In this document: positions 1 through 48,634 of the stretch, one piece after another
Position numbering within the stretch: position 1 is the stretch's first letter
Layout: each line of letters opens with the position of its first letter
Virus record (IMG/VR): IMGVR_UViG_3300045988_156243
DNA from: a virus
Lineage: Duplodnaviria; Heunggongvirae; Uroviricota; Caudoviricetes
Strand: one strand, 5' to 3'
Length of the DNA stretch: 48,634 nucleotides
Translations under genes and position numbers: made by a program
Notes under the pieces: model-generated
Database searches by the model: none
The model's input: the letters and a program-made list of their open reading frames with translations, nothing else
What the model was told of the DNA's origin: nothing

Positions 1-58
1 TAGGAAATTTTTTCCCACCTGTAAAGCACTTTTTATATAAATCTATAATTATATATTT
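1..58 (-). promoter_or_regulatory. Distal half of conserved promoter-leader cassette, copy C (continues at 48585-48634)
   Basis: Near-identical to 9573-9628 and 41716-41770; contains TTTACA, a 17-bp spacer, TAAGGT, and the AT-rich box tataaatctata at 36-47. Confidence 0.5.
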
Positions 59-116
59 ATAGATTTTCGATATTCCCGATGTCTACACACCATCAAAACA
101 GCTCAAAATGACACTT

Positions 117-494
117 TTACTCTCTTCGCTTTTTCAAATAGTCGACAACATACGCCCTGGCTTTTGCCAGCTTCCGGCGATACTGTCTGAGACTAAGAGA
201 AAGGGCGTGGGCTTTATCAATATGCGGTGCATTTATGTCGAGGCCCCGAATCTCCCACGCCCCGTATTCAATTCGGACAACCAGCGCCGCAGTCTCATCA
301 ACTACCGTGAGGGCCGTCACCGCTCCCTCTATACTGGTTTCCAGTGAGTCATTTGGTGCGCCGCCCCCTCCGGTAAACTGGCAGCGCGTAACCATCATCA
401 TTTCTAACATCGACGCGAAACCGCTACGGGCGTTGCAGCCATTGCGCACCCACAGCGCCCATAGCTCAAACAAGCTATCCAGATCGCGTCTCAC
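117..494 (-). CDS. Putative late antiterminator, Q-like (GTG start)
   Basis: 125 aa; N-terminal MRRDLDSLFELWALW resembles the phage antitermination Q family as I recall it; last gene of the early leftward block, immediately upstream of cassette copy C. Confidence 0.3.
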   Translation of the reverse strand: MRRDLDSLFELWALWVRNGCNARSGFASMLEMMMVTRCQFTGGGGAPNDSLETSIEGAVTALTVVDETAALVVRIEYGAWEIRGLDINAPHIDKAHALSLSLRQYRRKLAKARAYVVDYLKKRRE

Positions 495-497
495 TGT

Positions 498-830
498 TCA
501 GATCTCCCGTATCGTGACGGGATAAAGCGCCTCTACCTGCTTTTTCTTCATGATGTAGACGTCTGTTCGCACACCTTTAGTGTCGACACAATCAATCGTC
601 CCATCGTCATAAAACACCATGAAATCAAGTTTATAAACGACACCACCTGGCAGATGAAAAGGCACCTGCATAAGAAACGTCACAACGCGGCCAGCTTTTC
701 TCAGTAGCTTCAGTTCGCAGTAGTAATCAGCCTCTTTTTTGCTATCAAAAGCGATATCATCGACAACCGTTTTTTTATTGCCGTATTTGCTTTTCCTTGT
801 CGCTGGTTTGCGAAAGCCGGTATATCTCAT
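498..830 (-). CDS. DUF1064-family phage protein
   Basis: 110 aa; KYGNKKTVVDDIAFDSKKEADYY is characteristic of DUF1064 as I recall it; ATG start, tightly packed with neighbours. Confidence 0.5.
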   Translation of the reverse strand: MRYTGFRKPATRKSKYGNKKTVVDDIAFDSKKEADYYCELKLLRKAGRVVTFLMQVPFHLPGGVVYKLDFMVFYDDGTIDCVDTKGVRTDVYIMKKKQVEALYPVTIREI

Positions 831-1231
831 TTGGTATCCCCTGGTACTTCACCAAGACTAAGATCAAACCCAATTTCGTCTTTAACTGACTGCGGCAACA
901 GCTCCCACGTCTGCGCACACAAAAATTCATCTGTGCCATAACGCTCAACAAAGCGAGCACAATTACTCAGGGGAGGGTGACGAACGGCAATATGCGGAGG
1001 CACGCGCCCACCACCAGGCACAACACCGCGATGATGTGGTGCGCACAACCCAAAGCTATGGAAGTGGCAATTCTCATCAACGCTGCCGTAATCAGGATCG
1101 TGATGTAGCTCCGTCCACAGCTCTGGATTCTCAATTTCACGGCCATCAATAATGCAAGCTATGCAACCCACGTGAGTGAGCACCGCTTGTATATAAAGTT
1201 TCTCTTTCTTCGTTGGGGTACGTCCGTTCAT
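827..1231 (-). CDS. Cys/His-rich phage protein, possible zinc-binding nuclease-like
   Basis: 134 aa with CIACII...HH...CHFHSFGLCAPHH; overlapping stop/start with flanking genes. Confidence 0.3.
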   Translation of the reverse strand: MNGRTPTKKEKLYIQAVLTHVGCIACIIDGREIENPELWTELHHDPDYGSVDENCHFHSFGLCAPHHRGVVPGGGRVPPHIAVRHPPLSNCARFVERYGTDEFLCAQTWELLPQSVKDEIGFDLSLGEVPGDTK

Positions 1232-1464
1232 CAGCGCCCCTTACCATTGATAAAGAGGTTGAACTCGTTGATTAACTGGACATACATGCTTCTGGCCGCG
1301 TAGTTCTTTGCCAGCTCTTTACGGGATGAGATCCCGCAAAACTCACGCAGAATCACAGAGGCCTCAGAACTGTTTGAAACGTTCTTCCCTGTTTTACTGG
1401 TCAGAAAGCGCCAGAATTGGGGATTCTGGCAATGCATCGCAGCACCGCGAACATAACTACTCAT
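1231..1464 (-). CDS. Hypothetical early protein
   Basis: 77 aa ORF, ATG start, translationally coupled in the leftward early operon. Confidence 0.35.
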   Translation of the reverse strand: MSSYVRGAAMHCQNPQFWRFLTSKTGKNVSNSSEASVILREFCGISSRKELAKNYAARSMYVQLINEFNLFINGKGR

Positions 1465-1976
1465 TGATGGCCCCCGTCATTTCTGGTGCTTTTCACCGTG
1501 CGGCTTCTTAAAAACCTGCCATCACGAACAACAGACACTTCTCGTTTACCCAACCTCATTTCACGGCGGTAACATTCAGAAAATGCCTCGTCCGGCATCA
1601 TATAAATGCGACGCTTCGCCTCCGTATCCAGAAGGGAACGGCTTGGGGTTACATATAAAAACGACTCATCAATAGGGACAAAACCACGAGCAAGAATTGC
1701 TGGCAGAATGCCAGGAAGAACGCAGAAAACAGCGCCACGATGCAGCAACATCTGGTACTCCATGACCTCCGTTATCCCCGTGACCACTGTTACGGTGTCA
1801 CGTCTGTTACGGCTGGCAACCAGTCGCTGCACACGTCCAATTTTCTGATCTACAGATAGATGTTTGCTATCGTTATCAATATGATCGATAACAAATCCTT
1901 TAATCGTTTGATCAAGGTAGTGCACCACCTGCGATTGAATCTGGTGATTATCACCAAAGAAGGCCAGAATCATCAT
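1461..1976 (-). CDS. Hypothetical early protein
   Basis: 171 aa ORF, ATG start overlapping the upstream gene stop. Confidence 0.4.
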   Translation of the reverse strand: MMILAFFGDNHQIQSQVVHYLDQTIKGFVIDHIDNDSKHLSVDQKIGRVQRLVASRNRRDTVTVVTGITEVMEYQMLLHRGAVFCVLPGILPAILARGFVPIDESFLYVTPSRSLLDTEAKRRIYMMPDEAFSECYRREMRLGKREVSVVRDGRFLRSRTVKSTRNDGGHQ

Positions 1977-2467
1977 TCCTCAAGCCTCCCAAGTGCTGAA
2001 CGCCTGGCGTTGCTAATCTCCTTATGAATCAGCTCGATATCGCTGGAATCTTTATTCTTAAGCTCCAGCACGGTAATCGCATCACGAACCTCTGAAACGG
2101 TTACGTGTGAGTGTTTCCAGCGAGCAATGAATCGCGGACCGCGTAGATTGCAACGCTCCGCAGGCATCCCCAGCTCAGAGAAAACCGCTTTCAGCCTTGA
2201 TAAGCAGTTAACAGGGAGATTCCCTTTGATCTTGTTCTGCCGAACCGATGTGCCATCGCTACGCTGGCGCTGACGTTCGGCAAAATCTGCCGCCCATTGC
2301 TGGACGTTAATCCGGCCTTCCGAATACGCCACCAGCAGCGTCAGGTTATCCGCACGAGGGAATCTCTCGAAGCGATACCAGGCACCAATCAGTGATGACG
2401 TAAAGCCAAACTTTCTGGCAACACCAATTTGGCCTCCATTTTCGTCAACCCACTCCTGAAAGGTCAT
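1973..2467 (-). CDS. Cro/YdaS-like HTH early regulator with C-terminal extension
   Basis: 164 aa; N-terminus MTFQEWVDENGGQIGVARKFG matches Cro/YdaS-type HTH starts; divergent from the CI-like gene across an operator-rich spacer. Confidence 0.5.
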   Translation of the reverse strand: MTFQEWVDENGGQIGVARKFGFTSSLIGAWYRFERFPRADNLTLLVAYSEGRINVQQWAADFAERQRQRSDGTSVRQNKIKGNLPVNCLSRLKAVFSELGMPAERCNLRGPRFIARWKHSHVTVSEVRDAITVLELKNKDSSDIELIHKEISNARRSALGRLEE

Positions 2468-2485
2468 TTAACGAACTCCAGTTAA

Positions 2486-2501
2486 AACCACGATATGTGG
2501 T
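2486..2501. promoter_or_regulatory. Operator-like palindrome aaccacgatatgtggt
   Basis: AACCAC-N5-GTGGT inverted repeat in the cI/cro-like intergenic region. Confidence 0.45.
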
Positions 2502-2506
2502 ATTAA

Positions 2507-2522
2507 AACCACATATCGTGAG
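2507..2522. promoter_or_regulatory. Operator-like site aaccacatatcgtgag (degenerate half-site)
   Basis: Second copy 5 bp from the first; one half-site deviates. Confidence 0.35.
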
Positions 2523-2588
2523 TTTTTCAATGGGCGAAACAAAAAATAACCTTCTATTTGTGGTCCACCTCTCGTCTTACCATGTGAA

Positions 2589-2604
2589 AACCACTAAATG
2601 TGGT
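2589..2604. promoter_or_regulatory. Operator-like palindrome aaccactaaatgtggt
   Basis: Third copy, about 38 bp upstream of the CI-like start, followed by tataaa. Confidence 0.45.
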
Positions 2605-2641
2605 AATGTATAAATAACCCACCATTCACGATTGATGAGAC

Positions 2642-3298
2642 ATGAAAAGCAACGACGAGAACATCAAGAAAGAAATAGGTCTGCGCATTCAGACTCTACG
2701 GAAACAATCCGGCATGACTGCCGGAGATCTCCAGCAAGTCACTGGAATAGGCTTAAGCACCTTGCAGAACTATGAGGCCGGATTAAGACAACCATCTATA
2801 CCTGCCATCAAGAAAATCGCGCACGCCCTGAAAGCATCAGCGCCTTATATCGCGTGCTTAACAGATAACCCGTTCCCACCCCAGAATACTAACGCTCCTG
2901 TTATTCCTGGGCTTGTAGCTATAAAAAATGACATAGCATCGCACGCCGGAGAAAAGCCAGTGCTGGCGATAGAACAGGAGATTCTACGAAGCAAGAACAT
3001 CAACCCATCGTCTCTGTCAGTTCTCCAGAGCAACGATGAGTTAATGTCACCAACAATATCCCCTGGCTCCCAAGTCCTGATTAATACAGACGATACAGAG
3101 ATTCATGAGGGGATCTATGCCCTTGAAGACAGAAATGGCCTGGTTGTTTTGAGGCACTGTAGAGTCATACCGGGTGACAATGCTGTTATGCTGTCAACCG
3201 AAAGGGATGCTGAAATGAACACTAAGCATCTGAATAACGAGGAATTTAAGCGTTATAAAGTTCTTGGCCGCGTAGTTAGTGTTGTCAACTGGTTATGA
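2642..3298 (+). CDS. CI-like repressor (HTH_XRE N-domain plus S24 LexA-like C-domain)
   Basis: 218 aa; N-terminal HTH (GMTAGDLQQVTGIGLSTLQNYE); C-terminal MSPTISPGSQVLINTD and KVLGRVV resemble the S24 Ser/Lys autocleavage motifs. Confidence 0.85.
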   Translation: MKSNDENIKKEIGLRIQTLRKQSGMTAGDLQQVTGIGLSTLQNYEAGLRQPSIPAIKKIAHALKASAPYIACLTDNPFPPQNTNAPVIPGLVAIKNDIASHAGEKPVLAIEQEILRSKNINPSSLSVLQSNDELMSPTISPGSQVLINTDDTEIHEGIYALEDRNGLVVLRHCRVIPGDNAVMLSTERDAEMNTKHLNNEEFKRYKVLGRVVSVVNWL

Positions 3299-3339
3299 TA
3301 CACAGCACGGCGAAAGCCGTGCATTTCTACGCTCAAAAA

Positions 3340-3356
3340 AACCACATTTTGTGGTT
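3340..3356. promoter_or_regulatory. Operator-like palindrome aaccacattttgtggtt (could also act as a weak terminator hairpin)
   Basis: Same AACCAC-N5-GTGGT pattern downstream of the CI-like gene, flanked by an A-run and a T-run. Confidence 0.35.
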
Positions 3357-3390
3357 TTGACAACATGTAAAAGTATAAAAGAGGCTACGC

Positions 3391-3765
3391 ATGGAATTAC
3401 ATACAGCCAATAAAAACGAAACTCTGATCACTGCTGGAATCGAAATCCAAGCGTTGAACATAGCGATTGAGTGTATGTTATGCCAAATCATTGATAATGA
3501 GAAAGATATCGACTGGATAGAATCTATCCTTCATCTGGCATCAGAACAAAAAGTCTGCCTCAAAACGGCCTTACAATACGATGTGCCAGCGGTATCGAAG
3601 CTGTGCCAGCCATTGATGGCATATAACAGGGCTATTATTTCTGTATGCCTCATGATTCTTGATGAAAACACCCCTCTTAGCGACCGCTCAGAAGCTGCTC
3701 TAACCCTCTCACGTAAACAGCGACAGCTAGCAAATCAACTGATATCAACGATAGCTGACCTCTGA
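3391..3765 (+). CDS. Hypothetical protein downstream of repressor
   Basis: 124 aa, ATG start with agagg RBS; followed by a hairpin terminator. Confidence 0.4.
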   Translation: MELHTANKNETLITAGIEIQALNIAIECMLCQIIDNEKDIDWIESILHLASEQKVCLKTALQYDVPAVSKLCQPLMAYNRAIISVCLMILDENTPLSDRSEAALTLSRKQRQLANQLISTIADL

Positions 3766-3767
3766 CT

Positions 3768-3792
3768 GCAAGCGGGCTAACGCCCGCTTATA
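3768..3792 (+). terminator. Putative intrinsic terminator
   Basis: Hairpin aagcgggc-taac-gcccgctt directly after the stop of the 3391-3765 gene; weak U-tract. Confidence 0.45.
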
Positions 3793-3796
3793 TGAT

Positions 3797-3893
3797 TATA
3801 GATTTATATAATTATATAAAACGCTTTTCATCCGCCAAAAAGTTGGTTATGCTTACCTCGTTCTATAAATATAGATTTATAGAATTATATAAC
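3797..3893. repeat. AT-rich boxes upstream of parA (tatagatttata at 3797-3808 and 3870-3881); candidate centromere/operator
   Basis: Two ~24-bp direct repeats of tatagatttata(t/g)aattatata; a third copy at 4586-4597. Confidence 0.45.
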
Positions 3894-3900
3894 CAAACAC

Positions 3901-4569
3901 ATGGAGTCTCGACAAATGACTATCTCTGTAGGTATTTTCAACGGAAAAGGCGGCGTAACCAAATCAACAATTGCCCGTGCTTTAGCAGTTGCTTATGCAA
4001 AGGCCGGCTGGAATGTATGCCTGATCGATATGGATGTGCTTAACGGAACGGTAACGCGTTGGGTACAACGCAGAATGGCCAACAATATCGAACCTGCAAT
4101 CGCGGCACAGCCGTGCGGCACACCATCACAAGTCCAGAAAATCATCGAATCAGAAGTATACGACTTGGTTATCGTCGATGGCGGTGCCTACGCATCTGAA
4201 TCAGTACCGAAGCTCTCTGAATTTCTGGATATGGTTATTTTGCCAACCAGATTCTCTACCGATGACCTGGAAACCACCGTTAACACAGCTCATGGCATCG
4301 TTAAAAAGGGTGTGCCAATCAAGAAAATTTGCATGGTGTTCTCAGGCGCGGCTGAAAACGAAGCCGACTACATTGAAGCCCAAGAGTACCTGGCTAATAC
4401 GCCATACTTTGTTGTCGATAAGTACATTCCCCACAAGCCAGCTCTAAGCAAAGCTCAGGATAAGGGCTTAAGCCTCATTGAATGCTCATACGTTGCGCCA
4501 CGCAAAAAGGCAGACGACGTTATTCAGGGGATTATCAACCAGCTTGAGGCTCTGACTACTGCCGCGTAA
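3901..4569 (+). CDS. parA: ParA-family partition ATPase (small, ParF-like)
   Basis: 222 aa; deviant Walker A GKGGVTKST near the N-terminus; no N-terminal HTH extension. Confidence 0.85.
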   Translation: MESRQMTISVGIFNGKGGVTKSTIARALAVAYAKAGWNVCLIDMDVLNGTVTRWVQRRMANNIEPAIAAQPCGTPSQVQKIIESEVYDLVIVDGGAYASESVPKLSEFLDMVILPTRFSTDDLETTVNTAHGIVKKGVPIKKICMVFSGAAENEADYIEAQEYLANTPYFVVDKYIPHKPALSKAQDKGLSLIECSYVAPRKKADDVIQGIINQLEALTTAA

Positions 4570-4570
4570 T

Positions 4571-4600
4571 ATATAATTATAGTTTTATAGATTTATATAA
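4571..4600. repeat. AT-rich box copy (tatagatttata at 4586-4597) between parA and the downstream gene
   Basis: Same 12-mer as upstream of parA. Confidence 0.4.
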
Positions 4601-4612
4601 GAGGGGATACAC

Positions 4613-4861
4613 ATGGCCGCACCATCAAAACCACCAAAGAAGAACAGCAAAGGCGTACCGCCATCGATCGAACAACCGCAAGTTTTCGACCCGACTGAAA
4701 CGCCAGCCAGAACCAAATCAGGTGGGGCACAAATGGCGTTTAACGTCGACCCTGAATTTAAACGCGAGTACAAAACGTTCGCCAGCTCAATGGATATGTC
4801 ATTGAAAGAAGTGCTGACAAAATCTTTTGAGTTACTCAAGGCTCAATACAACCAGAAGTAA
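4613..4861 (+). CDS. ParG-like small partition/centromere-binding protein (putative RHH)
   Basis: 82 aa; Pro/Lys-rich flexible N-terminus and compact C-terminus; immediately downstream of the ParF-like ATPase with gagggga RBS. Confidence 0.5.
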   Translation: MAAPSKPPKKNSKGVPPSIEQPQVFDPTETPARTKSGGAQMAFNVDPEFKREYKTFASSMDMSLKEVLTKSFELLKAQYNQK

Positions 4862-4923
4862 GAGAAGGTGACGGCCTCCAGCGCCAACTGTTGGCCGTCG
4901 CGACACAACAAGGGGAATTTGTT

Positions 4924-5073
4924 ATGTCCGAGCAACAATATACACGGTTACTGAAAACTCGTCTAACCGACCTCAAACGGCTGCAAGCTGGTCGCTTATT
5001 TGCCCTGCTATCCACCAGGCCAGAATGGGTACGTGAAGCAGTTCTAAAAGGCTTAATGCGCTCCAGCGTTTAA
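4924..5073 (+). CDS. Hypothetical small protein
   Basis: 49 aa from the internal ATG (ORF-track start is TTG at 4891); aagggg RBS. Confidence 0.3.
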   Translation: MSEQQYTRLLKTRLTDLKRLQAGRLFALLSTRPEWVREAVLKGLMRSSV

Positions 5074-5083
5074 ATTCAACCAT

Positions 5084-5105
5084 AAAAAAGGCCCCCGAAG
5101 GGGCC
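5084..5105. terminator. Intrinsic terminator, stronger on the minus strand
   Basis: Hairpin ggcccc-cgaa-ggggcc preceded by aaaaaa (a U-tract on the minus strand). Confidence 0.6.
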
Positions 5106-5111
5106 TAATCG

Positions 5112-5233
5112 CTACTTGCTGCTAATGTTTATCGTCACATTCAGAGCGTTATCAGTAATCTTCCAACCCTCCCCATGTGGCGTAAACAAAGCTCCAGTAA
5201 CAACGATAAAAATACACATACAGTATTTTTTCA
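5112..5233 (-). CDS. Small hydrophobic peptide, candidate type I toxin
   Basis: 40 codons from ATG at 5233 (MKKYCMCIFIVVTGALF...); ORF-track version is TTG-extended; its 5' UTR carries the complement of the 20-mer at 5299-5318. Confidence 0.3.
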
Positions 5234-5298
5234 TTGTGTGGCCCTTACAGGCCGTTTCACGGCATCCCCACCGACGAAAATGACGCGAGAGCAAGCAC

Positions 5299-5318
5299 GC
5301 TGTTTGTGCCTGCGTGGT
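5299..5318. repeat. 20-mer box copy 1 (gctgtttgtgcctgcgtggt)
   Basis: 19/20 identical to 5549-5568. Confidence 0.8.
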
Positions 5319-5548
5319 ACGGCAAGTGGATAATCCTTTCCTGAAAGTCAGTGCCCGGGTGCGAATCGGCGGAAAGGCCCCAAGCCATATTACACGTCAT
5401 ACCCTTCATAATGAAGGAATAAAAAACGCTTTTATTACATAAGATTACACGTAAATAAGTTAAAAACCTTCATTTTGCATGAGCTAATGAGCTAAATTTT
5501 TTTATATGAATAGTGGACTATTCACCTCAGTTGGGTAAGAATGTAGTT

Positions 5549-5568
5549 GCTGTTTGTGCTTGCGTGGT
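5549..5568. repeat. 20-mer box copy 2 (gctgtttgtgcttgcgtggt)
   Basis: Direct repeat of 5299-5318 at the predicted 5' end of a plus-strand sRNA. Confidence 0.8.
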
Positions 5569-5651
5569 TGTATTAGTACAACGACGTTATGCTGAAAGGA
5601 CCGCGAATCCGATCAGCACGAAAGAACCGTCCTCAAAAGGACGGTTTTTTT
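5549..5651 (+). ncRNA. Candidate ~100-nt sRNA (antitoxin-like), ending in an intrinsic terminator
   Basis: Possible promoter TGGACT-16 bp-TAAGAAT just upstream; terminator ccgtcc-tcaaaa-ggacgg plus T7 at 5627-5651; no credible ORF. Confidence 0.4.
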
Positions 5652-6205
5652 GTTTCTCCCCCTTCCTTCCCAAATGATTCAAATGTTAATGAGAGAGAAT
5701 CATTTGATATGTTCGATTTAGCGCCGTTATCGACCCAATTTCTGTATGCTTCATCACAACAGTACCTTACAGCAGTTGGAGTAACAGGGATGCCGCCCCC
5801 AAATGAGAATCCCATTGAGCTAATGCTAACTCTTTCGAATGGCCTATTTCTCAATGCTTCAAACCCCTTGCTATTAAAGTAACGCAGCATCAGAGGTAAA
5901 AGGTTATCCTCGTCCTGACTGATTGTTCCAGGGAAAAAGTAGTAACCATAACGGTTAAATTCGGGAATAAGATTTTCTACCAATGACATGAAATTCACTG
6001 GAGTAATATTAAGGGCTGTGAAAGCACCAAAAAGGGCGTCAACTGTTAATACAGACTGCCCGTTCTCTATCTTTGTCCATGCGTTTGGTGTTTTTCCAGC
6101 AGCTTGAGCCAGCACTCCTTGATGCACACCTCTTTCTAGCCTAAGTTCTTTTATGATCATTAGGTGAATTGTTGAAAAACATGAGTTTTTTGACTGTTCA
6201 ATCAT
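5633..6205 (-). CDS. HTH_XRE-family transcriptional regulator with C-terminal domain
   Basis: 190 aa; N-terminal HTH (ELRLERGVHQGVLAQAAGKTPNAWTKIENGQ); divergent from the antirepressor operon. Confidence 0.7.
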   Translation of the reverse strand: MIEQSKNSCFSTIHLMIIKELRLERGVHQGVLAQAAGKTPNAWTKIENGQSVLTVDALFGAFTALNITPVNFMSLVENLIPEFNRYGYYFFPGTISQDEDNLLPLMLRYFNSKGFEALRNRPFERVSISSMGFSFGGGIPVTPTAVRYCCDEAYRNWVDNGAKSNISNDSLSLTFESFGKEGGETKKPSF

Positions 6206-6339
6206 TTTTTATCCCCATACTGAATTTTTTCTTGTTCCCGACTTTAACAAAATTCCACAACTCAGGACTGATTGATTCCTTACAGGAACTATACATTCCC
6301 ATTTTAGCATATCAAGAAAATTAAAAGCCCCGCATTCAA

Positions 6340-6356
6340 ACCCACACTATGTGGTT
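6340..6356. promoter_or_regulatory. Operator-like palindrome acccacactatgtggtt upstream of the antirepressor operon
   Basis: AACCAC-N5-GTGGT pattern 23 bp upstream of a TTGACA hexamer at 6380-6385. Confidence 0.4.
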
Positions 6357-6409
6357 GTCTCTGTTAAAATCCCGCCGTATTGACATAAATGCGCCATTGG
6401 TGGACACTT

Positions 6410-6488
6410 TCCGAGCCGTAGCAAAATCTACGGCCGGGATTAGCCTCCTGAATAACACGATGGCGCATACCGCGTTAGCGGTTTTTTT
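6410..6488 (+). ncRNA. Candidate structured leader/sRNA upstream of the antirepressor operon
   Basis: Hairpin ccgtag-caaaat-ctacgg and ccgc-gtta-gcgg followed by T7 (6470-6488); no ORF. Confidence 0.25.
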
Positions 6489-6650
6489 ATGCGTAGAGCA
6501 CTGTTACGCCCAAATTATGGTGGGTCGTACAGGGGCGGAGAAATCCGCGCCGGTTCGTCATTGTGTCCGGTAAGGCTAACCCTGTACGGCTCACCACCAT
6601 TTGATTAGCCTCGAATGGCGGTGATAGTTCCATATACTGGAGATATCACA

Positions 6651-6842
6651 ATGACAAACCTACCCCATGACTATTACGTCAACCTCGTAAAGATCCTTCT
6701 CAAGAAAGCCTCATACGCCGATAAATTCCGCCTGGCTGAAATCATCGAGCGCGAAGCTATGCGCATCGCCAGCAACGATAACGCTGTTTCTGACGCAAAA
6801 ATCTCCCTCGTAACCAAAGTAGTTATGGGAGGTGCAAAATGA
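6651..6842 (+). CDS. Small ORF translationally coupled to the antirepressor (icd-like position)
   Basis: 63 aa from ATG at 6651 with ggag RBS; stop overlaps the antirepressor start (ATGA). Confidence 0.35.
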   Translation: MTNLPHDYYVNLVKILLKKASYADKFRLAEIIEREAMRIASNDNAVSDAKISLVTKVVMGGAK

Positions 6843-7990
6843 AAACGCTTCCGACCGTTAACACCCTACAGCCTATCCTGCATAATCAGATTCCAGTAAT
6901 CACAACTGAGCTACTCGCCCGCCTTTATGGAACAGAAGCAATCCGTATACAGCAAAATCACCATGAAAATAAAACTCGGTTCATTGAGGGGAAGCACTTC
7001 TTTAAAGCTGTTGGTGATGAACTCAAAAATTTGCGACTAGTTTTAAACGAGTCACAAAATGAGGTGCCAATTTCCCCCAAAACTCGCTCTCTCATCCTCT
7101 GGACAGAACGCGGGGCTGCACGTCACGCCAAAATGCTTGAAACTAACCAAGCGTGGGATGTGTTCGAACGGCTGGAAGACTGCTATTTCAACCAGAACGC
7201 GCAAACGGCCGCGACCGTAACCGTCTCGCCAAACAATGCTCGTGAGGTTGTCGATACGCTCAACGCCAAACCGATGTTTTACATTAAGGTGTGCAACAAC
7301 GAGCCACTCACAACCTCAGCCGATGTTGCCCAGGCATTCAGCACCACAAACAATTCCATCGTTATGGCCATCGATGCGTTACGCATTCCTCGCACAGCTG
7401 CGGCACGTCATTTCTTTAAAGAGCAACGACCGCTGGAAGGAAGCGACCGCGAAATAACAATCTATCGCATGACAAAAGACGGATTTACCTTGCTCATGGA
7501 AAGTATCGACGGTCCAGGCGTGAAAGATATCAAGCTGGCCTACATTGAAGCCTTTAACGCTATCAGCAGCGTGTTAAAAACACAGTACGAGCGTGATCTG
7601 GCTAAACGACTGTACCAGGAAAAAACGATTATCCGCGCGGCAACAGAGCATAATCGGCTATTAACGGAACCGAACTACAGGAAGGAACTAATCAAGGAGT
7701 TTGACAAGGCAACAGGGAAAACCAAAGCGGCGCTAAATCTGCCAGCAATGACTCAGGAAAATGTGATATCAGCCTTACTTCTTGATCTGCTCAGAAACGC
7801 CAGAGCACTTATCAGCTTTGACGAAAACCTGAATCCTCAGCTCAAGCTACTACCACCGACAGGCAAAGTAGTCGACCAAGCTGATCACAACAGCATACTC
7901 AGCGTTCTGGATGCAAACCTGCCAGCCAGGACACTACAGGATCTGATAAAAACATGTGCTGATAAGCTGGCACAGAAAAGCAGACCATAA
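6839..7990 (+). CDS. Antirepressor (KilA-N/ORF6N-type N-domain plus Rha/Ant-type domain)
   Basis: 383 aa; N-terminal ITTELLARLYGTEAIRIQQNHHENKTRFIEGKHFF and central PMFYIKVCNNEPLTTSADVAQAF resemble phage antirepressor domains. Confidence 0.8.
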   Translation: MKTLPTVNTLQPILHNQIPVITTELLARLYGTEAIRIQQNHHENKTRFIEGKHFFKAVGDELKNLRLVLNESQNEVPISPKTRSLILWTERGAARHAKMLETNQAWDVFERLEDCYFNQNAQTAATVTVSPNNAREVVDTLNAKPMFYIKVCNNEPLTTSADVAQAFSTTNNSIVMAIDALRIPRTAAARHFFKEQRPLEGSDREITIYRMTKDGFTLLMESIDGPGVKDIKLAYIEAFNAISSVLKTQYERDLAKRLYQEKTIIRAATEHNRLLTEPNYRKELIKEFDKATGKTKAALNLPAMTQENVISALLLDLLRNARALISFDENLNPQLKLLPPTGKVVDQADHNSILSVLDANLPARTLQDLIKTCADKLAQKSRP

Positions 7991-7996
7991 CTACAA

Positions 7997-8020
7997 GGGG
8001 CTACGGCCCCTTACTCTTTT
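7997..8020 (+). terminator. Intrinsic terminator after the antirepressor
   Basis: Hairpin ggggc-tacg-gcccc followed by a T-rich run. Confidence 0.6.
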
Positions 8021-8728
8021 CTCTCTTATCAACACCAGAGACTTTCTGAAAATCCTTTCGAATAGCGTCAGCGTCACGCGCCAAGCCCATACTGGAACGT
8101 GTCGCCATATGACGAAAATGATCAACTGCCGGAAACAAAGAAATAATGGACCCAATAGCTTGCAGCAAACTCGCTTTTCTACGCATCATAATTCCACCAT
8201 AACCGATAACCACCCTTCAGACACAACCCCCCCTCCCCCCATACAGGGTGCCCTTTACCGGAGTTCCGGCCCCTTCTCAAAAGCATCAAAAAAAGCTCGA
8301 GATAGAGTACCGGAACTCATGCCACCAGATAGCTCCACATCGTTTCCAATGCTTCGCCGCCGTGTGCGCCCTGTGGCCCACAATCATGCCATTGGTCGTC
8401 TGATATACCTTCTTCTGCTCATAGAGCACAGGCGAGTTGTCGCACTCCTGCCTTTCTCAGACTCGACTTAGTTTAGATCGCTGTTCCTGGCTTGCGTCAG
8501 CACACTTTCCCCTTGTACGCATACCCGCGCGCCACTTCGCCCAAAAACACCGAACCCAACGAAGTGGCAAAGACAACGACGCGAGCGTGAGTCTGAAATG
8601 GGCACCAGTAAAAAAGGGGTTGCAGGCGCAAAAAGATTTGATTATCTTTAGACGCAAGAAAGCCGCCCCAATCAAGAGGTGTCTTTTTAAATCCAGCCTA
8701 CCAAGCAAGATTTAAATTTCAGACTGAA

Positions 8729-8752
8729 AACCGCCCGGCAAGGCGGTTTTTG
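8729..8752. terminator. Bidirectional intrinsic terminator
   Basis: Hairpin accgcc-cggcaa-ggcggt followed by ttttt; an A-run on the other side. Confidence 0.65.
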
Positions 8753-8799
8753 TCTTTCTGGCGCTTACATTACACCACCATAAAACGATCCGTAAAGGA

Positions 8800-9072
8800 T
8801 CATTTGATCCCTTGTTCCAATTCTGCCGACACTTTAACCTTTTCCCATACAAGGGTTTGCAGCCTTAACAGAATCGCATCTTTATCAAGGTGTGAAAGAT
8901 CCTTCACCATATCGTCAAACGACAGAACGCGAATGGCCATCTCAATGACCCTCGGCGGCTCCCCCTTCTCATATCGCTTATATGTAGCCAACGATATCCC
9001 AAATTCTTCGGCGGCTCGCTCCTGCGTCCAGTTCATCCCACGACGCCATAATTTCAATTCATAACCCGTCAT
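8800..9072 (-). CDS. Small HTH DNA-binding protein
   Basis: 90 aa from ATG at 9072 (ORF-track start is TTG); HTH-like WTQERAAEEFGISLATYKRYEKG; palindromic operator just upstream. Confidence 0.55.
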   Translation of the reverse strand: MTGYELKLWRRGMNWTQERAAEEFGISLATYKRYEKGEPPRVIEMAIRVLSFDDMVKDLSHLDKDAILLRLQTLVWEKVKVSAELEQGIK

Positions 9073-9100
9073 AGCACCCTCCTCGCACAATATTAACACT

Positions 9101-9127
9101 CGCAAAGTGTCAAAATGACACTTTGCG
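9101..9127. promoter_or_regulatory. Perfect 12-bp inverted repeat cgcaaagtgtca-aaa-tgacactttgcg (operator candidate)
   Basis: Read directly; lies 29-55 bp upstream of the HTH gene ATG. Confidence 0.55.
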
Positions 9128-9135
9128 CATTGTGT

Positions 9136-9516
9136 TTACTTAACGAGGAATAAAAATGGTTTATTGTTCGGCGGTGTAATCGGGGCTGGCTCGCTTTTGC
9201 TCATGCGATCAGTGTACCAGGCCAACTCCTTGTCAAAGTAAGCCTGATTAAAATAGGCCATGAATGTAGTTTCAAATCCATAACGACCGCTAATACGCAG
9301 CATCTGATTGCCGTTCTCTGTTTCCAGATATACCTGGGCACGTTCCTGATTCTCCTTCAGCCAGGTTAAAGCCTCATCGCATGAGGACACACGATACTCA
9401 TCATCGTAGCAGTCATCGATGCGGCTTGAGGAAGAACGGCAAATCACGCCAACAGAACCAGCCAGGATAGTTTGAATTTTAAGGAAAGCGTTTTTGCGGA
9501 TTTTAATCATGCTCAT
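9136..9516 (-). CDS. Hypothetical protein driven by cassette copy A
   Basis: 126 aa; ATG at 9516 inside the conserved leader. Confidence 0.5.
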   Translation of the reverse strand: MSMIKIRKNAFLKIQTILAGSVGVICRSSSSRIDDCYDDEYRVSSCDEALTWLKENQERAQVYLETENGNQMLRISGRYGFETTFMAYFNQAYFDKELAWYTDRMSKSEPAPITPPNNKPFLFLVK

Positions 9517-9628
9517 CGGGTTATCTCCGGTTTAACCAGGGCGGGTATCGCTCGGTTTCGGGTATAACCTTAGGAAATTTTTTCCCACCTGTAAAGCACT
9601 TTTTATATAAATCTATAATTATATAAGC
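9517..9628 (-). promoter_or_regulatory. Conserved promoter-leader cassette, copy A
   Basis: About 105 bp near-identical to 41655-41770 and to 48585-48634 plus 1-58; TTTACA-17-TAAGGT, upstream AT-rich box, and RBS ggag before the ATG. Confidence 0.55.
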
Positions 9629-9629
9629 A

Positions 9630-9656
9630 CAAAAAAGCCCCTTTGCAACAGGGGCT
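9630..9656 (-). terminator. Intrinsic terminator of the toxin-antitoxin operon
   Basis: Hairpin agcccct-ttgcaac-aggggct with a U-run on the minus strand. Confidence 0.6.
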
Positions 9657-9671
9657 TATCATTCGTTCTGA

Positions 9672-9971
9672 TCAGATGTTAAACGCTATTCGTTTTCCTG
9701 TGGGAAGCTCAACATCCAGGCTTAATTTGCCTCCCATAGCTTCAACGTAACGCTTTAATGTCGCCAGCTTTAAATCATTTCCGCGCTGCTCCAGCTTTGT
9801 TACTGCTGGCTGGCTTATACCCATCGCCTCAGCAACCTGTTTTTGTGATAACTGGAGTTCTTCACGCATCATCTGCAAGCCGACCTCAAGAATCATCTCA
9901 TCTGCCATTTCTTTAATTCGCGCCTGGCTTTCCGGTGAACGGCTGGCAATCGCCTCATCTAATGTTCTCAT
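9672..9971 (-). CDS. HigA-like antitoxin (HTH_XRE)
   Basis: 99 aa; HTH LQLSQKQVAEAMGISQPAVTKLEQ; sits immediately downstream of the toxin gene. Confidence 0.75.
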   Translation of the reverse strand: MRTLDEAIASRSPESQARIKEMADEMILEVGLQMMREELQLSQKQVAEAMGISQPAVTKLEQRGNDLKLATLKRYVEAMGGKLSLDVELPTGKRIAFNI

Positions 9972-10318
9972 TACTTGCTCTCCAGTGTGTTCAGATGTGC
10001 TGCAAACTCATCCTCAGCTATACGCACCAGTTTTTCATAAAACCGCTTATCGTTACTTTTGTCTCCTGCACAAAGAACGATGGCCCGGCGAATCGGATCG
10101 AACGCATAAAAGGCTCTTATCGGACGGCCAGAAAACTGAACGCGAAGCTCTTTCATATTTTTGTACCGAGAACCTTTTACGGTATCGGCATATGGCCTAG
10201 GTAACTCAGGTCCGTAAACCTGTAGCTTTTTCAAATCAGCCAAAACCTTTTCCTGAAGAGCGTCTTCTTGCTCATTTAGCCAGTCGTCAAATCGCTGGCT
10301 AAAAAGTACCGTCCACAT
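9971..10318 (-). CDS. RelE/HigB-type toxin (phage Gp49-like killer protein family)
   Basis: 115 aa from ATG at 10318 (ORF-track start is TTG); toxin-first order overlapping the antitoxin start. Confidence 0.7.
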   Translation of the reverse strand: MWTVLFSQRFDDWLNEQEDALQEKVLADLKKLQVYGPELPRPYADTVKGSRYKNMKELRVQFSGRPIRAFYAFDPIRRAIVLCAGDKSNDKRFYEKLVRIAEDEFAAHLNTLESK

Positions 10319-10355
10319 GCTCAATCCTATAACCTGTAGTTTATATCACTAACTA

Positions 10356-10373
10356 TATAACCTGTGGGTTATA
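10356..10373. promoter_or_regulatory. Palindrome tataacc-tgtg-ggttata upstream of the toxin-antitoxin operon (operator candidate)
   Basis: Inverted repeat, with a direct repeat of tataacctgt at 10328-10337. Confidence 0.4.
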
Positions 10374-10562
10374 ATTTCAAGAAAAACGGGGCTATTTAAC
10401 ATAATGGACGTTATCGGCACCACCGGATCACCGTTCATTGTCGGATCTAAAAAATCCGCTCAAAAGATCATGTTTTCCTGGGCGTTTTCCACCGTTTTTT
10501 ATGTTGCTTATTTGTTAATGAAATCTCGTTTTCAGTTTCGCCTCATTTTCGACGCGAAAGCC

Positions 10563-10838
10563 CTATTTTTGTGACTTTACTCCTGGCATATGGACTTCCC
10601 AGCGACGAATCCCCATAGCTGCGCAAAAATCAGCCACATAATTCAATCCCGCCCATTCGCGGATACCACCACGGGCTTTTTCAATGAAAACGGCAATCCC
10701 TTTTTTATTGAGAGCAAAAAGCCGCCAGCTTTTTGTCACTTCGTCCTGGGTAGCCACAACACAAGTGAAAGCTCCCATGCGATACAGGTCCAAGAACTCT
10801 TTGCGTGTTTTGCGTACAAGTTCCATAACAAACCTCAT
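10563..10838 (-). CDS. Hypothetical protein
   Basis: About 91 aa from ATG at 10838 (ORF-track start is TTG at 10853). Confidence 0.4.
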   Translation of the reverse strand: MRFVMELVRKTRKEFLDLYRMGAFTCVVATQDEVTKSWRLFALNKKGIAVFIEKARGGIREWAGLNYVADFCAAMGIRRWEVHMPGVKSQK

Positions 10839-10849
10839 ATTTGCATGTT

Positions 10850-11149
10850 TCAAACATCTGTTTTGTTATCAATGAAGATTAACCCTAACCCAGCGAAGTA
10901 ACACAGCAGCGCCCAGGCTGCATACGGAATGCTGGATCTGGATGTGGACTCCTTTAACATCTGCCAATTGCGAACATTGCGACTATCTTTTAAGCCAAGT
11001 TTTTTGGCCAACTGCGAGCCGCTCATTCCGGTCAGGCCAATGACTGCCCGAACTTCTCCACATGTAGGAGACTCCCATTCATCCGCTTTTTTTAAACAAG
11101 CCGGATTCAACATTTTTAAAACAGTATCTTTATCCATAACCATCTCCAT
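10850..11149 (-). CDS. Hypothetical protein with HTH-like segment and C-terminal hydrophobic helix
   Basis: 99 aa; GLTGMSGSQLAKKLGL then IPYAAWALLCYFAGLGLIF. Confidence 0.35.
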   Translation of the reverse strand: MEMVMDKDTVLKMLNPACLKKADEWESPTCGEVRAVIGLTGMSGSQLAKKLGLKDSRNVRNWQMLKESTSRSSIPYAAWALLCYFAGLGLIFIDNKTDV

Positions 11150-11349
11150 TTATTATATCTACGATGGTAGGAAATCTTTTCCTATGTGGCAATAGAAATT
11201 TACTACATTGCGTATAAGACAACTTTTCTATGTCTAATAGGAAATGATGTTTCTTACGTTTTATCGCGTTCTGATGGCTACTGTGTGCGTATTTATCGAC
11301 GTTTATTGATAAGGCTCCCCCTTCCTCCTGCAAAGCCCGGCCGTAGGCC

Positions 11350-11780
11350 TTATTTCGTCCTTATATAAATTGATTTTGTATAGTTCGAAACGCGCCGTTT
11401 CGAAAAGGATGATCAGGCTACTCCATGCCTCCGGCAAGTGCCGGAGGAGGTATATTTGAGCGTAGCGACTCGAACCGGCGCGAGCTTTAGCTCGCTGCAA
11501 GGGCGAACATATTCACAGGCAAAGCCTGCGTAAGTTAAATAAAGAAAGTTTTAATAAAAGAAAGTGATTTTGCATTTATTTGTTTAGTGCATCTATTATA
11601 AAAAACCATTTGCATATACATATCAAAACTGTGGATAACTTGATTAGTTGATACCTGTAAAGGCGATATTTTTGCTGAGTTCAGGTTTAGAGAAAATTAA
11701 TTTAGCTTGTTTTTTGAACAGCTATTTTTTTGCGACGTAGATAATCCTCCGGTAAAACCGGATTCATCATTCAGGTGAGT
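11350..11780. other. Candidate plasmid replication origin region downstream of repA
   Basis: AT-rich; DnaA box tgtggataa at 11630-11638; GC hairpins at 11385-11405, 11428-11448 and 11465-11485. Confidence 0.45.
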
Positions 11781-12628
11781 TAATGTTGGAGTGATTTCCA
11801 GGTCTTTCTTAGCCTGTTATAACGCTGCTCAACGAGGGATCGTAAATATGCAAGGTCAGCACCAGGATACATGCCATCAGCAAATTCCTGGCTAACCTCT
11901 CTAGTGATTTGATGACGAAGTTCGGCCTCTCCCTTTTCCTGAACAAGACGCGCAGCTCTCTCCGCTGCTTTCTGTTTTGCCTTTATCTCTCTGGCCGTCT
12001 TCCTCTGACGCCATACATTCTCCATCTGCTCCTGAATAACAATACGCTTATAATCAGCCTCCGTTATCGCTTTTTTAAGCCGTTCGCTATTCTTCGCATT
12101 GAAGTAATTAAGTTTCTGGCTAACCGCACGTCTCCATGCTTGTTCAGTAATACCAACGGTTTCCAGCAGTTGATCACGAATCTCTATTTTCGCTGGCCAA
12201 TACTGTTTATTCACCCGATCCCAGCGACGTTCATAATCAATAAAACCTAACGCTTTCAGTTGCGACAACGCCCTTGTACAGCGCGTTATAGACTTGTTCC
12301 CAGCTTCGGATACGGTAGACAGGCCGCAAAAATCAGCCAACGCCTCAGCACTAGCCAGAACCCGCTTAGAAATGATGTTTACATGGTGCAAAATCGCAGC
12401 GATCACAGCATTAATCGCCCGACGACGATGCTCGTTTATCCGGCGCTTCCGCTCTGACGGTTGATTAACGTAGAACGCAACCTCACACGTAAGATCACGC
12501 CCATTAATGCGCTGTAAAGCATCAGATAACACCAGCGGCAGCTTGTGCGTATGGTGCTTTGGAGGCTGGAACTCCGGCGACAAATTACAAACGTAAGCTG
12601 AACGTAGAGACGGCATTGGTCTATCCAT
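11780..12628 (-). CDS. repA: Plasmid replication initiator, IncFII RepA1-like
   Basis: 283 aa from ATG at 12628 (ORF-track start is TTG at 12790); SITRCTRALSQLKALGFIDYE resembles the RepA1 motif SITRATRAL as I recall it. Confidence 0.8.
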   Translation of the reverse strand: MDRPMPSLRSAYVCNLSPEFQPPKHHTHKLPLVLSDALQRINGRDLTCEVAFYVNQPSERKRRINEHRRRAINAVIAAILHHVNIISKRVLASAEALADFCGLSTVSEAGNKSITRCTRALSQLKALGFIDYERRWDRVNKQYWPAKIEIRDQLLETVGITEQAWRRAVSQKLNYFNAKNSERLKKAITEADYKRIVIQEQMENVWRQRKTAREIKAKQKAAERAARLVQEKGEAELRHQITREVSQEFADGMYPGADLAYLRSLVEQRYNRLRKTWKSLQH

Positions 12629-12673
12629 ATGTTCGCTCTTGCGTCCACGGAAAACCAACGTATAATGGGAGTT

Positions 12674-12752
12674 GTCGAGGCGCCCATGGATATTGTTGTT
12701 GGTTTTCCGTGGATGTCGCAAGAAGCCCGCAGATTTATCTGCGGGCTTTTTG
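12674..12752 (+). ncRNA. Candidate antisense RNA to the repA leader (CopA-like)
   Basis: Plus-strand promoter TTGCGT (12639-12644), 17 bp, TATAAT (12662-12667); terminator agcccgcag-atttat-ctgcgggct plus T5 at 12722-12753; 16-bp inverted repeat arms 12644-12659 and 12698-12713 around the repA RBS. Confidence 0.4.
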
Positions 12753-12794
12753 TTTCCATATCTGGTCACTTTCCAACCAGACACCCACAATCAT

Positions 12795-12811
12795 AACCAC
12801 GTTACGTGGTT
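12795..12811. promoter_or_regulatory. Operator-like palindrome aaccacgttacgtggtt upstream of the repA leader
   Basis: Same AACCAC-N5-GTGGTT pattern as the cI/cro operators. Confidence 0.4.
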
Positions 12812-12940
12812 TTAAGAGAACTCTACCACAACACTTTCGGTCATGCACGAAGTCTCTCACTGATCGAACGATAATCCACCAGTAAAAGGATCTAAATTGG
12901 ATCTCGTTTTGCGAGCATCATACTACTGGCCTAACTCCAG

Positions 12941-13495
12941 TCAATGATTCCCAGCCGGAAACCTGCGGTAAAGCGTGGATAAGGTAACATCGAAGATAAT
13001 CGCTATCCGCTTACGTGAAACACCATTCGCAATAAGCCTTCCGATCTGTTCCCATTGCTCTGGTGCCAGCTTTGAGCGACGTCCTCCTATCCTGCCGTTA
13101 GCCCTTGCCACCGCCAATCCTGCACGCGTTCTTTCAATCATATTTTCCCGCTCCATCTCTGCGACTGCACTCAGCATCGTGTAGGCAAAGCGGCCAATTG
13201 AAGTGCTAATTTTTATCCCTTCCGTAATCGAAATAAACTCAATGTTGTTTGATAAAAAATGGTTAAGTAAATCAACAAGATGAATCAGAGAACGCCCCAT
13301 TCGGTCCAGCTTCCAGACAATAACCGTATCGCCCGGCCGTAGCACCTTAAGTAGCTTATCAAGCCCTGGCCGTTTTGATTTAGCACCGGATATTTTATCT
13401 TCAAAAATCCGGTCACATCCTGAACTCCTGAGCGCCTCCAGTTGTAATTCCAAATTCTGGTCAAAAGTTGACACCCTCGCATAACCATATTGCAT
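12941..13495 (-). CDS. Serine DNA invertase (Gin/Hin/Cin/Pin family)
   Basis: 184 aa; N-terminus MQYGYARVSTFDQNLELQ with catalytic Ser; C-terminal HTH; adjacent to an invertible tail-fibre segment. Confidence 0.9.
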   Translation of the reverse strand: MQYGYARVSTFDQNLELQLEALRSSGCDRIFEDKISGAKSKRPGLDKLLKVLRPGDTVIVWKLDRMGRSLIHLVDLLNHFLSNNIEFISITEGIKISTSIGRFAYTMLSAVAEMERENMIERTRAGLAVARANGRIGGRRSKLAPEQWEQIGRLIANGVSRKRIAIIFDVTLSTLYRRFPAGNH

Positions 13496-13562
13496 ACTTT
13501 CTAAACCGCGATTGTTGCTAAAAGCGGGAAAAAATATCGTTCAGACGACACAGAGGCAATTC

Positions 13563-13590
13563 GCAAAAACCTCGGTTTGCAGGAAACGGT
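13563..13590. repeat. Recombination site (gix-like), boundary of invertible segment
   Basis: aaaaacctcggtttgcaggaaac; closely resembles the Mu gix site as I recall it. Confidence 0.7.
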
Positions 13591-14824
13591 AAATCAGGCT
13601 TCTGGCGCATTACAAAAAAACCAGAACGGCGCGGATATTCCTGATAAGGATCGCTTCCTGAGTAACATTAATGTTTACAGCAAAGGCGAGGTGGATAAGA
13701 AAAAAGGAATGCGGCAGTACGTATTTAACGCGCCGTCTAATGCTGTTGGTGGAAAGTGGTATCCAGTTATTTTCCAGCGTTCCACAGGCAGCACTGGCGA
13801 GCTGGCTTCCAGAGTGATTATAACGACCACATCTGCCGGTGGTAATTACGAAATGAATAACTGCGAATTCAATGGAATGGTAATGCCTGGTGGCTGGACT
13901 GATCGTGGTTCATATGCGGCAGGTTATTTTTCGACGTATCAGACTAATGAGCGCGCAATCCACTCCATTGTAACAAGCCTTAAAGAAGATGATGTATGCA
14001 GCGTTTTTTACGTTGAAGGCAGGGCTTTTCCTGTGCGGGTTTCTGCTGAAGAAGGGCTAACGGTTATTGTTCCAACTCAGGATTATACCGTCGGTCAAAC
14101 AACATATAAGTGGGGAGCAACTAATCCCGCGACAGAAAGCACGAACGCACAAGCCATTCTGGATTTTAACAATGGGCGAGGGTTTTATTGTTCTCACTCA
14201 ATATTCGGTATTAATGCCATTTTTAGCGGAAATCTGGGGATTGGAACGGCTAATGCCCTGGGTGGAAATTCAATAGTTTTAGGAGATAACGATACCGGGT
14301 TTAAACAAAATGGTGATGGGGTGCTGGATGCTTATGCTAATGGTGTGCATGTATTCCGCTTTATAAATGGTTCAGCAAGATCATTAAAGGGTATTCAGGC
14401 TGGGGAAAGTAAGTTCTTCACACTTTCAAGTGCAAATACCGCTGCCCGTAATGCATCATTTAACTTGTGGGGAAATTCGTCAAGACCAACTGTTGCAGAG
14501 CTTGGTGATGATTCAGGCTGGCATTTCTATAGTCAGCGAAATACAGATAACTCGGTGATATTTGCTGTAAACGGTCAGATACAACCAAGCAACTGGGGTA
14601 ACATTGATTCCCGATATGTGAAAGATGTTCGGCTTGGCTCACAGCAATATTATGGTGTGAACAACTGGCAAACATGGAACTTCCAGTGCCCTTCAGGTCA
14701 TGTATTGTCTGGTATAAATGTTCAGGATACAGGGTCCAATTCTGCCGATAATATAGCTGGCGTTTATTACAGACCCGTTCAAAAGTATATAAATGGCACC
14801 TGGTATAATGTAGCGAGCGTTTAA
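13577..14824 (+). CDS. Alternative tail-fibre C-terminal cassette (Sv'-like), silent orientation
   Basis: Frame reads through the gix-like site (NLGLQE versus YLGLRE in the expressed fibre); C-terminus [12 protein letters not shown] parallels the expressed fibre end. Confidence 0.7.
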
Positions 14825-14825
14825 T

Positions 14826-15353
14826 ATGATGCACTTAAAGAACATTAAAGCGGGTAACGCTAAAACACTGGAACAGTACGAATTAACAAAGAATTTTGAC
14901 GTTATCTGGTTGTGGTCCGAAGACGGAAAAAACTGGTATGAAGAGGTAAAGAATTTTCAGGAAGACACAATAAAGATTGTTTACGATGAACATAATATTA
15001 TTGTTGCCATAACTAAAGATGCCTCCACGCTTAACCCTGAAGGTTTTAACGTCGTTGAGGTCCCCGATATAACAGCCAATCGTCGGGCCGATGATTCCGG
15101 TAAGTGGATGTTTAAGGACGGAGCTGTAGTTAAACGGATTTATACGGCAGACGAGCAGCAACAACAGGCCGAATCACAAAAGGCCGCGTTACTTTCCGAA
15201 GCGGAAAGCGTTATTCAGCCACTGGAGCGCGCTGTCAGGCTGAATATGGCGACGGATGAGGAGCGTAGCCGACTGGAAGCATGGGAACGCTACAGTGTTA
15301 TGGTCAGCCGTGTGGATACGGCAAAGCCCGAATGGCCACAAAAGCCTGAGTAA
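14826..15353 (+). CDS. Tail fibre assembly protein (alternate copy)
   Basis: 175 aa; paralogue of 15382-15915 (MMHLKNI(K/T)AGN...[10 protein letters not shown]) in opposite orientation. Confidence 0.75.
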
Positions 15354-15358
15354 AAATT

Positions 15359-15378
15359 AAGGCCCGATATCGGGCCTT
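15359..15378. terminator. Bidirectional terminator between the two tail fibre assembly genes
   Basis: Perfect hairpin aaggcccgatatcgggcctt. Confidence 0.55.
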
Positions 15379-15381
15379 CTC

Positions 15382-15915
15382 TCATTCTGGTTGTTCGGGA
15401 AACGTTACTGGCAAGCTGGAAGTGTCTGTAGATTCGACTTTCTGCGCAAAGAGCATCCACTCTGTTAATTTTTGTTTATTCTCGTCGGAAATGATGCCCA
15501 GCCGTAGCTGTGAGTCCCATAGCTGGGTTTTATCCCTGACAAGTTGCAACAGGCTTTGCTTTTCATTTTCCGCTTGTTGCCTCTGCTCTTCCTCGGTATA
15601 AGTTCGCTTTATCACTACGCCATCTTTGAACATCCATTTCCCCGAAATATCAGCCCGGCGATTTGCTGTAATATCAGGTAATTCAACGACGCTTGCCCCC
15701 TCTGGATTAATTGCTGAAACATCCTTTTCAATGCAAATAATAACGCCGTTATGGTCATAGACCATTTTCAAAGTGTCTGGCTGGAAATTCTTTTGTTCCT
15801 CATACCAGTTTTTTCCATCATCTGAATAAAGCCACTTAATGTTAAATTGCTTTGTTAGCTGGTACTGCTCCACTGTTTTAGGATTACCAGCGGTAATGTT
15901 TTTTAAGTGCATCAT
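15382..15915 (-). CDS. Tail fibre assembly protein (expressed orientation)
   Basis: 177 aa; immediately downstream of the tail fibre gene. Confidence 0.8.
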   Translation of the reverse strand: MMHLKNITAGNPKTVEQYQLTKQFNIKWLYSDDGKNWYEEQKNFQPDTLKMVYDHNGVIICIEKDVSAINPEGASVVELPDITANRRADISGKWMFKDGVVIKRTYTEEEQRQQAENEKQSLLQLVRDKTQLWDSQLRLGIISDENKQKLTEWMLFAQKVESTDTSSLPVTFPEQPE

Positions 15916-15917
15916 AA

Positions 15918-17987
15918 TTAAATACTTCCCGCGTTATACCAAGTCCCATTAATGCAATACTGAATTGGCCTTGCCTGAGTTGTATCAATTAATTCGTCAC
16001 GGTTCCCGTTAACTGAACCCGTAACGACATAACCTGACCTGTCAGACCAGCCGGGGCCATTCCATGTCTGAACAGATGACAGACCGCCAAGGCGAATACC
16101 TGTAATAAACCTTGAGTTACATTCTGCCTGAGTATATGCACCAACATCTCCCGCTGAAGGTTTTCGTGTCGTGGTATAGAAATCTGACCAACCTAATTCA
16201 AACCCATAACCATCACGAGCCGACCTGTAGGAAATGCCACCATTTTTATAATTCACACGGAATTGTACGGCAGGACAGCTACCAGCATTTATATTAAAGT
16301 GAAGAATTAATGCAGATGCACCACCAATCAGGGCGTTATATGCACCACTATCCCAATTCCATCCAACGGATGTATCACCATTAACAGTATTACCTGTTTG
16401 TCGGAGTGCAAATGCATTGACATTTTTGGCACTAATTGAAATATCGCTAGAACCATCAAAACCAACTCCAGCAATTTTTCGTGCTGTTTTCAGCTTTGTT
16501 GCAGTAGCGGCATTGCCGGACAGTTCCCCAGAAAGGCCACCGCTGAATGTTTGTCGATTAGTCCAGGTATTCGCTGTACTGAGTAACGGTATTTTCTCCC
16601 CGCTTGTGCCGAGTTCTCGTAAACCGAGGTATTCGATAACGGCGGCAACGGTCGATTTCGCAAGAATATCCCGCCCTACTTTTGTCAGAGTTGCCAGGCT
16701 GGCGACATCATTCCCCGTAAAATACGGAAACCTGTCTGCCGCAGTAGCAAGCCCGGCCAGCGCCGTCAGGGTGGCATCTTTCGGTTGCTTACCCGCAAGC
16801 GCGTTAGTCATGGTGGTCGCAAAATTCGGGTCGTTGCCCAACGCCGCAGCCAGCTCGTTCAGCGTATTCAGTGCGTCAGGCGACGAGTCCACGAGGGCAG
16901 CGATCGCAGCCATAACATAAGCCGTGCTTGCGATCTGAGTATTGTTAGTACCTTTTGGCGCAGTTGGTGTTGTTGGTGTTCCGGTCAGCGCCGGACTGTT
17001 CAGGGGCGCTTTCTTGTTCGTTTCATCCATTACCACCTTTACCGCTTTCGATGTCGCGGCCAGTGTTTCAGACGTGCTGTTGGTTGCACTACTGAGCTGA
17101 GTGATTCCCCTTACTGTCAGTGAAGCTACAGGCACATTTGTTATCTGCTCCCACGAATGCGTGTGATTGGACGGAGCCTTTCCGGCCGCAAGATCATACG
17201 CTGCCTTAACAGCCTTTGGTGTTGCGGCCAGCGTTTCCGAATCACTGTTAGTGGCGCTACTGAGCTGAACAATCCCTTTTCGCGCCGTGGTAGCGTCCTG
17301 TGCGGTGTATTTGCCATTAGCCAGGTCATATGCTGCCTTAACAGCCTTAGGCGTCGCAGCAAGCGTTTCAGACGAGCTATTGGTGGCGCTGCTAAGTTGA
17401 ACAAAGCCTTTTGAGGTTAAAGTTGCATCAGGATGATTACGTGATTGCTCATGTTTCACAATGGCTTGCTTAAGCCGCTTTGCTGAAACAGCAAGGGAAT
17501 CATCTGTACCTGCATCAATTTCTTGTTCATTAGCAAACCTTGCCACCCCAACAACAGTTTCGGTCGCGGGAGGATTAATAAACTCAATATCACCAAATGT
17601 AATATTTTTAGTATCAAGAGTTTTAATTGCTATATCACTTGATATTAAAGCGATAGTAGATGATGCTTTATTTATTATTGCTTGTTCTTGTGAGTATACA
17701 GCAAACAACGTACCCTTATTCGTATACAATCCTATTGTATGGACAACATACTCATCTTTACTATCATCCTTCGCTGTTACATGAATTGTATCAGGGGAAA
17801 CAACTTTGCCACCTATTGTGGTAAGTCGTTTTATTTCGTTTGTTATATTTGTTTGTGAAGTTGACGTGACATAATATCTACTACCTAAACCAACAGAAAC
17901 AATCTCAACTTTATTTGTTCCTGTTTTGTTGGCATTAACCAGCTCCTGACGCCCGGCGTCAGTCATCGTAAATAATAATTTACTCAC
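15918..17987 (-). CDS. Tail fibre protein (P2 gpH / Mu S-like), GTG start
   Basis: 689 aa; N-terminus MSKLLFTMTDAGRQ resembles P2 H; repeated ...SSATNS.SETLAATPKAVKAAYDLA... units; contains the gix-like site at 16614-16639. Confidence 0.85.
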   Translation of the reverse strand: MSKLLFTMTDAGRQELVNANKTGTNKVEIVSVGLGSRYYVTSTSQTNITNEIKRLTTIGGKVVSPDTIHVTAKDDSKDEYVVHTIGLYTNKGTLFAVYSQEQAIINKASSTIALISSDIAIKTLDTKNITFGDIEFINPPATETVVGVARFANEQEIDAGTDDSLAVSAKRLKQAIVKHEQSRNHPDATLTSKGFVQLSSATNSSSETLAATPKAVKAAYDLANGKYTAQDATTARKGIVQLSSATNSDSETLAATPKAVKAAYDLAAGKAPSNHTHSWEQITNVPVASLTVRGITQLSSATNSTSETLAATSKAVKVVMDETNKKAPLNSPALTGTPTTPTAPKGTNNTQIASTAYVMAAIAALVDSSPDALNTLNELAAALGNDPNFATTMTNALAGKQPKDATLTALAGLATAADRFPYFTGNDVASLATLTKVGRDILAKSTVAAVIEYLGLRELGTSGEKIPLLSTANTWTNRQTFSGGLSGELSGNAATATKLKTARKIAGVGFDGSSDISISAKNVNAFALRQTGNTVNGDTSVGWNWDSGAYNALIGGASALILHFNINAGSCPAVQFRVNYKNGGISYRSARDGYGFELGWSDFYTTTRKPSAGDVGAYTQAECNSRFITGIRLGGLSSVQTWNGPGWSDRSGYVVTGSVNGNRDELIDTTQARPIQYCINGTWYNAGSI
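16614..16639. repeat. Recombination site (gix-like) inside the tail fibre gene
   Basis: ttctcgtaaaccgaggtattcgataa; inverted relative to 13563-13590, sharing the CCTCGGTTT core. Confidence 0.7.
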
Positions 17988-18017
17988 GCTTAATTCCTTG
18001 AATTAACAAATTGCGAA

Positions 18018-18599
18018 TTAGCACTCGCCAATTAATCGTACATAAGACACAGGCTGACAAGCACCAACAATACCGACACCACCAGAAACATTGGCTGCTT
18101 GCGAAAATGTAAATAATGTTCTTGCCGACTTTGCGCTCTTGATACTTCTTAACGTATCTTCCAACATCTCTTTCGAAGGAACGGCACCATCAAAAGAGTT
18201 AATCGAAGCAACAATTGAGGCTGTATATGGTTCGCCAGGTGGTGATGTTTCAAACCATTCTGTTATGTTTACCTCTCCACCCAAGCTATTTACTACATCT
18301 TCAACCGCTGCCCTTGTACCCTTTATTCGCTTTGTTCGTATTATTGATTTAAAAACAGAACGCTTTAACGATACAGGCCAACTATCCCTCCATGTATCAG
18401 CATTCCATTGCCAGGCTAAATGATCGAGAACAACTGAATCCAGGTTATCAACAACGCTATATATTTCTGTCTTATATATTAAATTGTTAATTGCTTGTAG
18501 TTCATCATCGATAGCTTTCGACATAGCTATCACGTTGGGATCTCTAGCTAAGTTAGGAGGTAAAACATCCAACAAGCTAACATTAAAGATATCAGCCAT
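18018..18599 (-). CDS. Baseplate/tail protein, P2 gpI-like
   Basis: 193 aa; HLAWQWNADTWRDSWP...NITEWFETSPPGEPYT parallels P2 gpI as I recall it. Confidence 0.75.
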   Translation of the reverse strand: MADIFNVSLLDVLPPNLARDPNVIAMSKAIDDELQAINNLIYKTEIYSVVDNLDSVVLDHLAWQWNADTWRDSWPVSLKRSVFKSIIRTKRIKGTRAAVEDVVNSLGGEVNITEWFETSPPGEPYTASIVASINSFDGAVPSKEMLEDTLRSIKSAKSARTLFTFSQAANVSGGVGIVGACQPVSYVRLIGEC

Positions 18600-19716
18600 C
18601 CTCTAACCCCGCATACTGGCAATTTATATTTCTCTCTCTGGCGACCTGCGTCTCTCCAACCACAGTAAATACAGGACTTGATATTTCTAATCTTTTAGCC
18701 CCAGCATTTTTTAAACGTTGAATAATTTCATCTGGATTTATATCTCTTCCCATAACCGAACGTTGCCATTGTTTATACTCATCAATAGCTTTCTCAACCT
18801 CACTTTGAATTAAAGTTGTTCTGTTTTTGTCCGATGAGTTAATCCAGTATTTAATTATTATATCGTATTCAATGCTCTCTGGTTTCTTAACAAGAACTTT
18901 ATCTGTGAATGGTCGAATATTAGTTGCAGAGAGAACGCTATTTATCTGCTCTAATAATTCATCAGAAGGTATATCTCCGTTCTCTAACAAAGAACGGATT
19001 TCTACAGTTCCGGGCGATGGTGTATATACATTCACATCTTTTATATTCTGATTGGCTGTTCTTGTCCAATATTTATAAGAATCCTCCGACCCTGCTGTAG
19101 ATAGTTTTTCCGGCGAAAGTTTTATTCTTTCAGCATAATTATCATCTGACTCTGTATCAGCACCAGAATTAGATGTTGTTAGATTCCTTACGCTGGAAAC
19201 ATACGGCAACGGAGTCACCAACTCATTTATTTGCCCTGGTAAAAAGCCATTCCCCGATAAACCAGGTATAACAGCATATCCTGAGACTGTACCAACTGTT
19301 TTCCCAGCTGGTATTTCCAACAAAACATCTGTTTGGAAAATAACACTATTTCCAGTTGAAATTTGAGTGCCAGCAGGTATTGTATATATCCCCGATAATT
19401 TTGTTGACAGATTAAACTCAAATGTAGTCAAGGCAGATTGAGCTTCCAGCCTAGGCGTATCCGTCAGATAGCCTATATGATCGAGATATTCACCCCCACC
19501 ATATGTAAGAAGGTTTTGTTTTGCAGAAAAATCGATAGCTTTTCTTTGCTGTATAATAATCTCACACAATGACAAGATGAATAATCTACGTGGATCAGCA
19601 GGTGCTAATGTTTCACCTGTTATACTCTCAAAAGCCCTGATTGAACGAGTTGTTATATCAGTCGGGTTAGAATCTGCGAAAGTAATATCTGGCAAACCAC
19701 CGCGCGGCAACGTCAT
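18592..19716 (-). CDS. Baseplate protein J-like
   Basis: 374 aa, positioned between W-like and I-like genes. Confidence 0.8.
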   Translation of the reverse strand: MTLPRGGLPDITFADSNPTDITTRSIRAFESITGETLAPADPRRLFILSLCEIIIQQRKAIDFSAKQNLLTYGGGEYLDHIGYLTDTPRLEAQSALTTFEFNLSTKLSGIYTIPAGTQISTGNSVIFQTDVLLEIPAGKTVGTVSGYAVIPGLSGNGFLPGQINELVTPLPYVSSVRNLTTSNSGADTESDDNYAERIKLSPEKLSTAGSEDSYKYWTRTANQNIKDVNVYTPSPGTVEIRSLLENGDIPSDELLEQINSVLSATNIRPFTDKVLVKKPESIEYDIIIKYWINSSDKNRTTLIQSEVEKAIDEYKQWQRSVMGRDINPDEIIQRLKNAGAKRLEISSPVFTVVGETQVARERNINCQYAGLEDG

Positions 19717-20033
19717 TCTCTAACTCCTATCACAAGTTTTGGCCTAATAAAACCATCAGAAACGTCCGTTCTTTCAAAAGTAACAGAATGGATAATCGCT
19801 CTAGGCTCAAACTCACTAATTTTTTGAATTATTTCTCGTGTTGCTGTAGCAATAAAAATTGGGCTGGGGCTATCAACAAGACTTGAATTAACTCCTAATT
19901 TTCTGGCATATGGTACAGTGCCAATCTGAGTATTAATAATAGTAGAGACATTTTGCAAAACTTCTTCTACAACTGTTTTGGGCGACCAATCAATCGAGTA
20001 AGAAGGTGATGATATGGTAAACGTATTATTCAT
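19713..20033 (-). CDS. Baseplate wedge protein, gpW/gp25-like
   Basis: 106 aa; position and size. Confidence 0.7.
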   Translation of the reverse strand: MNNTFTISSPSYSIDWSPKTVVEEVLQNVSTIINTQIGTVPYARKLGVNSSLVDSPSPIFIATATREIIQKISEFEPRAIIHSVTFERTDVSDGFIRPKLVIGVRE

Positions 20034-20497
20034 AATAATTTACCTAACGCACTTCTAGTTTTTGACTCTATATTGCCAGCAATATCAACTAATGCTTCTT
20101 TCAGAGAGGTCTGTCCGACTTCCTGTAATTTAATGCCGACGATAATCACTCGTGGATTCCCAGTTGGACCGAAATAAGTCCATGATTCCTCTATATCTGT
20201 AATTATAAAATTACCAAAATACTGAATACCAATTACAACAGGATTTACTTCCTGAATTGATTGCATTGTCCTAAGTAATGAAAGCGCAGCCAATGGAACA
20301 ATGCCAAGTGTTGTATCCAACCGCATATTAAAACTAACTTCATCCAGATCTGGACCTATATCCTCCAGAACAGGTTTAAGCCCAATAACATCATGGCGCG
20401 CAACACGACGCTTTGACGTCCTTTTAAAATTGTTGAACGTATTCACCACTATTGATGAGGCAACAAAAGGCATTGTACCAAGCATACCCACAATCAT
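20030..20497 (-). CDS. Hypothetical baseplate-module protein
   Basis: 155 aa between the V-like and W-like genes. Confidence 0.4.
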   Translation of the reverse strand: MIVGMLGTMPFVASSIVVNTFNNFKRTSKRRVARHDVIGLKPVLEDIGPDLDEVSFNMRLDTTLGIVPLAALSLLRTMQSIQEVNPVVIGIQYFGNFIITDIEESWTYFGPTGNPRVIIVGIKLQEVGQTSLKEALVDIAGNIESKTRSALGKLL

Positions 20498-21114
20498 GCC
20501 TGAGCCTCCGTTGTCGGAGCGTATTCCCCCTGAGCTGTGTGATGGTGGCCTTTAGATTTAATCCCATCAACATCTATATCACCACCAACAACCTTAACAT
20601 CCCCAGAAATTGTAGCTGCAACACCTCCAGCAGAAGATCCTTTCATTCCACCTTTGAAGGTTAGTAATCCTTCAACTGTAGCATTTCCGGTAATGATGGT
20701 TTCTGGAGCATCAATAGTTACGGTTCCTGTAGCCTTAACGGTTACATCTCCGACAGCATCAACAAGGAGTAAATTAGATTCTCTGTCTACCTCAATACGA
20801 GTTCCGTTATTAAATCTAATGACGCGTTTATTAACCGTATTAGATGGCGGCTTCTGTGTTTCATCATAAAAACTACCAAGAATAAAACCTTGTTGCGGCC
20901 CTGCGGGATGAAAGATACACAAAACTTGCTCACCAATATCTGGCATCCAGTAATCAGCATTCTTATCCGTATTTTTCACAATAACTGATAACTTTGCCGA
21001 AGTGACGTTATCCTGATCATCGAAAGTAACTCTTGCTGTAACATCACCATCATCAATATCAGAAACAACGCCAACTCTTATAGTCTGACGTAATAATGTT
21101 TCTAAATCATTCAT
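20494..21114 (-). CDS. Baseplate spike/assembly protein V-like
   Basis: 206 aa; Gly-rich beta-helix-like C-terminus (KVVGGDIDVDG). Confidence 0.7.
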   Translation of the reverse strand: MNDLETLLRQTIRVGVVSDIDDGDVTARVTFDDQDNVTSAKLSVIVKNTDKNADYWMPDIGEQVLCIFHPAGPQQGFILGSFYDETQKPPSNTVNKRVIRFNNGTRIEVDRESNLLLVDAVGDVTVKATGTVTIDAPETIITGNATVEGLLTFKGGMKGSSAGGVAATISGDVKVVGGDIDVDGIKSKGHHHTAQGEYAPTTEAQA

Positions 21115-21116
21115 AA

Positions 21117-22118
21117 TTAATACCCATTAATTACTCTTCGGACATCAATCGAGGTGGTATAACCACTAGCCCCAATTGAATGCACAGCTTTCGATATAAG
21201 ATATTTTCCAGAAAATGAACCGAATCCGTCAAGATTTATAGTTACACCAGCAACCAATCTGGTGTCTCCAACCAATACTAAAGATCCTGTATTTTGATAT
21301 CTATTTTTAATCCGCAAAGCAGCCTTTGCCTTACGTTTTGCTTCATCTAAATTAGCTACCAGTTTTCTTATCTTAAGATTCGACCCTTCTTCTACGGATG
21401 GATCTACCCAAGTATACGAAAGCGACTTTCTTTTTTTAGGTACGCGATATTTGCACGTGCAACTTTTATACAAATCTGTAGATTGTATGCTAAAGCTATA
21501 TCTGATTATCTCATCAATACCTAACGTAAGCGTAGCGATAGGATCTTTTTGCTCAAACATCTCTTGAGCAAATATTATTAATTGGCTATCAGTGACCTTT
21601 AACGACAACCCTTCATCCTGGCAAAGTCGATGGAGAAATTTTAAATCGCTTTCCTCCATTTGATCTTCACGCGCATAATATGGATTACTATCACCATCAA
21701 TAAGAAACAACAGTTCAAGGTTAGCTAATTTAGCTATAGAAGTTGCTATATCTTTAAGAGTTGTTTTTTCCCATGCATTACTTTTTAAATCACGTCTAAT
21801 GCCTGATGAAACAGGAACAGAAACAGCAGTTACCTCAACAACAGAAGGTGGTCCAGAGCAAGTTATGCCATCTACCTGGAATTTCCCGCACTCAAGGACG
21901 ATTTGATTTATAGGCTTAAAGCTCAAATCAATAAAATCACCCTTTTTAGGTGTCCAGTCTCCAGACCATTTCCCATCATCATTTTTTAATATAATAGAAA
22001 TATCATCGACCTGACCATCTTCATTATCTGTATAAGACATTGACAAAACATCAGGTGACATATGAGCGGTAATATTTACATTCTGATATATAACATCAAA
22101 AAGCGTTTTACGTAACAC
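21117..22118 (-). CDS. Tail protein gpD-like (GTG start)
   Basis: 333 aa; immediately downstream of tape measure and the X-like gene. Confidence 0.65.
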   Translation of the reverse strand: MLRKTLFDVIYQNVNITAHMSPDVLSMSYTDNEDGQVDDISIILKNDDGKWSGDWTPKKGDFIDLSFKPINQIVLECGKFQVDGITCSGPPSVVEVTAVSVPVSSGIRRDLKSNAWEKTTLKDIATSIAKLANLELLFLIDGDSNPYYAREDQMEESDLKFLHRLCQDEGLSLKVTDSQLIIFAQEMFEQKDPIATLTLGIDEIIRYSFSIQSTDLYKSCTCKYRVPKKRKSLSYTWVDPSVEEGSNLKIRKLVANLDEAKRKAKAALRIKNRYQNTGSLVLVGDTRLVAGVTINLDGFGSFSGKYLISKAVHSIGASGYTTSIDVRRVINGY

Positions 22119-22326
22119 TATTGCGTCTCCACGGAGGCAAATTGTTTACTGATATTGGCATAACCGGAGCATCAGGAACTTTAAGAATAATTCCCGCAGA
22201 AAAAAGCACCGTAAAGCGGTGCTCAGTATTAGCATCAATAAGAAGATAAGACAGGTACTCATTACCATACAACTTTAACGCGATACTATCCCATGAGTCC
22301 CCTTGAACCGTTCTATAATCATCCAA
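22108..22326 (-). CDS. Small LysM-like tail protein (P2 gpX-like), TTG start
   Basis: 72 aa; RTVQGDSWDSIALKLYG resembles the gpX LysM start. Confidence 0.55.
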   Translation of the reverse strand: MDDYRTVQGDSWDSIALKLYGNEYLSYLLIDANTEHRFTVLFSAGIILKVPDAPVMPISVNNLPPWRRNSVT

Positions 22327-25111
22327 AACTTAATCTCCGTTGTTGGAACATATGAGCACTCAATTTCTTCTCAAAATCAGAATATCCCGCATCTAATGCT
22401 CTTTTAGCTGCCGCCTCAGTTTCCTTTGGTGAACCAGCCGGAAGATTGATTACAGGTGAATAGGTTATTCCACCAGTCACAGCGTTAACGTTCTGGCGAA
22501 GTCCAGAACTCCCGGCAGCAGAGATCCCGTGAGGTGATAAATTTGATTGCCCGAACTGGGTTGCGATTGCATTCTGTAAGCTGTTATTTCTGCTAACACC
22601 AGATGCCAGAGTAGTCATTATTGCACCACCTGACTTTGTTAGCTGTGAGAATGGACCTTTTTTCGCATCAGAGAACGGTAAATACTCACGAACAGAAGAA
22701 AAAACGCCTTTCACCTCATTGATTAGAGCATTTGCTTTTGATTTTATCCCTGTGATTAACGTCTCAATTATTTTTGCGCCTGACTCACTCCAGTTTATTC
22801 CAGACAAATAAGCTGTTACAGATTGAAATGCTCTTATAAAGAGTCCAACGGGTGAAAAACGCATAAAAACAGATACCAGTGTATCTATGATTTTCTTTCC
22901 TGTTTCGCTCCAGTTAATGCCAGAAAGGTAATTTGTTGTAAGTTTAAGTGCTTTAATTAAGAACGGAAGCGGAGACATCCATTTAAAAGCACTAATTAAT
23001 GTACTGTAAATTCTTACTCCTGCCGAACTCCAGTTTATGTTGGAAAGATAATCCCATGCTTTACCAAACATAGATATAATCCATCCATTGAGGTCAAAGT
23101 TTAAGATAAAGTTTTTTATAGCCTCAAATGATTTAACTGTATATTCCTTAACAGAAGGCCAAACTCTGACAGCATAATCTCTGATCTTATCCCAGTTCTG
23201 ATAGAGCAATATTCCTGCGGCAACCAGCGCAGATATAGCCATCTGAATCCACCCGAAGGGTGTTAGCTTTGTCGCTACAGATAAAGCCAGCATAGCTACC
23301 CTACACGCTATAACCACACTTTTCATGGTTAGAAACGCACCTGCCGCCATCACAATCTGAGACACAAAATTGGGGTTGTTAGCTACAAATTCACTAATTT
23401 TTGTAATCAGCGGAACCAAAACACTAAGCGCGGCATTCAAAGCTGGTTGCAAGGCCTGACCAAAACTTAATGATGCATTGCTAGCCTGAATACGTAATTG
23501 TTTCAATCGCTCCGCATTGTCTTTCGTTATGTTGGCAAAATCGCGGTCAATAACAGCACTTCCAGCCCCAAGAGATGTTGCTTTGATTCTCTGGTATTCC
23601 TTCCAGTTTTGAATCATCGGACGAACAAAGTTCTGAACCTGCATATCGCCAAATAGCTCACCAAGTAACTTCTGATCTCCGTTCTTAGTCATTTTCATGA
23701 CAGAATGCATTGCAGCTTCGAATGGATTCTTCCCTTTTTTCTGCGCTGTTGTGACAATTTTATATAAATCTACACCGAAATTTTTCTTTGCTTTTTTTAG
23801 TGTTTCAGGGGAAAGTATTTTCGCCAAAAAGTTGTTCATATTATTAGCAGCCTCATCCGAAGTTGCAGCACCTTTGCGAGCTATCTGCAAAGCTGCCCCC
23901 ATCGTCGCGGCGGCTTCTTTACCTCCCATTTTTAATGCCTGGAACTGAGCACCAAGCACAGGAAGATTTTTGGCCATATCTTTAAATTCAAAGTTTCCCT
24001 CTTTCCCTGCCTGAACCAGAATCCCCATTGCAGACTTCATTTGAGATGGATCAATCTTCAATGAGTCACTTAATGTAAATGATGCTTTCGAGACATCGAG
24101 GATATCAGAGCCAGTAGCTGTAGCTGTTCGCCCAATAGTTAGTAGATTCGCCTGAGCCTCTTTATAATCCTGCCCAGCAGCGACAAGAAAACCCTGAGCG
24201 GCCTGAATATCAGATGCAAACTGGTTGGTGGCCGTTCCAGTAACAAGCATCGCCTGCCCCATCGCCTGAACTTCTTCCGGCTTCATATCTGCCGTAAGAC
24301 CAATCATTTTGTTTTCACGATTGAAATTTGCTGCATTGTTAGCAGCAGCAAATGCACCAGCCGCTACAGCACCAGTTTGTAATCCTGACCTTACAAGTTG
24401 ACTCTTTGCCTCACCAAGATGCTCTCGCTTCAATTCACGCTGCCTTTCCAACGCGCGGTTTAACTCCTCCTGAGCACGTTTTACTGCAAGAACATTTTTC
24501 CGTGCTTCAGCCAACGCATTTTTATAGCTGTTAATTTTATCAATACGTTGTTTTTCTAATGCCCGGTTAAGTTCCTCCTGCTGTTTTTTCACTTGCTGAA
24601 CATTTGCTCTGGCTAAAGCCAAAGCCGTTCTGTAGCGGTTAACCTGCTCAACGCTACGGGCCTGAGCCTCACGATTACGATCAATGCTTGCTTTAAGCTC
24701 TTTCTCTCTTGAGGCTAAAGCTCTGGCAGATGTATCAGCTCCCTGATACGCAGACTTTAAAGCGGCCAGTTCTTCACGCTGAGAACGTAGTGATGCTCGT
24801 AAATTTGATGAATGTGTTTTTGCCTTCTCAAAGTCACGAAGCATCGCTCTGGTTGGATTGGCCGTGTTTTTTATTTGCTTCTGTAACTCTTCAACGCGAG
24901 CAGCAGCTTTATGATATTCGAGGGCAGTCTGTCCAACCTTTACTTTTACAGATTGTAGCTTTTGAATTTCCCCATGTTCTTTCGTTAATCCAGCAAGCTC
25001 TGCATTTAATTTAGCAACAGCCTGATTAGCTGTAGTAAAACTTTTGGGGAGAGAGGCGGCAACTTTGCCGCCAATTTCAAAAGCCAGCTTAAAGTTCTTA
25101 TTGCTGGCCAT
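22319..25111 (-). CDS. Tail tape measure protein
   Basis: 930 aa; long coiled-coil N-terminal half, hydrophobic central segment; downstream of the E/E' chaperones. Confidence 0.85.
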   Translation of the reverse strand: MASNKNFKLAFEIGGKVAASLPKSFTTANQAVAKLNAELAGLTKEHGEIQKLQSVKVKVGQTALEYHKAAARVEELQKQIKNTANPTRAMLRDFEKAKTHSSNLRASLRSQREELAALKSAYQGADTSARALASREKELKASIDRNREAQARSVEQVNRYRTALALARANVQQVKKQQEELNRALEKQRIDKINSYKNALAEARKNVLAVKRAQEELNRALERQRELKREHLGEAKSQLVRSGLQTGAVAAGAFAAANNAANFNRENKMIGLTADMKPEEVQAMGQAMLVTGTATNQFASDIQAAQGFLVAAGQDYKEAQANLLTIGRTATATGSDILDVSKASFTLSDSLKIDPSQMKSAMGILVQAGKEGNFEFKDMAKNLPVLGAQFQALKMGGKEAAATMGAALQIARKGAATSDEAANNMNNFLAKILSPETLKKAKKNFGVDLYKIVTTAQKKGKNPFEAAMHSVMKMTKNGDQKLLGELFGDMQVQNFVRPMIQNWKEYQRIKATSLGAGSAVIDRDFANITKDNAERLKQLRIQASNASLSFGQALQPALNAALSVLVPLITKISEFVANNPNFVSQIVMAAGAFLTMKSVVIACRVAMLALSVATKLTPFGWIQMAISALVAAGILLYQNWDKIRDYAVRVWPSVKEYTVKSFEAIKNFILNFDLNGWIISMFGKAWDYLSNINWSSAGVRIYSTLISAFKWMSPLPFLIKALKLTTNYLSGINWSETGKKIIDTLVSVFMRFSPVGLFIRAFQSVTAYLSGINWSESGAKIIETLITGIKSKANALINEVKGVFSSVREYLPFSDAKKGPFSQLTKSGGAIMTTLASGVSRNNSLQNAIATQFGQSNLSPHGISAAGSSGLRQNVNAVTGGITYSPVINLPAGSPKETEAAAKRALDAGYSDFEKKLSAHMFQQRRLSFG

Positions 25112-25116
25112 TAGTA

Positions 25117-25547
25117 TTAATCCTCATTAAACACGTCAATCCATGCGACGATTCGCCTCAACCGAAGCGAAAGCCAGTAGGATATAGGTGTTGATTGAGA
25201 TGATTGAGATAGAGAACTCGCGGCCCTCATTATTTGCTTATCAATAGGTTTTTGCTCATCAAAACCTACGAGAGCAAAAAATTCTGTACCTTTTGACAAA
25301 CTTTAACAAAGTCTTTCGCTGGTAATCCATTCAGATACTCTATTGGACGACCAATACAGCGAGCAGCCAAGGCTGCATGGACTTTATTATCAAGTGATGT
25401 TTGAACTGAAACATGCCCTTGAGATTGCAGTAAGTCCGATACCTCTAAAATATCACTGCCTTTTAGGTTGTCTAAATCAAGGTTGAGTTCAGTCACCGGC
25501 TCAAAGTCTTCAAAACGATATTCTTTACTTAATTTAACGGTTTCCAT
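25117..25547 (-). CDS. Tail assembly chaperones gpE and frameshifted gpE+E' (programmed -1 frameshift)
   Basis: E ORF 25266-25547 and overlapping E' ORF 25117-25299 in the -1 frame; slippery heptamer T_TTT_TTG at 25275-25281 (minus strand). Confidence 0.65.
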
Positions 25548-25556
25548 TTTGTCACC

Positions 25557-26078
25557 TTATAAACCTAAATCATCACGAACGCTTTTTAATATATCTTCAC
25601 CATCAAAGATACAAATAAAGTTCAATTTATCAATTTCCAGGACTTCTTTTCCATCAATAAATAATTTGATATAGAGAACTTCAAATTCATTCTCTGAATC
25701 AGTAGCCTTTGCCACCTGTAGCGAACCTAAATCCAGTTTTTTAGGGTTTAGCTTCATTGAAGCCCGAATAGGAACCGTTTTATATTTTCCTGTTCCTGCA
25801 TCATAAACCTGCTGGCTACCGCGAAAATCTACCTGATGAGATGAGGATAGAAATAATTTTGTACCAGCAGAGGTCAGAGTTCGCCATTTAAGAGAGACAG
25901 TCATTGGTTTGAAATGCCCCAGCGTTCCGCTCTCAAGCTCTCCAGCGATACCTGCACCACTAACAGTTTCTGTCATCATCTCAATTGATGGCAGCTTTGC
26001 GTCAGCAACACCGATAATACGGTTTCCCTCACCGTATACTGTAAAGTTAATAAGTCTCTCAGGAATTTGATTGCTCAA
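25557..26078 (-). CDS. Tail tube protein (P2 FII-like), TTG start
   Basis: 173 aa; strong RBS aggagg before the TTG; follows the sheath gene. Confidence 0.8.
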   Translation of the reverse strand: MSNQIPERLINFTVYGEGNRIIGVADAKLPSIEMMTETVSGAGIAGELESGTLGHFKPMTVSLKWRTLTSAGTKLFLSSSHQVDFRGSQQVYDAGTGKYKTVPIRASMKLNPKKLDLGSLQVAKATDSENEFEVLYIKLFIDGKEVLEIDKLNFICIFDGEDILKSVRDDLGL

Positions 26079-26094
26079 AGCAACCTCCTATTAT

Positions 26095-27558
26095 TTATTC
26101 AGAAAACAAGTTCAGCAGATAATCAGGATTATATTCCATGACGAACTCTATATCTCTGGCAGGTGAGAACGGTGTCATTTTTACATGGAATTTAACAATC
26201 CCGTCCATTAATGACGTAATCGTGTTTTCAGACTGATCAAAGGTAACAACACCACCTGCAATATCCTGATTACCTGTGAGGCCGTTAAGCCAAATATTCG
26301 CACTTGTAACAATCGATTCAATTAATCGACGGTTTGCAGGATTGTCTATTTTTGACCAATGCGAAAGAATTAACGTATTACCCACCCAGTTAAACATACG
26401 TCGGCAAACACGAAATGCGTCTTTGGGGTCTGTAGATGTTGGATAAATAGCATTACGGTTTCCCCATGATTTCCAACCATCAAAATTAAGGCTTGTTACA
26501 ATCCCCTGTCCATTTAAGTAGTTTGCCTGGCTAATGTTAAGCCATACTTCACTGCCATTTTTACGTACAGCACCGTCCATCTGTAGTTTTATATTTGACG
26601 GAGAACGTGATGGAATATCACCATACTGACTATCCAGCAAGCATGTTGCGGCCGCTAAATGGGTTGAGTGATGGTAAATATTGTCACCAAGTTTCACCAT
26701 CGGCCAGCACACTGTCTGGTTAGCGGCCATGTGATTATTGTTCTGTTTCCATTCAGGAACAGCCGAGTAATCACTGATAGTAGATTTATCGGTCGGCGCA
26801 TCCGTTATAGCTTCTGCTTTGAACAATTCACTAATCAGCGCGGCTTTAGCCGCCATTAGCTGACCAACTTCACTATCAGAACTAAATCCAGGTGCAATCA
26901 CTTGTCCAGGAACTAACTTGAAGCGGGGATACACATCTGACAGTAACTCAAGCCCTGTATTGGCTTTAGTGTTGGAATCCACACCACCGATAATGTCATT
27001 TTTAGTTACGGCACCGGGATCAAGATGCGTATAACTAACCTTAAGAGTAGCGTCTTTTTCGGTAATTTTTCCTCCGCTAATAGCTGTAATGACCGTATAG
27101 CCATTATCATCCAGCGCCAGCACATAATCGGTATCAACCGTTAACCCAGGTGAATCACCATCTGCTTTTTTCACAACAACAGATTTATATAAGACACCAT
27201 CGTTAGAGAGCGTACCTTTCCCGCCAGAAAGTTTTACTAACTCATCAGTAACGTCTTTCTTATGCTTTGCTGGATCAAGCACATTGATAAATACAACTGG
27301 CGCAACACCATATATTCCAAATGCGACTTTAATTACTTCGCTTAAAGTATATTTCTCGAAGTTTGTGCTATATCCTATTTTAGATACGGCCTCTGCGTAT
27401 GTATAAGCAATGATAGGTTTATTTACCGCTGAGGCTGGATCTTCTAACTGATTAACAGGAGCCGTACCAAATGCGACAATCAACCCAGCACTAACTTGCA
27501 CTGGAGGAGTTATAGATGTAGCCAGTTCAGATATATAAATACCGTGGCGATATCCCAT
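26095..27558 (-). CDS. Contractile tail sheath protein (P2 FI-like)
   Basis: 487 aa; size and position upstream of the tube gene. Confidence 0.9.
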   Translation of the reverse strand: MGYRHGIYISELATSITPPVQVSAGLIVAFGTAPVNQLEDPASAVNKPIIAYTYAEAVSKIGYSTNFEKYTLSEVIKVAFGIYGVAPVVFINVLDPAKHKKDVTDELVKLSGGKGTLSNDGVLYKSVVVKKADGDSPGLTVDTDYVLALDDNGYTVITAISGGKITEKDATLKVSYTHLDPGAVTKNDIIGGVDSNTKANTGLELLSDVYPRFKLVPGQVIAPGFSSDSEVGQLMAAKAALISELFKAEAITDAPTDKSTISDYSAVPEWKQNNNHMAANQTVCWPMVKLGDNIYHHSTHLAAATCLLDSQYGDIPSRSPSNIKLQMDGAVRKNGSEVWLNISQANYLNGQGIVTSLNFDGWKSWGNRNAIYPTSTDPKDAFRVCRRMFNWVGNTLILSHWSKIDNPANRRLIESIVTSANIWLNGLTGNQDIAGGVVTFDQSENTITSLMDGIVKFHVKMTPFSPARDIEFVMEYNPDYLLNLFSE

Positions 27559-27848
27559 TATTTAATCTCCATGATAGAAGAAGAAACTCTAGAGTACATT
27601 ACATACTCGACACTGGTTTTATCAGAAAGTCTTTTCTCTGCATCTGCAAAATCACTGGTTGCCACAAACAAACACTTTGCACCAGGAATATGTGATATTA
27701 ATTTTTTACACTCTGGAGATAAGCCATTCTTAAATAGTTTATGCTTCAAAATTGAGAGTTGAGGGATTGTTGGTCCTATATATACAAATGTTTGAGCAAC
27801 ATCTTCCTTCTTTTCTATATCTTCTTTACTACTTTTCTTATTAGCCAT
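27558..27848 (-). CDS. Hypothetical virion-module protein
   Basis: 96 aa, coupled to the sheath gene. Confidence 0.35.
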   Translation of the reverse strand: MANKKSSKEDIEKKEDVAQTFVYIGPTIPQLSILKHKLFKNGLSPECKKLISHIPGAKCLFVATSDFADAEKRLSDKTSVEYVMYSRVSSSIMEIK

Positions 27849-28334
27849 TTAGATAAACTCCTGAGACTGAATATTCTGAGGCTTTAATACTAGCCACGTT
27901 CCAGTTGCTTCCGTTATCCAATATGGATACGGTTGATCATCAAACATTCGCCATCTGATATCGCCCTGAAAGAGAAATTTCTCTTCAAGTAAAGGCTTCT
28001 CCTGAAAATGAAACATCATCCTTTCAAGAAGAGCCATTACCCATTCATATCCAGTATGGTCCTCACAAAAACCACCTAGAAGAAACTTAACCTTAACTTC
28101 ATCCGTTTCAGGCTGCATTCCTCCTTCCGTGGGCCTGATAATCACATGAGGAAATTCTGGCGGTTTATCTGGAGATGGTTGTGATTTAGGAGGCAAGTAC
28201 CCTTTAAATATTGTTGGAACAAACAATTTAATATCGCTGTCTGTTTCATCATAAGGAGGCCCCTGCACTAATAAATCATGGAAAACCTCATGTTCCAACC
28301 GATTTTTTATTGCATCTATCAAAAGATTAATCAA
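27849..28334 (-). CDS. Putative tail completion / head-tail joining protein
   Basis: 161 aa; position between head and tail modules. Confidence 0.35.
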   Translation of the reverse strand: MINLLIDAIKNRLEHEVFHDLLVQGPPYDETDSDIKLFVPTIFKGYLPPKSQPSPDKPPEFPHVIIRPTEGGMQPETDEVKVKFLLGGFCEDHTGYEWVMALLERMMFHFQEKPLLEEKFLFQGDIRWRMFDDQPYPYWITEATGTWLVLKPQNIQSQEFI

Positions 28335-28675
28335 ATCGGCATTCCTCTGTTAGTATTAACAGTGAGAGTTATTTCCAATACACCAACATTATCTGATACT
28401 TCATCAACAATATAATTTTTACCGTTGATTTTCATTGACTGGTCTTTGACAGGGAGAACAGGAAAATCTTTTCTTGAAACAAATAATATTATTTGCCCCT
28501 GATTTATTCCCTCTGCAAACTCAGCATATGAGCGTTTATTCCGCTCATGAATAAGGTCTGTATCAATAACGGCAAGGATATCCTTGCCGTCTATGTTATA
28601 TGTATCGGCAAACTCTTTTTCATTGAGGAATATTGCAGAAATATCTTGCGCTATAACCTCTTTGAAGGAGTTCAT
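28331..28675 (-). CDS. Putative head-tail connector protein
   Basis: 114 aa; position only. Confidence 0.3.
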   Translation of the reverse strand: MNSFKEVIAQDISAIFLNEKEFADTYNIDGKDILAVIDTDLIHERNKRSYAEFAEGINQGQIILFVSRKDFPVLPVKDQSMKINGKNYIVDEVSDNVGVLEITLTVNTNRGMPI

Positions 28676-29067
28676 TACTTCTTATTACCTTTTTTTTGCG
28701 TTGATTTTTTCGCATTACTGGTATCAGAAGTAGCTACAGATTCAGATGAATCATCAGCAACCGTTTCCTCATTGTCGCCATCATCCTCAAACTCAACCTC
28801 GAATACACAGCTACCCGCCTCCGTTCGCGTAATCAACCCCGCGTCCACAGCATCATTAACAGCAGATGCGTATCCATGCTCAAAAGCTAACTTAGCAGCA
28901 TCATAGCCCCCGGCCGATGCCAAATCACCATCCTCTTCGGTGGCAATAGCATGTCCTGACGCAATCAGTTCGGCAATTCTGGAGTTATCCATTAGCCCAT
29001 TAAGCAAACGGCCCGCTTTTAGCGAGCCGTGGCTTATCGTATCAATGTTTTTAATCAGTCTGGCCAT
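28675..29067 (-). CDS. Hypothetical head-module protein with acidic C-terminal tail
   Basis: 130 aa; directly downstream of the major capsid gene. Confidence 0.35.
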   Translation of the reverse strand: MARLIKNIDTISHGSLKAGRLLNGLMDNSRIAELIASGHAIATEEDGDLASAGGYDAAKLAFEHGYASAVNDAVDAGLITRTEAGSCVFEVEFEDDGDNEETVADDSSESVATSDTSNAKKSTQKKGNKK

Positions 29068-30111
29068 TTAAACCACCTTAGCCACCAGATAGGCATCAGC
29101 CACACCAGGATTAGGCAGTGGAGATGACTTCATGGCAACATAACGGCCAGCCGGCTTACGAGTTACCCAGGTGTCTGGAACTCGTGGTGACTCAACAATC
29201 GTTAGAGTCTTTTCGGCGTCATCTACAAGCTCTACAGCACCATACAGCATCGTTCCTCGACCAGGAGAGCCAAAGAGGATCTTATCTTCCGGTACTAATG
29301 GTTCTGGTTTTCCTGTTTTATCATTGCGAATAAGTTCGTCGTAACCATAAAAATCGACACCTTCAAGATTGCCATAATGAGTTACGCCTTCTTCTAACTC
29401 CTTAGGCTCAATATACCCAAGCTCTTTTCGGCGATTATCAAGATATTTAGTTACTGCTTCATTTTTAACGAAAGCATCAACAACTTTTGCGCCCATTACG
29501 GCAACACGAGGTGTAAAACCTGAAGTTAGTGATACCCGACGTTTCCAGTTGCGAACATTGACCAACGGATCTGATTTTGCAGCACTCCATAAATCATCAC
29601 CTGTCAGTTCAAGATATGGTTTATCTCCTTCCTCTTCAGGCCAAAAATAAACTGTGTCATCCACACCTTCACCAACAATATCAACCTGCCCCGTAAACAA
29701 GACTTGTGCACACATCCATTCTTCACGGCGGTTAACCATTTCATCAAGCTCAAGCAAATCTTTACCTAATTGCTCGGCGGCTCGTTCTGCTGGCGATTTT
29801 GCGTTGTAAATATTCTCACCCGGAAGCCTGTTTAAAAGCAGCTCTGCTGTTGTTACCAAATCAGGTGCAACAAGTGGTGGCTCCAGAGTTCTCGTTACAA
29901 AGCCGCGTCGCTCAACGGTTTTTGAGCCAAAACCTTTACCAACAAACGGAGCCATAGTACGGCCACCGCGAACAAAATCCAGATCAACTTTCTTTGTATT
30001 AAAGGTCTGAACACCAGGAAAAAAGGTACGAAGAAGAAAACGACGAGCCTTGAAATTCTGAATAACAGGCTCAAGCATTGTACGTCGTTCAAAAATATCA
30101 ATATTCGGCAT
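29068..30111 (-). CDS. Major capsid protein (lambda gpE family)
   Basis: 347 aa; N-terminus MPNIDIFERRTMLEPVIQNF...; follows the decoration and protease genes in lambda order. Confidence 0.9.
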   Translation of the reverse strand: MPNIDIFERRTMLEPVIQNFKARRFLLRTFFPGVQTFNTKKVDLDFVRGGRTMAPFVGKGFGSKTVERRGFVTRTLEPPLVAPDLVTTAELLLNRLPGENIYNAKSPAERAAEQLGKDLLELDEMVNRREEWMCAQVLFTGQVDIVGEGVDDTVYFWPEEEGDKPYLELTGDDLWSAAKSDPLVNVRNWKRRVSLTSGFTPRVAVMGAKVVDAFVKNEAVTKYLDNRRKELGYIEPKELEEGVTHYGNLEGVDFYGYDELIRNDKTGKPEPLVPEDKILFGSPGRGTMLYGAVELVDDAEKTLTIVESPRVPDTWVTRKPAGRYVAMKSSPLPNPGVADAYLVAKVV

Positions 30112-30131
30112 AAAAATACGACCTCTTTATA

Positions 30132-30515
30132 TTATGCAGATGGATTTTGTTGTGCGGTGTTAAGGAATATCCCAACCTTCCGGCAAGCCAGATATACATC
30201 GGCAATCTTTGCTGATTCAGGAAGGATAACCGCATGTGCATTGAACATTCCGGTCAGCCATGCTGTTCCAACTTGCGCTGAATCAGTCGCATCAATACTG
30301 TGTTGAGCGATACAATACGGTTCTTTTGCCACCCCCTCACCAGAGAGATTTATTGGTGCTACAGTGACAACATTTGTTGTCTGATCAATACTGACAAAAG
30401 CAAGCAACTCACCTCGATTTACTTTACCGCTGGCAAGTTTAATACTTGTTGTAATTGCTGGCATACCACCAGAAATAATCAGATTATCTGGTTCAAATGA
30501 AAAAGACTCTCGCAT
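30132..30515 (-). CDS. Head decoration protein (lambda gpD-like)
   Basis: 127 aa; between protease and major capsid genes. Confidence 0.7.
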   Translation of the reverse strand: MRESFSFEPDNLIISGGMPAITTSIKLASGKVNRGELLAFVSIDQTTNVVTVAPINLSGEGVAKEPYCIAQHSIDATDSAQVGTAWLTGMFNAHAVILPESAKIADVYLACRKVGIFLNTAQQNPSA

Positions 30516-30524
30516 AAACTCACC

Positions 30525-31613
30525 TTAATTTTTATCGCGGTTTTTAAATACTGACCCAATAACATTTTTTACTACTTCAGCTTGTTTATCGCCGTTGTTT
30601 TCTGGTTGATTAACATCAACTGAATCATTCACCTCATTTGCGTCTTCTTGCCGTTGATTAAGAAAGTTTTTGTTACGCGCTCGCTCTGCATTCATAATTT
30701 CCAAAGCAAGTTCAGCCGCAGAAACTCCCGTTTTGAATTTTGCATTCTTAACCAGGTCGTCATGACCTGGAATCACGCTATTCTCGATTGTTTCAATGCG
30801 CTCGCGTTCTGATTTAACGCCCTCGTCTTTACCAGCATTAAAAACCTGATTGTATAATTCTGGATGTTTATTTTTTAATTCATCAAGAGTCACAACATCG
30901 TCCTCATTTTGTTCATTTAATTCAGTAGATAATTCATTTTTATTTTGTGGCAACTTTGCGAGAGAATCAGGTAATTTTGAAAACCTTGATGCTTCAAAAG
31001 TTATTCCATTGAGCGAAAGCATCCCTTCCTTTATAGAAGCGGATAAGCGCATTGGTTTTTCAACTTCGTCAGCAAATCCAAGCTCTACAGCCTCTTCTGC
31101 ATTTAGCCATGTTTCCTGATCCATTAGTTCAATTAATTTATCCTCAGAAAGCCCTGTTTTCTCCTTATATGCAGATAAAATACTATCTCGTATCTTATCC
31201 ATCATCTCAGCAATATCACGTAGTTCATCCGCATCACCAGCAGCAAATGTCCACGGATTATGGATCATCATCATAGCATTAGATGGGATAACAACTTTAT
31301 CACCTGCCATTGCAATAATGGTTGCAGCCGATGCAGCAATACCATCAATATAAACAGTAATATTAGCCTTATGACGTTTTAATGAAGAAAGAATAGCTTG
31401 AGCAGTAAAAACAGAACCACCATAACTATTAATTTTTACGTTGATAGCATTTGATGATATATCCTTTAATTTATTAACTATGTCAGAAGAAGAAACCTCA
31501 TCAAATTCGCCAATATATCCGTAGATTAAAAGTTCAGCCGGAGAGTCATCTTCACCCGTGCTATTTTTTATTTCCCACCAATTAGGCATCATCTGTCTCC
31601 ATATTTTGTTCAT
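30525..31613 (-). CDS. Prohead protease/scaffold (S49/ClpP-like, lambda gpC-like)
   Basis: 362 aa; INSYGGSVFTAQAILSSL...GIAASAATIIAMAGDKVV typical of ClpP/S49 serine proteases. Confidence 0.8.
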   Translation of the reverse strand: MNKIWRQMMPNWWEIKNSTGEDDSPAELLIYGYIGEFDEVSSSDIVNKLKDISSNAINVKINSYGGSVFTAQAILSSLKRHKANITVYIDGIAASAATIIAMAGDKVVIPSNAMMMIHNPWTFAAGDADELRDIAEMMDKIRDSILSAYKEKTGLSEDKLIELMDQETWLNAEEAVELGFADEVEKPMRLSASIKEGMLSLNGITFEASRFSKLPDSLAKLPQNKNELSTELNEQNEDDVVTLDELKNKHPELYNQVFNAGKDEGVKSERERIETIENSVIPGHDDLVKNAKFKTGVSAAELALEIMNAERARNKNFLNQRQEDANEVNDSVDVNQPENNGDKQAEVVKNVIGSVFKNRDKN

Positions 31614-33156
31614 TTACCTCAGAAACAGGAGGCGTAATCAGCCCCAACTCACGGCGAGCATTCTCTTCTCTGCCACAAATTTGTGCGGTTTCTTCCCAGT
31701 TAAGACCTGACATTTCAGCCGCTTCCTTTTCACGGGTAGAGAATGTTTCCTCAACACGCAGTTTTGCAGCTTTGACTTCTTTAAGGGGATCTAATTGGCC
31801 TTGTGATGGGCCATACCATTGAGCGCCACTCCATGCAGCGCGATATTCAGGCCCATAAAAAAAACCAGGGGCAATAACACGACCTTTAGCAACGGCTTCG
31901 GCCAACCATTCCTCATAGATCGGTTGGCAAAATGACTGAACCATCCAGTCACGTCGCATACGGAACATTTTCCAGGCTTCAAGTAATGCGGCCCTGCTTG
32001 CGCTATAACTTGCTGTAAAATGCTTTACCAAGAGTTCGTAAGGGAGTTCTAAAGCAGCCCCAATTTGACGGCATATGGCGACAACAAAACCATCAAATGC
32101 CGTATTTGGTCGCCCGGGATTTGCTGTATCTATCGACTCACCTTCACCCAAACTTACTATGGAGCCATTCCCCATTTCTTGGGTGTTATCATCATGGTTA
32201 TCGATCTGCTCGTACTGAGGGATACCCGATTCACCGACTGGTCCATCAGGAGCGTCTGTTTTAATAAAGACAGTAAACATCCCTGACACAACCGCAGCAA
32301 CCAATTCAGCATCGGTGTATCGTCCTAACTGCTTCAATGCTTCAATAACAGGAGCAAGGACAGGAACGCCACGGCGTTGCCCAGGCCTTTCAAAATCCTG
32401 CATGACATGCAGAATATTTCTTCTTCCTGTTTTACTCCCATATGCGGGAATACGTTCCCACTTGCGGGTTACAAAACCAGAAGTCCCGGCTGGGTGATGT
32501 TTTGCAACCCAGTACGCCACAGGCTCGCTAAATTCACCAACCTCTACGCCACCGTAAAGATTTGGTATAAAACGATCCTCTGGATTGCAAACACGATCAC
32601 CTTCAATTAAATAGACGCACAAATCATATATAACACCCTTACGCTTAATAACTGGTAGCGCAGCAAATATATCGCCAGATGTTAACGCAGATATTTGGAC
32701 CAATGATTGCAATTGTCCAAAAGTACACATTCTTGATGCATCACAATTTGGAGAATCAGCCCATAATCTAAACTCACGCTCAACATGCTTTTCCCATGCT
32801 CGCGCTTCTTCCTGCGTCATCCCCAAGAAATCGGCATCAATGTTCGCATTTAGTTTTAAACCGGAACCAACAACGTTTGTCCTGATAGTTTTTATTGCGC
32901 CAACCGATAGCGGGTTTCCCATGAAGAGATCACGAGAACGCTCACGCAATTTATCTATATTTTTAACAATATCATCATCAGGAGAACCAGCTTTACTAAA
33001 CCAACCCCTTAATGATTTTTTATGAGTGCTTGCACCATGACGTGAATATCCAAGGTTATTAATACCTTCAAGTGCTTCTAACCGTTTTCTTGCCAAAGCT
33101 CGATTTAATGCCCTCTGAGGTGAAAACGGCGCAATAACTCGATCAAGAATATTCAT
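31582..33156 (-). CDS. Portal protein (lambda gpB family)
   Basis: 524 aa; follows the gpW-like and terminase genes. Confidence 0.9.
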   Translation of the reverse strand: MNILDRVIAPFSPQRALNRALARKRLEALEGINNLGYSRHGASTHKKSLRGWFSKAGSPDDDIVKNIDKLRERSRDLFMGNPLSVGAIKTIRTNVVGSGLKLNANIDADFLGMTQEEARAWEKHVEREFRLWADSPNCDASRMCTFGQLQSLVQISALTSGDIFAALPVIKRKGVIYDLCVYLIEGDRVCNPEDRFIPNLYGGVEVGEFSEPVAYWVAKHHPAGTSGFVTRKWERIPAYGSKTGRRNILHVMQDFERPGQRRGVPVLAPVIEALKQLGRYTDAELVAAVVSGMFTVFIKTDAPDGPVGESGIPQYEQIDNHDDNTQEMGNGSIVSLGEGESIDTANPGRPNTAFDGFVVAICRQIGAALELPYELLVKHFTASYSASRAALLEAWKMFRMRRDWMVQSFCQPIYEEWLAEAVAKGRVIAPGFFYGPEYRAAWSGAQWYGPSQGQLDPLKEVKAAKLRVEETFSTREKEAAEMSGLNWEETAQICGREENARRELGLITPPVSEVNEQNMETDDA

Positions 33157-33392
33157 AAATCTCTTATCACCACTCGTTTAATTCGTGGGCCTCGGCGTAT
33201 ACCTGCTGATAATCTTTCTACTTCATTACGCCAGTAATCCATCTCTTTTCTGACTTCTGATAAATCCGCACGAGTTAACTGCCGCGTACCAAATTTATAT
33301 GACTGACCGCCAATAGCAATAGCGCGATATGCTTCCCGCCAGACAGATAACATCTCTCTGGCTTCAGTCAGAGAAAATGCTTCATTGTTCAT
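33153..33392 (-). CDS. Head-tail joining protein gpW-like
   Basis: 79 aa; C-terminal RRGPRIK like lambda gpW; between terminase and portal. Confidence 0.6.
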   Translation of the reverse strand: MNNEAFSLTEAREMLSVWREAYRAIAIGGQSYKFGTRQLTRADLSEVRKEMDYWRNEVERLSAGIRRGPRIKRVVIRDL

Positions 33393-33403
33393 TTATATTT
33401 CCT

Positions 33404-35260
33404 CTATATGGTTACGCCTTTACTTATAACTCTACGGCGTCTTCTACGTATACCTGACGAGTTCTGCACATACACATTACCTCGCATTTCCTGTTCGGCA
33501 AGCCAGTTAAAATTAGGGTTCAGAATTTCCATCGCGGCAGTTGCATAGTTACGGCAATCAAGAGGCTCGTTACGCTCGTAGACTTTCACCCACTTTTCTT
33601 TTGTCTGCCCATTTTTATATTCAAATATTTTCTTCTCTGATAATAATCCTTTAAAGTATTCGGTATCATATCCTCTGTCAGAATCTAATGGGAAATGCAT
33701 ATAACCAGGACCAGGATCATGTAGTTTAATTCTTGCCATGATGGTCCCTTTACCATCATCAACCCCCAAATTAAACAACATAGCACCCACACGGTTATTA
33801 TTACTTGGCTTTCCTATAAATGGTAAACCTACCCCACCACGCCCCCTGATAGAGTATATTCGCCTTGATTCTCTCGGCTTAGTAAAGCGATATACCTCTG
33901 TCGTAAAATGCCCACCAGAGTCAATACAAACGGAAGAAATCTGTAATTTTCGACCGTCACGGAATGACCAGCTACGGAGTAAGTATTCATCAAGTTGTTT
34001 CCAGACAACATCTTGTGCGGGATCACCTGGGAATATTTTATATTCTATCCCCCATGACTCCTTACCTTTTCCCCAACCGACCAATTCACAAACTAAATAC
34101 GTGTCCTGTACGTCAACACCAGCACTTAACAATAAAACATCATCTGGTAAAAACTCTTCAAACCTTATTCTGCGTTGCAACAAGTATTCAGGATCGATAT
34201 CGTCTTTAGCATCCTCTTTCCATGGCTCACCCAGCTTAAGGTTAATAAACTCCATTAATCCATTTTTATCGCGGTTTCTGGTTGCTTCCGTAAATTCTTC
34301 AACCAGCTCTGACAATGCAACCCACGGGGAGTAAAGACTGTTAATATGAAAACCAACAATACCTTTAACTCCAGTATGTTCAGCTATCCATACCCCCTTC
34401 GCCAACCAATCAACGTCTGGTTTACCAGATCCGCGCATAATCCCGCCGCACTCACAGCACTCATATCTGGCCGTTTCCGGTAACGCCTCACCTGAATCGC
34501 TCTTATCCCATCTGACTTGCGACCATTTCATCACCTGCATGGTGCCACAACATGGGCAAGGAACATGGTAGTAACGCTGATCGGAGAGCTTAAACCACTT
34601 GTGGATTTTGCTCGTTTCCTCCAAAACAGGAGTAGAAACAAAAACTTTCTTACGATTATGAAAGTTGGTAGTACGCTGAATACCTAGTTTTAGTGGGTCG
34701 CCCTCCTGCGTCACACCGTAACGATCAATCTCATCAGCTAACAGTATTCGAATTGGCCTGGATGCAAGACCTGCTGGGGAATTAGCACCAACAAGTGCTA
34801 TATATCCACCAGCGTAATGCTTCATACGTATAGTCGTGCTGGACTTTTTGGCTGCACCGCGCCCCTCTTTCCCTTCATGCAGCTTGTGTTTCAAACCAGG
34901 GGAATATTTGAACGTCGGATCAATACGCTCTTTTGAAAAAGCCTCAGCCGCCTCTACCGTTGGATAAATCATCAACTGAGGAGATGGCTCCTGATCTGCA
35001 AAGTAACCCATAACATTTAGCTGTAATTCGGATTTACCAATTTGCGAGCTACATTGCATCACTACTGTTTCTGTATCAGCGTCACCAATAACATCCATTG
35101 GTTCACGCAAATATGGCACTCGGCTTGTACGCCACGGCCCTGGCTCTGGAGACGTTCCCGGCGCTACATGACGATACTTATCAGCCCATTCGGAAACAGT
35201 TAGCCGTGATTTAGGGCGAAGCGCACGGAAAAAAGCGGTGCTCCATACTGTTTCGCCCAT
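33404..35260 (-). CDS. Terminase large subunit (lambda gpA family)
   Basis: 618 aa; ATPase P-loop-like SQIGKSE; C-terminal CPCCGTMQVMKW zinc-ribbon-like segment as in gpA. Confidence 0.9.
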   Translation of the reverse strand: MGETVWSTAFFRALRPKSRLTVSEWADKYRHVAPGTSPEPGPWRTSRVPYLREPMDVIGDADTETVVMQCSSQIGKSELQLNVMGYFADQEPSPQLMIYPTVEAAEAFSKERIDPTFKYSPGLKHKLHEGKEGRGAAKKSSTTIRMKHYAGGYIALVGANSPAGLASRPIRILLADEIDRYGVTQEGDPLKLGIQRTTNFHNRKKVFVSTPVLEETSKIHKWFKLSDQRYYHVPCPCCGTMQVMKWSQVRWDKSDSGEALPETARYECCECGGIMRGSGKPDVDWLAKGVWIAEHTGVKGIVGFHINSLYSPWVALSELVEEFTEATRNRDKNGLMEFINLKLGEPWKEDAKDDIDPEYLLQRRIRFEEFLPDDVLLLSAGVDVQDTYLVCELVGWGKGKESWGIEYKIFPGDPAQDVVWKQLDEYLLRSWSFRDGRKLQISSVCIDSGGHFTTEVYRFTKPRESRRIYSIRGRGGVGLPFIGKPSNNNRVGAMLFNLGVDDGKGTIMARIKLHDPGPGYMHFPLDSDRGYDTEYFKGLLSEKKIFEYKNGQTKEKWVKVYERNEPLDCRNYATAAMEILNPNFNWLAEQEMRGNVYVQNSSGIRRRRRRVISKGVTI

Positions 35261-35265
35261 GAGGT

Positions 35266-35817
35266 TTATTCTTCCTGCTTAATAAATCGGGATTCCTGGA
35301 GCGCCTGAAGCGCAAAATTAATCTCGTCTTCAATAATGCGTTCGATCTCCCTGGCTGTTTTGCCTTCACAACGGGGAGCTGCTCTTGGAGCAATACTAAA
35401 TAAGCGGCTACGCAATTCATTAGCTGCCAGAAATGCATCATCCCTGACCGCATCTTTAGCGATGAGAGAGCCTTCCTTTTCTTCAAATTCAAGGCGTTTC
35501 AGCTTTGCCTGATAAATTTTTTCTGCGGTCTTAGCCTTGTTGAATTGCACCGCAACACCGGAAGTACCACCAGCTAATCCGGCATCATCAGCGGGTAACT
35601 CTGGTTGTTCCGAAGATATCCCATGCCCTCTTTTTCCATTTTCAGCAGATACCTCACGACCAACCTGTCGGCTCGCTTCATAAGCCGCACTGGCTTTATC
35701 AAAATCCAGCTTGCCGCTTTTCAGCACTGGAATGCGACCGGAACGACAGAGCTTCGTAACCATTGCCGGAGAAATACCTTTCCGGCGGGCAAACTCTGAC
35801 TTACTGACGATGGCCAT
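35266..35817 (-). CDS. Terminase small subunit (Nu1-like HTH)
   Basis: About 183 aa from ATG at 35817 (ORF-track start is TTG); N-terminal HTH SKSEFARRKGISPAMVTKL; directly upstream of the large subunit. Confidence 0.65.
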   Translation of the reverse strand: MAIVSKSEFARRKGISPAMVTKLCRSGRIPVLKSGKLDFDKASAAYEASRQVGREVSAENGKRGHGISSEQPELPADDAGLAGGTSGVAVQFNKAKTAEKIYQAKLKRLEFEEKEGSLIAKDAVRDDAFLAANELRSRLFSIAPRAAPRCEGKTAREIERIIEDEINFALQALQESRFIKQEE

Positions 35818-36407
35818 TACTTGCAACCATTAGCAAGATACTGAACAAATCCCTCATGCGTTTCATGCGCGTCGTGGTACTGACGATAAACATCCAGCAA
35901 CAATGCAATTTCCATATCCGTCGCGGGAATACGTTCTTTATCAATAGCCAGGTACTTAATTTGAACAACAGGGGAAGAATTATCGTCTTCTTCCTGCGGC
36001 TGTTCATCGCTTAACATTTCGTCAAGCTCTGCATCATTAAACCCAAGCAGATCAATATCAAAATCATCATCCATTAACTCTTTGACTTCTTCGGCCAGAA
36101 GCTGCATATCCCAGCCAGCATTTAAGGCCAGCTTGTTATCTGCAATCCTGTACGCCTTCTTCTGTTTTTCAGAAAGGTTACTCAACCGAATCGCCGGAAC
36201 TTTATCCATTTCCAGAATTTCGGCTGCTGCAAGCCGCCCATGCCCCGCAATCAGTTCATTCTTTTCATCGATCAGCACAGGATTAGTGAAACCGAACTCA
36301 CGGATACTGTTCACCAACTGTTCAACTTGCTCATCTGAATGAGTCCGTGAATTTTTGGCATATCTGAGCAGCTTACCGACTGGTAAATATTCGATTTTTA
36401 GAGCCAT
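35817..36407 (-). CDS. ParB N-terminal-domain (ParB-like nuclease) protein, paralogue 1
   Basis: 196 aa; FTNPVLIDEKNELIAGHGRLAAA core; stop overlaps the TerS start. Confidence 0.8.
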   Translation of the reverse strand: MALKIEYLPVGKLLRYAKNSRTHSDEQVEQLVNSIREFGFTNPVLIDEKNELIAGHGRLAAAEILEMDKVPAIRLSNLSEKQKKAYRIADNKLALNAGWDMQLLAEEVKELMDDDFDIDLLGFNDAELDEMLSDEQPQEEDDNSSPVVQIKYLAIDKERIPATDMEIALLLDVYRQYHDAHETHEGFVQYLANGCK

Positions 36408-36964
36408 TTTTTAACCGCCATAACACAACAGGTTAAAGAAAACTGTTTAACTTATTGATACTAAAAGAGAAAAATGACGATCTTTTTACTCATAAAAAAT
36501 CACACAAACCAGCATAATTATATGATTTTATTAAGTTTTTATAAGTAAAAAGGATCTTGCGATAGTGTTTTGGTTAAAAGATTGGATGTATTTGCATGAT
36601 TTATAACGATTTTTATCAGAACAACATCACATTGGTTAAAGATCTGCGCGTATCTTGATGATCTAAAAGAAAATTTTCTACTTTCTTTTTACCAGCACAA
36701 ATACAGCAAAAAATCACGTTTTCCCGATATTTTTCAATGAGATGAGTAAATTTCTTTTACCGCAACTTTTAACCTAACTTTTTTCACGTTTAGCTAGCCG
36801 AACATCGGGGTTCGAATGACCCGCATCCAACGCTTTTGGCCAGAAGGACCCAATTCTCCCGGACGATGAAACGATGCTCGTGCTCCCCCACAGACAGCCA
36901 GCGAGCGACGCTACAGAACACAGTGAATACACCCTGCATAACAACACCATCAACCACACGATGA
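36408..36964. promoter_or_regulatory. ORF-free AT-rich region with GATC cluster upstream of the packaging operon (candidate late promoter and/or cos/pac)
   Basis: Five GATC sites within about 200 bp and direct repeats ttggttaaaagat / ttggttaaagatc; only short overlapping ORFs. Confidence 0.35.
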
Positions 36965-37684
36965 TTAACGAGAGAACGTCTTAGAAAGGATGTCATCAAT
37001 AGCCTTTGTGACTTCATCAGCAAACGCATCCTCACCAGCACGCAGCGCCACGCCATGCCAATCAAGACGCTGCGAATAGTTAGGTTGCTGGATGAACGTA
37101 AGGATCAACGTAGGACGCCGCCCAACGCGCTGCCAGACGCCTGGTTGAAGCGGGTTACTTGTACCAGGTCGAACAACAAAAAACTCCGTAGGCTTGCCCT
37201 GACGGCGATTTTGATGCGCATCTCGCTGAACTCTTAGGCCAGATAAGACCTGCTGTAATTGCCCCCGCGAAATATTCCCGTATTTGTCCAGCTTTGCGCC
37301 GGGACCAGGAGCAAGCTGCCAGCCGTTAGGCAAATATCCACCAGCCCTTAGCGCCCCTTCTGAGCGTTTGTACTGTCGTTGGCCACCTTCGATTTGCGGA
37401 GTCAACGTTACAGGGGCTGGCGTTCCTCCCCATTCACGAGCATACACAATGGCTGTAGGATCACTCTTCTTTGCGGCCAAAACGTAAGTAGAGTTCTGAA
37501 TCCACGGCGTGGGCCTGTCAAATACCCGATTAATTTCATTCTTAATCGCAGCCTGAGAAGCCTTTGCCGTTCTGGTTGCCGCAAGCGCCATTGCGAACGG
37601 CAATTCGCGTTCTTCAAGGCGCTGGAGTTGTCGTTGAATATCCTGAGAAGAAAAATCCATCTTTATCTCAATTCTGTCAGCCAC
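36965..37684 (-). CDS. Hypothetical protein (GTG start with aggagg RBS)
   Basis: 239 aa; between the ParB-methyltransferase gene and the AT-rich region. Confidence 0.45.
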   Translation of the reverse strand: MADRIEIKMDFSSQDIQRQLQRLEERELPFAMALAATRTAKASQAAIKNEINRVFDRPTPWIQNSTYVLAAKKSDPTAIVYAREWGGTPAPVTLTPQIEGGQRQYKRSEGALRAGGYLPNGWQLAPGPGAKLDKYGNISRGQLQQVLSGLRVQRDAHQNRRQGKPTEFFVVRPGTSNPLQPGVWQRVGRRPTLILTFIQQPNYSQRLDWHGVALRAGEDAFADEVTKAIDDILSKTFSR

Positions 37685-37700
37685 CAGCGCCTCCTACACA

Positions 37701-39074
37701 CTACTTAATCAACGGCCGGAAAGCCGCCAGCACATCATCAGATCGTCCGATTGTTGAACCACCAGGCAACGGCAACTCAAACTCAAAACGAACAGCTTTC
37801 TCCAGACTCGCCCAACTAAGGGAATCATCGTTAATGACGTGCAAATACCAGCTCTTACAGTTGAATATTGACCGCTTAATCCTGAAACCATGTACACAAC
37901 ACAACTGCTTCACTTCATCATCAGAGTGAAACTTCTGGTAAAACCAGTGCCCCTTCCGGTACAACGCGGTAAAACCGTTATGATCAATAAAATAAAGCCG
38001 GCTTTTGGAACTCGCCGCTTGTGTTTGCTTCAGGACTGTTTCCAGCTCTCCACGGCTACGACCAGAAAAGAATATTGACCCACCAGCTTTACACAGGCCT
38101 TTCAGAACCGTCAGAACGGACCATTCAGCCTCAACACTATCGACCGAGTTCAAAACGCTATCGCAAATCACGTAGTCGTAACGCCCTCGCGTTTTTAAGT
38201 CGTCCACCAGCGTATCAATCATCCGGTTTGTTGCGGTCCTATCCAGAGTGTTTCCAGCGCCCTTACGGCGGAAAAGCTCGAGATCATGCAGGTTATATCC
38301 CTTTGCCCTGAGCATTCGCGCGTAGTCTCCCTGCCCCGAACCAAAATCAATTCCTCTTGGAGTCTTGGCAATGATCGGGAGGATCAACGACTCATACAGG
38401 TTTGATTTCAGGCTGCCACCATTACGCAACCGCATAAGCTGCGCATACGTCTGGATGTATGTTGTTTTCTCCAGATGAGAATACTCAAATACACCATAAG
38501 TTTTATTCAGATAACTTTGGTATTTTTCCTTCTCAACATCAGGGATCACAAACACCGTTAGCGGTGTGCGCGTCATCTTCGCTGCTAATGCATACTGAGC
38601 ACAGTGAATAACCTCGCCAGACTGAGTAGCAACACAACCACCCCACGGACCATACTTGATAACCAGTTCCGCTATGTTCTTTCGAACATATGCCATTTTC
38701 GCGCGCATATTGCCTGAGATCTGGCTTGCCGATACCTGAACAAAACCATGCTTATCTTCCAGACCGGACACCCTGCAACGCTCATCTCCGCTATCAAAAT
38801 CCGTTCCGTTATGCAGTTGGTTAAACCGTACTTCGTCGTATACCGTCGTTTCACAGGGCAACACATACACCGCAGCACGCGTTATTCCCAACTTACGTAG
38901 CGCCTTCGTCCTTTGATGTCCCGCCACCAGCAAATCGCCGCGCACTATCAATGGCTTCACAAGCCCCAGTTCCCTGACGCTTTCCGCCAGCCTAGCAAGA
39001 TCATCCTCACCGATAAAACGCGGGTTATATTCCGCGCCGCGTAGGTGCGTTATGTCGTAATTGAGGTGAAGCAT
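37701..39074 (-). CDS. ParB N-domain fused to class I SAM-dependent methyltransferase
   Basis: About 457 aa from ATG at 39074; N-terminal ParB-like LIVRGDLLVAGHQRTKAL; C-terminal methyltransferase motifs IDFGSGQGDY and YDYVICDSVLNSV; no DPPY-type motif seen. Confidence 0.75.
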   Translation of the reverse strand: MLHLNYDITHLRGAEYNPRFIGEDDLARLAESVRELGLVKPLIVRGDLLVAGHQRTKALRKLGITRAAVYVLPCETTVYDEVRFNQLHNGTDFDSGDERCRVSGLEDKHGFVQVSASQISGNMRAKMAYVRKNIAELVIKYGPWGGCVATQSGEVIHCAQYALAAKMTRTPLTVFVIPDVEKEKYQSYLNKTYGVFEYSHLEKTTYIQTYAQLMRLRNGGSLKSNLYESLILPIIAKTPRGIDFGSGQGDYARMLRAKGYNLHDLELFRRKGAGNTLDRTATNRMIDTLVDDLKTRGRYDYVICDSVLNSVDSVEAEWSVLTVLKGLCKAGGSIFFSGRSRGELETVLKQTQAASSKSRLYFIDHNGFTALYRKGHWFYQKFHSDDEVKQLCCVHGFRIKRSIFNCKSWYLHVINDDSLSWASLEKAVRFEFELPLPGGSTIGRSDDVLAAFRPLIK

Positions 39075-39697
39075 CAGCACACCTCCCCAGCCAGCAATGC
39101 GGATACAAATCCGATATAGCTGCCATTATCATCAACATAACGAGACACCGCGCAGTCAAAACGATCCGCTTCCTCATCCGTTGCCGGGATTTTATGACCT
39201 CCAAATGACAGGTACTGAACTTTTACGCCTGATTTGGCCTCATCCTTCTCAAATGGGATATCCATACCCTCTGTGTCATCGTAGACCGCCGCACTCAATA
39301 AGTTATCCAGTTCGCGCTGAGTAAAACCAATTGAGTCCAGAGCAAAATCATCGGCCGCAAGATCTGCAAGCTCCGCGCTTAACAACTCTTCATCCCAACC
39401 AGCATTCAGCGGAATACGGTTGTCGGCCAGACGATATGCCTTCTTCTGATTCTCCGTTAGCCCAGCCAGAACAATGCAGGGAACATCATCCATCCCCAAC
39501 TGAGTGGCCGCAGCAATTCGACCATGACCAGCAATTACAACGTTGTTCTCGTCTATCAGGATCGGATTAGTCCATCCGTACTCCTGTATGCTGGCAACAA
39601 TCTGATCTACCTGCTCCACGGAGTGTGTGCGAGCGTTCTTTTCATAACCAATCAACACAGAAAGTGGTAAAGAAACCACATTAAGATGTTTTGTCAT
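39074..39697 (-). CDS. ParB N-terminal-domain (ParB-like nuclease) protein, paralogue 2
   Basis: 207 aa; WTNPILIDENNVVIAGHGRIAAA; clearly paralogous to 35817-36407. Confidence 0.8.
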   Translation of the reverse strand: MTKHLNVVSLPLSVLIGYEKNARTHSVEQVDQIVASIQEYGWTNPILIDENNVVIAGHGRIAAATQLGMDDVPCIVLAGLTENQKKAYRLADNRIPLNAGWDEELLSAELADLAADDFALDSIGFTQRELDNLLSAAVYDDTEGMDIPFEKDEAKSGVKVQYLSFGGHKIPATDEEADRFDCAVSRYVDDNGSYIGFVSALLAGEVC

Positions 39698-39938
39698 GCC
39701 GTTTATCCGCTAAAATCCCCTCGCTTGTGCAAGCAAGTGGGCCTCGGTTTGTATCCACGGCACCCTGTGGGTATGAATGACTGTCGTCAGGTCGCAACTG
39801 ACGGCGGTCGCCCACCTTCCAGTAATAAAAAAGCCACCAGCATTAACTCTACAGCGAGCTGGAGTTAATGAGGCAGCTTTGGTTTGCGCATTATCGCAGC
39901 CCCTGGTAAGCACAAGAGCTGCTGTAATGCTAAAAAAA

Positions 39939-39962
39939 CAAAACCACCCGCAGGTGGTTTTA
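39939..39962. terminator. Bidirectional intrinsic terminator
   Basis: Perfect hairpin aaaaccacc-cgca-ggtggtttt flanked by A and T runs. Confidence 0.6.
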
Positions 39963-39989
39963 TAAATAAATAGCAAACAGGTATCTGCA

Positions 39990-40397
39990 CTAATCAGATA
40001 AACCAAACTTCTTCTTTGCCAATGACTTGAGAAGTTCTACACCAACATCCTTCATAACAGCCAATGGCTCATTGCTAATTTCTTTTAGTCTAGCGAAAAC
40101 ATCTTTGCTCTCTAGTGCACAGGCAAAATCCTGTCCCTCTGTAGTCAATCTAATATCTACATCAACAGTCCTCATTCCTGCAAAAAAATTAACATAGCCA
40201 AGACGCAGAGGATCACGCGTTTCCATCTTCATATTGCTGATAAAACCTTGCTCAATCAATTGCATATAATGAAACATGCCCTTTTCTGAGGCTATATCAA
40301 ACCCCGCATCTCTTAGTTGATTTACTGTTATGAACGTGCTTTCTGAATCCAAAAACACAGTCAGCATCTTTTTTAGATAATCTAGATCGGTGCGCAT
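39990..40397 (-). CDS. Hypothetical protein
   Basis: 135 aa from ATG at 40397 with aaggagg RBS (ORF-track start is TTG at 40433). Confidence 0.45.
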   Translation of the reverse strand: MRTDLDYLKKMLTVFLDSESTFITVNQLRDAGFDIASEKGMFHYMQLIEQGFISNMKMETRDPLRLGYVNFFAGMRTVDVDIRLTTEGQDFACALESKDVFARLKEISNEPLAVMKDVGVELLKSLAKKKFGLSD

Positions 40398-40483
40398 TTT
40401 ACCCTCCTTAAATGGAACGCAAATGTTACACAACCTTTAAAAAAGACACATTGTTTTATTTATGCCTCATTTTAATCGACCAA

Positions 40484-40636
40484 TTACTGCCTAAATTTAT
40501 CAATCAATAATTGCTCCCGCTTACGCCGAAAAGCTCTCTGCGCCACTAAGATGCGCCACAGAACACCAGCGATAACCACCAGCGAGATACAAAAACACAC
40601 GGCCACAACCATCAGAAAAATGCCAACACCATTCAT
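40484..40636 (-). CDS. Small hydrophobic protein (50 aa), not in the supplied ORF track
   Basis: Hand translation MNGVGIFLMVVAVCFCISLVVIAGVLWRILVAQRAFRRKREQLLIDKFRQ; ATG overlaps the stop of the upstream gene (ATGA). Confidence 0.3.
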   Translation of the reverse strand: MNGVGIFLMVVAVCFCISLVVIAGVLWRILVAQRAFRRKREQLLIDKFRQ

Positions 40637-40845
40637 GAAACTATCCATTCTTCAATGAATATCTCCAGTAATGTCAAGAGATACGCCATCCCCAGCGCGG
40701 TTCCTACCGATATAGCTAAGACAAACCTCAAAGATAACGAGGTGTCTTTCGCTTTTCTCCAGACGTAAGCGCCAGCCAGAAATACCAACAAATCTCTTAT
40801 TGGAAGCGGAAACCAGAACAAATCACTCGGCATAAGCACGATCAT
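40633..40845 (-). CDS. Small membrane protein
   Basis: 70 aa with two hydrophobic segments. Confidence 0.35.
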   Translation of the reverse strand: MIVLMPSDLFWFPLPIRDLLVFLAGAYVWRKAKDTSLSLRFVLAISVGTALGMAYLLTLLEIFIEEWIVS

Positions 40846-41122
40846 CTTCCGCTGCTGATTTACACGCCGCAGTTACTGATATATTGATAACCGGTGCGCT
40901 AATCGTGATGGACGACTCTGTCGGTTGACGCGATATAACTGAACGATGGTTATCAATGAAGTCCACAATCTCATTCAGGCACTCTTTAGCTGCCTCATCG
41001 TGACTTTTTCCGTATGCTTCATGGAGGACTTTCATCCTCATCATTGCTCCGTCACATATAGTCGAAAGCGCGTAAAGCACATCACTAACCGCCATTTCTT
41101 TTTTGGTGCTTGTCGAAGGCAT
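40823..41122 (-). CDS. Hypothetical protein
   Basis: 99 aa, ATG start. Confidence 0.4.
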   Translation of the reverse strand: MPSTSTKKEMAVSDVLYALSTICDGAMMRMKVLHEAYGKSHDEAAKECLNEIVDFIDNHRSVISRQPTESSITISAPVINISVTAACKSAAEDDRAYAE

Positions 41123-41151
41123 CCCATGTTCTCCTTTGTCTGGATGTAAAA

Positions 41152-41176
41152 AAGCCCCGGCAATTGCCGAGGCTCG
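41152..41176 (-). terminator. Possible weak intrinsic terminator
   Basis: Palindrome cggcaattgccg preceded by an A-run (a U-run on the minus strand). Confidence 0.3.
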
Positions 41177-41196
41177 TTGTTCGTTATCGTTACGGT

Positions 41197-41397
41197 TTAA
41201 TGCTCGCGTCGTCCGGCGACAACTTCGGATTTGTATTTCAGGTCGCCCAGCAAGAATTGCAGTTTAAGCATCTTTGCCGCCGTGTAGTTCCCTGATTCCA
41301 CAACCTCTTTCATGAGGTCATAAACGGCCGCTACATCATCAGCCAGGAACTCTTTGCGTTGCTGCTCAGTCGCACGTTTGAAGGAAATACGCATCAC
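41197..41397 (-). CDS. Hypothetical small protein
   Basis: 66 aa (GTG at 41397 or ATG at 41394). Confidence 0.4.
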   Translation of the reverse strand: MMRISFKRATEQQRKEFLADDVAAVYDLMKEVVESGNYTAAKMLKLQFLLGDLKYKSEVVAGRREH

Positions 41398-41424
41398 TCA
41401 TCATCTCCTGCCGCACATACAACC

Positions 41425-41654
41425 TCACAAAAAAAAATCAGCAGAATGTTTCTCCTTGAACGAATGACGCTCAAAACCGCACTCAATATCAGGCGCAAAA
41501 ACATCCACCACATACGGTCTTTCAGAATGTTTGTTTTCCCAACGATAAACCGTAGTGACGTTGAAATGTTTTAACGCTTCACGGAACTCAACGCTGCCCG
41601 TCAGGTTTTTTGAGGTCAGGTATTGCAGGAGGTTTTTTACTACTTCACGGTCTT
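41425..41654 (-). CDS. Hypothetical protein driven by cassette copy B
   Basis: 76 aa from the conserved cassette ATG at 41654 (MKVQDREVVKNLL...); the ORF-track start at 41718 lies in the leader. Confidence 0.5.
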
Positions 41655-41770
41655 GTACTTTCATCAGATTTCTCCGGTTTAACCAGGGCGGGTATCGCTC
41701 GGTTTCGGGTATAACCATAGGAAATTTTTTCCCACCTGTAAAGCACTTTTTATATAAATATATAATTATA
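41655..41770 (-). promoter_or_regulatory. Conserved promoter-leader cassette, copy B
   Basis: Near-identical to copy A (9517-9628) and copy C; variant AT box tatataaatatataattatata. Confidence 0.55.
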
Positions 41771-41775
41771 TAATT

Positions 41776-42363
41776 CTATGCCACTTGCCAGAGAGCATCA
41801 TGCAACTGGATACCTCCATTGCACTGGTTGCCCCAGCCATGCCAACCATCAGGTAAATCACCGCGAGCAAACAGCTCAATACGAGGAACATCACCTAACA
41901 GCCTTACCAGCTTGTCACGAACCACATCAGGCTTCCGAGAATGCTCCAGACGAGGCGATGTAAACGACTGAATGATCCCCGCATCAAGGCGGGTCGGCAA
42001 TTTGCCTTTTACCGCAAACAAGCAATCTTCACTGTTTGCACGAGTCATATGCCCCATCCCCATCACCAGCTTATCTGGTTGTCGGCTACCACATTTGTTC
42101 CATGTGAAGCCCTTCATGGTCATAAGCCTGAATCCCCATGCTTTCACCACCAGCAACGCTTCTTCTGGCTGAGTCGGAACCCACCACATGGCCAACAAAC
42201 ACGATTCAGGATTAGCAAGCTGCCAGACAGGAATACGAGCAATATCCTCAGCTTTCATCGTTGGATACTTAAAACCAGCTCCACGATTCCCATCCTTACA
42301 CTTATCTTTGTATTCCCAGGGGGGATCTGCATAAATCAGATTAAACAATGCAATTGCCTCCAT
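41776..42363 (-). CDS. MT-A70-family N6-adenine DNA methyltransferase
   Basis: 195 aa; catalytic DPPW motif in IYADPPWEY near the N-terminus. Confidence 0.8.
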   Translation of the reverse strand: MEAIALFNLIYADPPWEYKDKCKDGNRGAGFKYPTMKAEDIARIPVWQLANPESCLLAMWWVPTQPEEALLVVKAWGFRLMTMKGFTWNKCGSRQPDKLVMGMGHMTRANSEDCLFAVKGKLPTRLDAGIIQSFTSPRLEHSRKPDVVRDKLVRLLGDVPRIELFARGDLPDGWHGWGNQCNGGIQLHDALWQVA

Positions 42364-42671
42364 GTTAGTTGTGCCTCCGGCGCTTATCTCCGGCAGTCAT
42401 AACGCTGGCCAGCTCTACAGCAGACACAACGAAAAGGGCACTAACCAGACTGATTAATGCCCTTGCCTGTTGTGTGCCGGATATCGCCCGACAACGCTGT
42501 TTTGGTAACACGGCTACAGTTCCGTGCCGCTCCAGCTTTTACCCCTTTGCGGATAACAGGCCCTGCCTGTACTCACTAACCAACGGCTTCCCGAAATGTG
42601 CACCAGGCACGCATAAAGATGAGCACGAAGAAGTAACTCCACCGCGCTTATCTTTATGTGTGAGAGTGAAT

Positions 42672-42747
42672 TGGTGGCCCCTACCGGATTTGAACCGATG
42701 ACCGTGCGATTATGAGTCGCCTGCTCTAACCACTAAGCTAAGGGGCC
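42672..42747 (-). tRNA. tRNA with CAU anticodon (Ile2-like or Met)
   Basis: 76 nt; 7-bp acceptor stem GGCCCCT/AGGGGCC, anticodon loop CUCAUAA, T-loop GGTTCAAATCC, encoded CCA; close to E. coli tRNA-Ile2 as I recall it. Confidence 0.85.
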
Positions 42748-42759
42748 ATATTTGATTTG

Positions 42760-42840
42760 TTTGTCTGGTGTGGCGCCGCGCACGAAAATCCCAGCCAATA
42801 AATTCAGGATTTTTGGGCGCGGCGGCATATCAGACAAACA
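42760..42840. repeat. Long imperfect inverted repeat upstream of the tRNA
   Basis: Arms gtttgtctggtgtggcgccgcgcacgaaaatcc and ggatttttgggcgcggcggcatatcagacaaac (about 28/33 complementary) with a 15-nt loop. Confidence 0.5.
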
Positions 42841-42916
42841 TGGTTGATGCGTGCGCTCATGAGAAAAGCGCATAGAATGTTGTAACTATATATTTATATA
42901 ATTATAGAAATATATA

Positions 42917-43126
42917 TTACTTGGGGCAGTTGATTTCCCATGCCCTGTTATGAGCCAGAATATCTTTCTTTGTCTGGCGGTCCATAACATCGATGTCGTG
43001 ATCAGTCAGGTAGATGGGCTTTACCCAATCACAGGCGGTATCAACCACCACCGGGACGCTTCCACGACTCCCGCAGCTCGCGATCAACATCGTCATCAGC
43101 CATATGGTTAACACTCTGCTGTACAT
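42917..43126 (-). CDS. Putative o-spanin (Rz1-like lipoprotein)
   Basis: 69 aa; lipobox-like LIASC; start embedded in the 3' end of the upstream i-spanin-like gene. Confidence 0.5.
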   Translation of the reverse strand: MYSRVLTIWLMTMLIASCGSRGSVPVVVDTACDWVKPIYLTDHDIDVMDRQTKKDILAHNRAWEINCPK

Positions 43127-43319
43127 TCCCCACCTCTTTTGTCACTTCTATACGCCGCTCCGCAGTGGCTTTTACGGCGGCTGCATTCTCATTAATGCGC
43201 TGCTTTTCAGCTTCATCTTCGGCCTTTTCTCGCCCCTTCATACGACCAAAACCAAATGCGCCGAATGCAACCAATATAATGGTGCCGATAAATGACAAAA
43301 CGGCTTTCAAACCAGTCAT
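43041..43319 (-). CDS. Putative i-spanin (Rz-like)
   Basis: 92 aa; N-terminal transmembrane helix then charged coiled-coil segment; directly downstream of the endolysin. Confidence 0.55.
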   Translation of the reverse strand: MTGLKAVLSFIGTIILVAFGAFGFGRMKGREKAEDEAEKQRINENAAAVKATAERRIEVTKEVGNVQQSVNHMADDDVDRELRESWKRPGGG

Positions 43320-43858
43320 ACCACCACTCGCTCTTTCATCCAGCCGTAGACAAACGACTCATTTGCTTCGCGTTTCTCCGCCAGGTCCAGATAACGGTCG
43401 CCCTGCGTACAGTTAAGGGCCGTCAGCATTACCCGTTCGCCGTCTTTTCCCCGATTCCCAAGATAAGCACGTAATGCCGCAATGGTGCGCGGGCCGATTC
43501 GCCCATCCACATCCATATCTGGATACAACTTCCCGCCACGGTTGAAAACATTCAGCCAACGTTGAAGCATCTTCGTAGCCACAGTCGGCCCCATGTTGAC
43601 GCCCGTATCGCACATCTCAGCCGCAATATCAGGGGAAAATTGCGCCACCTGGTCAAAACGAGGCCCATACCAATAATCACCTTCAAGAATCATCAGAGCC
43701 TGTTCTCGCGTCAGATCTCGCATATCGCCACGGTATCCGTGAGCACGGGCAGTATTCTGAGTGATGCCCCACATTGTTGGGCCTCCCTTGTCGTCAGGGT
43801 GATCAACATAACCGCCCTCTTTTCCAAGAATGCTGTTAAAAATCTCATCTTTGGTCAT
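43316..43858 (-). CDS. Endolysin (GH108-like muramidase with peptidoglycan-binding domain)
   Basis: 180 aa; N-terminus EGGYVDHPDDKGGPTMWGIT typical of GH108; flanked by holin and spanin genes. Confidence 0.8.
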   Translation of the reverse strand: MTKDEIFNSILGKEGGYVDHPDDKGGPTMWGITQNTARAHGYRGDMRDLTREQALMILEGDYWYGPRFDQVAQFSPDIAAEMCDTGVNMGPTVATKMLQRWLNVFNRGGKLYPDMDVDGRIGPRTIAALRAYLGNRGKDGERVMLTALNCTQGDRYLDLAEKREANESFVYGWMKERVVV

Positions 43859-44141
43859 GATTAAATCCTAATGCGTCAACTATCCGCGCCAGATTGCCCC
43901 TGAAATACAGAACAACGATGCAGATAATCAGATTTCCAATAACCACCAGCCAGTGGGATTCTTGATAAAGACCGAACACATAACGGAAGGGAACATTGGC
44001 GTATACAATGACGTAGATATAAGCCAGAAAGGAAACAAATGGACGATGCCTGGAGTCTTTCCGTCGATAAAGCATCAGCGCCATTACTATTACTGTGCAA
44101 AGCACCGCATTAATCAGTGCTGACGGGTCACTGCTTACCAT
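43845..44141 (-). CDS. Holin (three transmembrane segments)
   Basis: About 98 aa from ATG at 44141 (ORF-track start is TTG); hydrophobic helices; overlaps the endolysin start. Confidence 0.55.
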   Translation of the reverse strand: MVSSDPSALINAVLCTVIVMALMLYRRKDSRHRPFVSFLAYIYVIVYANVPFRYVFGLYQESHWLVVIGNLIICIVVLYFRGNLARIVDALGFNHDQR

Positions 44142-44523
44142 TTGAACCCCCTCCACGTAAGCGGGAAAGCATTCCAAAGATGCTACCGAGATCCTGGCTG
44201 TTTACGAACGTGAGGATTTTAATGGTCAATGCAGCCACAATAACCGCACCAAGCGCATCCAGAGGACGATCGTTGTAGCTGGTCCATTTGGCAAGAAATG
44301 AGCCAACTAACGGCGCTCCAATCACTCCAACAATGAACGATGTAAAGAAATAGCCAATCAGCTTGAGACGGCTAATATTCACCGCTGTAGCAACATAGAA
44401 AACAGCGCCAGCAAATGCCCCGAATACAACGCCGTAATCAATACCAGTTGCAATACCAAAAACGCTGGCACCCATCAGGCCACCAGCAGCAACGGCCGTA
44501 CCGGAAATTGGTTCTGCTGACAT
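44128..44523 (-). CDS. Holin-like multi-pass membrane protein
   Basis: 131 aa, Gly/Ala-rich transmembrane segments; first gene of the lysis cluster. Confidence 0.45.
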   Translation of the reverse strand: MSAEPISGTAVAAGGLMGASVFGIATGIDYGVVFGAFAGAVFYVATAVNISRLKLIGYFFTSFIVGVIGAPLVGSFLAKWTSYNDRPLDALGAVIVAALTIKILTFVNSQDLGSIFGMLSRLRGGGSNGKQ

Positions 44524-44535
44524 TGAAATCCTCGT

Positions 44536-44562
44536 TAAAAAAAAAGCCCCGCCGAAAAAGGC
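44536..44562 (-). terminator. Possible intrinsic terminator upstream of the lysis cluster
   Basis: Imperfect hairpin gccccgcc-gaaaaa-ggcagggc with a long U-run on the minus strand. Confidence 0.4.
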
Positions 44563-44713
44563 AGGGCTTCATAAAGCAACAAATTACGCGGTAATCGCTT
44601 AACGCAGTTTTACTACGTTAAATGAAACACTACACCCAGTTACCACCTAAAACAAGGTTTCCCCATAAAAAAACCTTCATATCGTGGTTAATCGATCAAT
44701 AAAAAAGCAATAT

Positions 44714-44905
44714 TCAACTTTTTACCAACTGAACATCCCGACCAGGACTTCCATAATATTCGCCGATATTCCACTGCTTAAGTTGAGTAATCTTCTCCAA
44801 CTTAACTCCCATAGAGTCCAGTTTCTGCCATGTTTTCGGTTGTATGTGCTTCATTACCCGCTCTGAATATCTGAATACTGCTCGTAGCCTCGCTAAATTG
44901 CTCAC
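44714..44905 (-). CDS. Hypothetical small protein
   Basis: 63 aa ORF (GTG start). Confidence 0.3.
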   Translation of the reverse strand: MSNLARLRAVFRYSERVMKHIQPKTWQKLDSMGVKLEKITQLKQWNIGEYYGSPGRDVQLVKS

Positions 44906-45591
44906 TTGTCGCCTCCTTTACGAATCTGTTCCGCCCATTCCCCAAGAGATTTCTCCGCATATTCACCGGACAGGCCATCAATCGGGTGCGGTTCATTAGC
45001 CAACTCTTCTTTCGCTGACAGAATCATGCGTGTAACGTCGAAAACTTCACGTAAAGACTTATTGATAAATCCGTGGTTGAAAGCAGCAGCAAGACGGCTT
45101 GCGGTATAGTTAATCCCCTCGTTGCGAGCCGCCGCACGAATTTCAGCCAGAAAAGCATCGGTGGCTGGAGTTTCGCTGTGGTGCAGGGCATCGTTGATAA
45201 TCATTGCAGCAACTCCGGCCTGCCCTGCATCCGTGACCGACACATGCTCAAGAGTTACAGCCATTGCATGTTTCAGCCCAGCATTCTCCGCCGCCAGCGC
45301 CGCACGACAGGCCTCCAGTTCAGCAATACGCTTGTTTTGGGCTTCCCGCTCATCCAGTAGTGCCAAAGCAACCTTTGGGTTGAACGCGGCAACATAACGA
45401 GCGTTGTTCTCTGCATTTTTCTGTCCATCAAAGCCGGTCCATTTGATAACGTCTTCACATCGTTCATCACCGGGCGTGTGCACCGCATAAGTACCAGTAT
45501 CCGTCGAAATAAATGCGACCCATTCGTCTGGTGTTGCCTGTTTTGCTATCTCACGCAGCGCCTGATAATTAATTGCTGTGCTGTTAGTCAT
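44902..45591 (-). CDS. Ead/Ea22-like phage protein
   Basis: About 229 aa from ATG at 45591 (the ORF-track 335-aa version overlaps the upstream gene); coiled-coil segment ELEACRAALAAENAGLKHAMA. Confidence 0.45.
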   Translation of the reverse strand: MTNSTAINYQALREIAKQATPDEWVAFISTDTGTYAVHTPGDERCEDVIKWTGFDGQKNAENNARYVAAFNPKVALALLDEREAQNKRIAELEACRAALAAENAGLKHAMAVTLEHVSVTDAGQAGVAAMIINDALHHSETPATDAFLAEIRAAARNEGINYTASRLAAAFNHGFINKSLREVFDVTRMILSAKEELANEPHPIDGLSGEYAEKSLGEWAEQIRKGGDK

Positions 45592-45925
45592 TCCAAGACT
45601 CCATCTCTGTTTCAATTTCTTTATCGATCTCATCGTTTGTGGCTTCTTCATCCAGATGGTCACGAGCCTCTTTACGATACTTTTCTCTATGCGCTTCATA
45701 CCAGTTAGAAAACTCCGGCGACCAGCCTGTGTCCTTGCCGTCGTAGTCAAACTTGGCATTTTTCTCAGCCATGCTTTCAACCATGTTTTCAGCCGTAATA
45801 AGCCCCAATTCACGCATCCCACGCAAAAAACTTTTACGCATGTGAGGGCTAACTTTCGAATCACAAACAGGCTTAAATTTGACTTCCCAACGGCGAATAC
45901 AACGTGCATTAAGTGATTTGTTCAT
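45584..45925 (-). CDS. Hypothetical acidic protein
   Basis: 113 aa; stop 2 nt from the downstream ATG. Confidence 0.45.
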   Translation of the reverse strand: MNKSLNARCIRRWEVKFKPVCDSKVSPHMRKSFLRGMRELGLITAENMVESMAEKNAKFDYDGKDTGWSPEFSNWYEAHREKYRKEARDHLDEEATNDEIDKEIETEMESWND

Positions 45926-45927
45926 AG

Positions 45928-46611
45928 TTATGCTTCCTGAATACGCTTAAACTCAATTACCCATACCCACGGGTTAGATAGCCAGTTCTCTTGCCCGTAA
46001 ATACCGCGCCAGATATCACCAAAGCCAACGCGATAAACAGCTTCCGGTGGCGTAATTTTGTACGTCGCCGGAAATGCGCCTTCCGCTTTCGCATCTGCCT
46101 CGCTAATGTCATGCAGCCGTTCCACACGCACGTCGGTAATTTCCAGCAAAATACGCGAAGCCCAGCGTGGCATGTGAATTGATGGACACCACCCGCCATC
46201 AAACTTTTCATTCACAGTGTGAGGCTTCCAGTCGGCATCATCGGGTATCGACCATAAGCCATAATCCCCCGGTTTTTGCTCACAACTGGCCCGATAAATC
46301 CTTGCTGCGTTCTTCTCATCGCCACGACAAAGGTTGTCGTTCCAGTCCACACTGCAACCATCCTCATTGCCTAATATCGCCCACGCTTCACGGACCCATA
46401 TGCGATCACCAACGTTACCGAACGGGCATAAACCATGTTCAGGTGCATCCATAACGTGGGTATAGACACCATTGCGTTTCTTTGTCGGTTTACGGATAAC
46501 CAGGCAGTTATCGGCCCTGACATTTTTTACAGGTCGGCGAGTCTGCGTCTTCCTTCCTTCGAGGATGGCCCTAACCATATCGTCATTAAAAACAACACCA
46601 CGTTCTTTCAT
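45928..46611 (-). CDS. Hypothetical phage protein (possibly ASCH-like)
   Basis: 227 aa; N-terminal MVRAILEGRKTQTRR recalls conserved phage proteins of that type. Confidence 0.4.
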   Translation of the reverse strand: MKERGVVFNDDMVRAILEGRKTQTRRPVKNVRADNCLVIRKPTKKRNGVYTHVMDAPEHGLCPFGNVGDRIWVREAWAILGNEDGCSVDWNDNLCRGDEKNAARIYRASCEQKPGDYGLWSIPDDADWKPHTVNEKFDGGWCPSIHMPRWASRILLEITDVRVERLHDISEADAKAEGAFPATYKITPPEAVYRVGFGDIWRGIYGQENWLSNPWVWVIEFKRIQEA

Positions 46612-46766
46612 TTAGAAGCCACCTTGTTCAATTTCCGGCGACAAGACACGCAATCATCAGGACTCTCAAAAGTGTCTGGCTCACGGTAATCACCAAAATA
46701 CATCCAACGGCCGCAAATGCTGGTTACTTCACCTTCATTAAAATAATGATGTTTATTCGCCTTCAT
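46608..46766 (-). CDS. Small Cys-rich protein (possible zinc ribbon)
   Basis: 52 aa from ATG at 46766 (MKANKHHYF...CGRW...CVSC); ATGA overlap with the downstream gene. Confidence 0.3.
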   Translation of the reverse strand: MKANKHHYFNEGEVTSICGRWMYFGDYREPDTFESPDDCVSCRRKLNKVASK

Positions 46767-46795
46767 TGGCCTGACCCATCCGGCATTTTTCTTGC

Positions 46796-47161
46796 TCACT
46801 TCAACTCCTCCCGACGACGTTCCTGAAGCTCTAGCATTGCGGCTCGGAAATCCTGCCACCATTCCTCATCTGCAACGGGGGTGTTCCGCTCCAGCACCTT
46901 GTCCGCATCGGCGATCAGGTTTGCCAGACTCTTGTCTGAAATCTTCGTTACCGGAGTCGTTGGTTGCTCAACCTGCCCGATAGGTTTTATCGTGCTCAAA
47001 AGGAGGCGACGGCGGGAAAGTGGTGCCCCACAACGACGGCCATCTTCCTTGCGATATGTTTCTTTCGGACCAACACACCAGGTTGTCGGCGTTTCGCGCA
47101 ACTTCACTCTTTTCTCACCATCATTGGTAATGATTATTCCGGTATGGGTTTTGATGCTCAT
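46796..47161 (-). CDS. Hypothetical protein
   Basis: 121 aa, ATG start overlapping the upstream stop. Confidence 0.4.
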   Translation of the reverse strand: MSIKTHTGIIITNDGEKRVKLRETPTTWCVGPKETYRKEDGRRCGAPLSRRRLLLSTIKPIGQVEQPTTPVTKISDKSLANLIADADKVLERNTPVADEEWWQDFRAAMLELQERRREELK

Positions 47162-47460
47162 GCCACAGCCCCTCTCAACGGCTTAACTTTGGCTAATAAG
47201 GTGTTAAACAACATGGAGTTAGGATTCATGCCAAATGGCAATTCCGGTTTAGCGGAGTAGTACAGGCAACCATTTATTTTCCTGGTTGTTATCTGTCCTT
47301 CGGCAACCATGCTTCTCAGTCTGCAACGCATAGAGTTCTGCGACACACCAATGTGCTCCGCGATTACGTCCACTTTTGAACATGGGTGATCGGTCAGGAA
47401 ATTAATCACATCTTGGGGGTTAATAATTTTGCGTTTCATTGTCGAGGCGTCCTTATACAT
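47158..47460 (-). CDS. Putative winged-helix DNA-binding protein
   Basis: 100 aa; VDVIAEHIGVSQNSMRCRLRSMVAEGQITTRK; AT-rich box immediately upstream (47458-47487). Confidence 0.45.
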   Translation of the reverse strand: MYKDASTMKRKIINPQDVINFLTDHPCSKVDVIAEHIGVSQNSMRCRLRSMVAEGQITTRKINGCLYYSAKPELPFGMNPNSMLFNTLLAKVKPLRGAVA

Positions 47461-47516
47461 TTATATAAATATATAATTCTATATACGGCGGGAGACATCC
47501 CGCCGTAGGCTTACTG

Positions 47517-48584
47517 TCAGGCTTTCAATAGCGATTCTTTCAGATATCGGGCATCAGCCAGGGCATTTGGAGTAATCTTGCGAACCCATGCATTACGGGT
47601 TGGACTCCACTTAAAGGCGCGTGATTTAAGCAGCGAACGAATGTTTGCCTCTGGTTTGCCAGGGAAATAAAACAGGATGCGGTTATCCTCTGGATCTATC
47701 TCCATAGAAAAGTCGTCGTATTCTTCGCGCTGTGCTCCTGTTACAGACTTGACCGATTCAAGCTCCTTAATACGGCTCTGTAGTCGTTTGATCTCGGCGT
47801 TATTGTTGCTCAGTGCGTATGAAGGGAATCCGATGCGCCCACAAAAATCTCCGGCCAGTAACTCTTTGGCTTCGCTTTCTGTAAACCTGAGATCGATTAA
47901 TGCAGAAAGCTGCTGTAATTGGTCTTTTTTGTATTTGCGAATGGCCTTATTTGCGGCCTTCATTTTGACGTGTGACTTCATGCAGCCTTGCAGCTTACGA
48001 AGCAACTTAAATAGCGCATCAGGATCATCAGACGAAATTCCATTACGACCAACACCTGCGGCTTTGCTCTCGTAGTGTGATGCTTTACTTTCGCATTCAA
48101 CAAACGCTTTTCTGAATAACGCATCAGCTTTAGACAAACGGCGGCGATGGCCTTTCGCGCTATAATGGTCAACTAAAATCGGCTGGCCTAACGGGATCAC
48201 ATCCAACAGGTCATGCGCTCGCTTATGCGCTACCGCACCTTCTTTTCTGGCTTTTTCTGCACGAGCAATATATCGGGCAAGACGCGCGTTCTGGCGTTCC
48301 TGATAGGTGTTTACGTAATCATCTCCGCGCTGCTGCTGTTCAAGCCATGCTTTGCGCAGATCTTCTGTTACGTCCACCAGCTCCGCAGGGATACAACCAG
48401 TTTGGGCTTCATAAGAGTAACCATCCTCATAGATGCGCCCATCGTCTTCAACAAAGAAAAAGGTTTCGTGCTCATCGCTTTTGACCATACGACCATTAAC
48501 ATGGCGTAATAGGTAGCCAGTATCAGTGCTTAACAGGCTGTTAGGGTTGTTGATCCAGTCAGAAATAATTACTTGTTTATTCAT
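47517..48584 (-). CDS. Hypothetical protein driven by cassette copy C
   Basis: 355 aa; ATG at 48584 inside the conserved leader; basic and coiled-coil-rich central region. Confidence 0.55.
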   Translation of the reverse strand: MNKQVIISDWINNPNSLLSTDTGYLLRHVNGRMVKSDEHETFFFVEDDGRIYEDGYSYEAQTGCIPAELVDVTEDLRKAWLEQQQRGDDYVNTYQERQNARLARYIARAEKARKEGAVAHKRAHDLLDVIPLGQPILVDHYSAKGHRRRLSKADALFRKAFVECESKASHYESKAAGVGRNGISSDDPDALFKLLRKLQGCMKSHVKMKAANKAIRKYKKDQLQQLSALIDLRFTESEAKELLAGDFCGRIGFPSYALSNNNAEIKRLQSRIKELESVKSVTGAQREEYDDFSMEIDPEDNRILFYFPGKPEANIRSLLKSRAFKWSPTRNAWVRKITPNALADARYLKESLLKA

Positions 48585-48634
48585 CAGATTTCTCCGGTTT
48601 AACCAGGGCGGGTATCGCTCGGTTTCGGGTATAA
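48585..48634 (-). promoter_or_regulatory. Proximal half of conserved promoter-leader cassette, copy C (continues at 1-58)
   Basis: Identical to the leader halves of copies A and B; the window ends inside the cassette. Confidence 0.5.

Follow-up and report, generated by a model that had tools for sequence, protein, structure and literature searches.

A probable temperate myovirus living as a plasmid: a known phage-plasmid lineage with an X29-like virion block

Closest described systems

The Vibrio phages X29, phi 2, Rostov 7 and vB_VpaM_XM1, the last a myovirus by TEM, form the proposed family 'Weiviridae' (PMC11432961). The morphogenesis genes of these phages, starting at a ParB-like nuclease and the terminase, continuing with head, sheath, tube, frameshifted chaperone and baseplate genes and ending at gpI, are collinear with those of the window (the whole 48,634-nt stretch analysed here). 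Identities are 63–65% for TerL, 66% for the portal and 50–53% for the sheath; a DUF1064 protein is also common to both. Tyrosine integrases and O-like/DnaC-like replication genes are present in the Vibrio phages but not in the window, whose RepA, ParA, toxin-antitoxin pair, invertible fibre segment and C4 module are in turn missing from them. The maintenance and immunity backbone is found, with its order kept, in the Serratia sp. plasmid pJSRIV006_2 (CP074139; RepA 36%, ParA 54%, ParG-like protein 40%, CI 33%, early operon 33–65% and endolysin 68% identical), which likewise has the hairpins of the repA leader and a dispersed array of par operators. It differs from the window in its virion module, which is that of a lambda-like siphovirus (gpU, V, G/T, H, M, L, K, I, J) and has protease and capsid fused; TTTAAATAAATATTTA takes the place of TATA-N4 as the array motif, and ACCAC-N5-GTGGT sites are missing.

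Three GenBank genomes of Yersinia phage vB_YpM_39/41/44 (OR545053-55) are 97–99% identical to the window, as are dozens of plasmids of 47–49 kb, including the 48,488-bp plasmid of E. coli ATCC 25922 (CP009073) and pESBL3215 (MW390530), the latter already termed a "phage plasmid" in one paper. The three phages and these two plasmids are the same element at a nucleotide identity of 96–99% over most of its length, with the same gene order, RepA and CI as the window, and the ATCC 25922 plasmid has 62 of the 65 proteins in common, mostly at 97–100%. Differences are limited to the variable parts of the fibre, the antirepressor-module surroundings (~5-9 kb), some early genes and, in some copies, IS elements. 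The Yersinia records were submitted as phages isolated on Y. pestis EV76-CN and carry myovirus names, and near-identical genomes were also deposited as circular non-mobilizable plasmids, for which PLSDB gives no replicon type. The novelty claimed in the first-pass annotation is therefore lost at the sequence level: the element is real but already known, because near-identical copies, including that of ATCC 25922, are in public databases. A literature search found no paper naming the lineage, no experiment on the element and no paper for the Yersinia phage records.

A complete circle without an integrase

The end of the window joins its start in contiguous sequence inside vB_YpM_44, and, measured against independent records, the circle closes to within 3 nt; therefore nothing lies outside the window. 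An integrase or attachment site just beyond it, named at the outset as a possible refutation, is excluded by this closure, and Pfam and profile searches of the whole window gave no tyrosine recombinase or integrase among ORFs of at least 200 aa. Profile searches of the ORFs identified a full virion module, a lysis cassette and a Gin-type invertible tail-fibre segment, along with an IncFII_repA-family initiator, a small ParA, a HigBA-like pair and a CI-like repressor (Table 1). Among 5,426 complete E. coli genomes, 72 (~1.3%) contain the virion block and 71 (~1.3%) the backbone; the virion block is plasmid-borne at 96 of 97 places and the backbone at 77 of 78. The complete circle, the virion, RepA and ParA genes, the lack of an integrase and the plasmid-borne relatives support the earlier view of a phage-plasmid. 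Very probably the window represents the entire genome of a temperate myovirus, whose lysogeny takes the form of a low-copy circular plasmid and whose tight lineage has been sequenced repeatedly in E. coli and relatives.

Table 1. Features of the window, with coordinates, strand and basis of assignment
Feature	Position	Strand	Basis or detail
Leftward early operon, six proteins	117..2467	-	Pfam; PHROGs; divergent from repressor gene
DUF1064 protein	498-830	-	Within leftward early operon
Ref-family RecA-dependent nuclease	827-1231	-	Within leftward early operon
Divergent control region	2468..2641	.	ACCAC-N5-GTGGT palindromes 2487-2501, 2590-2604; imperfect third copy
CI-like repressor	2642..3298	+	HTH_3, weak S24 peptidase domain (Pfam); PHROG 4, CI-like family
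ParA partition ATPase, small, 217 aa	3916..4569	+	Profile matches
Candidate centromere-binding protein, 82 aa, ParG-like	4613..4861	+	Putative; ribbon-helix-helix plausible
ryfA-family RNA locus with small hydrophobic ORF; candidate type I toxin locus	5084..5382	-	Rfam 131 bits vs gathering 80
HTH regulator, 190 aa	5633..6205	-	Pfam; divergent from C4 RNA operon
P1 immI-like module	6402..7990	+	Rfam, Pfam
isrK and a1b1-like RNA	6402-6488	+	isrK Rfam 68 bits vs gathering 50
C4 antisense RNA	6513-6601	+	Rfam 70.8 bits vs gathering 45
75-aa ORF	6615-6842	+	Within immI-like module
ORF6N+Rha antirepressor-like protein	6839-7990	+	Pfam
Promoter-leader-RBS repeat unit, ~125 bp	9505..9631	-	One of three copies; TTTACA-N17-TAAGGT in this copy
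HigBA-like toxin-antitoxin pair	9672..10324	-	Toxin 9971-10324 (Gp49, E 6e-23) first, antitoxin 9672-9971 (HTH_3) second
Candidate origin downstream of repA	11150..11779	-	DnaA box and AT-rich stretch; putative function
RepA initiator, IncFII_repA family	11780..12628	-	PF02387, E 1e-43; likely start ATG at 12628, 282 aa
repA control region	12640..12810	+	Antisense RNA candidate 12641-12753; ACCAC-N5-GTGGT palindrome 12796-12810
Gin/Cin-family serine DNA invertase	12941..13495	-	Pfam; Mu Gin 3UJ3, 211 bits; P1 Cin 56% identity
Invertible segment	13563..16640	.	Inverted gix-like sites 13563-13588 and 16612-16640
Alternative fibre C-terminus	13577-14824	+	Within invertible segment
Tfa of alternative fibre	14826-15353	+	Within invertible segment
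Expressed Tfa	15382-15915	-	Within invertible segment, alongside variable part of fibre gene
Tail fibre gene, constant N-terminal part fused to currently expressed variable part	15918..17987	-	Pfam
Contractile tail and baseplate: I, J, W, U, V, D, X, tape measure, E/E', tube, sheath	18018..27558	-	Profile matches; collinear with X29
Head, connector and packaging block	27558..36407	-	Pfam, PHROGs; collinear with X29
Non-coding region, likely cos region	36408..36964	.	Putative; upstream of packaging genes
239-aa protein and two ParB_N genes	36965..39697	-	Profile matches
ParB_N+methyltransferase fusion	37701-39080	-	Profile matches
Second ParB_N protein	39074-39697	-	Profile matches
MT-A70 family DNA methyltransferase	41776..42363	-	Pfam
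tRNA-Met, anticodon CAT	42672..42747	-	RNA search
Lysis cassette: two holin-family proteins, GH108 endolysin, Rz-like spanin	43041..44523	-	Annotation of near-identical plasmids; PHROG 1026
Second early operon, including several small proteins	44902..48584	-	Pfam
Ead/Ea22-like protein	44902-45909	-	Second early operon
DUF3560 protein	47517-48584	-	Second early operon

Virion genes and the invertible fibre

All virion genes lie on the minus strand, from 36407 down to 15382, with the identities and order previously described. The head block comprises four connector proteins, the gpE capsid (PF03864, E 1.5e-55), a decoration-protein candidate, a ClpP protease (PF00574, E 4e-32, with a weak match to S49), a lambda-family portal (PF05136, E 7e-101), a W-position protein, a gpA-type TerL (PF05876, E 1e-76; PF20454, E 1e-84), TerS (PHROG 57, E 7e-42) and a ParB-like nuclease-domain protein. 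The names Nu1, gpW and gpD hold for analogues by position and not as family matches; a small DUF6148 protein occupies the lambda gpW position, and the decoration candidate (HDPD, 18.7 bits) falls below the cutoff of 29.1. Packaging would start at a cos-type site in the non-coding region that precedes the terminase genes, where the three Yersinia phage records begin (about 36810-36821).

The sheath matches PHROG 23 (E 1e-95) and gave no match in a Pfam search. After the FII tube gene a slippery heptamer, T TTT TTG at 25281-25275, marks the E/E' frameshift, whose -1 frame extends to a TAA at 25119-25117, and further tail genes are tape measure, X, D, V, U, W/gp25, J, I, fibre and two Tfa. The description of the tail as P2-like stands for the component families and fails for gene order, a single block from sheath to fibre as against the two operons of P2. 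The Gin-type invertible fibre is borne out by invertase homology, with Mu Gin (3UJ3) as the best solved relative, and by the inverted gix-like sites. Nucleotide identity to the segments of Mu, P1, D108 and P88 is 88–94%, amino-acid identity of the fibre cassette to Mu, P1 and P2 relatives is 56–95%, and recent exchange has taken place between this cassette and those of Mu- and P1-like phages. Inversion of this cassette would switch the host range.

Replication, partition and immunity

The replicon, earlier called IncFII-type and RepA1-like, is so at the superfamily level only: its RepA fails the classical IncFII equivalog cutoff (TIGR03474, 78 vs 447 bits), and identity to classical IncFII RepA is about 31–41% over 29–45% of the length. 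Direct reading of the sequence downstream of repA gives, at 11638-11630, the perfect DnaA box TTATCCACA, with an AT-rich stretch after it. The candidate antisense RNA is a long hairpin with a terminator (fold -69.4 kcal/mol, z -9.4), and the repA leader hairpins are kept in three replicons, the two divergent ones giving 3 compensatory pairs; the window has no Rfam match to CopA, and no clear promoter for the candidate RNA was found. The antisense RNA may hold RepA down, and relief of the CI-type site just upstream of repA could raise copy number upon induction. The same replicon probably serves lytic growth as well, because another recognisable replication initiator is absent.

For the proposed ParA/ParG system, ParA was found and ParG is unverified. 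The 82-aa protein is only putatively ParG-like, because it has no match in Pfam or PDB searches; its structure model has a disordered N-terminus and two helices. TATA-N4 arrays, with 13 matches vs 0 expected, flank the parA promoter on both sides (3789-3816 and 3864-3892) and lie directly upstream of the 82-aa gene (4570-4597), and this protein might bind such arrays of TATA boxes at 8 bp spacing. An array also precedes each copy of the promoter-leader-RBS unit, the others being at 41652-41778 and, across the join of the circle, at 48572-48634 plus 1-61. The HigBA-like module is confirmed by a Gp49/HigB-like toxin gene upstream of an HTH antitoxin gene.

Immunity had been described as lambda-like. 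The window does have a CI-like HTH/S24 repressor, with palindromes at the divergent promoter region, but the description covers only part of the system, which also includes a C4 RNA and antirepressor module of the P1 immI type. ACCAC-N5-GTGGT occurs 8 times in the window at up to one mismatch, vs 0.67 expected. In a Salmonella relative such sites stand at the corresponding positions (in the cI region, behind cI and ahead of repA) but differ in their central bases; no counterpart was found there for the near-match site ahead of the C4 operon, and the Serratia relative lacks the palindrome that precedes repA. Both relatives keep the leftward early operon.

Alternative readings

The first-pass annotation saw a mosaic of lambda head and P2 tail, and a recent chimera of these with an IncFII replicon would be a new type. 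The Pfam families are indeed those of lambda (gpA, portal, gpE) and P2 (FII, D, V, U, J, I), RepA belongs to PF02387, and the fibre cassette was, by the identities given above, swapped recently with Mu, P1 and P2 relatives. Such a chimera is nonetheless very improbable, since head and tail proteins have one relative set (the X29 group, Acinetobacter HFM1, Faecalibacterium and Paenibacillus phages) and are together collinear with the X29 group as one block, X29 and XM1 matching 22–24 of the 65 proteins, whereas identity is only 26–27% to the head proteins of N15 (lambda-type) and 27–32% to P2 tail proteins. The different P2 tail gene order, the part-length RepA likeness with its failed TIGR03474 cutoff, and the abundance of the lineage in databases also speak against it. 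Judged from sequence comparison, the virion module, from ParB-like nuclease through tail-fibre chaperone, is a single X29-type block; "lambda head plus P2 tail" is not a recent mosaic, and the real mosaicism lies between the virion block and the maintenance/immunity backbone.

A cryptic plasmid with a defective prophage or tailocin-like remnant, kept as a plasmid and no longer making infectious virions, would fit the many genes without assigned function and the relatives with truncation or IS elements, such as the 32-kb CP024829. It is unlikely, given that the morphogenesis, packaging and lysis ORFs are all intact and ordered as in X29, that the programmed frameshift site is intact, that proteins within the lineage are 97–100% identical without decay, and that three genomes at 98–99% identity are on deposit as Y. 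pestis phage isolates. The probability is next to negligible that the window is an ordinary integrative prophage whose circular form reflects excision or misassembly and whose integrase and attachment site are missing from the record: although the X29 group, the closest characterised phages, has integrases, and one place in 97 (virion block) and one in 78 (backbone) is chromosomal, the circle closure agrees with independent records, dozens of independent complete assemblies are 47–49 kb circular plasmids with the same genes and no integrase, and a plasmid initiator, ParA and toxin-antitoxin pair stand where the integration module would be. A temperate myovirus with a plasmid lysogenic state thus remains the preferred reading.

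Comparison with other phage-plasmids and IncFII replicons

The element was rightly set apart from P1-, N15- and SSU5-type phage-plasmids, with which 5, 3 and 3 of its 65 proteins, respectively, are in common (the comparison covering P1 nt 1-47,400 of 94,800 and SSU5 nt 1-100,000 of 103,299); the five P1 matches all belong to the invertase/fibre cassette. With P1 it shares the plasmid-prophage lifestyle, a Ref nuclease homologue and an invertible fibre segment of the Cin/Gin type, and in both a C4 antisense RNA precedes a small ORF and an antirepressor-type gene. The fibre chaperones of the two are 93–95% identical, and a pmgT segment is 90% identical in nucleotides. Unlike P1, it has neither Cre/lox nor type Ia ParA/ParB, its RepA is of the IncFII_repA family and its repressor a CI-like HTH/S24 protein, its virion is unrelated, and its genome is half the size. 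Classical IncFII replicons (R1/R100 RepA1, CopA) resemble it in that its RepA falls within Pfam IncFII_repA and NCBIfam RepA_IncFII_LM, and in layout, since a structured antisense-RNA candidate occupies the leader and repA is followed by a DnaA box and an AT-rich region; unlike them, it has no copB and no Rfam CopA match, and it lies below the TIGR03474 cutoff.

A closed phage-plasmid with many relatives in the databases

The last and first 600 bases of the sequence, once joined, align unbroken (99.3%) within Yersinia phage vB_YpM_44 and also align over the origin of plasmid NZ_CP062206, so that the window is a closed circle. Related records, and the two further copies of a promoter repeated at this point, contain three bases that are absent precisely at the 48634/1 join, a gap that may be an artefact of assembly or circularisation. 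Because the window closes on itself nothing can hide just outside it, which excludes the integrase or attachment site that the first-pass annotation had allowed for beyond its ends. Scans with Pfam, NCBIfam and PHROGs detected no tyrosine recombinase among window ORFs of at least 200 aa, bearing out the claim that the element lacks an integrase, and also confirmed the earlier gene list. A 383-aa ORF suspected of encoding an integrase from its size was identified by Pfam as an ORF6N+Rha protein and rejected. The gene set for virion, packaging and lysis is complete and collinear with that of the TEM-verified myovirus group of Vibrio phages X29 and XM1, and it is accompanied by RepA and ParA on a separate circular replicon. 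Judged by this gene content the element is a phage-plasmid, as had been proposed, and one of a known kind.

The novelty claimed for it did not survive comparison with GenBank. Megablast retrieved the complete records of Yersinia phages vB_YpM_39, 41 and 44 (98–99% identity, about 49 kb), submitted as phages from isolation on Y. pestis EV76-CN and so indirect support that the element may produce infectious particles, together with hundreds of plasmid records, dozens of which are 47–49 kb long, non-mobilizable, and 97–99% identical over most of their length. The 48,488-bp plasmid of E. coli ATCC 25922 has 62 of the 65 window proteins in common with it. Of the complete E. coli genomes searched (5,426), 72 carry the virion block, with 96 of its 97 places on plasmids, and 71 the cI/par backbone, with 77 of 78 places on plasmids; the two frequencies are nearly equal and therefore consistent with a single, nearly always extrachromosomal lineage. 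The one chromosomal place found for each could be an integrated or cointegrated copy. The lineage was also found in E. albertii, E. fergusonii, Klebsiella and Salmonella.

No paper naming or characterising this lineage was found in the literature searched, in which catalogue supplements were covered in part, and none on vB_YpM_39, 41 or 44; accession searches in papers and in phage-plasmid catalogue supplements, again with partial coverage, returned nothing. Plasmid pESBL3215 was entered merely as "phage plasmid" (PMC7822866), and PLSDB assigns no replicon type, so that the lineage is easily logged as a "cryptic plasmid". The name pSLy3 was considered for the family and rejected, since pSLy3 belongs to the SSU5 supergroup (PMC7969092) of about 100 kb; the 'pseudolysogenic' Yersinia phage vB_YpM_HQ103 was likewise set aside, being a 32-kb Peduoviridae phage.

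Ancestry of the virion block

The element had been described as a chimera of a lambda-like head, a P2-like tail and an IncFII-type replicon. At the level of protein families much of this description stands. The packaging and head region encodes TerS, a gpA-type TerL (PF05876 and PF20454), a small protein in the place of gpW, a lambda-family portal (PF05136), a ClpP protease and a gpE capsid (PF03864), followed by four connector proteins. While the gpA, portal and gpE families support a lambda-type head, the proposed Nu1, gpW and gpD counterparts amount to a TerS whose sole match is PHROG 57, a DUF6148 protein occupying the gpW position, and a decoration-protein candidate with a weak HDPD match of 18.7 bits, under the family cutoff. 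The tail region comprises sheath, FII tube, chaperone E, tape measure, X, D, V, U, W, J, I, fibre and fibre chaperones. The gene for chaperone E contains the slippery sequence T TTT TTG and is extended in the -1 frame. The tail proteins match the P2 families Phage_tube, Phage_GPD, Phage_base_V, P2_GpU, GPW_gp25, Baseplate_J and Tail_P2_I. Here, however, sheath to fibre form one block behind a lambda-type head, whereas P2 keeps V-W-J-I-H-G apart from FI-FII-E-T-U-D; the P2-like label thus holds for the tail protein families, and for neither the two-operon order nor the head of P2.

Recent assembly from lambda-type and P2-type parts is contradicted by the relatives of the block. TerL and portal are only 27% and 26% identical to those of the lambda-type phage N15, and the tail proteins 27–32% identical to those of P2. 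Searches with TerL and with the sheath gave one common set of relatives, the closest being Vibrio phages X29, phi 2, Rostov 7 and vB_VpaM_XM1 (TerL 63–65%, sheath 50–53% identical), with remoter ones among phages of Acinetobacter, Exiguobacterium, Faecalibacterium, Paenibacillus and Fusobacterium. Collinearity with X29 extends over the entire block, from a ParB-like nuclease gene to gpI, and 22–24 of the 65 window proteins are common to the X29 group, whose members, unlike the window, carry integrases as well as replication genes of the O/DnaC type; TEM verified XM1 as a myovirus, and its group has been proposed as a new family (PMC11432961). Since head and tail are together collinear with X29, identity to N15 and P2 is low and the P2 order is not kept, the 'lambda head plus P2 tail' is, on this comparative evidence, an old, single module and not a recent mosaic, and the chimera as proposed falls away.

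Recent exchange is real for one part, the fibre cassette, which is 88–94% identical to those of Mu, P1, D108 and P88 in nucleotides, and whose proteins are 56–95% identical to those of P1 and P2. A 184-aa serine invertase, with Mu Gin as its best solved relative, adjoins a 3.05-kb segment that is bounded by inverted gix-like sites and holds a second fibre C-terminus with its own chaperone. The Gin-type invertible fibre was therefore correctly recognised: invertase, inverted crossover sites and two alternative C-termini, each with a chaperone, are all present.

Several further features of the window (see table) deserve mention. In-frame direct repeats occur in the fibre constant region (three copies of 93 nt, 66–78% identical) and in the tape measure gene (three copies of 42 nt at 120-nt spacing). 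Three ParB_N-domain proteins, one of them fused to a methyltransferase domain, are encoded near the terminase genes; a PADLOC search of ten accessory proteins returned no defence system, its sole matches being methyltransferase-like, to the ParB_N proteins. A tRNA-Met gene (anticodon CAT) lies between a methyltransferase gene and the lysis cassette.

Positions of features in the window and of the intergenic array in Serratia plasmid pJSRIV006_2
Feature	Position (strand)	Remark
ACCAC-N5-GTGGT	2487; 2590	cI/early-operon intergenic region
ACCAC-N5-GTGGT	3341	perfect; directly after cI
ACCAC-N5-GTGGT	6341	one mismatch; in front of C4 operon
ACCAC-N5-GTGGT	12796–12810	perfect; directly upstream of repA leader
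CI-like repressor	2642–3298 (+)	
ParA	3916–4569 (+)	
82-aa protein	4613–4861 (+)	candidate ParG-like partner of ParA
TATA-N4 clusters	36–55; 3789–3816; 3870–3889; 4570–4597; 9606–9625; 41751–41772; 42887–42914; 47454–47483	
ryfA-family RNA	5084–5382 (-)	
P1 immI-like unit	6402–7990	isrK and C4 RNA directly upstream of 75-aa ORF and ORF6N+Rha antirepressor-like protein
ORF6N+Rha protein	6839–7990	383 aa
Promoter-leader-RBS unit, about 125 bp	9505–9631; 41652–41778; 48572–48634 joined to 1–61	three copies
Probable repA start	12628	in-frame ATG, giving 282 aa
Hairpin and terminator	12640–12760 (+)	opposite strand of repA leader
Fibre repeats	17020–17412	
Tape measure repeats	22770–23051	
ParB_N proteins	35817–36407; 37701–39080; 39074–39697	position of the first kept in Vibrio X29 group
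tRNA-Met	42672–42747 (-)	
Serratia array	16914; 19251; 22123–22234; 26207; 27684	positions in pJSRIV006_2

Replication and immunity

RepA is a member of the IncFII_repA family (E 1e-43; 231 bits against a cutoff of 70 for RepA_IncFII_LM) and scores 78 bits against the cutoff of 446.9 for the classical IncFII equivalog TIGR03474, so that the proposed IncFII-type, RepA1-like description holds at superfamily level only. Identity to classical IncFII RepA is about 31–41% over part of the protein length. About 59 PLSDB plasmids encode a RepA at least 95% identical and three one at 80–90%, while the remaining matches listed fall below 60%, the next best among the rows sampled being 37%. The opposite strand of the repA leader can form a long hairpin followed by a terminator (-69.4 kcal/mol, z -9.4), for which the window gave no Rfam match to CopA antisense RNA or to any other family. 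Both the Salmonella and the Serratia replicon preserve this fold, three of its pairs being compensatory, which is weak support because only three replicons were compared. An antisense RNA over the leader would control repA. Beyond the 3' end of repA lie a perfect DnaA box and an AT-rich stretch.

The CI-like protein combines an HTH_3 domain with a weak S24 domain, and its gene diverges from the early operon. The palindrome ACCAC-N5-GTGGT, which gave eight matches with at most one mismatch where 0.67 would be expected, recurs between these two transcription units, after cI and beside the repA leader. In the Salmonella Concord plasmid pAR-0407-1, whose CI is 65% identical, the half-sites are kept in the cI region, after cI and upstream of repA with differing central bases, and no copy was found before its antirepressor operon; the Serratia element yielded no such sites. 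Covariation of operator and repressor among heteroimmune relatives was considered and rejected, as most relatives have the same CI, the Salmonella CI goes with unchanged half-sites and the Serratia element lacks them; what emerges is therefore conservation, not covariation. The palindrome shared by the cI region and the repA leader hints that immunity and replication may be coupled: by way of a CI-type operator at the repA promoter, plasmid replication and lytic replication would both depend on one IncFII-superfamily replicon. Packaging would be of the cos type.

A second immunity unit is indicated by Rfam matches to C4 antisense RNA (70.8 bits, gathering score 45) and isrK (68 bits, gathering score 50), an a1b1 RNA match of 36.7 bits remaining under its gathering score of 46.7. 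Its layout, in which C4 antisense RNA precedes a small ORF and an antirepressor-type gene, is that of P1 immI; the ORF6N+Rha protein is no homologue of P1 Ant as far as compared. With a CI-like repressor and a C4/antirepressor unit, immunity is therefore lambda-like and P1-like together, and the earlier description of it as lambda-like was incomplete.

Partition, dispersed arrays and addiction

The partition ATPase named in the first-pass annotation was recovered by Pfam and NCBIfam as a 217-aa ParA with its P-loop from residue 10; it is small and lacks an N-terminal DNA-binding domain, as in type Ib (ParF/ParG-type) systems. The adjacent 82-aa protein is modelled as a disordered tail and two helices, and showed no significant match to ParG by sequence (PDB phmmer) or by fold (Foldseek, monomer model). 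TATA boxes at 8-bp spacing form eight clusters (13 matches against 0 expected in the window), of which two bracket the parA promoter, one precedes the gene for the 82-aa protein and five are intergenic elsewhere, three of these just upstream of repeated promoters. The copies of this promoter unit are 93–98% identical (TTTACA-N17-TAtGGT), and each heads a different leftward operon. The Serratia relative has no TATA-N4 clusters and carries an array of its own, TTTAAATAAATATTTA (21 matches against 0.05 expected), at its parA promoter and at four dispersed intergenic sites. That the array type changes with the backbone agrees with binding of a protein which the element itself encodes, most simply the putative ParG-like one, and suggests that such a DNA-binding protein may have sites dispersed round the genome. 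The candidate ParG-like protein would then regulate globally via box arrays at early promoters, comparable to omega of pSM19035 and KorB of RK2.

Addiction appears to be served by the predicted HigBA-like pair, rightly noted earlier, in which a RelE/HigB-fold toxin gene (Gp49 family, E 6e-23) lies upstream of an HTH_3 antitoxin gene. A ryfA-family RNA (131 bits, gathering score 80) holds a small hydrophobic ORF (MKKYCMCIFIVVTGALF...) and is a candidate type I toxin locus, so that a second addiction module may stand beside the partition genes.

The backbone and comparison with other phage-plasmids

The Salmonella plasmid pAR-0407-1 is divergent and syntenic, with 44 of the 65 proteins in common. 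Serratia pJSRIV006_2, in contrast, has in common only RepA, ParA, the 82-aa protein, CI, the early operon and endolysin, and combines them, unlike the window, with the tail of a lambda-like siphovirus and a head in which protease and capsid are fused; it looks like a sister phage-plasmid whose virion module has been exchanged. The backbone of maintenance and immunity genes is a module in itself. Together with the virion block that travels with integrases in Vibrio phages, its pairing with a siphovirus virion in Serratia offers a clean example of module exchange.

Taken as a whole, the first-pass observation was confirmed and its interpretation was partly right. As a discovery the element carries little weight because GenBank already contains many copies of it and phage-plasmids are a known kind. 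The lineage is nonetheless common: about 1.3% of complete E. coli genomes carry it, among them that of the universal quality-control strain ATCC 25922, in which the candidate links among immunity, partition and replication control are testable. A broader reading, in which it constitutes the fifth widespread family of enterobacterial phage-plasmids, as yet without a name, alongside P1/D6, SSU5 and N15, is put forward tentatively and seems to us rather doubtful. Were it true, the wiring would be unusual in two respects, the single replicon for both modes of replication and the ParG-like global regulator, and the backbone would amount to a portable 'plasmid-lysogeny cassette' that has combined with virion modules of the myovirus as well as the siphovirus kind.

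The enterobacterial groups named in the literature consulted are P1, D6, the SSU5 supergroup (pHCM2, pKpn, pSLy3, pMT1, pCAV) and N15 (PMC7969092; bioRxiv 2025.09.12.675607), and the lineage lies outside these groups, to which recent Enterobacteriaceae surveys were directed. The 65 window proteins were compared by local tblastn with N15, with nucleotides 1–100,000 of SSU5 and with nucleotides 1–47,400 of the 94,800 of P1. Five matched this part of P1, all from the invertase/fibre cassette, and megablast aligned P1 with the fibre segment and pmgT only; the P1 type has Cre/lox and the P1 virion, whereas the window has no tyrosine recombinase. Three matched N15, a type defined by protelomerase and a linear prophage, whereas the relatives of the window are circular records and no unassigned ORF of protelomerase size was found in it. 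Three matched the SSU5 segment, weakly, and against the roughly 100-kb genome and siphovirus virion of that supergroup stand 48.6 kb and a contractile tail. With so few matches in the sequences compared, the earlier view that the element is of none of the P1, N15 or SSU5 types was right.

Follow-up and report, generated by a model that had tools for sequence, protein, structure and literature searches.

Conserved ACCAC-N5-GTGGT palindromes as candidate repressor operators at the immunity, partition, antirepressor and replication loci of an IncFII-type phage-plasmid

Phage-plasmids carry lysis–lysogeny genes and plasmid maintenance genes on one molecule. In the phage-plasmid described here, a CI-like repressor gene and a Cro-like gene stand divergently, the region between them contains palindromes of the form ACCAC-N5-GTGGT, and copies of the same palindrome occur at distant places in the element. 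This raises the question of which protein these palindromes serve and which functions of the element it would control through them.

The phage-plasmid and its relatives

The window, i.e. the whole stretch of DNA that was analysed (48,634 nt), is a ~48-kb myovirus-type phage-plasmid with an IncFII-type RepA. According to Pfam, its plasmid genes encode an IncFII-family RepA, a ParA ATPase, and a small partner protein. The phage side of the window consists of a long series of large leftward ORFs downstream, which we take to be morphogenesis genes, and annotated lysis, terminase, and tail-fibre genes are present in syntenic relatives. The element appears to be a circular plasmid, the related records being circular.

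Near-identical DNA was carried by 58 non-mobilizable plasmids of 46–50 kb in PLSDB and was also found in three Yersinia phage isolates (vB_YpM_39, 41, and 44). Among complete Escherichia coli genomes, 72 of 5426 (~1.3%) contained the phage-plasmid, almost always on a plasmid, and the E. coli quality-control strain ATCC 25922 has it as a 48.5-kb plasmid (NZ_CP009073.1). Relatives were found in Salmonella, Citrobacter, Enterobacter, Serratia, Yokenella, and Klebsiella, some of them with resistance genes (e.g., TEM-1 in a Serratia relative). A literature search returned no paper on the regulation of this phage-plasmid and no reports of binding, transcription starts, or expression for its family, and its lysis–lysogeny control appears to be undescribed in the literature. 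Three published names were considered for the family and rejected: pSLy3 belongs to the ~100-kb SSU5 supergroup, Yersinia phage HQ103 is a 32-kb P2-like phage, and the ETEC phage-like plasmids are of the P1 and SSU5 types.

Relatives for comparison were gathered from viral contigs, PLSDB, and exact-protein look-ups, and a profile search of genome contigs with the CI alignment yielded none. The comparison set consisted of 13 syntenic loci and the window, divided into three clades by repressor identity (28–100% overall). Clade A, with repressors 61–100% identical, comprised the window and loci from Salmonella (L001/L012), Yokenella (L013), Citrobacter (L021), and Enterobacter (L022). Clade B (repressor ~33% identical) comprised the Serratia locus L002 together with L014 and L025, and clade C (~29%) comprised L015–17, L023, L024, L026, and L027.

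The palindromes and their conservation

The motif ACCAC-N5-GTGGT is a 15-bp palindrome. The pattern ACCACNNNNNGTGGT matched the window exactly at four positions (2487–2501, 2590–2604, 3341–3355, and 12796–12810), compared to a mean of 0.03 exact matches in dinucleotide-preserving shuffles, and none of 100 shuffles reached four. When one mismatch was allowed, a site at 6341–6355 (CCCAC ACTAT GTGGT) joined the set. Alignment of six sites gave the extended consensus AAAACCAC-N5-GTGGTTTT. A matrix built from the six found nothing else above 14 bits over 48.6 kb, and the six sites themselves scored 26–32 bits, a range that is circular for those six. A candidate operator for a dimer of the CI-like protein reads AAAACCACGATATGTGGTTTT. 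An earlier note on this DNA had listed six palindromes, whose coordinates were all correct within one included flanking base. The copies that it placed at 3340–3356, 6340–6356, and 12795–12811 are all present, but it passed over the mismatch in the 6341 site.

Several other matches were set aside. One-mismatch matches at 17808, 21838, and 39654 lay inside long ORFs and were chance-like (0.67 expected), and further one-mismatch or matrix matches at 39682 and 17596 also fell in long-ORF interiors at chance frequency. The sequence AAAACCAC-CCGCAG-GTGGTTTT at 39941–39962 has a spacer of 6 bp and, on the minus strand, a T-tract, and was read as an intrinsic terminator.

In the alignment of the clade A intergenic regions (five lineages), 28 of 30 half-site columns were invariant, compared to 4 of 15 columns in the central spacers and 57 of the remaining 129 (Fisher tests, p = 3e-7 and 8e-6). 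The central 5 bp of the leftmost intergenic site, O1, read GATAT, ATATC, GATTC, or GTTTT in different lineages, and those of O4, the site that follows the repressor gene, read ATTTT, GTTTC, GTTAC, or GTTGC. The operators of ATCC 25922 differed from those of the window in spacer bases only. Near-invariant half-sites around a drifting 5-bp centre are the signature of protein binding. The earlier note had let its proposal hang on whether the palindromes are conserved in relatives, and they are, in half-sites as well as in position.

In the five clade A relatives (15–25 kb each), matches with at most one mismatch were located almost only in the intergenic region (three), behind the repressor gene, and in front of repA and the antirepressor gene. 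Across 14 elements of the three clades, the sites hold the same positions relative to conserved promoter elements. In clade C, the half-site variant ACTAC replaces ACCAC in the intergenic region, after the CI-like gene, and at repA. Together, these results demonstrate that the sites are real and more numerous than chance would allow, that both their positions and their half-site sequences are conserved, and that they covary from clade to clade.

Sites, promoters and genes at each locus

The intergenic region is 174 bp long (2468–2641) and is flanked by a leftward ORF of 164 aa and a rightward HTH ORF of 218 aa, which agrees with the earlier description of a 174-bp divergent region between CI-like and Cro-like genes. 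O1 (2487–2501, ACCAC GATAT GTGGT) is an exact match with half-sites kept in clade A. O2 (2508–2522, ACCAC ATATC GTGAG) has two mismatches, both in its right half, which reads GTGGG in relatives. O3 (2590–2604, ACCAC TAAAT GTGGT) is exact and nearly invariant in clade A. From centre to centre, O1 and O2 are separated by 21 bp in clades A and B, and by 23 bp in clade C. The centres of O2 and O3 are separated by 82 bp in the window and by 81–83 bp across clade A; in clade B the distance is 41 bp and in clade C it is 59–61 bp, with O1 and O3 of clade C 82 bp apart. Beyond O3, clades B and C carry one more site, 21 bp further downstream.

Between O2 and O3 lies an extra right half-site (2554–2564, CTATTTGTGGT, with GTGGT at 2560–2564), a member of the direct-repeat family D2. 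It is 42 bp from the centre of O2 and 40 bp from the centre of O3 (~four helical turns each), and its GTGGT is invariant in clade A, the clade C equivalent being GTAGT. Sites 1 and 2 jointly form a 13-6-13 inverted repeat at 2489–2520. The repeat, the half-site at 2554–2564, and orf124-parA-parG as a regulon member had been missed by the earlier note.

A putative early-lytic promoter can be placed on the minus strand at 2502–2530, with a −35 element TTGAAA (2530→2525), a 17-bp spacer, and a −10 element TTTAAT (2507→2502), and its transcription is predicted to start at ~2495. O2 fills the spacer of this putative promoter, and O1 abuts its −10 element and spans about −6 to +9. A TTGnnn −35 element is found at a fixed distance from O2 in 14 of 14 loci, as TTGAAA or TTGATA in most of them and as TTGCTT, TTGTCG, TTGATG, or TTGATT in a minority. 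Clades B and C have a clearer −10 element (TATTTT, TATGTT, GAATAT, or AATTAT) in the same register. The consensus promoter scan did not call the leftward promoter in the window, because TTTAAT has no A at position 2. If the promoter is placed correctly, O1 and O2 around its −10 element show the classic geometry for occlusion of an early-lytic promoter.

For the repressor gene, a putative extended −10 element, TGgTAATGT (2601–2609, plus strand), points to a predicted transcription start at ~2616. In 12 of 14 loci, an element TGnTAnnnT begins within the right half of O3. The divergent promoters, as placed, stand back to back at a distance of ~120 bp.

O4 (3341–3355, ACCAC ATTTT GTGGT) is an exact match between the repressor terminator and orf124-parA-parG (3391–4861), 751 bp from the intergenic operators. 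The terminator hairpin after the repressor gene (3305–3322, plus strand, GCACGGC-GAAA-GCCGTGC) has a T-tract that is weak here and strong in relatives. O4 was found at the same place in 14 of 14 loci, doubled in clades B and C, and at a distance of 20–45 bp from the next gene (orf124, then parA and parG). Reading and comparing the sequences of these loci, we could place no convincing promoter at O4. The hexamer TTGACA at 3357 has no −10 element at a workable distance, TATAAA at 3374 is not conserved, and TGnAAAAGT (3366–3374) is kept in most of clade A but would leave a leader of 10 nt. O4 could serve in repression, as a roadblock, or as a partner for looping with O1–O3. It would be counter-intuitive for a repressor of the lysogenic state to repress a partition operon.

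The antirepressor operon (6380–7990, plus strand) consists of a promoter, an isrK-like RNA, a C4-like RNA, a small ORF, and the antirepressor gene. The predicted start (6415) of its promoter (6380–6408, TTGACA-17-GACACT) coincides with the start of the Rfam match to isrK (6415–6488, 68 bits, gathering score 50), and a terminator was found at 6469–6482. The C4-like antisense RNA (6513–6601, 70.8 bits, gathering score 45) is followed by the 63-aa small ORF (6652–6842) and the gene for a 383-aa ORF6N/Rha antirepressor (6839–7990), which matched Pfam ORF6N and Phage_pRha and the PHROG anti-repressor families. SOS control of the antirepressor was considered and rejected, the sole CTGT-N8-ACAG of the window being located at 28347, far from the antirepressor gene and at chance level.

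O-ant (6341–6355), the site with one mismatch, ends 24 nt upstream of the −35 element of the isrK/C4/antirepressor promoter. In L013, L021, and L022, ACCAC-N5-GTGAT is found at the identical 24-nt spacing from the TTGACA promoter. The site is absent in L001 and in clades B and C (L002 and L015); among the close lineages, four of five keep it. As O-ant lies at about −67 from the start of the isrK promoter, repression of that promoter is not obvious. O-ant also overlaps the −35 and spacer region of a possible upstream extended −10 promoter, TGtTAAAAT (6362–6370), which reads TGgTAGATT in relatives and for which a start at ~6377 is predicted.

The IncFII-type replicon (11780–12944, minus strand) contains an upstream promoter, the repA promoter with its operator, a leader, and repA. 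RepA matched Pfam IncFII_repA (PF02387) at 1.1e-43. Its ORF extends mechanically over 11780–12790, and the real start is probably at 12628 or 12616. The promoter scan called the upstream repA promoter (12944→12917, TTGACT-16-TATGAT), which is near-consensus and has a predicted start at ~12910. O-repA (12796–12810, ACCAC GTTAC GTGGT), an exact match, lies 9 nt downstream of the repA promoter's extended −10 element TGgTAGAGT (12828→12820) and covers about +3 to +17 relative to the predicted start at ~12813. The same arrangement, TGnTAGAGT followed by the operator after 9–10 nt, was seen in the window and in L001, L012, L002, L014, L015, L016, L021, L022, and L025, and O-repA was present in every relative for which the region upstream of repA was retrieved. 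Its sequence follows the half-sites of the clade, with ACTAC AAAAC GTAGC in clade C and ACCCC or CTCCC...GTGGT in clade B.

The repA leader may also encode a CopA-like counter-transcript, predicted as an 80-nt RNA at ~12673–12752. Its putative promoter (12639–12666, TTGCGT-16-TATAAT) and a hairpin with a T-tract (12725–12755), both on the plus strand, were read from the sequence and appear conserved in relatives by the same reading, and an Rfam search of the leader found no match to CopA. No copB-like ORF was found upstream of repA. The one ORF of at least 40 aa in repA orientation that touches 12811–12940 is a 41-aa GTG ORF (12735–12860), which overlaps the operator and was judged spurious; the CopB of R1 is 86 aa long.

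Candidate binding proteins and the control they would exert

The CI-like repressor gene (2642–3298, plus strand) encodes 218 aa with an XRE HTH domain and a degenerate LexA/S24-like C-terminal domain. The protein matched Pfam HTH_3 at 4.5e-11 and PHROG 4 ('transcriptional repressor'). Its C-terminal half showed a weak LexA/S24 likeness, and the S24 assignment is based on a sub-threshold Pfam match (Peptidase_S24, 0.0018, below cutoff) and a modest MAFFT alignment. In that alignment, with LexA, lambda CI, and UmuD, LexA S119 is aligned with Glu or Asp (Ser in one relative) and LexA K156 with Arg or Leu of the CI-like family, and the Ala-Gly cleavage-site segment is absent from the family. The missing catalytic Ser/Lys and Ala-Gly segment make RecA-stimulated self-cleavage unlikely. 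No alignment of the CI family to LexA was obtained with hhalign, a sequence search of the family against solved structures matched the HTH domain only, and tblastn of CI against a phage collection gave no match to a telomere phage.

The Cro-like gene (1973–2467, minus strand) is the first gene of the leftward early operon. Its product has a confident N-terminal XRE/Cro-type HTH domain and a C-terminal helical domain, and a sequence search of its family against solved structures found no match. The earlier label 'Cro-like' needs the qualification that the product has 164 aa and an extra second domain. The two HTH proteins of the element diverge in step.

We propose that the ACCAC-N5-GTGGT dyads are operators of the phage-plasmid's own 218-aa CI-like repressor, possibly shared with the Cro-like protein, and put the probability of this reading at roughly 0.7. 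We infer the binding protein, the promoter assignments, and the direction of regulation from the sequences compared. The earlier idea of a CI regulon that includes the antirepressor and replication is supported by the comparative evidence from 14 elements, insofar as sequence comparison can speak to it.

Alternatively, the 164-aa Cro-like protein might be the principal or sole binder of the palindromes, or the two proteins might share them with unequal preferences, and CI would recognise some other sequence. In phage PY54, Cro binds the palindromic OR3 and CI binds regions of marginal sequence similarity (PMC4488713), which gives this alternative a precedent. The Cro-like protein has its HTH domain and co-occurs with the sites in every relative, and the recognition helix of the repressor (STLQNYEAG) is invariant across the family while the half-sites differ by clade (ACCAC vs ACTAC/ACTGC), so that the covariation is weak evidence for CI specifically. 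As binders, the two proteins cannot be distinguished, the sequence alone fitting either. However, the sites at the repA, antirepressor, and partition loci make sense for a protein that is present in the lysogen, a lytic regulator would work against its own programme by shutting off repA just as lytic growth starts, and two sites flanking the lytic −10 element are in the classic position for a maintenance repressor. We regard this alternative, in any of its forms, as rather unlikely. A host transcription factor that recognises ACCAC-N5-GTGGT is far less probable still. All hosts are Enterobacterales and could share such a factor, and nothing more specific speaks for it, whereas, from one clade of the element to another, the half-site changes together at every regulon position (e.g., ACTAC in clade C), the element's own two HTH proteins diverge along with it, and the sites are located at the element's own immunity region.

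It is also conceivable, with a probability that is low yet above that of the Cro alternative, that function is confined to the three intergenic sites and the repA site, and that O4 and O-ant are remnants or looping anchors without local effect. The want of a convincing overlapping promoter at O4 and, at O-ant, the mismatch and the loss from L001, L002, and L015 are consistent with this. On the other hand, O4 has stayed in place in every locus with substitutions in its spacer only, and the distance from O-ant to the promoter is identical in four lineages. The idea that the palindromes act as RNA or DNA structures (hairpins, terminators, or attenuators) arises from the 13-6-13 repeat and from a terminator scan that flagged 2489–2520 on both strands and 6342–6354. 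A hairpin or terminator function of the repeat was ruled out by the lack of conservation of its long arms among relatives. In L001, L013, L021, and L022, the central 5 bp of O1 are not complementary to those of O2, and the half-sites are fixed. A 5-bp stem with a 5-nt loop would be too weak to matter, and fixed half-sites around free spacers are the pattern expected of a protein operator, which leaves structure as an extremely improbable explanation.

If the CI-like repressor is the binder, its dimers on O1 and O2, two helical turns apart, would occlude RNA polymerase and keep the early-lytic operon silent. O3, over the repressor's putative extended −10 element, would provide negative autoregulation and would be the natural target of the Cro-like protein once lytic growth begins. 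At O-repA, the repressor would throttle the IncFII-type replicon on top of the putative antisense-RNA control. As the repressor gene is itself on the plasmid, O-repA would act as a copy-number feedback, CopB-like as in R1. Loss of the repressor would then release lytic genes and replication together, and O-ant and O4 would tie anti-immunity and partition to the same repressor. Induction would probably proceed via the ORF6N/Rha antirepressor rather than via RecA-stimulated self-cleavage of the repressor, since neither the catalytic Ser/Lys nor the cleavage region is found in its LexA-like domain. The full scheme, in which a non-cleavable CI-type repressor replaces CopB and couples copy number, partition, its own synthesis, antirepressor/C4, and the lytic promoter through five operator loci, is offered tentatively, and we would sooner expect some part of it to fail than all of it to hold. 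If it is true, antirepressor action would take the element in a single step from the low-copy plasmid state to runaway replication and lysis, and partial derepression could yield transient copy-number bursts of cargo genes.

The system closest in logic is that of phage N15, whose repressor CB regulates copy number and has as its targets three OR sites (OR1–3, between cB and cro) together with a pair of OL sites that lie upstream of repA (PMC4488713, citing Lobocka 1996). Both elements are plasmid prophages with palindromic operators between divergent repressor and cro-like genes, with the same operator type upstream of repA that links immunity to copy number, and with a separate antirepressor locus (immA in N15) preceded by a C4-family RNA (PMC4488713). 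They differ in that a tblastn search of a phage collection with CI revealed no homology to the proteins of telomere phages (N15, PY54, phiKO2), the element here appears to be circular, RepA is of IncFII type here and of primase type in N15, and a candidate counter-transcript is present here. There is one repA operator here compared to two in N15, the intergenic sites are arranged 2+1 over 174 bp compared to a packed array of ~80 bp, and further operators lie at the partition and antirepressor loci. The circuit design is thus already known from N15, and the proteins, the replicon type, and the operator layout are different here. The phage-plasmid would add to N15 an independent second case in which plasmid replication is under a prophage repressor, here on an IncFII-type replicon with putative antisense-RNA control. 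Such wiring would be unsurprising to a phage biologist, yet the regulon is a clean one, and its defined operator consensus and five loci make it testable in a common element that is present in ATCC 25922.

Compared to lambda, the divergent repressor and Cro-type genes with dyad-symmetric operators, the two adjacent sites over the lytic promoter with one over the repressor's own promoter, and the distant O4, which could loop like OL, are similar. The likeness to OR1–OR3 that had been suggested does not extend to the layout. The three lambda sites are contiguous, ~23–24 bp centre to centre, whereas the centres here are spaced by 21 and then 82 bp, forming 2+1 operator groups with a conserved extra half-site, and the ~120 bp between the back-to-back promoters make a lambda-style activation of PRM from OR2 impossible. 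The repressor also differs from lambda CI in having no catalytic Ser/Lys and no cleavage site, and the Cro-like protein in its length of 164 aa and its second domain.

Phages P1 and P7, which have a tripartite immunity, are likewise plasmid prophages, and the antirepressor operon of P1 (immI c4-icd-ant), like that of the phage-plasmid, is preceded by a C4 antisense RNA. That operon has tandem promoters, one of which is under the primary repressor. The C1 repressor of P1 is an unrelated protein with asymmetric 17-bp operators, in contrast to the palindromes and the XRE-type HTH repressor of the phage-plasmid.

The IncFII plasmid R1 shares with the phage-plasmid a PF02387 RepA, two tandem promoters upstream of repA, a counter-transcript (a candidate only, here) with a terminator hairpin in the leader, and a site for a plasmid-encoded repressor (putative here) at the proximal promoter. 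It differs in that copB is missing here, where a putative phage-repressor operator takes the place of CopB at the proximal promoter, in that this operator is located downstream of both promoters and not over a −35 element, and in the want of an Rfam CopA match. In the isrK-orf45-anrP locus of Salmonella Gifsy-1, as here, a small ORF and a gene of the antirepressor type stand downstream of an isrK-like RNA. The phage-plasmid differs in that a C4-like RNA accompanies its isrK-like RNA and a putative operator of the repressor type lies upstream.

Leader RNAs of the antirepressor operon and the ryfA insert

The leader of the small-ORF/antirepressor operon carried, in tandem on the plus strand, Rfam matches to isrK (6415–6488, 68 bits) and to the C4 antisense RNA (6513–6601, 70.8 bits), with a strong terminator after the isrK RNA at 6469–6482. 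Judged from its sequence, this leader together with the antirepressor operon would constitute an anti-immunity module of the P1/N15/Gifsy type. A full-length ryfA match (5084–5382, minus strand; Rfam, 131 bits) adjoined a 190-aa HTH gene (5633–6205), and this two-gene insert was not present in the Salmonella relative L001.

Upstream region and leader of repA

Between both repA promoters, GATC sites were clustered in an inverted arrangement (GAGATCCAATTTAGATCC, 12850–12900), which was kept in the relatives as GGATCC...GGATCC/GATC; an involvement of Dam/SeqA at this cluster is possible. The stretch 12639–12755 on the plus strand probably encodes an 80-nt counter-transcript to the repA leader, with TTGCGT-16-TATAAT as its promoter and, in addition, a hairpin of GCCCGCAG/CTGCGGGC that carries a T-tract. 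The putative counter-transcript was conserved in the relatives, and it matched no family in Rfam.

An operator-like repeat and a CRISPR match

A repeat resembling the operator, the putative repressor-binding palindrome ACCAC-N5-GTGGT, was found at 39941–39962 (AAAACCAC-CCGCAG-GTGGTTTT). Compared to the operator, it had a 6-bp centre and an additional T-tract on the minus strand. This repeat probably represents an intrinsic terminator that follows the gene at 39990–40433. Within the CI-like gene, 33 bp (2905–2937) were 100% identical to a CRISPR-annotated sequence of E. coli GMF054, which is chromosomal (NZ_CM183924.1) and looks like a spacer against the phage-plasmid.

Accessory genes

A Hin/Cin-type invertase gene adjoined tail-fibre and tail-fibre-assembly ORFs lying in opposite orientations (12941–15353), which suggests an invertible host-range segment. 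Overlapping ORFs for a RelE/ParE-type (Gp49) toxin and an HTH antitoxin were located on the minus strand at 9672–10324, and the relatives had HicAB at the corresponding place; the two pairs are exchangeable addiction modules. A tRNA gene (42675–42747, minus strand; Rfam, 65.8 bits) sat among leftward genes. The Serratia marcescens relative L002 carried blaTEM-1 (22231–23091 of L002) with an adjoining recombinase gene.

Follow-up and report, generated by a model that had tools for sequence, protein, structure and literature searches.

A phage-plasmid-borne locus that very probably belongs to the enterobacterial timP/TimR (ryfA) toxin-antitoxin family

Does a short open reading frame (ORF) that lies divergent to a terminator-bounded small RNA (sRNA), and shares a 20-nt sequence with it, form a type I toxin-antitoxin (TA) module, to which family would such a module belong, and what might it do for its carrier? 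This question is raised by a locus in the viral record IMGVR_UViG_3300045988_156243, a stretch of 48,634 nucleotides which we refer to as the window. A sequence-only reading had placed an undescribed type I-like module at 5112-5651, a span that is roughly right, the whole module being slightly larger (about 5084-5655; Table 1), and had assigned it to a phage-plasmid. The latter assignment is right: over the query, the window shares 99.5% identity with the virion-forming Yersinia phage vB_YpM_41 (49 kb), and likewise with circular plasmids of about 48 kb from Escherichia coli (including the plasmid of ATCC 25922), E. albertii and E. fergusonii. On this myovirus-type phage-plasmid of ~48 kb the locus is situated between a parA partition cassette, with parA 0.5 kb upstream, and a P1-like c4/ant immunity region.

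Table 1. Positions of the observed and putative features of the locus, numbered along the window.
Feature	Position	Strand	Details
timP-like toxin mRNA (ryfA family)	5084..5382	-	Rfam RF00126; ~299 nt; 5' end probably G at 5380-5381
TimP-like ORF	5112..5234	-	40 aa + stop; ATG at about +147/+149 from mRNA 5' end
timP mRNA intrinsic terminator	5089..5106	-	7-pair stem with 6 G-C pairs, then T-run; also end of Rfam match
Putative timP promoter	5387..5415	-	-10 TAATAT (5392..5387), weak -35 TTCATT (5415..5410), 17-nt spacer; read from sequence
Putative TimR-binding site (box 1)	5298..5318	-	SL2 of 5'UTR, mRNA nt 65-85; 21-nt unbroken helix with sRNA 5' end
Pseudoknot site 1	5347..5353	-	CACUGAC, mRNA nt 30-36, in SL1
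Pseudoknot site 3	5269..5275	-	GUCGGUG, mRNA nt 108-114, top of SL3
Site 2	5319..5324	-	UGCCGU, mRNA nt 59-64; linker, can pair with 5' flank of SL4
Site 4 and SL4	5240..5255	-	site 4 = 5250-5255; SL4 = 5240-5253
TimR-like antitoxin sRNA	5549..5651	+	~103 nt; 5' seed = box 2 (5548/5549-5568), two internal hairpins, terminator 5625-5651
Putative TimR promoter	5514..5542	+	-35 TGGACT (5514-5519), 17-nt spacer, -10 AAGAAT (5537-5542)

The 20-mer GCTGTTTGTGCCTGCGTGGT at 5299-5318 indeed recurs on the same strand, as GCTGTTTGTGCTTGCGTGGT at 5549-5568, with 19/20 identical positions. Allowing up to three mismatches, the 48.6-kb window contains no further copy. Two such matches occurred in 0 of 100 dinucleotide shuffles, and none of 100 shuffles contained two 20-mers that differed at no more than one position and lay within 400 nt of each other. 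As the sequence-only reading had noted, the single difference is compatible with base pairing, the lone C/T change producing a G-U pair between the minus-strand mRNA and the plus-strand sRNA. With G-U pairs allowed the unbroken complementarity extends to 21 nt (5298-5318 with 5548-5568), two of the pairs being G-U.

The identity of the leftward transcript is indicated by an Rfam scan of 4000-8000, in which the minus strand (5382..5084) matches the complete model of the family ryfA (RF00126; 131 bits, E 2e-34, model 1-296/296), against a gathering score of 80 bits, which is the criterion for membership. Chromosomal copies score far higher (227-317 bits). The RNA ryfA, taken for non-coding when it was first reported, has since been recognised as the mRNA of the toxin gene timP, which encodes a 38-aa inner-membrane toxin and is repressed by the divergent sRNA TimR, the 5' end of which pairs over 18 nt with the timP 5'UTR (PMC7667032). 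Toxicity of TimP to the inner membrane and the block of translation by TimR have been demonstrated only for Salmonella (PMC7667032). The chromosomal timP of E. coli, to which PGAP gives the name "small toxic inner membrane protein TimP", shares about 70% identity with positions 5182-5380 of the window. The predicted mRNA has a fold z-score of -3.4. Its terminator also serves, back to back, a convergent 60-aa ORF at 4891-5073.

The 40-codon minus-strand ORF with a hydrophobic N-terminus that had been proposed is present, its ATG being located at 5234-5232 rather than at 5233. Its product, MKKYCMCIFIVVTGALFTPHGEGWKITDNALNVTINISSK, had been regarded as matching no recognised toxin family; it aligns from end to end with the NCBIfam model NF040796 (toxic_TimP; 1-40/40, E 7e-5), although at 23 bits it stays below the curated cut-off of 45 bits. 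TimP was the only NCBIfam match of the peptide, a PHROGs profile scan gave none, and homology to tisB, shoB, zor or hok was absent from these scans. The peptide is 30-38% identical to chromosomal TimPs of Escherichia, Shigella, Citrobacter, Kluyvera, Superficieibacter and Pseudocitrobacter, with which it shares a hydrophobic N-terminal segment of the form M-K-x-x-Y/C-x-C-I-x-x-I-V. The locus is unannotated in every record examined; in a plasmid of 99.5% identity PGAP annotates nothing in this region, as the peptide does not reach the NCBIfam cut-off.

As Rfam reported no TimR family in this region, we built a covariance model (R1) of our own, exclusively from the aligned TimR sequences of nine chromosomal loci. 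In a search of the whole window it matched 5549-5651 on the plus strand from end to end (55.5 bits, E 6.3e-11, model 1-99/99), the runner-up in the window reaching only 14 bits. The match begins exactly at the G of the second 20-mer and ends at the intrinsic terminator which the sequence-only reading had located at 5627-5651 and which is real, consisting of a stem (5625-5633 / 5638-5646) and a T-run to 5651. The predicted sRNA start is the G of GCTGTTTG. The conserved TimR core reads GCUGAAAGGACCGCGAAUCCGAUCAGCA in the window and GCUGGAAAGGCCGCGAACC.GAC.AGCA in chromosomes, and the hairpin layout is common to both. The fold z-score of the sRNA is -7.3. In its minimum free energy (MFE) structure, folded alone, the 5' seed pairs with downstream sequence; in the consensus fold of chromosomal TimR the seed remains unpaired. 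The sRNA had also been described as devoid of an ORF, which is true in so far as no ORF is contained within the transcript; an ATG-started frame (5589-5882) nevertheless begins inside it and reads through its terminator. An Rfam match to RNAI at 5555-5652 was rejected (28 bits against a gathering score of 47), as were matches to Phe_leader, Atu_C8 and PhrS, which lie below their gathering scores; all of them overlap the genuine ryfA/TimR features.

Candidate promoters can be read for both transcripts. The putative TimR promoter agrees with the consensus at 8/12 positions, its -10 element ends 6-7 nt before the sRNA start, and the promoters of chromosomal TimR have the same geometry. Among 13 aligned plasmid variants, TGGAC and GTAA(G)AAT form conserved islands in an otherwise divergent spacer. 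The putative timP promoter overlaps a palindrome, CCTTCATAATGAAGG (5403-5417). Both are weak matches to the consensus, and a consensus promoter scan reported neither of them.

The 5'UTR of the toxin mRNA can likewise be compared with the published system. In Salmonella the 18-nt TimR site lies in SL2 and the ORF starts from +145 (PMC7667032, PMC11228461). We measured pairing as the longest contiguous helix between sRNA and 5'UTR, and in most of the chromosomal timPR loci examined this helix comprises 17-21 nt at mRNA +63..+83, with the ATG at +146/147. The corresponding helix of the window comprises 21 nt at +65..+85, with the ATG at +149. SL2, SL3 and SL4 are all formed in the MFE structure of the mRNA. 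The stem of SL2 is paired at 8/8 positions. The SL1-SL3 pseudoknot (5353..5347 with 5275..5269) has the sequence potential for 7/7 pairs, and site 3 is the counterpart of the SL3 side in Salmonella, with G103 and G106 (PMC11228461). The pseudoknot helix is 100% paired in 16 sequences, with three of its seven pairs changed on both sides, and two of these changes separate phage-plasmid from chromosomal copies (U-A to C-G or U-G, and G-C to A-U). Site 2, which is homologous to C57-C58-G59 of Salmonella timP (PMC13000454), can form 5/6 pairs with site 4, one pair being lost, and changes in this helix are one-sided only. By eye, the "inactive" pairing of site 1 with site 2 (PMC13000454) looks weak in the window. 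SL4 contains an AAGGG Shine-Dalgarno sequence 9-13 nt upstream of the AUG; it is paired at 5/5 positions and shows a U-A to C-G double change relative to the chromosomal copies. For the four helices combined, 94% of cells are paired, compared with 33-48% after a shift of the 3' partners by 1-3 columns. With its natural compensatory substitutions, the phage-plasmid copy supports the published pseudoknot model.

Judged by its sequence, the locus has every testable feature of timPR apart from the curated TimP score threshold. We conclude with high confidence that it belongs, as a divergent member, to the enterobacterial timP/TimR (ryfA) type I TA family and works by the timPR molecular mechanism. 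This upholds the TA-like architecture of the sequence-only reading, as homology and covariation both support a divergent sRNA directed at a toxin 5'UTR, and it removes the label "undescribed", since the RF00126 match spans the whole model and exceeds the threshold, the sRNA is homologous to TimR and the peptide is a divergent TimP. An undescribed type I TA family that resembles tisB/istR-1, shoB/ohsC or zor/orz in layout alone would agree with a peptide under the curated TimP threshold, with its missing PHROG match and with the empty annotation of all public records examined. Such a family is nonetheless scarcely credible given the full-length ryfA match above threshold, the match to a TimR model built from chromosomes only (E 6e-11), and a pairing site, a pseudoknot and an ORF at positions homologous to those of timPR.

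A near-full-length copy of the locus is found in 70 of 5,426 complete E. coli genomes. The ATCC 25922 plasmid, NZ_CP009073.1, has the module at 20300-20907. Copies of at least 80% identity occur in about 72 records, close to the 73 matching places on plasmids, and the 2,016 chromosomal-type matches all fall into the band of 60-80% identity. A 28-mer scan with the window's TimR core retrieved eight IMG/VR viral contigs. Seven of the eight carry matches to ryfA and the TimR model, the remaining contig ending within TimR, and isrK and C4 are found in 8/8. The chromosomal loci used for comparison were picked by means of the TimR-core pattern GCTGRAAAGGMCGCGAAYC, which under-samples distant homologues and does not match the window's own TimR core (GCTGAAAGGACC...). 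In the genome scan with this pattern, chromosomal timPR loci appeared among many chance matches in unrelated phyla. Its four viral matches are likewise due to chance and none carried ryfA. The Salmonella arizonae locus L031 was excluded from the comparison, its ryfA match being shortened to 272 nt and overlapping the TimR core.

Variation among the phage-plasmids is concentrated outside the transcribed parts. In the alignment of the 13 plasmid variants the two transcribed regions are nearly invariant, and the spacer 5383-5548 exists in three very different types. Boxes 1 and 2 change together and likewise form three sequence types across phage-plasmids, namely the window type (box 1 GCTGTTTGTGCC, box 2 GCTGTTTGTGCT), the pHN68 type (box 1 ACCGCTTGTGCT, box 2 GCCGCTTGTGCT) and the FDAARGOS type (box 1 GCTGCTTGTGCTTGCAT, box 2 GCTGCTTGTGCTTGCGT). 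All three differences between box 1 and box 2 are transitions that result in G-U and not in A-C. All 20 phage-plasmid and viral loci that could be examined retain an intact ORF of 39-40 aa, with one 3-nt in-frame deletion, and a helix of 18-21 nt.

Co-variation of the boxes would also be expected if one protein bound both sites, and the 20-mers form direct repeats next to a partition cassette and to a region of divergent promoters, so that a function at the DNA level, as iterons, partition sites or operators for a DNA-binding protein, has to be weighed. We regard this as very improbable. The window contains only two copies, both of them inside conserved transcribed RNAs and at the positions of the validated TimR-timP duplex (PMC7667032); the transitions all run in the direction that preserves a G-U pair; and most of the chromosomal homologues examined have complementarity at the same position with a different sequence.

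The same data bear on whether this timPR relative still acts as a TA pair, or whether its ~300-nt RNA is a non-coding regulator of the RyfA type or the cassette a neutral passenger. The original description of ryfA as a non-coding sRNA points in this direction, as do reports from UPEC and APEC that link RyfA to stress resistance and virulence (PMC8205139, PMC13188913) and the lack of a growth phenotype of a chromosomal timR deletion (PMC7667032). The low scores relative to chromosomal copies would leave room for a drift in function. A loss of the TA function appears improbable, however, because the ORF is intact in 20/20 loci, with the in-frame deletion in one, double-sided changes preserve the translation-control pseudoknot and SL4, antitoxin seed and target covary, and the strong divergence of the spacer contrasts with the conservation of the transcribed parts on either side.

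For a functional timPR module, the individual steps of the mechanism have been shown for the Salmonella system (PMC7667032, PMC11228461, PMC13000454), and for the window we infer them from conserved sequence, structure, position and covariation. An mRNA of ~299 nt would be transcribed leftwards from about 5381 to the terminator at 5106-5089 and would act as a structured RNA without processing. Its 5'UTR is predicted to fold into SL1-SL4, with the Shine-Dalgarno sequence sequestered in SL4, and translation of the 40-aa TimP would require the SL1-SL3 pseudoknot (5347-5353 with 5269-5275) together with a pairing of site 2 with site 4 that opens SL4. The TimR-like RNA of ~103 nt (5549-5651) would be transcribed divergently, and its first 20-21 nt would pair with SL2 (5298-5318), disturbing SL2 and the pseudoknot and so blocking the initiation of translation. 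If TimR falls, TimP would be made, would enter the inner membrane by its signal-like N-terminus and would render the membrane leaky.

Pairing energies computed with RNAduplex for the 5'UTR against the initial 30 nt of the sRNA suggest that the phage-plasmid system has its own specificity. The cognate pairs reach -41.1 kcal/mol in the window and -40.4 kcal/mol in E. coli K-12. The cross-duplexes with K-12 are predicted to be much weaker: -20.4 kcal/mol for window TimR with K-12 timP, -21.3 kcal/mol for K-12 TimR (copy B) with window timP, and -27.7 kcal/mol for the K-12 TimR-like copy A with window timP. The host chromosomal TimR should therefore not counteract the toxin of the phage-plasmid, and the energies suggest a private specificity and an insulation of the phage-plasmid system from the chromosomal timPR of its host.

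Which benefit the carrier draws from such a module is a matter of lower confidence. We consider post-segregational stabilisation of the phage-plasmid the likeliest role, as a tentative interpretation that falls somewhat short of an even chance. [quoted passage not shown] It is possible, if still more doubtful, that the locus is an active addiction module which kills cells after segregational loss and whose seed has diverged so that the host chromosomal TimR cannot neutralise the toxin. If so, it would provide the first clear biological function for the timPR family and a natural case of orthogonal specificities coexisting in one cell. In Salmonella, however, deletion of the chromosomal timR did not inhibit growth at native expression (PMC7667032), and killing after plasmid loss is consequently not assured.

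A phage-related role of a functional timPR, be it abortive infection, the exclusion of other phages or membrane damage in the element's own lytic cycle, is a serious if less likely alternative, with several observations on its side. The element forms virions (it was isolated as vB_YpM_41) and the module adjoins the c4/ant immunity switch; the palindrome over the putative timP -35 (5403-5417) could be the site of a regulator. An exclusion of phage T4 by type I toxins such as hok/sok is, moreover, mentioned in a passage of PMC13000454 that cites earlier work. The adjacency of parA and the private specificity fit addiction at least equally well.

Plasmid stabilisation and a phage-related role may both become accessible through this copy. 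The conditions under which TimP is naturally produced are stated to be unknown (PMC7667032), and the accounts of timPR consulted here deal with chromosomal loci only (PMC7667032, PMC11228461, PMC13000454). Here we have a mobile copy beside a partition cassette, conserved in IMG/VR viral contigs as well as in some 70 complete E. coli plasmids, and apparently insulated from the chromosomal antitoxin, which makes either role directly testable. The module is missed by current annotation. None of the papers that a search of one literature library listed pairs a phage-plasmid with timP, TimR or ryfA. The novelty lies in where the module resides and in its lineage, that of a mobile timPR carried by a phage-plasmid and equipped with a seed sequence of its own; the family itself is known.

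Among known systems the closest is timP/TimR itself (ryfA / STnc2070; RyfA1/RyfB1 in Shigella), a TA system of Salmonella, E. coli and other Enterobacterales (PMC7667032, PMC11228461, PMC13000454). Both share an RF00126 mRNA of ~300 nt with an ORF of 38-41 aa from about +145/+149 and a signal-like hydrophobic N-terminus, a divergent sRNA of ~100 nt with an intrinsic terminator, a 17-21-nt pairing of the sRNA 5' end with SL2, the SL1-SL3 pseudoknot, the pairing of sites 2 and 4, and a Shine-Dalgarno sequence in SL4. In contrast to the chromosomal timPR, which lies between sseA and sseB, the copy in the window resides on a phage-plasmid. Its seed and target sequences differ, with only weak cross-pairing predicted with K-12, and it carries compensatory substitutions in the pseudoknot and SL4. 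The spacer from the mRNA 5' end to the TimR core measures 209 nt in the window compared with 116-123 nt in chromosomal timPR.

The systems tisB/istR-1, shoB/ohsC and zorO/orzO, to which the sequence-only reading had likened the locus, likewise combine a divergent sRNA with a short pairing (~18-20 nt) to the toxin 5'UTR. This likeness holds for the layout and does not extend to the RNA families, none of which matched in the Rfam scan of 4000-8000 at E<=1. The mRNAs of these three systems are activated by 5' processing and make use of ribosome standby, as opposed to the pseudoknot switch of timP.

With hok/sok of plasmid R1 no sequence or RNA-family relationship was found, and the Rfam scan of 4000-8000 gave no match at E<=1. 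Sok is encoded in cis, overlapping its target, and hok depends on the leader ORF mok as well as on 3' processing. By contrast, timP is reported to need neither a leader ORF nor 3' processing. The resemblance between the two is instead one of design, as both are plasmid-borne and combine a small membrane toxin and a stable, structured mRNA with a labile antisense RNA and a ribosome-binding site hidden by structure. The stabilisation of its plasmid by hok/sok is also the role that we propose for the locus in the window.

The spacer between timP and TimR (window 5383-5548), inside which both putative promoters lie, occurs in three types with indels among otherwise similar phage-plasmids, where it has diverged far more than the transcribed parts of timP and TimR on either side of it. 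A perfect palindrome, CCTTCAT-A-ATGAAGG, at window 5403-5417 overlaps the -35 element of the putative timP promoter, and its half-site occurs again 60 nt away at 5467-5473. Two of the three spacer types retain the palindrome, which could serve as the binding site of a regulator.

On the TimR side, the stop codon of the XRE/HTH gene (see table) falls within the stem of the TimR terminator. Some variants carry this gene, while some have other sequence in its place; the break point between them lies shortly past the T-run of the terminator, after TTTTTTTGTTTCT, which places a module boundary there.

On the chromosome of E. coli K-12 (L001, NZ_CP097883.1 1229986-1231782, at ~1000-1500), two TimR-like sRNA copies with differing seeds, accompanied by a partial second timP 5' end, are situated between timP and sseA. 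The equivalent region of the related loci from Shigella flexneri (L020) and E. ruysiae (L032) is labelled IS128 RNA by Rfam.

The timPR region of a 99.5% identical plasmid (L091, NZ_CP158145.1; locus 2312-3084) carries no RefSeq/PGAP annotation, likely because the peptide falls below the NCBIfam TimP cut-off. Yersinia phage vB_YpM_41 (L014), which is the same element, has two annotated genes at locus 22226-22573 and 25198-25752: one for a HigB2-like toxin and, adjoining tail-fibre-sized genes, one for a Hin-type DNA invertase. Judging from these annotations, the toxin would belong to a second toxin-antitoxin system of the element, and the invertase with its neighbours would constitute an invertible host-range segment.

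Immediately upstream of parA (3901-4569), an AT-rich direct repeat of ~23 nt, ATAGATTTATA(T/G)AATTATATAA, is present at window 3797-3820 and 3870-3893, and may represent a partition operator or centromere. A further repeat pair of at least 20 nt is located at 17194/17326.

Features of the window from the TimR terminator onwards
Feature	Window position	Strand	Remark
XRE/HTH gene	5633-6205	-	convergent with TimR
c4-a1b1 RNA element (first named of tandem)	within 6402-6601	+	36.7 bits, below threshold
isrK RNA element (second named)	within 6402-6601	+	68 bits
C4 antisense RNA (third named)	within 6402-6601	+	70.8 bits
75-aa ORF	6615-6842	+	just downstream of the RNA tandem
ORF6N/Ant-type antirepressor ORF	6839-7990	+	downstream of the RNA tandem

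Both isrK and C4 were found in all eight related IMG/VR contigs. Together with the 75-aa ORF and the ORF6N/Ant-type antirepressor, the c4-a1b1/isrK/C4 tandem is a P1-style immI immunity layout.

Follow-up and report, generated by a model that had tools for sequence, protein, structure and literature searches.

The immunity I (immI) region of phage P1 is annotated in the order Oc4, P2c4, P1c4, a1, b1, c4, a2, b2, icd and ant1, and the c4 RNA of P1 is cut out of its transcript by RNase P. The CI RNA of satellite phage P4 is similar in that it is a processed leader RNA with complementary target copies (seqA and seqC) up- and downstream, but it serves transcription termination ahead of the replication genes and not antirepressor control. 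In the isrK-orf45-anrP locus of Gifsy-1 (Hershko-Shalev et al., 2016; PMC4825925), a short terminated RNA and a read-through mRNA are made from one promoter, and the output is an antirepressor. The a1/a' pairing, common to Gifsy-1 and the locus described here, was tested in Gifsy-1 by compensatory mutation (IsrK G28/G31 with C162/C159; PMC4825925, Table 1D), and the P4 CI RNA was cited by the same authors as a structural homologue of IsrK (PMC4825925). Hfq binding by isrK and trans-activation of downstream translation are known from Salmonella experiments only (PMC4825925). The c4 and IsrK literature surveyed deals with P1 c4 and Salmonella IsrK as separate subjects.

We analyzed a stretch of 48,634 nt of viral DNA (referred to as the window). 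The region from 6340 to 7990 is a true relative of the P1 immunity I cassette, a known and well-understood type of switch, and its comparison with P1 and Gifsy-1 identifies c4 and IsrK as two halves of one cassette: IsrK corresponds to a1/b1 plus a terminator, and the 'orf45' region of Gifsy-1 is a c4 homologue. The operon on this 48-kb phage-plasmid is very probably an antirepressor operon of the immunity I type, of the same kind as P1/P7 c4-icd-ant and Gifsy-1 isrK-anrP. The features named in a preliminary description of the region are all present, with shifts of at most 1-2 nt (Table 1). That description had compared only the layout with P1 c4-icd-ant and had claimed no sequence similarity to c4. 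The comparison of layout was correct but understated, since the leader RNAs are homologous according to Rfam covariance models. Judged by sequence, the RNA cassette belongs to the C4 (RF01695)/P1-type immI family, and the protein cargo does not. Neither small RNA gene is marked in two fully annotated RefSeq plasmid records and one phage record of this family, in which the region carries the labels 'hypothetical' or 'ash family protein'. A literature search for the phage-plasmid family under the name vB_YpM gave no match.

Table 1. Coordinates of the antirepressor operon and of two regulator genes in the window.
Feature	Position	Strand	Description
CI-like repressor gene	2642..3298	+	HTH_3 and weak S24 peptidase-like C-terminal part; Pfam, phrog_4/phrog_6201
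Divergent HTH gene	5633..6205	-	HTH_3/HTH_31
Operator-like palindrome CCCACACTATGTGGT	6341..6355	.	ACCAC-N5-GTGGT family
Putative extended -10 TGTTAAAAT, upstream promoter	6362..6370	+	Read from sequence; -35 region would fall under operator
Predicted promoter of isrK-c4-orf63-ant transcript	6380..6408	+	TTGACA (6380-6385), 17-nt spacer, GACACT (6403-6408)
IsrK-like RNA	6415..6488	+	Hairpin 1; hairpin 2 with a1; b1; Rho-independent terminator 6469-6488
a1 target copy UUAGCCU	6440-6446	+	In IsrK hairpin 2
b1 target copy ACACGAUGGCG	6455-6465	+	Within IsrK-like RNA
c4-type antisense RNA	6513..6601 (Rfam span)	+	RF01695
b'	6556-6566	+	Loop of c4 hairpin 2; core GUCAUUGUG
a' AGGCUAA	6573-6579	+	8-nt single-stranded linker of c4
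a2 target UUAGCCU	6605..6611	+	7 bp, perfect complement of a'; in 6-nt loop of local hairpin
Hairpin masking ORF63 Shine-Dalgarno (GGAG, 6639-6642)	6621..6649	+	Predicted fold
b2 target CACAAUGAC	6647..6655	+	9 bp with b' core GUCAUUGUG; spans ORF63 start codon 6651-6653
ORF63	6651..6842	+	63 aa/codons, 192 nt; stop overlaps ant start (ATGA, 6839); position of P1 icd
Hairpin in ORF63 3' end	6801..6833	+	UCUCCCU pairs with ant Shine-Dalgarno GGGAGG (6827-6832); predicted
Ant antirepressor	6839..7990	+	383 aa; ORF6N and Rha domains; C-terminal region without family match
Terminator-like hairpin ending operon	7995..8022	+	AAGGGGCTACGGCCCCTT and T-rich tail

The leader had been described as untranslated and hairpin-rich over about 250 nt. 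It is strongly structured (-102.2 kcal/mol for 6415-6670, compared with -75.4 ± 4.9 for shuffles, z = -5.5), but it is not merely untranslated, as it contains two Rfam RNA genes in tandem on the plus strand. The first is an isrK match (RF01394, model positions 1-77, 68 bits, cut-off 50), and the second, 30 nt downstream of the decoy/terminator part, is a full-length C4 match (RF01695, model positions 1-87, 70.8 bits, cut-off 45; P1's own c4 scores 68.8 bits). The c4-a1b1 model (RF03163) reaches 36.7 bits over the bases at which the isrK model passes, under its cut-off of 46.7. In the P1 leader, C4 and c4-a1b1 are above their cut-offs and isrK, at 35.1 bits, is under the cut-off of 50. Gifsy-1 also holds the pair, with isrK at 79.3 bits and a C4 match of 69 bits between isrK and anrP, and the order isrK, c4-like segment and antirepressor from one promoter is the same as in the window. 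The pair was found upstream of ORF63 homologues in 14 of the 16 loci scanned with Rfam; in the other two (L015 and L016), sRNA-Xcc1, another RNA family, occupies the c4 position. No P4-specific Rfam family was matched in the window.

A regulatory RNA had previously been suspected at 6400-6490. An RNA is indeed located there, namely the IsrK-like a1/b1 decoy with its terminator, but the antisense c4 itself lies downstream. The terminator, earlier placed at 6470-6488, consists of a stem (6469-6482) and a T-run to 6488, and was also detected by a pattern scan. The mature c4 is predicted at about 6519-6598, only by alignment to the annotated ends of P1 c4, and by this analogy a processed RNA is expected mainly there, not only at 6400-6490.

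The preliminary description had also proposed an Rfam/Infernal check of structure and covariation, which yielded both families above cut-off and helices with compensatory changes. IsrK helices 1-3 are 91-100% paired, and the c4 stems 97-100%, with compensatory changes in both RNAs. The minimum free energy fold of c4 (-46.1 kcal/mol, z = -6.1) consists of a long closing stem around two inner hairpins; the linker with a' and the loop with b' stay unpaired. Its 17-bp stem is 99.7% paired, hairpin 1 has three fully compensatory pairs, and a tRNA-like acceptor stem with 3' CACCACC is present. This fold recurs in 21 loci. The pair count, a tool that we applied to intramolecular helices only, found 93.7% of cells paired and 21 pairs changed on both sides; slid controls were 36-47% paired, and none of 500 shuffles attained the observed values.

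The two exposed segments of c4 are complementary to a1/b1 inside isrK and to a2/b2 (duplex energies -9.0 kcal/mol for a'/a2 and -13.2 kcal/mol for b'/b2). A MAFFT alignment of 18 leaders mis-registered a2/b2 in some rows, and we therefore counted a'/a2 and b'/b2 pairs by anchored extraction and duplex energies. In all 11 loci counted, P1 and Gifsy-1 among them, a' is complementary to both a1 and a2 at 7 of 7 positions, and these loci represent 6 a-types and 8 b-types. For each b', the b1 segment of its own type is the best partner or within 0.6 kcal/mol of the best. For b2, the own-type rule is true for most loci, not all, among the 8 b sequences; b2 covaries with b' between types, as in YpM41, where CAUCAUGA goes with UCAUGAUG and a' reads ACGCCAA. 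The compensatory Gifsy-1 mutants map to a1 and a' on this layout. Compared with Yersinia phage vB_YpM_41, the window diverges chiefly in the a/b/c4 sites: identity is 75% in a1-b1, 75% in c4 and 55% in a2-b2, compared with 96% in the promoter and 99% in ORF63. Scanning viral contigs with the conserved terminator sequence for more leader types returned only contigs already known, and scanning genome contigs with ORF63 yielded one locus.

The window shares with P1 and P7 the order of operator, two promoters, a1, b1, c4, a2, b2, small ORF and an ant gene joined to it by an ATGA overlap. The c4 RNAs of P1 and the window fold alike, the linker holding a' and the hairpin-2 loop b'; in both, a1 lies in a hairpin loop, a terminator-like hairpin separates b1 from c4, and a repressor operator precedes two promoters spaced by about 40 bp, operator and promoters being predicted ones in the window. 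The first gene of P1 is icd, to which ORF63 is unrelated, and P1 Ant1 has KilAC/ANT-domain architecture in contrast to ORF6N and Rha in the window. b2 covers the Shine-Dalgarno sequence in P1 and the start codon in the window, the operator is an asymmetric 17-bp C1 site in P1 and a symmetric CI-type palindrome here, sim genes are missing upstream, and the host element is 48 kb rather than a P1-like 94 kb. In Gifsy-1, no gene stands between c4 and the antirepressor, b2 covers the anrP Shine-Dalgarno sequence, and orf45, reported as the coupling ORF, begins in the 5' stem of c4 and runs through it. In the window, in contrast, that frame is closed, the putatively coupled gene upstream of ant is ORF63, which is separate and conserved, and no Q-type antiterminator gene adjoins the module, unlike in Gifsy-1.

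Upstream of the leader, the palindrome earlier called a CI-type operator (then placed at 6340-6356) belongs to a family enriched beyond chance. Allowing at most one mismatch, the window holds 8 copies of ACCAC-N5-GTGGT where 0.67 would be expected, and none of 100 shuffles has as many; perfect copies are found at 12796 and, on either side of the CI-like gene, at 2487, 2590 and 3341. The operator at 6341-6355 is kept in phage-plasmid relatives, missing from lambdoid relatives, and occupies the position of Oc4/Op51 in P1. We infer that the CI-like repressor would bind this site and the operator family as a whole, and that it would also be the target of Ant; the output side of the circuit is read from domain names only.

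The TTGACA hexamer at 6380-6385, noted in the preliminary description, was confirmed by direct reading. Together with the 17-nt spacer and GACACT it predicts a start near 6415, which is also position 1 of the isrK model match. TTGAC is invariant in 17 of 17 relatives, and in the lambdoid ones the -10 reads TATATT. Our consensus promoter scan missed this promoter because its -10 matches at 3 of 6 positions only; between 6415 and 6839 there is no further promoter-like site, save a weak one inside ant. Relative to the predicted start, the centre of the operator falls near -67, too far away for it to occlude the 6380-6408 promoter. Its role depends on the putative upstream promoter, whose extended -10 precedes the second -10 by 38 bp (40 bp in P1) and retains TGn and TAnAnT in one relative (L014) despite differing sequence. 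This promoter is a possible analogue of P1 P2c4/P51a. The divergent HTH gene at 5633-6205, also reported previously, is present and probably lies outside the module: homology with many relatives sets in sharply at about 6338, immediately ahead of the operator, and several relatives have another HTH gene, or none, in its place.

The small ORF upstream of the antirepressor gene ends as described before, its TGA (6840-6842) overlapping the ATG (6839-6841) of ant. RefSeq annotates this 192-nt CDS in relatives as well. ORF63 matches phrog_7886 (E 2e-47), and its 39 homologues are nearly all exactly 63 aa long with conservative substitutions. Searches of Pfam and NCBIfam gave no match. The AlphaFold model has three helices (pLDDT 82), and Foldseek gave no fold match in PDB or BFVD. 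BLASTP against P1 Icd produced no alignment. The antirepressor is present as had been proposed, with Pfam matches to ORF6N (residues 12-99, E 7e-20) and Phage_pRha (residues 158-242, E 4e-12) and PHROG matches to anti-repressor families; P1 Ant1 was rejected as a homologue, as the alignment had E > 5 and the Pfam domains differ. Both ribosome-binding sites are in predicted hairpins. In the one upstream of ORF63, the basal GUGA/UCAC pairs are conserved, and the whole helix is 76.7% paired in 18 sequences. The one at 6801-6833 (-12.1 kcal/mol, z = -2.3) is, according to the predicted fold, a candidate structural basis for translational coupling of ORF63 and ant.

We propose the following switch, in which repression by c4 would operate as in P1/P7, and a1:a' pairing and activation by IsrK as in the Gifsy-1 experiments. 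Transcription would start near 6415 from the weak TTGACA/GACACT promoter, and a second, repressor-controlled promoter may lie beneath the operator. The terminator would stop most transcripts, releasing a 74-nt IsrK-like RNA bearing a1 and b1. Read-through transcripts would carry c4, probably excised by RNase P as in P1, whose long stem would leave b' and a' exposed for pairing with a2 and b2 on its own or a sister transcript. Since the start codon of ORF63 is covered by b2 and its ribosome-binding site is predicted to sit in a hairpin, ORF63 would then stay untranslated; and since the Ant ribosome-binding site is predicted to be locked in the ORF63 hairpin and the genes overlap at ATGA, no Ant would be made without ORF63 translation. 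Untranslated ORF63 would probably also lead to premature Rho-dependent termination, as in P1. The IsrK-like RNA, with both target sequences, would act as a decoy that ties up c4; in excess, it would allow Ant synthesis and thereby inactivation of the CI-like repressor. The locus would offer an SOS-independent, RNA-gated path to derepression, with no new principle in any of its parts.

When the c4 region was expressed constitutively in Gifsy-1, IsrK-induced growth arrest was not prevented (PMC4825925), so a simple decoy may not be the whole picture. The alternative model, published for this closest isrK locus (PMC4825925), is self-activation without free c4: the read-through mRNA would be silent in cis through a1/b1:a'/b' pairing and opened in trans by IsrK, with the c4 region a mere part of the mRNA and not the source of a diffusible immunity factor. 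The high Rfam isrK score agrees with this, and a1/b1 pair with a'/b' as well as a2/b2 do (-9 and -15 kcal/mol). However, when the leader is folded in full, c4 remains a domain of its own in the minimum free energy structure, with a1 not paired to a', and a2/b2 covary with a'/b' as strictly as a1/b1, which pairing in cis alone does not demand. Moreover, TAA 6571-6573 shuts the Gifsy-1 orf45 frame through c4 in the window, where ORF63 comes with a ribosome-binding site of its own, and in Salmonella a processed RNA, STnc1160, of about 80 nt was seen (PMC4825925). We regard this model as the less likely account of the window, though one with appreciable weight; it and repression by c4 can both hold.

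If the leader were only a structured 5' UTR or attenuator without any trans-acting RNA, which the preliminary description had named as its own refutation, the terminator could serve as a simple attenuator. Two curated RNA-gene families above cut-off, the joint change of three separated sites in 6 a-types and 8 b-types, and the concentration of divergence in exactly these three sites make this highly improbable. Even less probable is a protein-coding leader, either as an 'Ash family' protein (N-terminally extended ORF63) or through other ORFs (6349-6573 or 6489-6608, for example). In relatives, the extended ORF has a Pfam Phage_ASH match of 26.1 bits (cut-off 26), window ORF 6349-6573 has one with E 0.003, and some RefSeq records name the extended ORF63 'ash family protein'; but the halves of the profile match different frames and ORFs across the RNA genes, c4-loop indels open and close frames between close relatives, and the substitutions are compensatory for RNA stems. 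In addition, ATG 6615 has no Shine-Dalgarno sequence, whereas 6651 has GGAG 8 nt upstream. The likeness to P22 sar-ant, also drawn previously, is one of layout only (a small ORF, then ant), and a sar antisense RNA that would be read over the ant ribosome-binding site from the other strand deserves hardly any credence, as no minus-strand promoter-like site lies in or just upstream of ant (the sole one in 5400-8300, at 6315-6288, is directed away), no Arc/Mnt-type ORF or family match was found, and no Rfam match of the sar kind appeared at E ≤ 1.

Returning to the immunity I reading, we note that relatives of the window differ in specificity, as P1 and P7 do. Such variation between otherwise near-identical plasmids is what heteroimmunity would predict. 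It is conceivable, although we consider it rather doubtful, that the a and b sequences form a two-key specificity code that is reshuffled by recombination among near-identical phage-plasmids and passed to unrelated lambdoid prophages. If so, an antirepressor could be silenced by the c4 RNA of a different resident element and switched on by the IsrK decoy of that element, and co-resident mobile elements would be linked through RNA in a network of cross-immunity and cross-induction; ORF63, moving with the cassette, could then be an Icd-like host-directed effector. Within the 48-kb family, three a-types and three b-types occur in 5 of the 9 possible combinations. One combination is also present, together with ORF63, on a chromosomal lambdoid prophage of E. 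coli, which has the same a'/a2 and b'/b2 and departs only in IsrK hairpin 1 and the promoter region.

The module is a further instance of an already known type of RNA-controlled antirepressor operon. A scan of the whole window with Rfam at curated thresholds gave four matches, two of which lie in tandem within the leader, isrK followed by the C4 antisense RNA. P1's own c4 reaches 68.8 bits under this C4 model, and RF03163, the model of c4's a1/b1 targets, overlaps isrK at 36.7 bits, under its cut-off. The leader (6415-6670) has a predicted fold 5.5 standard deviations more stable than those of shuffled sequences, confirming, together with the terminator, the hairpin-rich leader and terminator-like element of the preliminary description. 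The placement of an RNA element at 6400-6490 was imprecise: an RNA is found there, the isrK part, but c4 lies downstream. The likeness to P1 had been limited to layout, with no claim of similarity to c4; the layout stands, and the Rfam matches lift this reservation by showing the RNA cassettes to be homologous, so that the P1-type reading is correct and stronger than had been claimed. The parallel likeness to P22 sar-ant was wrong, and antisense control of the sar type was rejected, because neither an opposite-strand promoter nor arc/mnt genes were found.

Features of the antirepressor module and associated genes (window positions)
Feature	Position	Strand	Remarks
CI-like repressor gene	2642-3298		HTH_3 and weak S24-like C-terminal part; phrog_4, phrog_6201
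ParA-like gene	3901-4569		adjoins module
HTH gene	5633-6205	-	divergent from leader; family match
isrK (RF01394)	6415-6488	+	68 bits, cut-off 50
a1	6440-6446		UUAGCCU, in loop of isrK hairpin 2
b1	6455-6465		ACACGAUGGCG
Terminator	6469-6488		
C4 antisense RNA (RF01695)	6513-6601	+	70.8 bits, cut-off 45
b'	6556-6566		CGUCAUUGUGU
a'	6573-6579		AGGCUAA
a2	6605-6611		UUAGCCU, in hairpin loop
b2	6647-6655		CACAAUGAC, over ORF63 start codon
ORF63	6651-6842		63 codons; TGA overlaps ant ATG
ant ORF	6839-7990		ORF6N and Phage_pRha domains; strong anti-repressor PHROG matches
ACCAC-N5-GTGGT, perfect 15-bp copies	2487-2501, 2590-2604, 3341-3355, 12796-12810		

Recognition sites were named after P1, a' being the single-stranded c4 linker and b' the loop of the second c4 hairpin. 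The Shine-Dalgarno of ORF63 (6639-6642) lies inside a predicted hairpin (6621-6649), and that of ant (6827-6832) is predicted to pair with UCUCCCU inside ORF63. Pairing of a second gene's Shine-Dalgarno within the first gene is the usual structural basis of translational coupling.

Loci for comparison were gathered via ORF63 homologues and BLAST matches, with P1 and Gifsy-1 added. Both isrK and C4 precede ORF63 homologues in 14 of the 16 loci scanned; in two loci (L015 and L016), sRNA-Xcc1 replaces c4 at its position. The predicted c4 fold is identical in 21 loci. In an 18-sequence alignment, 93.7% of cells in the intramolecular helices pair and 21 helix pairs have changes on both sides, while sliding the partners left 36-47% paired, and no shuffle matched the observed values. 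The a' segment is complementary to a1 and a2 at 7/7 positions in all 11 representative loci, among which there are six different a sequences. Eight different b sequences occur among the loci compared; for each b' loop, the b1 of its own type was the best partner or within 0.6 kcal/mol of the best, and b2 showed own-type preference in most loci, though not all. The three-way covariation of the a/b sites speaks against a plain 5' UTR, and that reading was rejected.

The 48-kb family combines three a-types and three b-types in five ways. The window and the Yersinia myophage vB_YpM_41 share 96% identity in the promoter and 99% in ORF63, but the figure drops to 75% in both a1-b1 and c4 and to 55% in a2-b2, the same divergence pattern as between the heteroimmune P1 and P7. 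In a lambdoid prophage nin region of an E. coli chromosome (L003, 4996-5426), isrK, c4 and ORF63 occur with a and b sites that some 48-kb phage-plasmids share exactly, and overall leader identity to the window is 86.9%. This cassette precedes a different antirepressor (ORF6N and P22_AR_C), behind which comes another one, of the KilAC type; the arrangement suggests that unrelated temperate elements exchange cassettes.

The reading of the leader as protein-coding, an 'Ash' ORF, was also rejected, because the matches to Pfam Phage_ASH (PF10554) over the RNA genes fall in two separate reading frames. Profile positions 4-61 match the window ORF 6349-6573 (E 0.003), and positions 64-102 match the part by which ORF63 is over-extended at its N terminus in relatives (26.1 bits, cut-off 26; L030, 1860-2147). 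The RefSeq name 'ash family protein' derives from PF10554. This profile hits the non-coding isrK-c4 leader in translation, and PF10554 seems to be, at least in part, an artefact of translated RNA.

IsrK and P1 c4/a1b1 have been handled as separate systems (PMC4825925, PMC12197685), and the Gifsy-1 IsrK system was likened to P4 CI/seqA (PMC4825925). Gifsy-1 has a C4 match above threshold (69 bits; L038, 34131-34214, minus strand) between isrK and its antirepressor gene, anrP, and the compensatory mutations IsrK G28/G31 with C162/C159 (PMC4825925) map to a1 and a'. The P1 c4 and IsrK experiments therefore concern one cassette. Gifsy-1 orf45 is a frame from an AUG in the c4 5' stem, through c4, to an overlap with anrP; the published orf45 coincides with the Rfam C4 match, its first AUG being that of the stem. 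A processed RNA of ~80 nt (STnc1160) was reported from this region (PMC4825925). In the window, by contrast, a TAA at 6571-6573 ends the orf45-type frame, and ORF63 is a separate, putatively coupled gene with its own ribosome-binding site, which places the window nearer to P1 in architecture. In P1 (AF234172) the order is Oc4 (the C1 operator), P2c4, P1c4, a1, b1, c4, a2, b2, icd and ant1, the last two of which overlap.

The antirepressor and the small ORF overlapping its start were both described correctly. ORF63 has 39 homologues, nearly all of exactly 63 residues and with conservative substitutions, which by sequence make it a genuine, conserved protein. It is predicted to form three helices, for which no fold match was found. 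Compared with the P1 proteins, ORF63 proved to be distinct from Icd, and Ant proved not to be homologous to Ant1, although the RNA cassette is homologous. In VT2-Sakai, a Klebsiella phage and Gifsy-1, the antirepressor directly follows c4. Since different proteins follow it among relatives, the cassette is a transferable front end that serves various antirepressors.

In P1/P7, c4 keeps the first gene from being translated and in this way prevents expression of ant (PMC12197685). In Gifsy-1, translation is activated when the short IsrK RNA base-pairs with the a' strand (PMC4825925). In the window, c4 would be processed by RNase P, Rho-dependent polarity may contribute, and the CI-like repressor would be the target of Ant and bind the predicted operator at 6341-6355. 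This palindrome and the TTGACA (6380-6385) are present as first described, and the palindrome is not due to chance: the window holds 8 matches to ACCAC-N5-GTGGT when up to one mismatch is allowed, versus 0.67 expected. The copies at 2487, 2590 and 3341 flank the CI-like gene; the first two and a further, degenerate one at 2508 occupy the interval between the divergent genes 1973-2467 (minus) and 2642-3298 (plus), and the one at 3341 abuts a TTGACA upstream of 3391-3765. The copy at 12796 is upstream of 11780-12790 (minus). These sites are probably the element's repressor regulon. By analogy with P1 P51a/Op51, a second promoter, with extended -10 TGTTAAAAT at 6362-6370, may be controlled by the operator at 6341-6355.

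The 2.4 kb around the module are 91-96% identical to circular elements of ~48-49 kb filed both as plasmids of E. coli (including the 48.5-kb plasmid of ATCC 25922), E. albertii and Salmonella and as Yersinia myophages vB_YpM_39/41/44. Because such elements were deposited as both plasmids and myophages, the element is a phage-plasmid. Homology to many relatives begins abruptly at ~6338. The divergent HTH gene is real, as its family match shows, with no family match in the C-terminal 120 residues of its product; it behaves as a variable cassette, being replaced by a different HTH gene in the ATCC 25922 plasmid and absent from other relatives. At its 3' end, a weak RNAI-like match (5555-5652, plus strand; 28.2 bits, E 0.016, under cut-off) ends in a strong hairpin and T-run and is probably just a bidirectional terminator.

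A full-length ryfA match (RF00126; 5084-5382, minus strand; 131 bits, cut-off 80) adjoins the ParA-like partition gene and is kept in all phage-plasmid relatives examined. Its small internal hydrophobic ORF (within 5112-5294, minus strand) makes it a possible type I toxin/post-segregational killing locus. A toxin gene of the Gp49/HigB-like type (9971-10324), whose vB_YpM_41 homologue is annotated HigB2, adjoins an HTH antitoxin-like gene (9672-9971), both on the minus strand. A tRNA gene (42675-42747, minus strand; Rfam 65.8 bits) has CAU in the anticodon loop of the alignment.

Follow-up and report, generated by a model that had tools for sequence, protein, structure and literature searches.

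The window, which is the whole stretch of 48,634 bases that we analyzed, is an entire phage-plasmid of about 48.6 kb. On its minus strand lies repA, which encodes a replication initiator. The gene is preceded by a structured leader of about 290 nt and followed by a candidate origin, and the upstream neighbor of this replicon is a serine DNA invertase (Resolvase and HTH_7). The features are listed in Table 1. The original prediction, which was made from the sequence alone, took this region for an IncFII-like replicon whose leader carries a counter-transcript and whose origin, with a DnaA box, an AT-rich region, and hairpins, lies downstream of repA. The gist of that reading holds up, with the counter-transcript as a predicted element, and all of the features that it named are present in the sequence, with slight corrections to their coordinates. 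Even in relatives whose RepA is only about 60% identical, these features are still conserved and show compensatory changes.

Table 1. Features of the replicon, with positions in the window.
Feature	Positions	Strand	Details
Candidate repA promoter, TTGACT-16-TATGAT	12917-12944	-	Consensus scan, 10/12 matches; putative activity
Leader 5' hairpin	12884-12910	-	Two GATC sites 11 bp apart; RNAalifold consensus of six diverse leaders
Two more leader hairpins	12760-12811	-	12795-12811, invariant stem; 12760-12782, compensatory changes
Antisense intrinsic terminator	12719-12755	+	Hairpin 12719-12752 and T-tract; one compensatory A-U to G-C change
Predicted antisense (counter-transcript) RNA, ~80 nt	12672-12755	+	RNAalifold consensus of 15 homologues; 5' end estimated
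Antisense stem-loop 1	12684-12712	+	Stem 12684-12690/12706-12712; 15-nt U/G-rich specificity loop 12691-12705
Hairpin B, 5' arm	12698-12724	-	Upper 12698-12713, lower 12717-12724; inside the antisense-complementary region
Hairpin B, 3' arm	12636-12659	-	Upper 12644-12659, lower 12636-12643 (AAGAG); outside the antisense region
Putative antisense promoter	12639-12666	+	-35 TTGCGT 12639-12644, 16-bp spacer, -10 TATAAT 12661-12666
Ribosome-binding (RBS) region mimicking the 5' arm	12617-12630	-	Could form hairpin C with the released 3' arm; ends 1-4 nt before the repA AUG
repA, replication initiator	11780-12616	-	278 aa from the conserved ATG; Pfam IncFII_repA, E 6e-44
Hairpin directly after the repA stop, TCCGGT-TTT-ACCGGA	11748-11762	-	Covarying; kept in all relatives
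DnaA box TTATCCACA	11630-11638	-	TGTGGATAA on the plus strand; sole perfect box in 48,634 bases
Three ATGCA(A/C) repeats, candidate RepA-binding sites	11571-11615	-	TGCAT on the plus strand at 11571, 11588, 11611
AT-rich stretch, candidate unwinding region	11530-11625	.	25-31% G+C
Hairpin cluster, candidate single-strand priming signals	11339-11528	.	11516-11528, 11471-11506, 11428-11447, 11384-11404, 11339-11349

The replicon has matches in 62 plasmids in PLSDB and is present in 71 of 5,426 complete E. coli genomes (about 1.3%), where it occurs at 82 places, all on plasmids and none on a chromosome. This exclusively extrachromosomal location in both collections fits a maintenance replicon, and the module is a plasmid-type maintenance replicon of an E. 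coli phage that lives as a plasmid. Three phages from a Yersinia pestis host carry the region as well, at 98.6-99.7% identity. So does the reference strain ATCC 25922, and repA is the sole initiator annotated on its plasmid. (A 94-kb record from ATCC 25922 contains two copies, but this is not a natural test of compatibility: it is a head-to-tail assembly dimer with identical proteins.) PLSDB gives no replicon type for the plasmids that carry the element, and one survey enters it merely as a "phage plasmid" (PMC7822866). We found no description of the replicon in the literature, but there may be overlap with a 2026 bioRxiv preprint on phage-plasmid heteroresistance, which mentions copA and SSU5. 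A report on phage HQ103 (PMC11177050) does not describe a related element; its primer is absent from the window. Another paper (PMC8085198) is about P1-like and SSU5-like elements.

Judging from its sequence, RepA is a member of the broad IncFII/IncL-M superfamily of initiators that lies outside IncFII proper. It matches Pfam PF02387 with 150.9 bits (cut-off 22.9) across positions 2-272 of the 275 in the profile, and it matches the NCBIfam model NF040977 (RepA_IncFII_LM) with 232.2 bits (cut-off 70). Against the IncFII equivalog TIGR03474, it scores just 78.9 bits, which is below the cut-off of 446.9, while the score of a classical IncFII control is 581.5. Its identity to the R100-type RepA1 is 39%, across 105 residues only, and a tblastn search with RepA (E 1e-10) retrieves no IncFII plasmid, although PLSDB contains thousands of them. 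The label "IncFII-like" is thus apt at the level of the superfamily but not for IncFII proper.

The open reading frame of repA runs from TTG 12790 to the stop at 11780 and has in-frame ATGs at 12628-12626 and 12616-12614. The TTG had already been dismissed as a start, and rightly: it is an artefact of the open reading frame, because the leader has loop alleles whose lengths differ by non-multiples of three. A longer RepA from TTG 12790, or from PGAP's ATG 12759, can be rejected because these alleles shift the frame. The proposal that translation begins at ATG 12628, which would extend RepA by MDRP, fares less well. All clade-I relatives have an equivalent of ATG 12616, but in Salmonella-type and Klebsiella aerogenes-type relatives the counterpart of ATG 12628 does not share the frame of repA. 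PGAP also annotates the 278-aa RepA in several plasmids. We considered another frame, which begins at the conserved ATGGGCGCC and encodes 83 aa that overlap repA, as a leader peptide, but it has no Shine-Dalgarno sequence and its stop is not near the start of repA.

Downstream of repA, the region between the stop codon and the hairpin cluster has the order of an IncFII-type oriR: a DnaA box, then the ATGCA repeats (as candidate RepA sites), and then an AT-rich region. The hairpin that follows the stop codon is also recognizable in the classical IncFII locus, and when we tried to align the origin with the classical oriR, only this hairpin and an A-tract aligned. As predicted, the DnaA box at 11630-11638 is perfect, and no other box in the window is. 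It lies 142 nt after the stop, and a perfect box in the same orientation lies 121-142 nt after the stop in the window's type and in most, not all, of its relatives. The AT-rich region that had been reported downstream of repA is also there: 11520-11720, which adjoins the DnaA box, is 25-31% G+C. The ATGCA repeats are conserved in all aligned relatives, from both clades, and also in L006. In plasmid R1, which is the source of the layout used here, RepA binds adjoining the DnaA box (PMC5883639), and by analogy we infer that the repeats are RepA-binding sites. RepA, translated from its structured leader of about 290 nt, would then act on the origin directly downstream of its own gene, as in the R1 paradigm. 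Beyond the DnaA box, the three repeats, and the AT-rich stretch, the hairpin cluster would probably prime the leading strand away from repA.

The original prediction placed three GC hairpins at 11385-11485. Those at 11384-11404 and 11428-11447 are exact, but the third is at 11480-11495, which extends beyond 11485, and there are two more, at 11516-11528 and 11339-11349. The core at 11480-11495 has an extended stem (11471-11506) and is followed by a conserved CTG at 11495-11497 on the plus strand. Across 11 diverse relatives, RNAalifold identifies 9 pairs in the cluster that changed on both sides, and if the cluster is folded as DNA, the z scores for the two strands are -3.4 and -3.6. That the hairpins are single-strand initiation signals is plausible, and this covariation backs it. 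There is a likeness to the complementary-strand origin of phage G4 and the G site of R1, which have a run of at least 3 stable hairpins on one strand. CTG lies immediately 3' of the last hairpin (the window has CTGCAAGGG, and G4 has CTGCAAAGC), and the orientation fits leading-strand synthesis away from repA. But the spacing of the hairpins is about 21 nt rather than the 7-8 nt of G4, the CTG of the window is inside the extended stem, and there is no wider sequence similarity; the resemblance to G4 is confined to the hairpins and the adjacent CTGCAA(G/A)G.

It is quite possible, though we lean against it, that the hairpins at 11339-11528 are not priming signals at all but sites for RepA or a host factor, a barrier to replication or transcription, or the 3' structure of a read-through repA mRNA. 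Both strands fold equally well, and the CTG is enclosed by the extended stem. Also, the 9-mer CTGCAAGGG adjoins the DnaA box of the classical IncFII oriR, where it is on the other strand, which would suit a protein site. On the other hand, nine compensatory stem pairs together with variable loops are the signature of a folded single strand. There is also a precedent in R1, whose leading strand is reportedly primed at a primase site downstream of oriR (Masai and Arai, 1989). As for transcription, the hairpins are not intrinsic terminators, because none of them is followed by a T-tract on either strand.

Upstream of repA, the candidate promoter is conserved as TTGACT...TAT(G/C)AT in clade-I relatives, and the leader folds with a z score of -7.9. 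The IncFII control locus has a gene for the CopB/RepA2 repressor, but we found no such gene upstream of the repA promoter, where there is only the invertase; between the invertase and repA there is no other conserved open reading frame. Nor does the window have a leader open reading frame of the tap type. No ATG, GTG, or TTG start exists in the frame that terminates at 12621, and ATG 12628 is in frame with repA. Relatives from clade II do have a leader open reading frame (tap/repY-like) whose stop overlaps the start of repA (ATGA). The clade-II leader had no matches in PLSDB, so clade II cannot be assigned to a typed plasmid group.

Convergent with repA, a promoter and a terminator in the leader would delimit an antisense RNA of about 80 nt. 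The TTGCGT and TATAAT that had been proposed for its promoter are present, but TATAAT is at 12661-12666 rather than 12662-12667, and the spacer is 16 bp, not 17. "Near-consensus" describes the -10, which matches at 6 of 6 positions, but not the -35, which matches at just 3 of 6; this is why our consensus promoter scan did not call the site. The -10 and the GGGAGTTGTCGAGG that follows it are invariant in relatives that were fetched by protein or DNA similarity (L003-L005 and L007-L017). For some other relatives this conservation would be circular, as they were retrieved with a pattern that includes the -10, so the argument rests on L001-L017. The predicted terminator, originally placed at 12722-12753, is present as well. 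Its arms (12719-12734 and 12737-12752) are 94% complementary and form a 16-bp hairpin, which is followed by TTTTTGTTT, and in both clades the U-tract occurs on the plus strand only. For the predicted RNA of 85 nt, the folding energy is -41.2 kcal/mol (z = -6.9). From these signals, we infer that a plus-strand antisense RNA of about 80 nt is transcribed from the leader.

Stem-loop 1 of this RNA retains six core pairs in 15 of 15 homologues if it is read in the antisense orientation, with the help of G·U pairs; read as sense, just 80% of the cells are paired. Its loop is a hot spot of variation. There are 11 alleles among E. coli-type elements that are otherwise 97-99% identical, and across 1.65 kb, no other 25-nt bin is as dense in variable columns as that of the loop. 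The alleles are 20, 22, 23, or 25 nt long, which shows that the leader is non-coding. A scan of genome contigs for CCTCGACANCNCCNATTATA found 40 unrelated MAG contigs, which is about what is expected by chance for 17 specified bases, and a further scan of viral contigs for additional alleles of the loop found no new loci.

A match to CopA-like RNAs was the suggested check on this control region, and it came out negative. In the window's replicon, a search with Rfam found no CopA-like RNA (RF00042), whether the limit was the gathering score or an E of up to 10, nor the activator pseudoknots PK-repBA or PK-repZ at E up to 10, while each was found in control loci: CopA in an IncFII locus (L091, 106.6 bits), and the pseudoknots in controls that include L094 (56.7 bits) and L006 (49.3 bits), where the gathering score is 45. 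TTGGCG, which would encode the UUGGCG target loop, is absent from 12600-12950. The weak Rfam matches on 12640-12755 (Thr_leader with 31.6 bits against a gathering score of 55, and the CsrC terminator) reflect a generic resemblance to a hairpin followed by a terminator. The copy-number control region fits no catalogued type. L006, whose RepA is 62.5% identical to that of the window, and pKPC_UVA01-type plasmids match PK-repBA above the gathering score.

The inverted repeat 12644-12659 / 12698-12713 was correctly identified: its arms are 16 nt long, 100% complementary, and 38 nt apart. It forms a covarying hairpin in the mRNA (hairpin B), whose lower stem covers AAGAG. In the alignment, 98.2% of cells are paired, and 3 stem pairs changed on both sides; the covarying relatives represent few independent lineages. 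None of 500 shuffles reached the covariation score, and controls with slid positions paired at 35-45%. The original prediction was that the repeat could sequester the RBS of repA, but comparative folding suggests instead that hairpin B is a permissive (pre-emptor) structure and that its 3' arm, once freed, sequesters the conserved RBS by forming hairpin C.

If the target of the antisense RNA is blocked, hairpin C forms with -15.6 to -17.4 kcal/mol in 6 of 6 clade-I types. Measured against background windows from 2.5 kb, the complementarity of the 3' arm to the RBS falls within the top 0-2.5%. In 18 of 18 homologues, blocking the target also makes the RBS harder to open: the predicted energy required rises by 1.4-7.2 kcal/mol for clade I and by 4.4-11.3 kcal/mol for clade II. 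The type to which the window belongs shows only a small predicted rise (7.3 to 9.2 kcal/mol), and its constrained minimum free energy structure prefers another long-range pairing, to which hairpin C is inferior by about 1.7 kcal/mol. There is three-way covariation: CCACGG/CCATGG/CCGTGG in the window corresponds to CCACAG/CTATGG/CTGTGG in a plasmid from S. salamae (L003). Clade II has the same three-part logic with unrelated sequences, as its 3' arm (CCUGGCU) pairs with the Shine-Dalgarno sequence of the leader open reading frame. A different structure, a pseudoknot between the apical loop of the mRNA and the RBS (UAUCCAU with AUGGAUA), can form in the window's allele but is not conserved in other alleles of the loop.

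We propose that in the free mRNA, the 16-bp repeat and an 8-bp lower stem would form hairpin B, which holds the 3' arm and leaves the start of repA comparatively open. The antisense RNA has the same 16 nt as the 3' arm (its nucleotides 12698-12713), and its sequence complements both the 5' arm and the apical loop of hairpin B. Its binding would capture the 5' arm. The freed 3' arm would then pair with the 5' arm's look-alike, which overlaps the ribosome-binding region of repA, and translation would fall. Specificity would be set by the U/G-rich loop of stem-loop 1, and the hypervariability of this loop could give rise to many control types that are mutually blind. The direction of the switch is probably as described, based on these models. 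Overall, we somewhat favor the view that this is the maintenance replicon of a phage-plasmid with R1-like initiation and with antisense-driven refolding of the repA leader, which we consider the best explanation.

The direction of the switch depends on which start codon is used. The best Shine-Dalgarno-like element for ATG 12628 is the AAGAG inside hairpin B, so if translation really began at ATG 12628, the OFF structure would be hairpin B, and the switch would work in the opposite sense. This leads to an alternative that we consider unlikely: the antisense RNA might act as in the classical IncFII and I-complex plasmids, by kissing or steric block, perhaps with subsequent cleavage by RNase III, and without refolding onto the RBS. 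Hairpin B would bury the AAGAG, and translation would require a transient opening or an interaction with an activator, which the antisense RNA would block. Consistent with this, the lower stem of hairpin B pairs AAGAG or AAGGG in 15 of 15 homologues, where changes on one side have left the pairs intact, and the better-spaced Shine-Dalgarno-like element is the one that belongs to ATG 12628. Also, clade II retains its tap/repY-like open reading frame with a stop that overlaps the start of repA, and L006 and pKPC_UVA01 have the I-complex pseudoknot region. However, the equivalent of ATG 12628 is out of the repA frame in the L003/L004 and L015/L016/L075 types, and an antisense RNA on the 5' arm would expose the AAGAG, not hide it. 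Furthermore, the 5' end of the antisense RNA is more than 30 nt away from the AAGAG, the Shine-Dalgarno sequence of clade II is outside of hairpin B, and the window has neither the UUGGCG loop nor matches to PK-repBA, PK-repZ, or CopA.

Two other ideas seem improbable to us, each about as much as the other. Control could be mainly transcriptional, with pairing between the RNAs being secondary: the internal plus-strand promoter points toward the promoter of repA, so transcription would be convergent, and the hairpin at 12719-12752, which is also in the repA leader and is followed there by UUCUU on the sense strand, might act as a partial terminator for the repA strand. But as a U-tract this tail is poor in clade I, and clade II lacks it (UCUGCGG); moreover, interference alone leaves the hypervariable loop, the strand-specific G·U pairs, and the complementarity between the 3' arm and the RBS unexplained. 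Or there might be no regulatory antisense RNA, in which case these would be cis-acting elements for mRNA stability or protein binding (for example, an auto-operator for RepA), and the TATAAT would be fortuitous or conserved for another reason. The putative antisense promoter has a weak -35, and symmetric changes in an inverted repeat would also be expected with a dimeric DNA-binding protein. Yet the G·U pairs of hairpin B are valid on the mRNA strand only, and those of stem-loop 1 are valid on the opposite strand only, which suggests selection at the level of RNA on both strands. Also, there is a strong terminator whose U-tract is on the plus strand only, with no other plus-strand gene for it to serve, and the apical-loop sequence (the -10 and the start region) is invariant even though it is unpaired in the mRNA.

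Returning to the refolding switch, how does this replicon compare to those that are already known? With the IncFII plasmids R1 and R100 (CopB, CopA/CopT, tap, repA, oriR), it shares an initiator that falls within one Pfam and NCBIfam superfamily, a long leader before repA, and, by prediction, a counter-transcript of this leader with specificity in the antisense loop. It also shares an origin directly downstream of repA with a perfect DnaA box and then an AT-rich region, and a homologous post-stop hairpin (TCCGG..CCGGAGG) with an A-tract. In contrast, its RepA has just 39% identity over 105 residues and fails the IncFII equivalog, its origin cannot be aligned with oriR past the first 80 bp or so, and its antisense RNA has a recognition hairpin that is separate from the terminator. 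It lacks a CopA match, copB, and a tap open reading frame, and has the DNA invertase upstream.

The I-complex and IncL/M plasmids (IncB pMU720, ColIb-P9, and pMU604) have RNAI, a stem-loop I with a UUGGCG loop, a repB/repY leader peptide, and an activator pseudoknot, for which the Rfam models are PK-repBA (RF01089) and PK-repZ (RF01087). Their RepA is from the same superfamily (the NF040977 model spans IncFII and L/M), and they too have a short counter-transcript (again, a prediction in the window) that is aimed at a stem-loop in the leader. In clade II, as in these plasmids, the stop of the leader open reading frame overlaps the start of repA. But neither pseudoknot nor UUGGCG is found in the leader of the window, whose YUNR-like UUGG is in the loop of the antisense RNA and not in its target.

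A parallel to the proposed logic is found in Gram-positive plasmids. In pT181, pIP501, and pAMβ1, the 5' side of a pre-emptor helix is bound by a counter-transcript, which leaves the 3' side to form an inhibitory helix, and transcription is attenuated; pSK41 has a translational variant. The window would use the same logic of capture and refolding, although the Rep proteins and hosts are unrelated and there is no sequence relationship. The inhibitory helix of the window covers the ribosome-binding region and has no U-tract, so its effect would be translational. Tentatively, and with somewhat more doubt than confidence, we suggest that this is a third, hitherto undescribed type of control region in the IncFII/I-complex/IncL-M superfamily. 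It would have an antisense RNA that mimics the 3' arm, a three-part switch, and a loop that diversifies quickly into numerous compatible types; it would be common to two clades of phage-plasmids, in which it took the place of an ancestral pseudoknot/UUGGCG system that an equally close relative still has.

There is no new principle here. Origins with DnaA boxes are textbook material, as is the control of Rep synthesis by antisense RNA: the general kind of control and of origin is already known. Nevertheless, a defined initiator start, control RNA, and origin provide a typing target for these plasmids, and the start also corrects a recurrent annotation error, the "RepA" of 325-326 aa. The region from the origin through the leader is a candidate for a compact minimal replicon of about 1.6 kb. 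If the switch model is true, then an enterobacterial replicon of the IncFII type has taken up antisense-driven refolding, a mechanism familiar mainly from plasmids of Gram-positive bacteria, and the loop alleles would be a natural series for studying how the specificity of incompatibility evolves in phage-plasmids.

The replicon is real and functional-looking. Both its initiator and its origin belong to a known kind, from which they diverge. The control region represents a new variant, which combines a predicted two-hairpin antisense RNA with a proposed three-part switch in the leader and a specificity loop that is hypervariable. We think it highly probable that this is an antisense-controlled replicon of the IncFII/IncL-M initiator superfamily. 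Relatives from protein searches, contig look-ups, two pattern scans, and PLSDB fetches form two clades with a common control-region design: clade I has the window-type leader and RepA proteins that are 62-100% identical, and in clade II three loci have RepA at about 30% identity and most are at about 60%.

The original prediction described the replicon as IncFII-like, which for the initiator holds at the level of the broader family: RepA matches Pfam IncFII_repA (E = 6e-44) and RepA_IncFII_LM (NCBIfam NF040977; 232 bits, cut-off 70), but it falls below the cut-off of the IncFII equivalog model (79 versus 447 bits). It is 39% identical to R100-type RepA1 across 105 residues. Beyond RepA's own group, the closest plasmid relatives (pKPC_UVA01-type plasmids, Buchnera, Sodalis, and Serratia) are about 37% identical or less.

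RepA had been predicted to start at ATG 12628 rather than at the TTG of the long open reading frame. The frame from TTG 12790 is indeed an artefact, as near-identical elements carry indels within 12628-12790 whose lengths are not divisible by three. In many relatives PGAP annotates a RepA of 325-326 residues, and this form too is an artefact, which reads through the non-coding leader; in frame-broken relatives, the annotation reverts to 278 residues. The annotated length switches between these forms with the length of the antisense-loop allele (fetched loci L001, L005, L097, L098, L100, L101, L105, L107, and L108 versus L099, L102, L103, and L106), and P0001, which represents a 90%-identity RepA cluster, is the long 326-residue form. 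As for ATG 12628, it shares the repA frame in the window and in L014, but its equivalent loses that frame in the L003/L004 and L015/L016/L075 types. All of these keep an equivalent of ATG 12616. Because this ATG persists where the other loses frame, we take 12616 to be the conserved start; 12628 is a possible alternative in the window's own element.

Downstream of repA, aligned relatives from both clades share a conserved layout, as does L006, a metagenomic relative. A hairpin directly follows the repA stop codon and, with an A-tract, is recognisable in classical IncFII also. The perfect DnaA box is as predicted; it lies 121-142 nt past the repA stop in most loci and is followed by three ATGCA(A/C) repeats and an AT-rich stretch (25-31% G+C). 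In R1, replication runs in one direction only, and RepA binds directly beside the DnaA box of the 188-bp oriR (PMC5883639). Three GC hairpins, expected at 11385-11485, are present, but the third lies partly beyond that range. Hairpin stems past the AT-rich stretch covary (9 pairs with changes on both sides across 11 relatives), among them an extended 17-bp imperfect stem around 11480-11495. For the R1 leading strand, primase makes the primer at a G site that lies downstream of oriR. The original prediction saw the hairpins as possible single-strand initiation signals, which we keep as a hypothesis. On the plus strand, which would template synthesis away from repA, they lie 5' of a conserved CTG at 11495-11497, as in phage G4 (CTGCAAGGG in the window, CTGCAAAGC in G4). 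Against this idea, the likeness to G4 is slight, and both strands fold equally well. The 9-mer CTGCAAGGG also occurs in the classical IncFII oriR, where, with respect to repA, it sits on the other strand.

Comparison of homologues gives good support to a predicted antisense RNA from the plus strand, which folds at -41.2 kcal/mol (z = -6.9). The intrinsic terminator is where it was predicted, and the U-tract after its hairpin is found on the plus strand only, in both clades. The sequence predicted to be a near-consensus promoter is present too, with a TATAAT -10, but its position is slightly different, the spacer is 16 rather than 17 bp, and the -35 (TTGCGT) matches the consensus at just 3/6 positions, which is why a consensus promoter scan did not report it. 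The -10 and the adjoining GGGAGTTGTCGAGG are invariant, even though in the mRNA hairpin they fall within the apical loop, which is unpaired. Conservation of the -10 is circular for L058-L090, which were fetched by a pattern that contains it; L001-L017 came from searches by protein or overall DNA similarity, and among them L006 alone lacks it. In the antisense orientation, the six core pairs of antisense stem-loop 1 are held in 15/15 homologues, via U·G and G·U; on the sense strand, where C·A and A·C mismatches arise at these positions, only 80% of cells pair. The loop is a hot-spot of variation: the 25-nt bin at 12675-12699 has 8 variable columns (the mean is about 1.5), and E. coli-type elements, with flanks that are 97-99% identical, have 11 loop alleles, 20-25 nt long. 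The hypervariable segment of clade II is likewise the apical loop of a predicted antisense hairpin.

The 316-nt leader also folds strongly (z = -7.9). The predicted 16-bp inverted repeat is perfect and, with an 8-bp lower stem, makes up hairpin B, which is formed in every homologue (98.2% paired; slid controls, 35-45%). Three of its stem pairs have changes on both sides, as does a fourth pair in the terminator, and 0/500 shuffles reached the covariation score, which comes from few lineages. Where the 5' arm has a single change (CCACGG to CCACAG), each of its two alternative partners has a matching one (CCATGG to CTATGG and CCGTGG to CTGTGG). The antisense RNA spans the 5' arm and apical loop and excludes the 3' arm, but it carries 16 nt identical to that arm. 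So it should compete with the 3' arm for pairing with the 5' arm; once freed, the 3' arm would pair with the segment immediately upstream of the conserved AUG (hairpin C).

We give this specific direction of switching about even odds. If the antisense-complementary part is forced single-stranded, hairpin C forms in 6/6 clade-I types (-15.6 to -17.4 kcal/mol), and antisense blocking raises the opening energy of the ribosome binding site in 18/18 homologues. The complementarity between this site and the 3' arm is in the top 0-2.5% of equal-length windows across 2.5 kb of neighbouring sequence. Clade II has the same design in unlike sequences: once released, the 3' arm (CCUGGCU) is predicted to pair with the Shine-Dalgarno region of an ORF in the leader, and the stop of this ORF overlaps with the start of repA. 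On the other hand, the rise in opening energy is just 1.9 kcal/mol for the window's own type, where another pairing is preferred by about 1.7 kcal/mol in the constrained minimum-energy fold. Hairpin B also buries AAGAG, which is relevant if ATG 12628 is used. The coupled leader ORF of clade II, about 40 codons long in L011, has expanded to 158-162 residues in other loci (L007 2016-2504, L008 2028-2504), and the enlarged form includes a segment that resembles the RepA N terminus, with 31% identity to RepA residues 11-164.

At the upstream edge, some relatives (among L015, L075, L101, and L105) have a tail-fibre-assembly gene next to the leader instead of the invertase, and the -35 of the candidate repA promoter is replaced in L075, so there is a recombination junction at about 12945. 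Two GATC sites are predicted to form a 5' hairpin in the mRNA but might equally be a Dam/SeqA sequestration site.

Features in the window and in fetched loci
Feature	Sequence	Position	Strand	Remark
ryfA-family RNA	window	5084-5382	-	full length; 131 bits (gathering score 80); mobile-element-borne
isrK-like RNA	window	6415-6488	+	68 bits, above Rfam gathering score
C4 antisense RNA	window	6513-6601	+	70.8 bits, above Rfam gathering score
Gp49/HigB-type toxin, HTH partner	window	9971-10324 and neighbours	-	downstream of origin
Third GC hairpin	window	around 11480-11495		
9-mer CTGCAAGGG	window	11495-11503	+	flanks origin hairpin I
Perfect DnaA box	window	11630-11638		only perfect one in window
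Inverted repeat	window	12644-12659 / 12698-12713		
Antisense -10	window	12661-12666	+	
Terminator	window	12719-12752 plus T-tract	+	
Two GATC sites, 11 bp apart	window	12884-12910	-	just downstream of candidate repA promoter; kept in most clade-I relatives
Hin/Cin-type serine invertase	window	12941-13495	-	ends 3 bp inside -35 of candidate repA promoter
tRNA-Met (CAT) gene	window	42672-42747	-	
9-mer CTGCAAGGG	L091 (classical IncFII)	2548-2556	+	directly adjoins DnaA box of oriR
PK-repBA regulatory region, UUGGCG loop	L006	2363-2489		
PK-repBA regulatory region, UUGGCG loop	L094 (pKPC_UVA01-type)	744-863		

The window, of 48,634 bases, is an essentially complete phage-plasmid. The repA region (11300-12950) matches 62 plasmids in PLSDB, about 47-50 kb long, and is 95-99.7% identical in 59 of them; all 62 are typed as non-mobilizable. 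The hosts are mostly E. coli (including ATCC 25922), with 3 Salmonella and 1 Klebsiella aerogenes, and Yersinia phages vB_YpM_39, 41, and 44 have a repA region as similar. Among 5,426 complete E. coli genomes, 71 have the replicon, at 82 sites that are all plasmid-borne, with no chromosomal copy. The ATCC 25922 plasmid is annotated with head, tail, lysis, ParA, and toxin-antitoxin genes but no integrase, and repA is its sole annotated initiator. No replicon type is given in the PLSDB records of carrier plasmids that we examined, and one carrier was entered merely as a "phage plasmid" (PMC7822866). The isrK-like and C4 RNAs together look like a P1/P7 immI-type antirepressor control module. Also, relatives have HicAB or ParE modules in place of the toxin downstream of the origin.

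The control region has no Rfam entry, and we did not find a description of it in the literature we searched. A search for CopA-like RNAs had been suggested, but Rfam gave nothing relevant for the region, whether at gathering thresholds or with E relaxed to 10, whereas the same search found CopA in the classical IncFII locus at 106.6 bits. Also unlike classical IncFII, the window has no tap-like ORF in its leader and no copB; the gene upstream is the DNA invertase. IncB-type control does not fit either: the leader lacks UUGGCG and PK-repBA (the IncB pseudoknot region), whereas L006 and the pKPC_UVA01-type plasmid have both (PK-repBA at 49.3 and 56.7 bits; gathering score 45). RepA from pKPC_UVA01-type plasmids (MOB-suite rep_cluster_1367) is just 37% identical to the window's, but RepA from L006 is 62.5% identical, as near as clade II, and yet L006 has PK-repBA-type control. 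Therefore the control region was exchanged or remodelled within the initiator family, and, judging from these sequences, control regions do not follow the phylogeny of the initiators.
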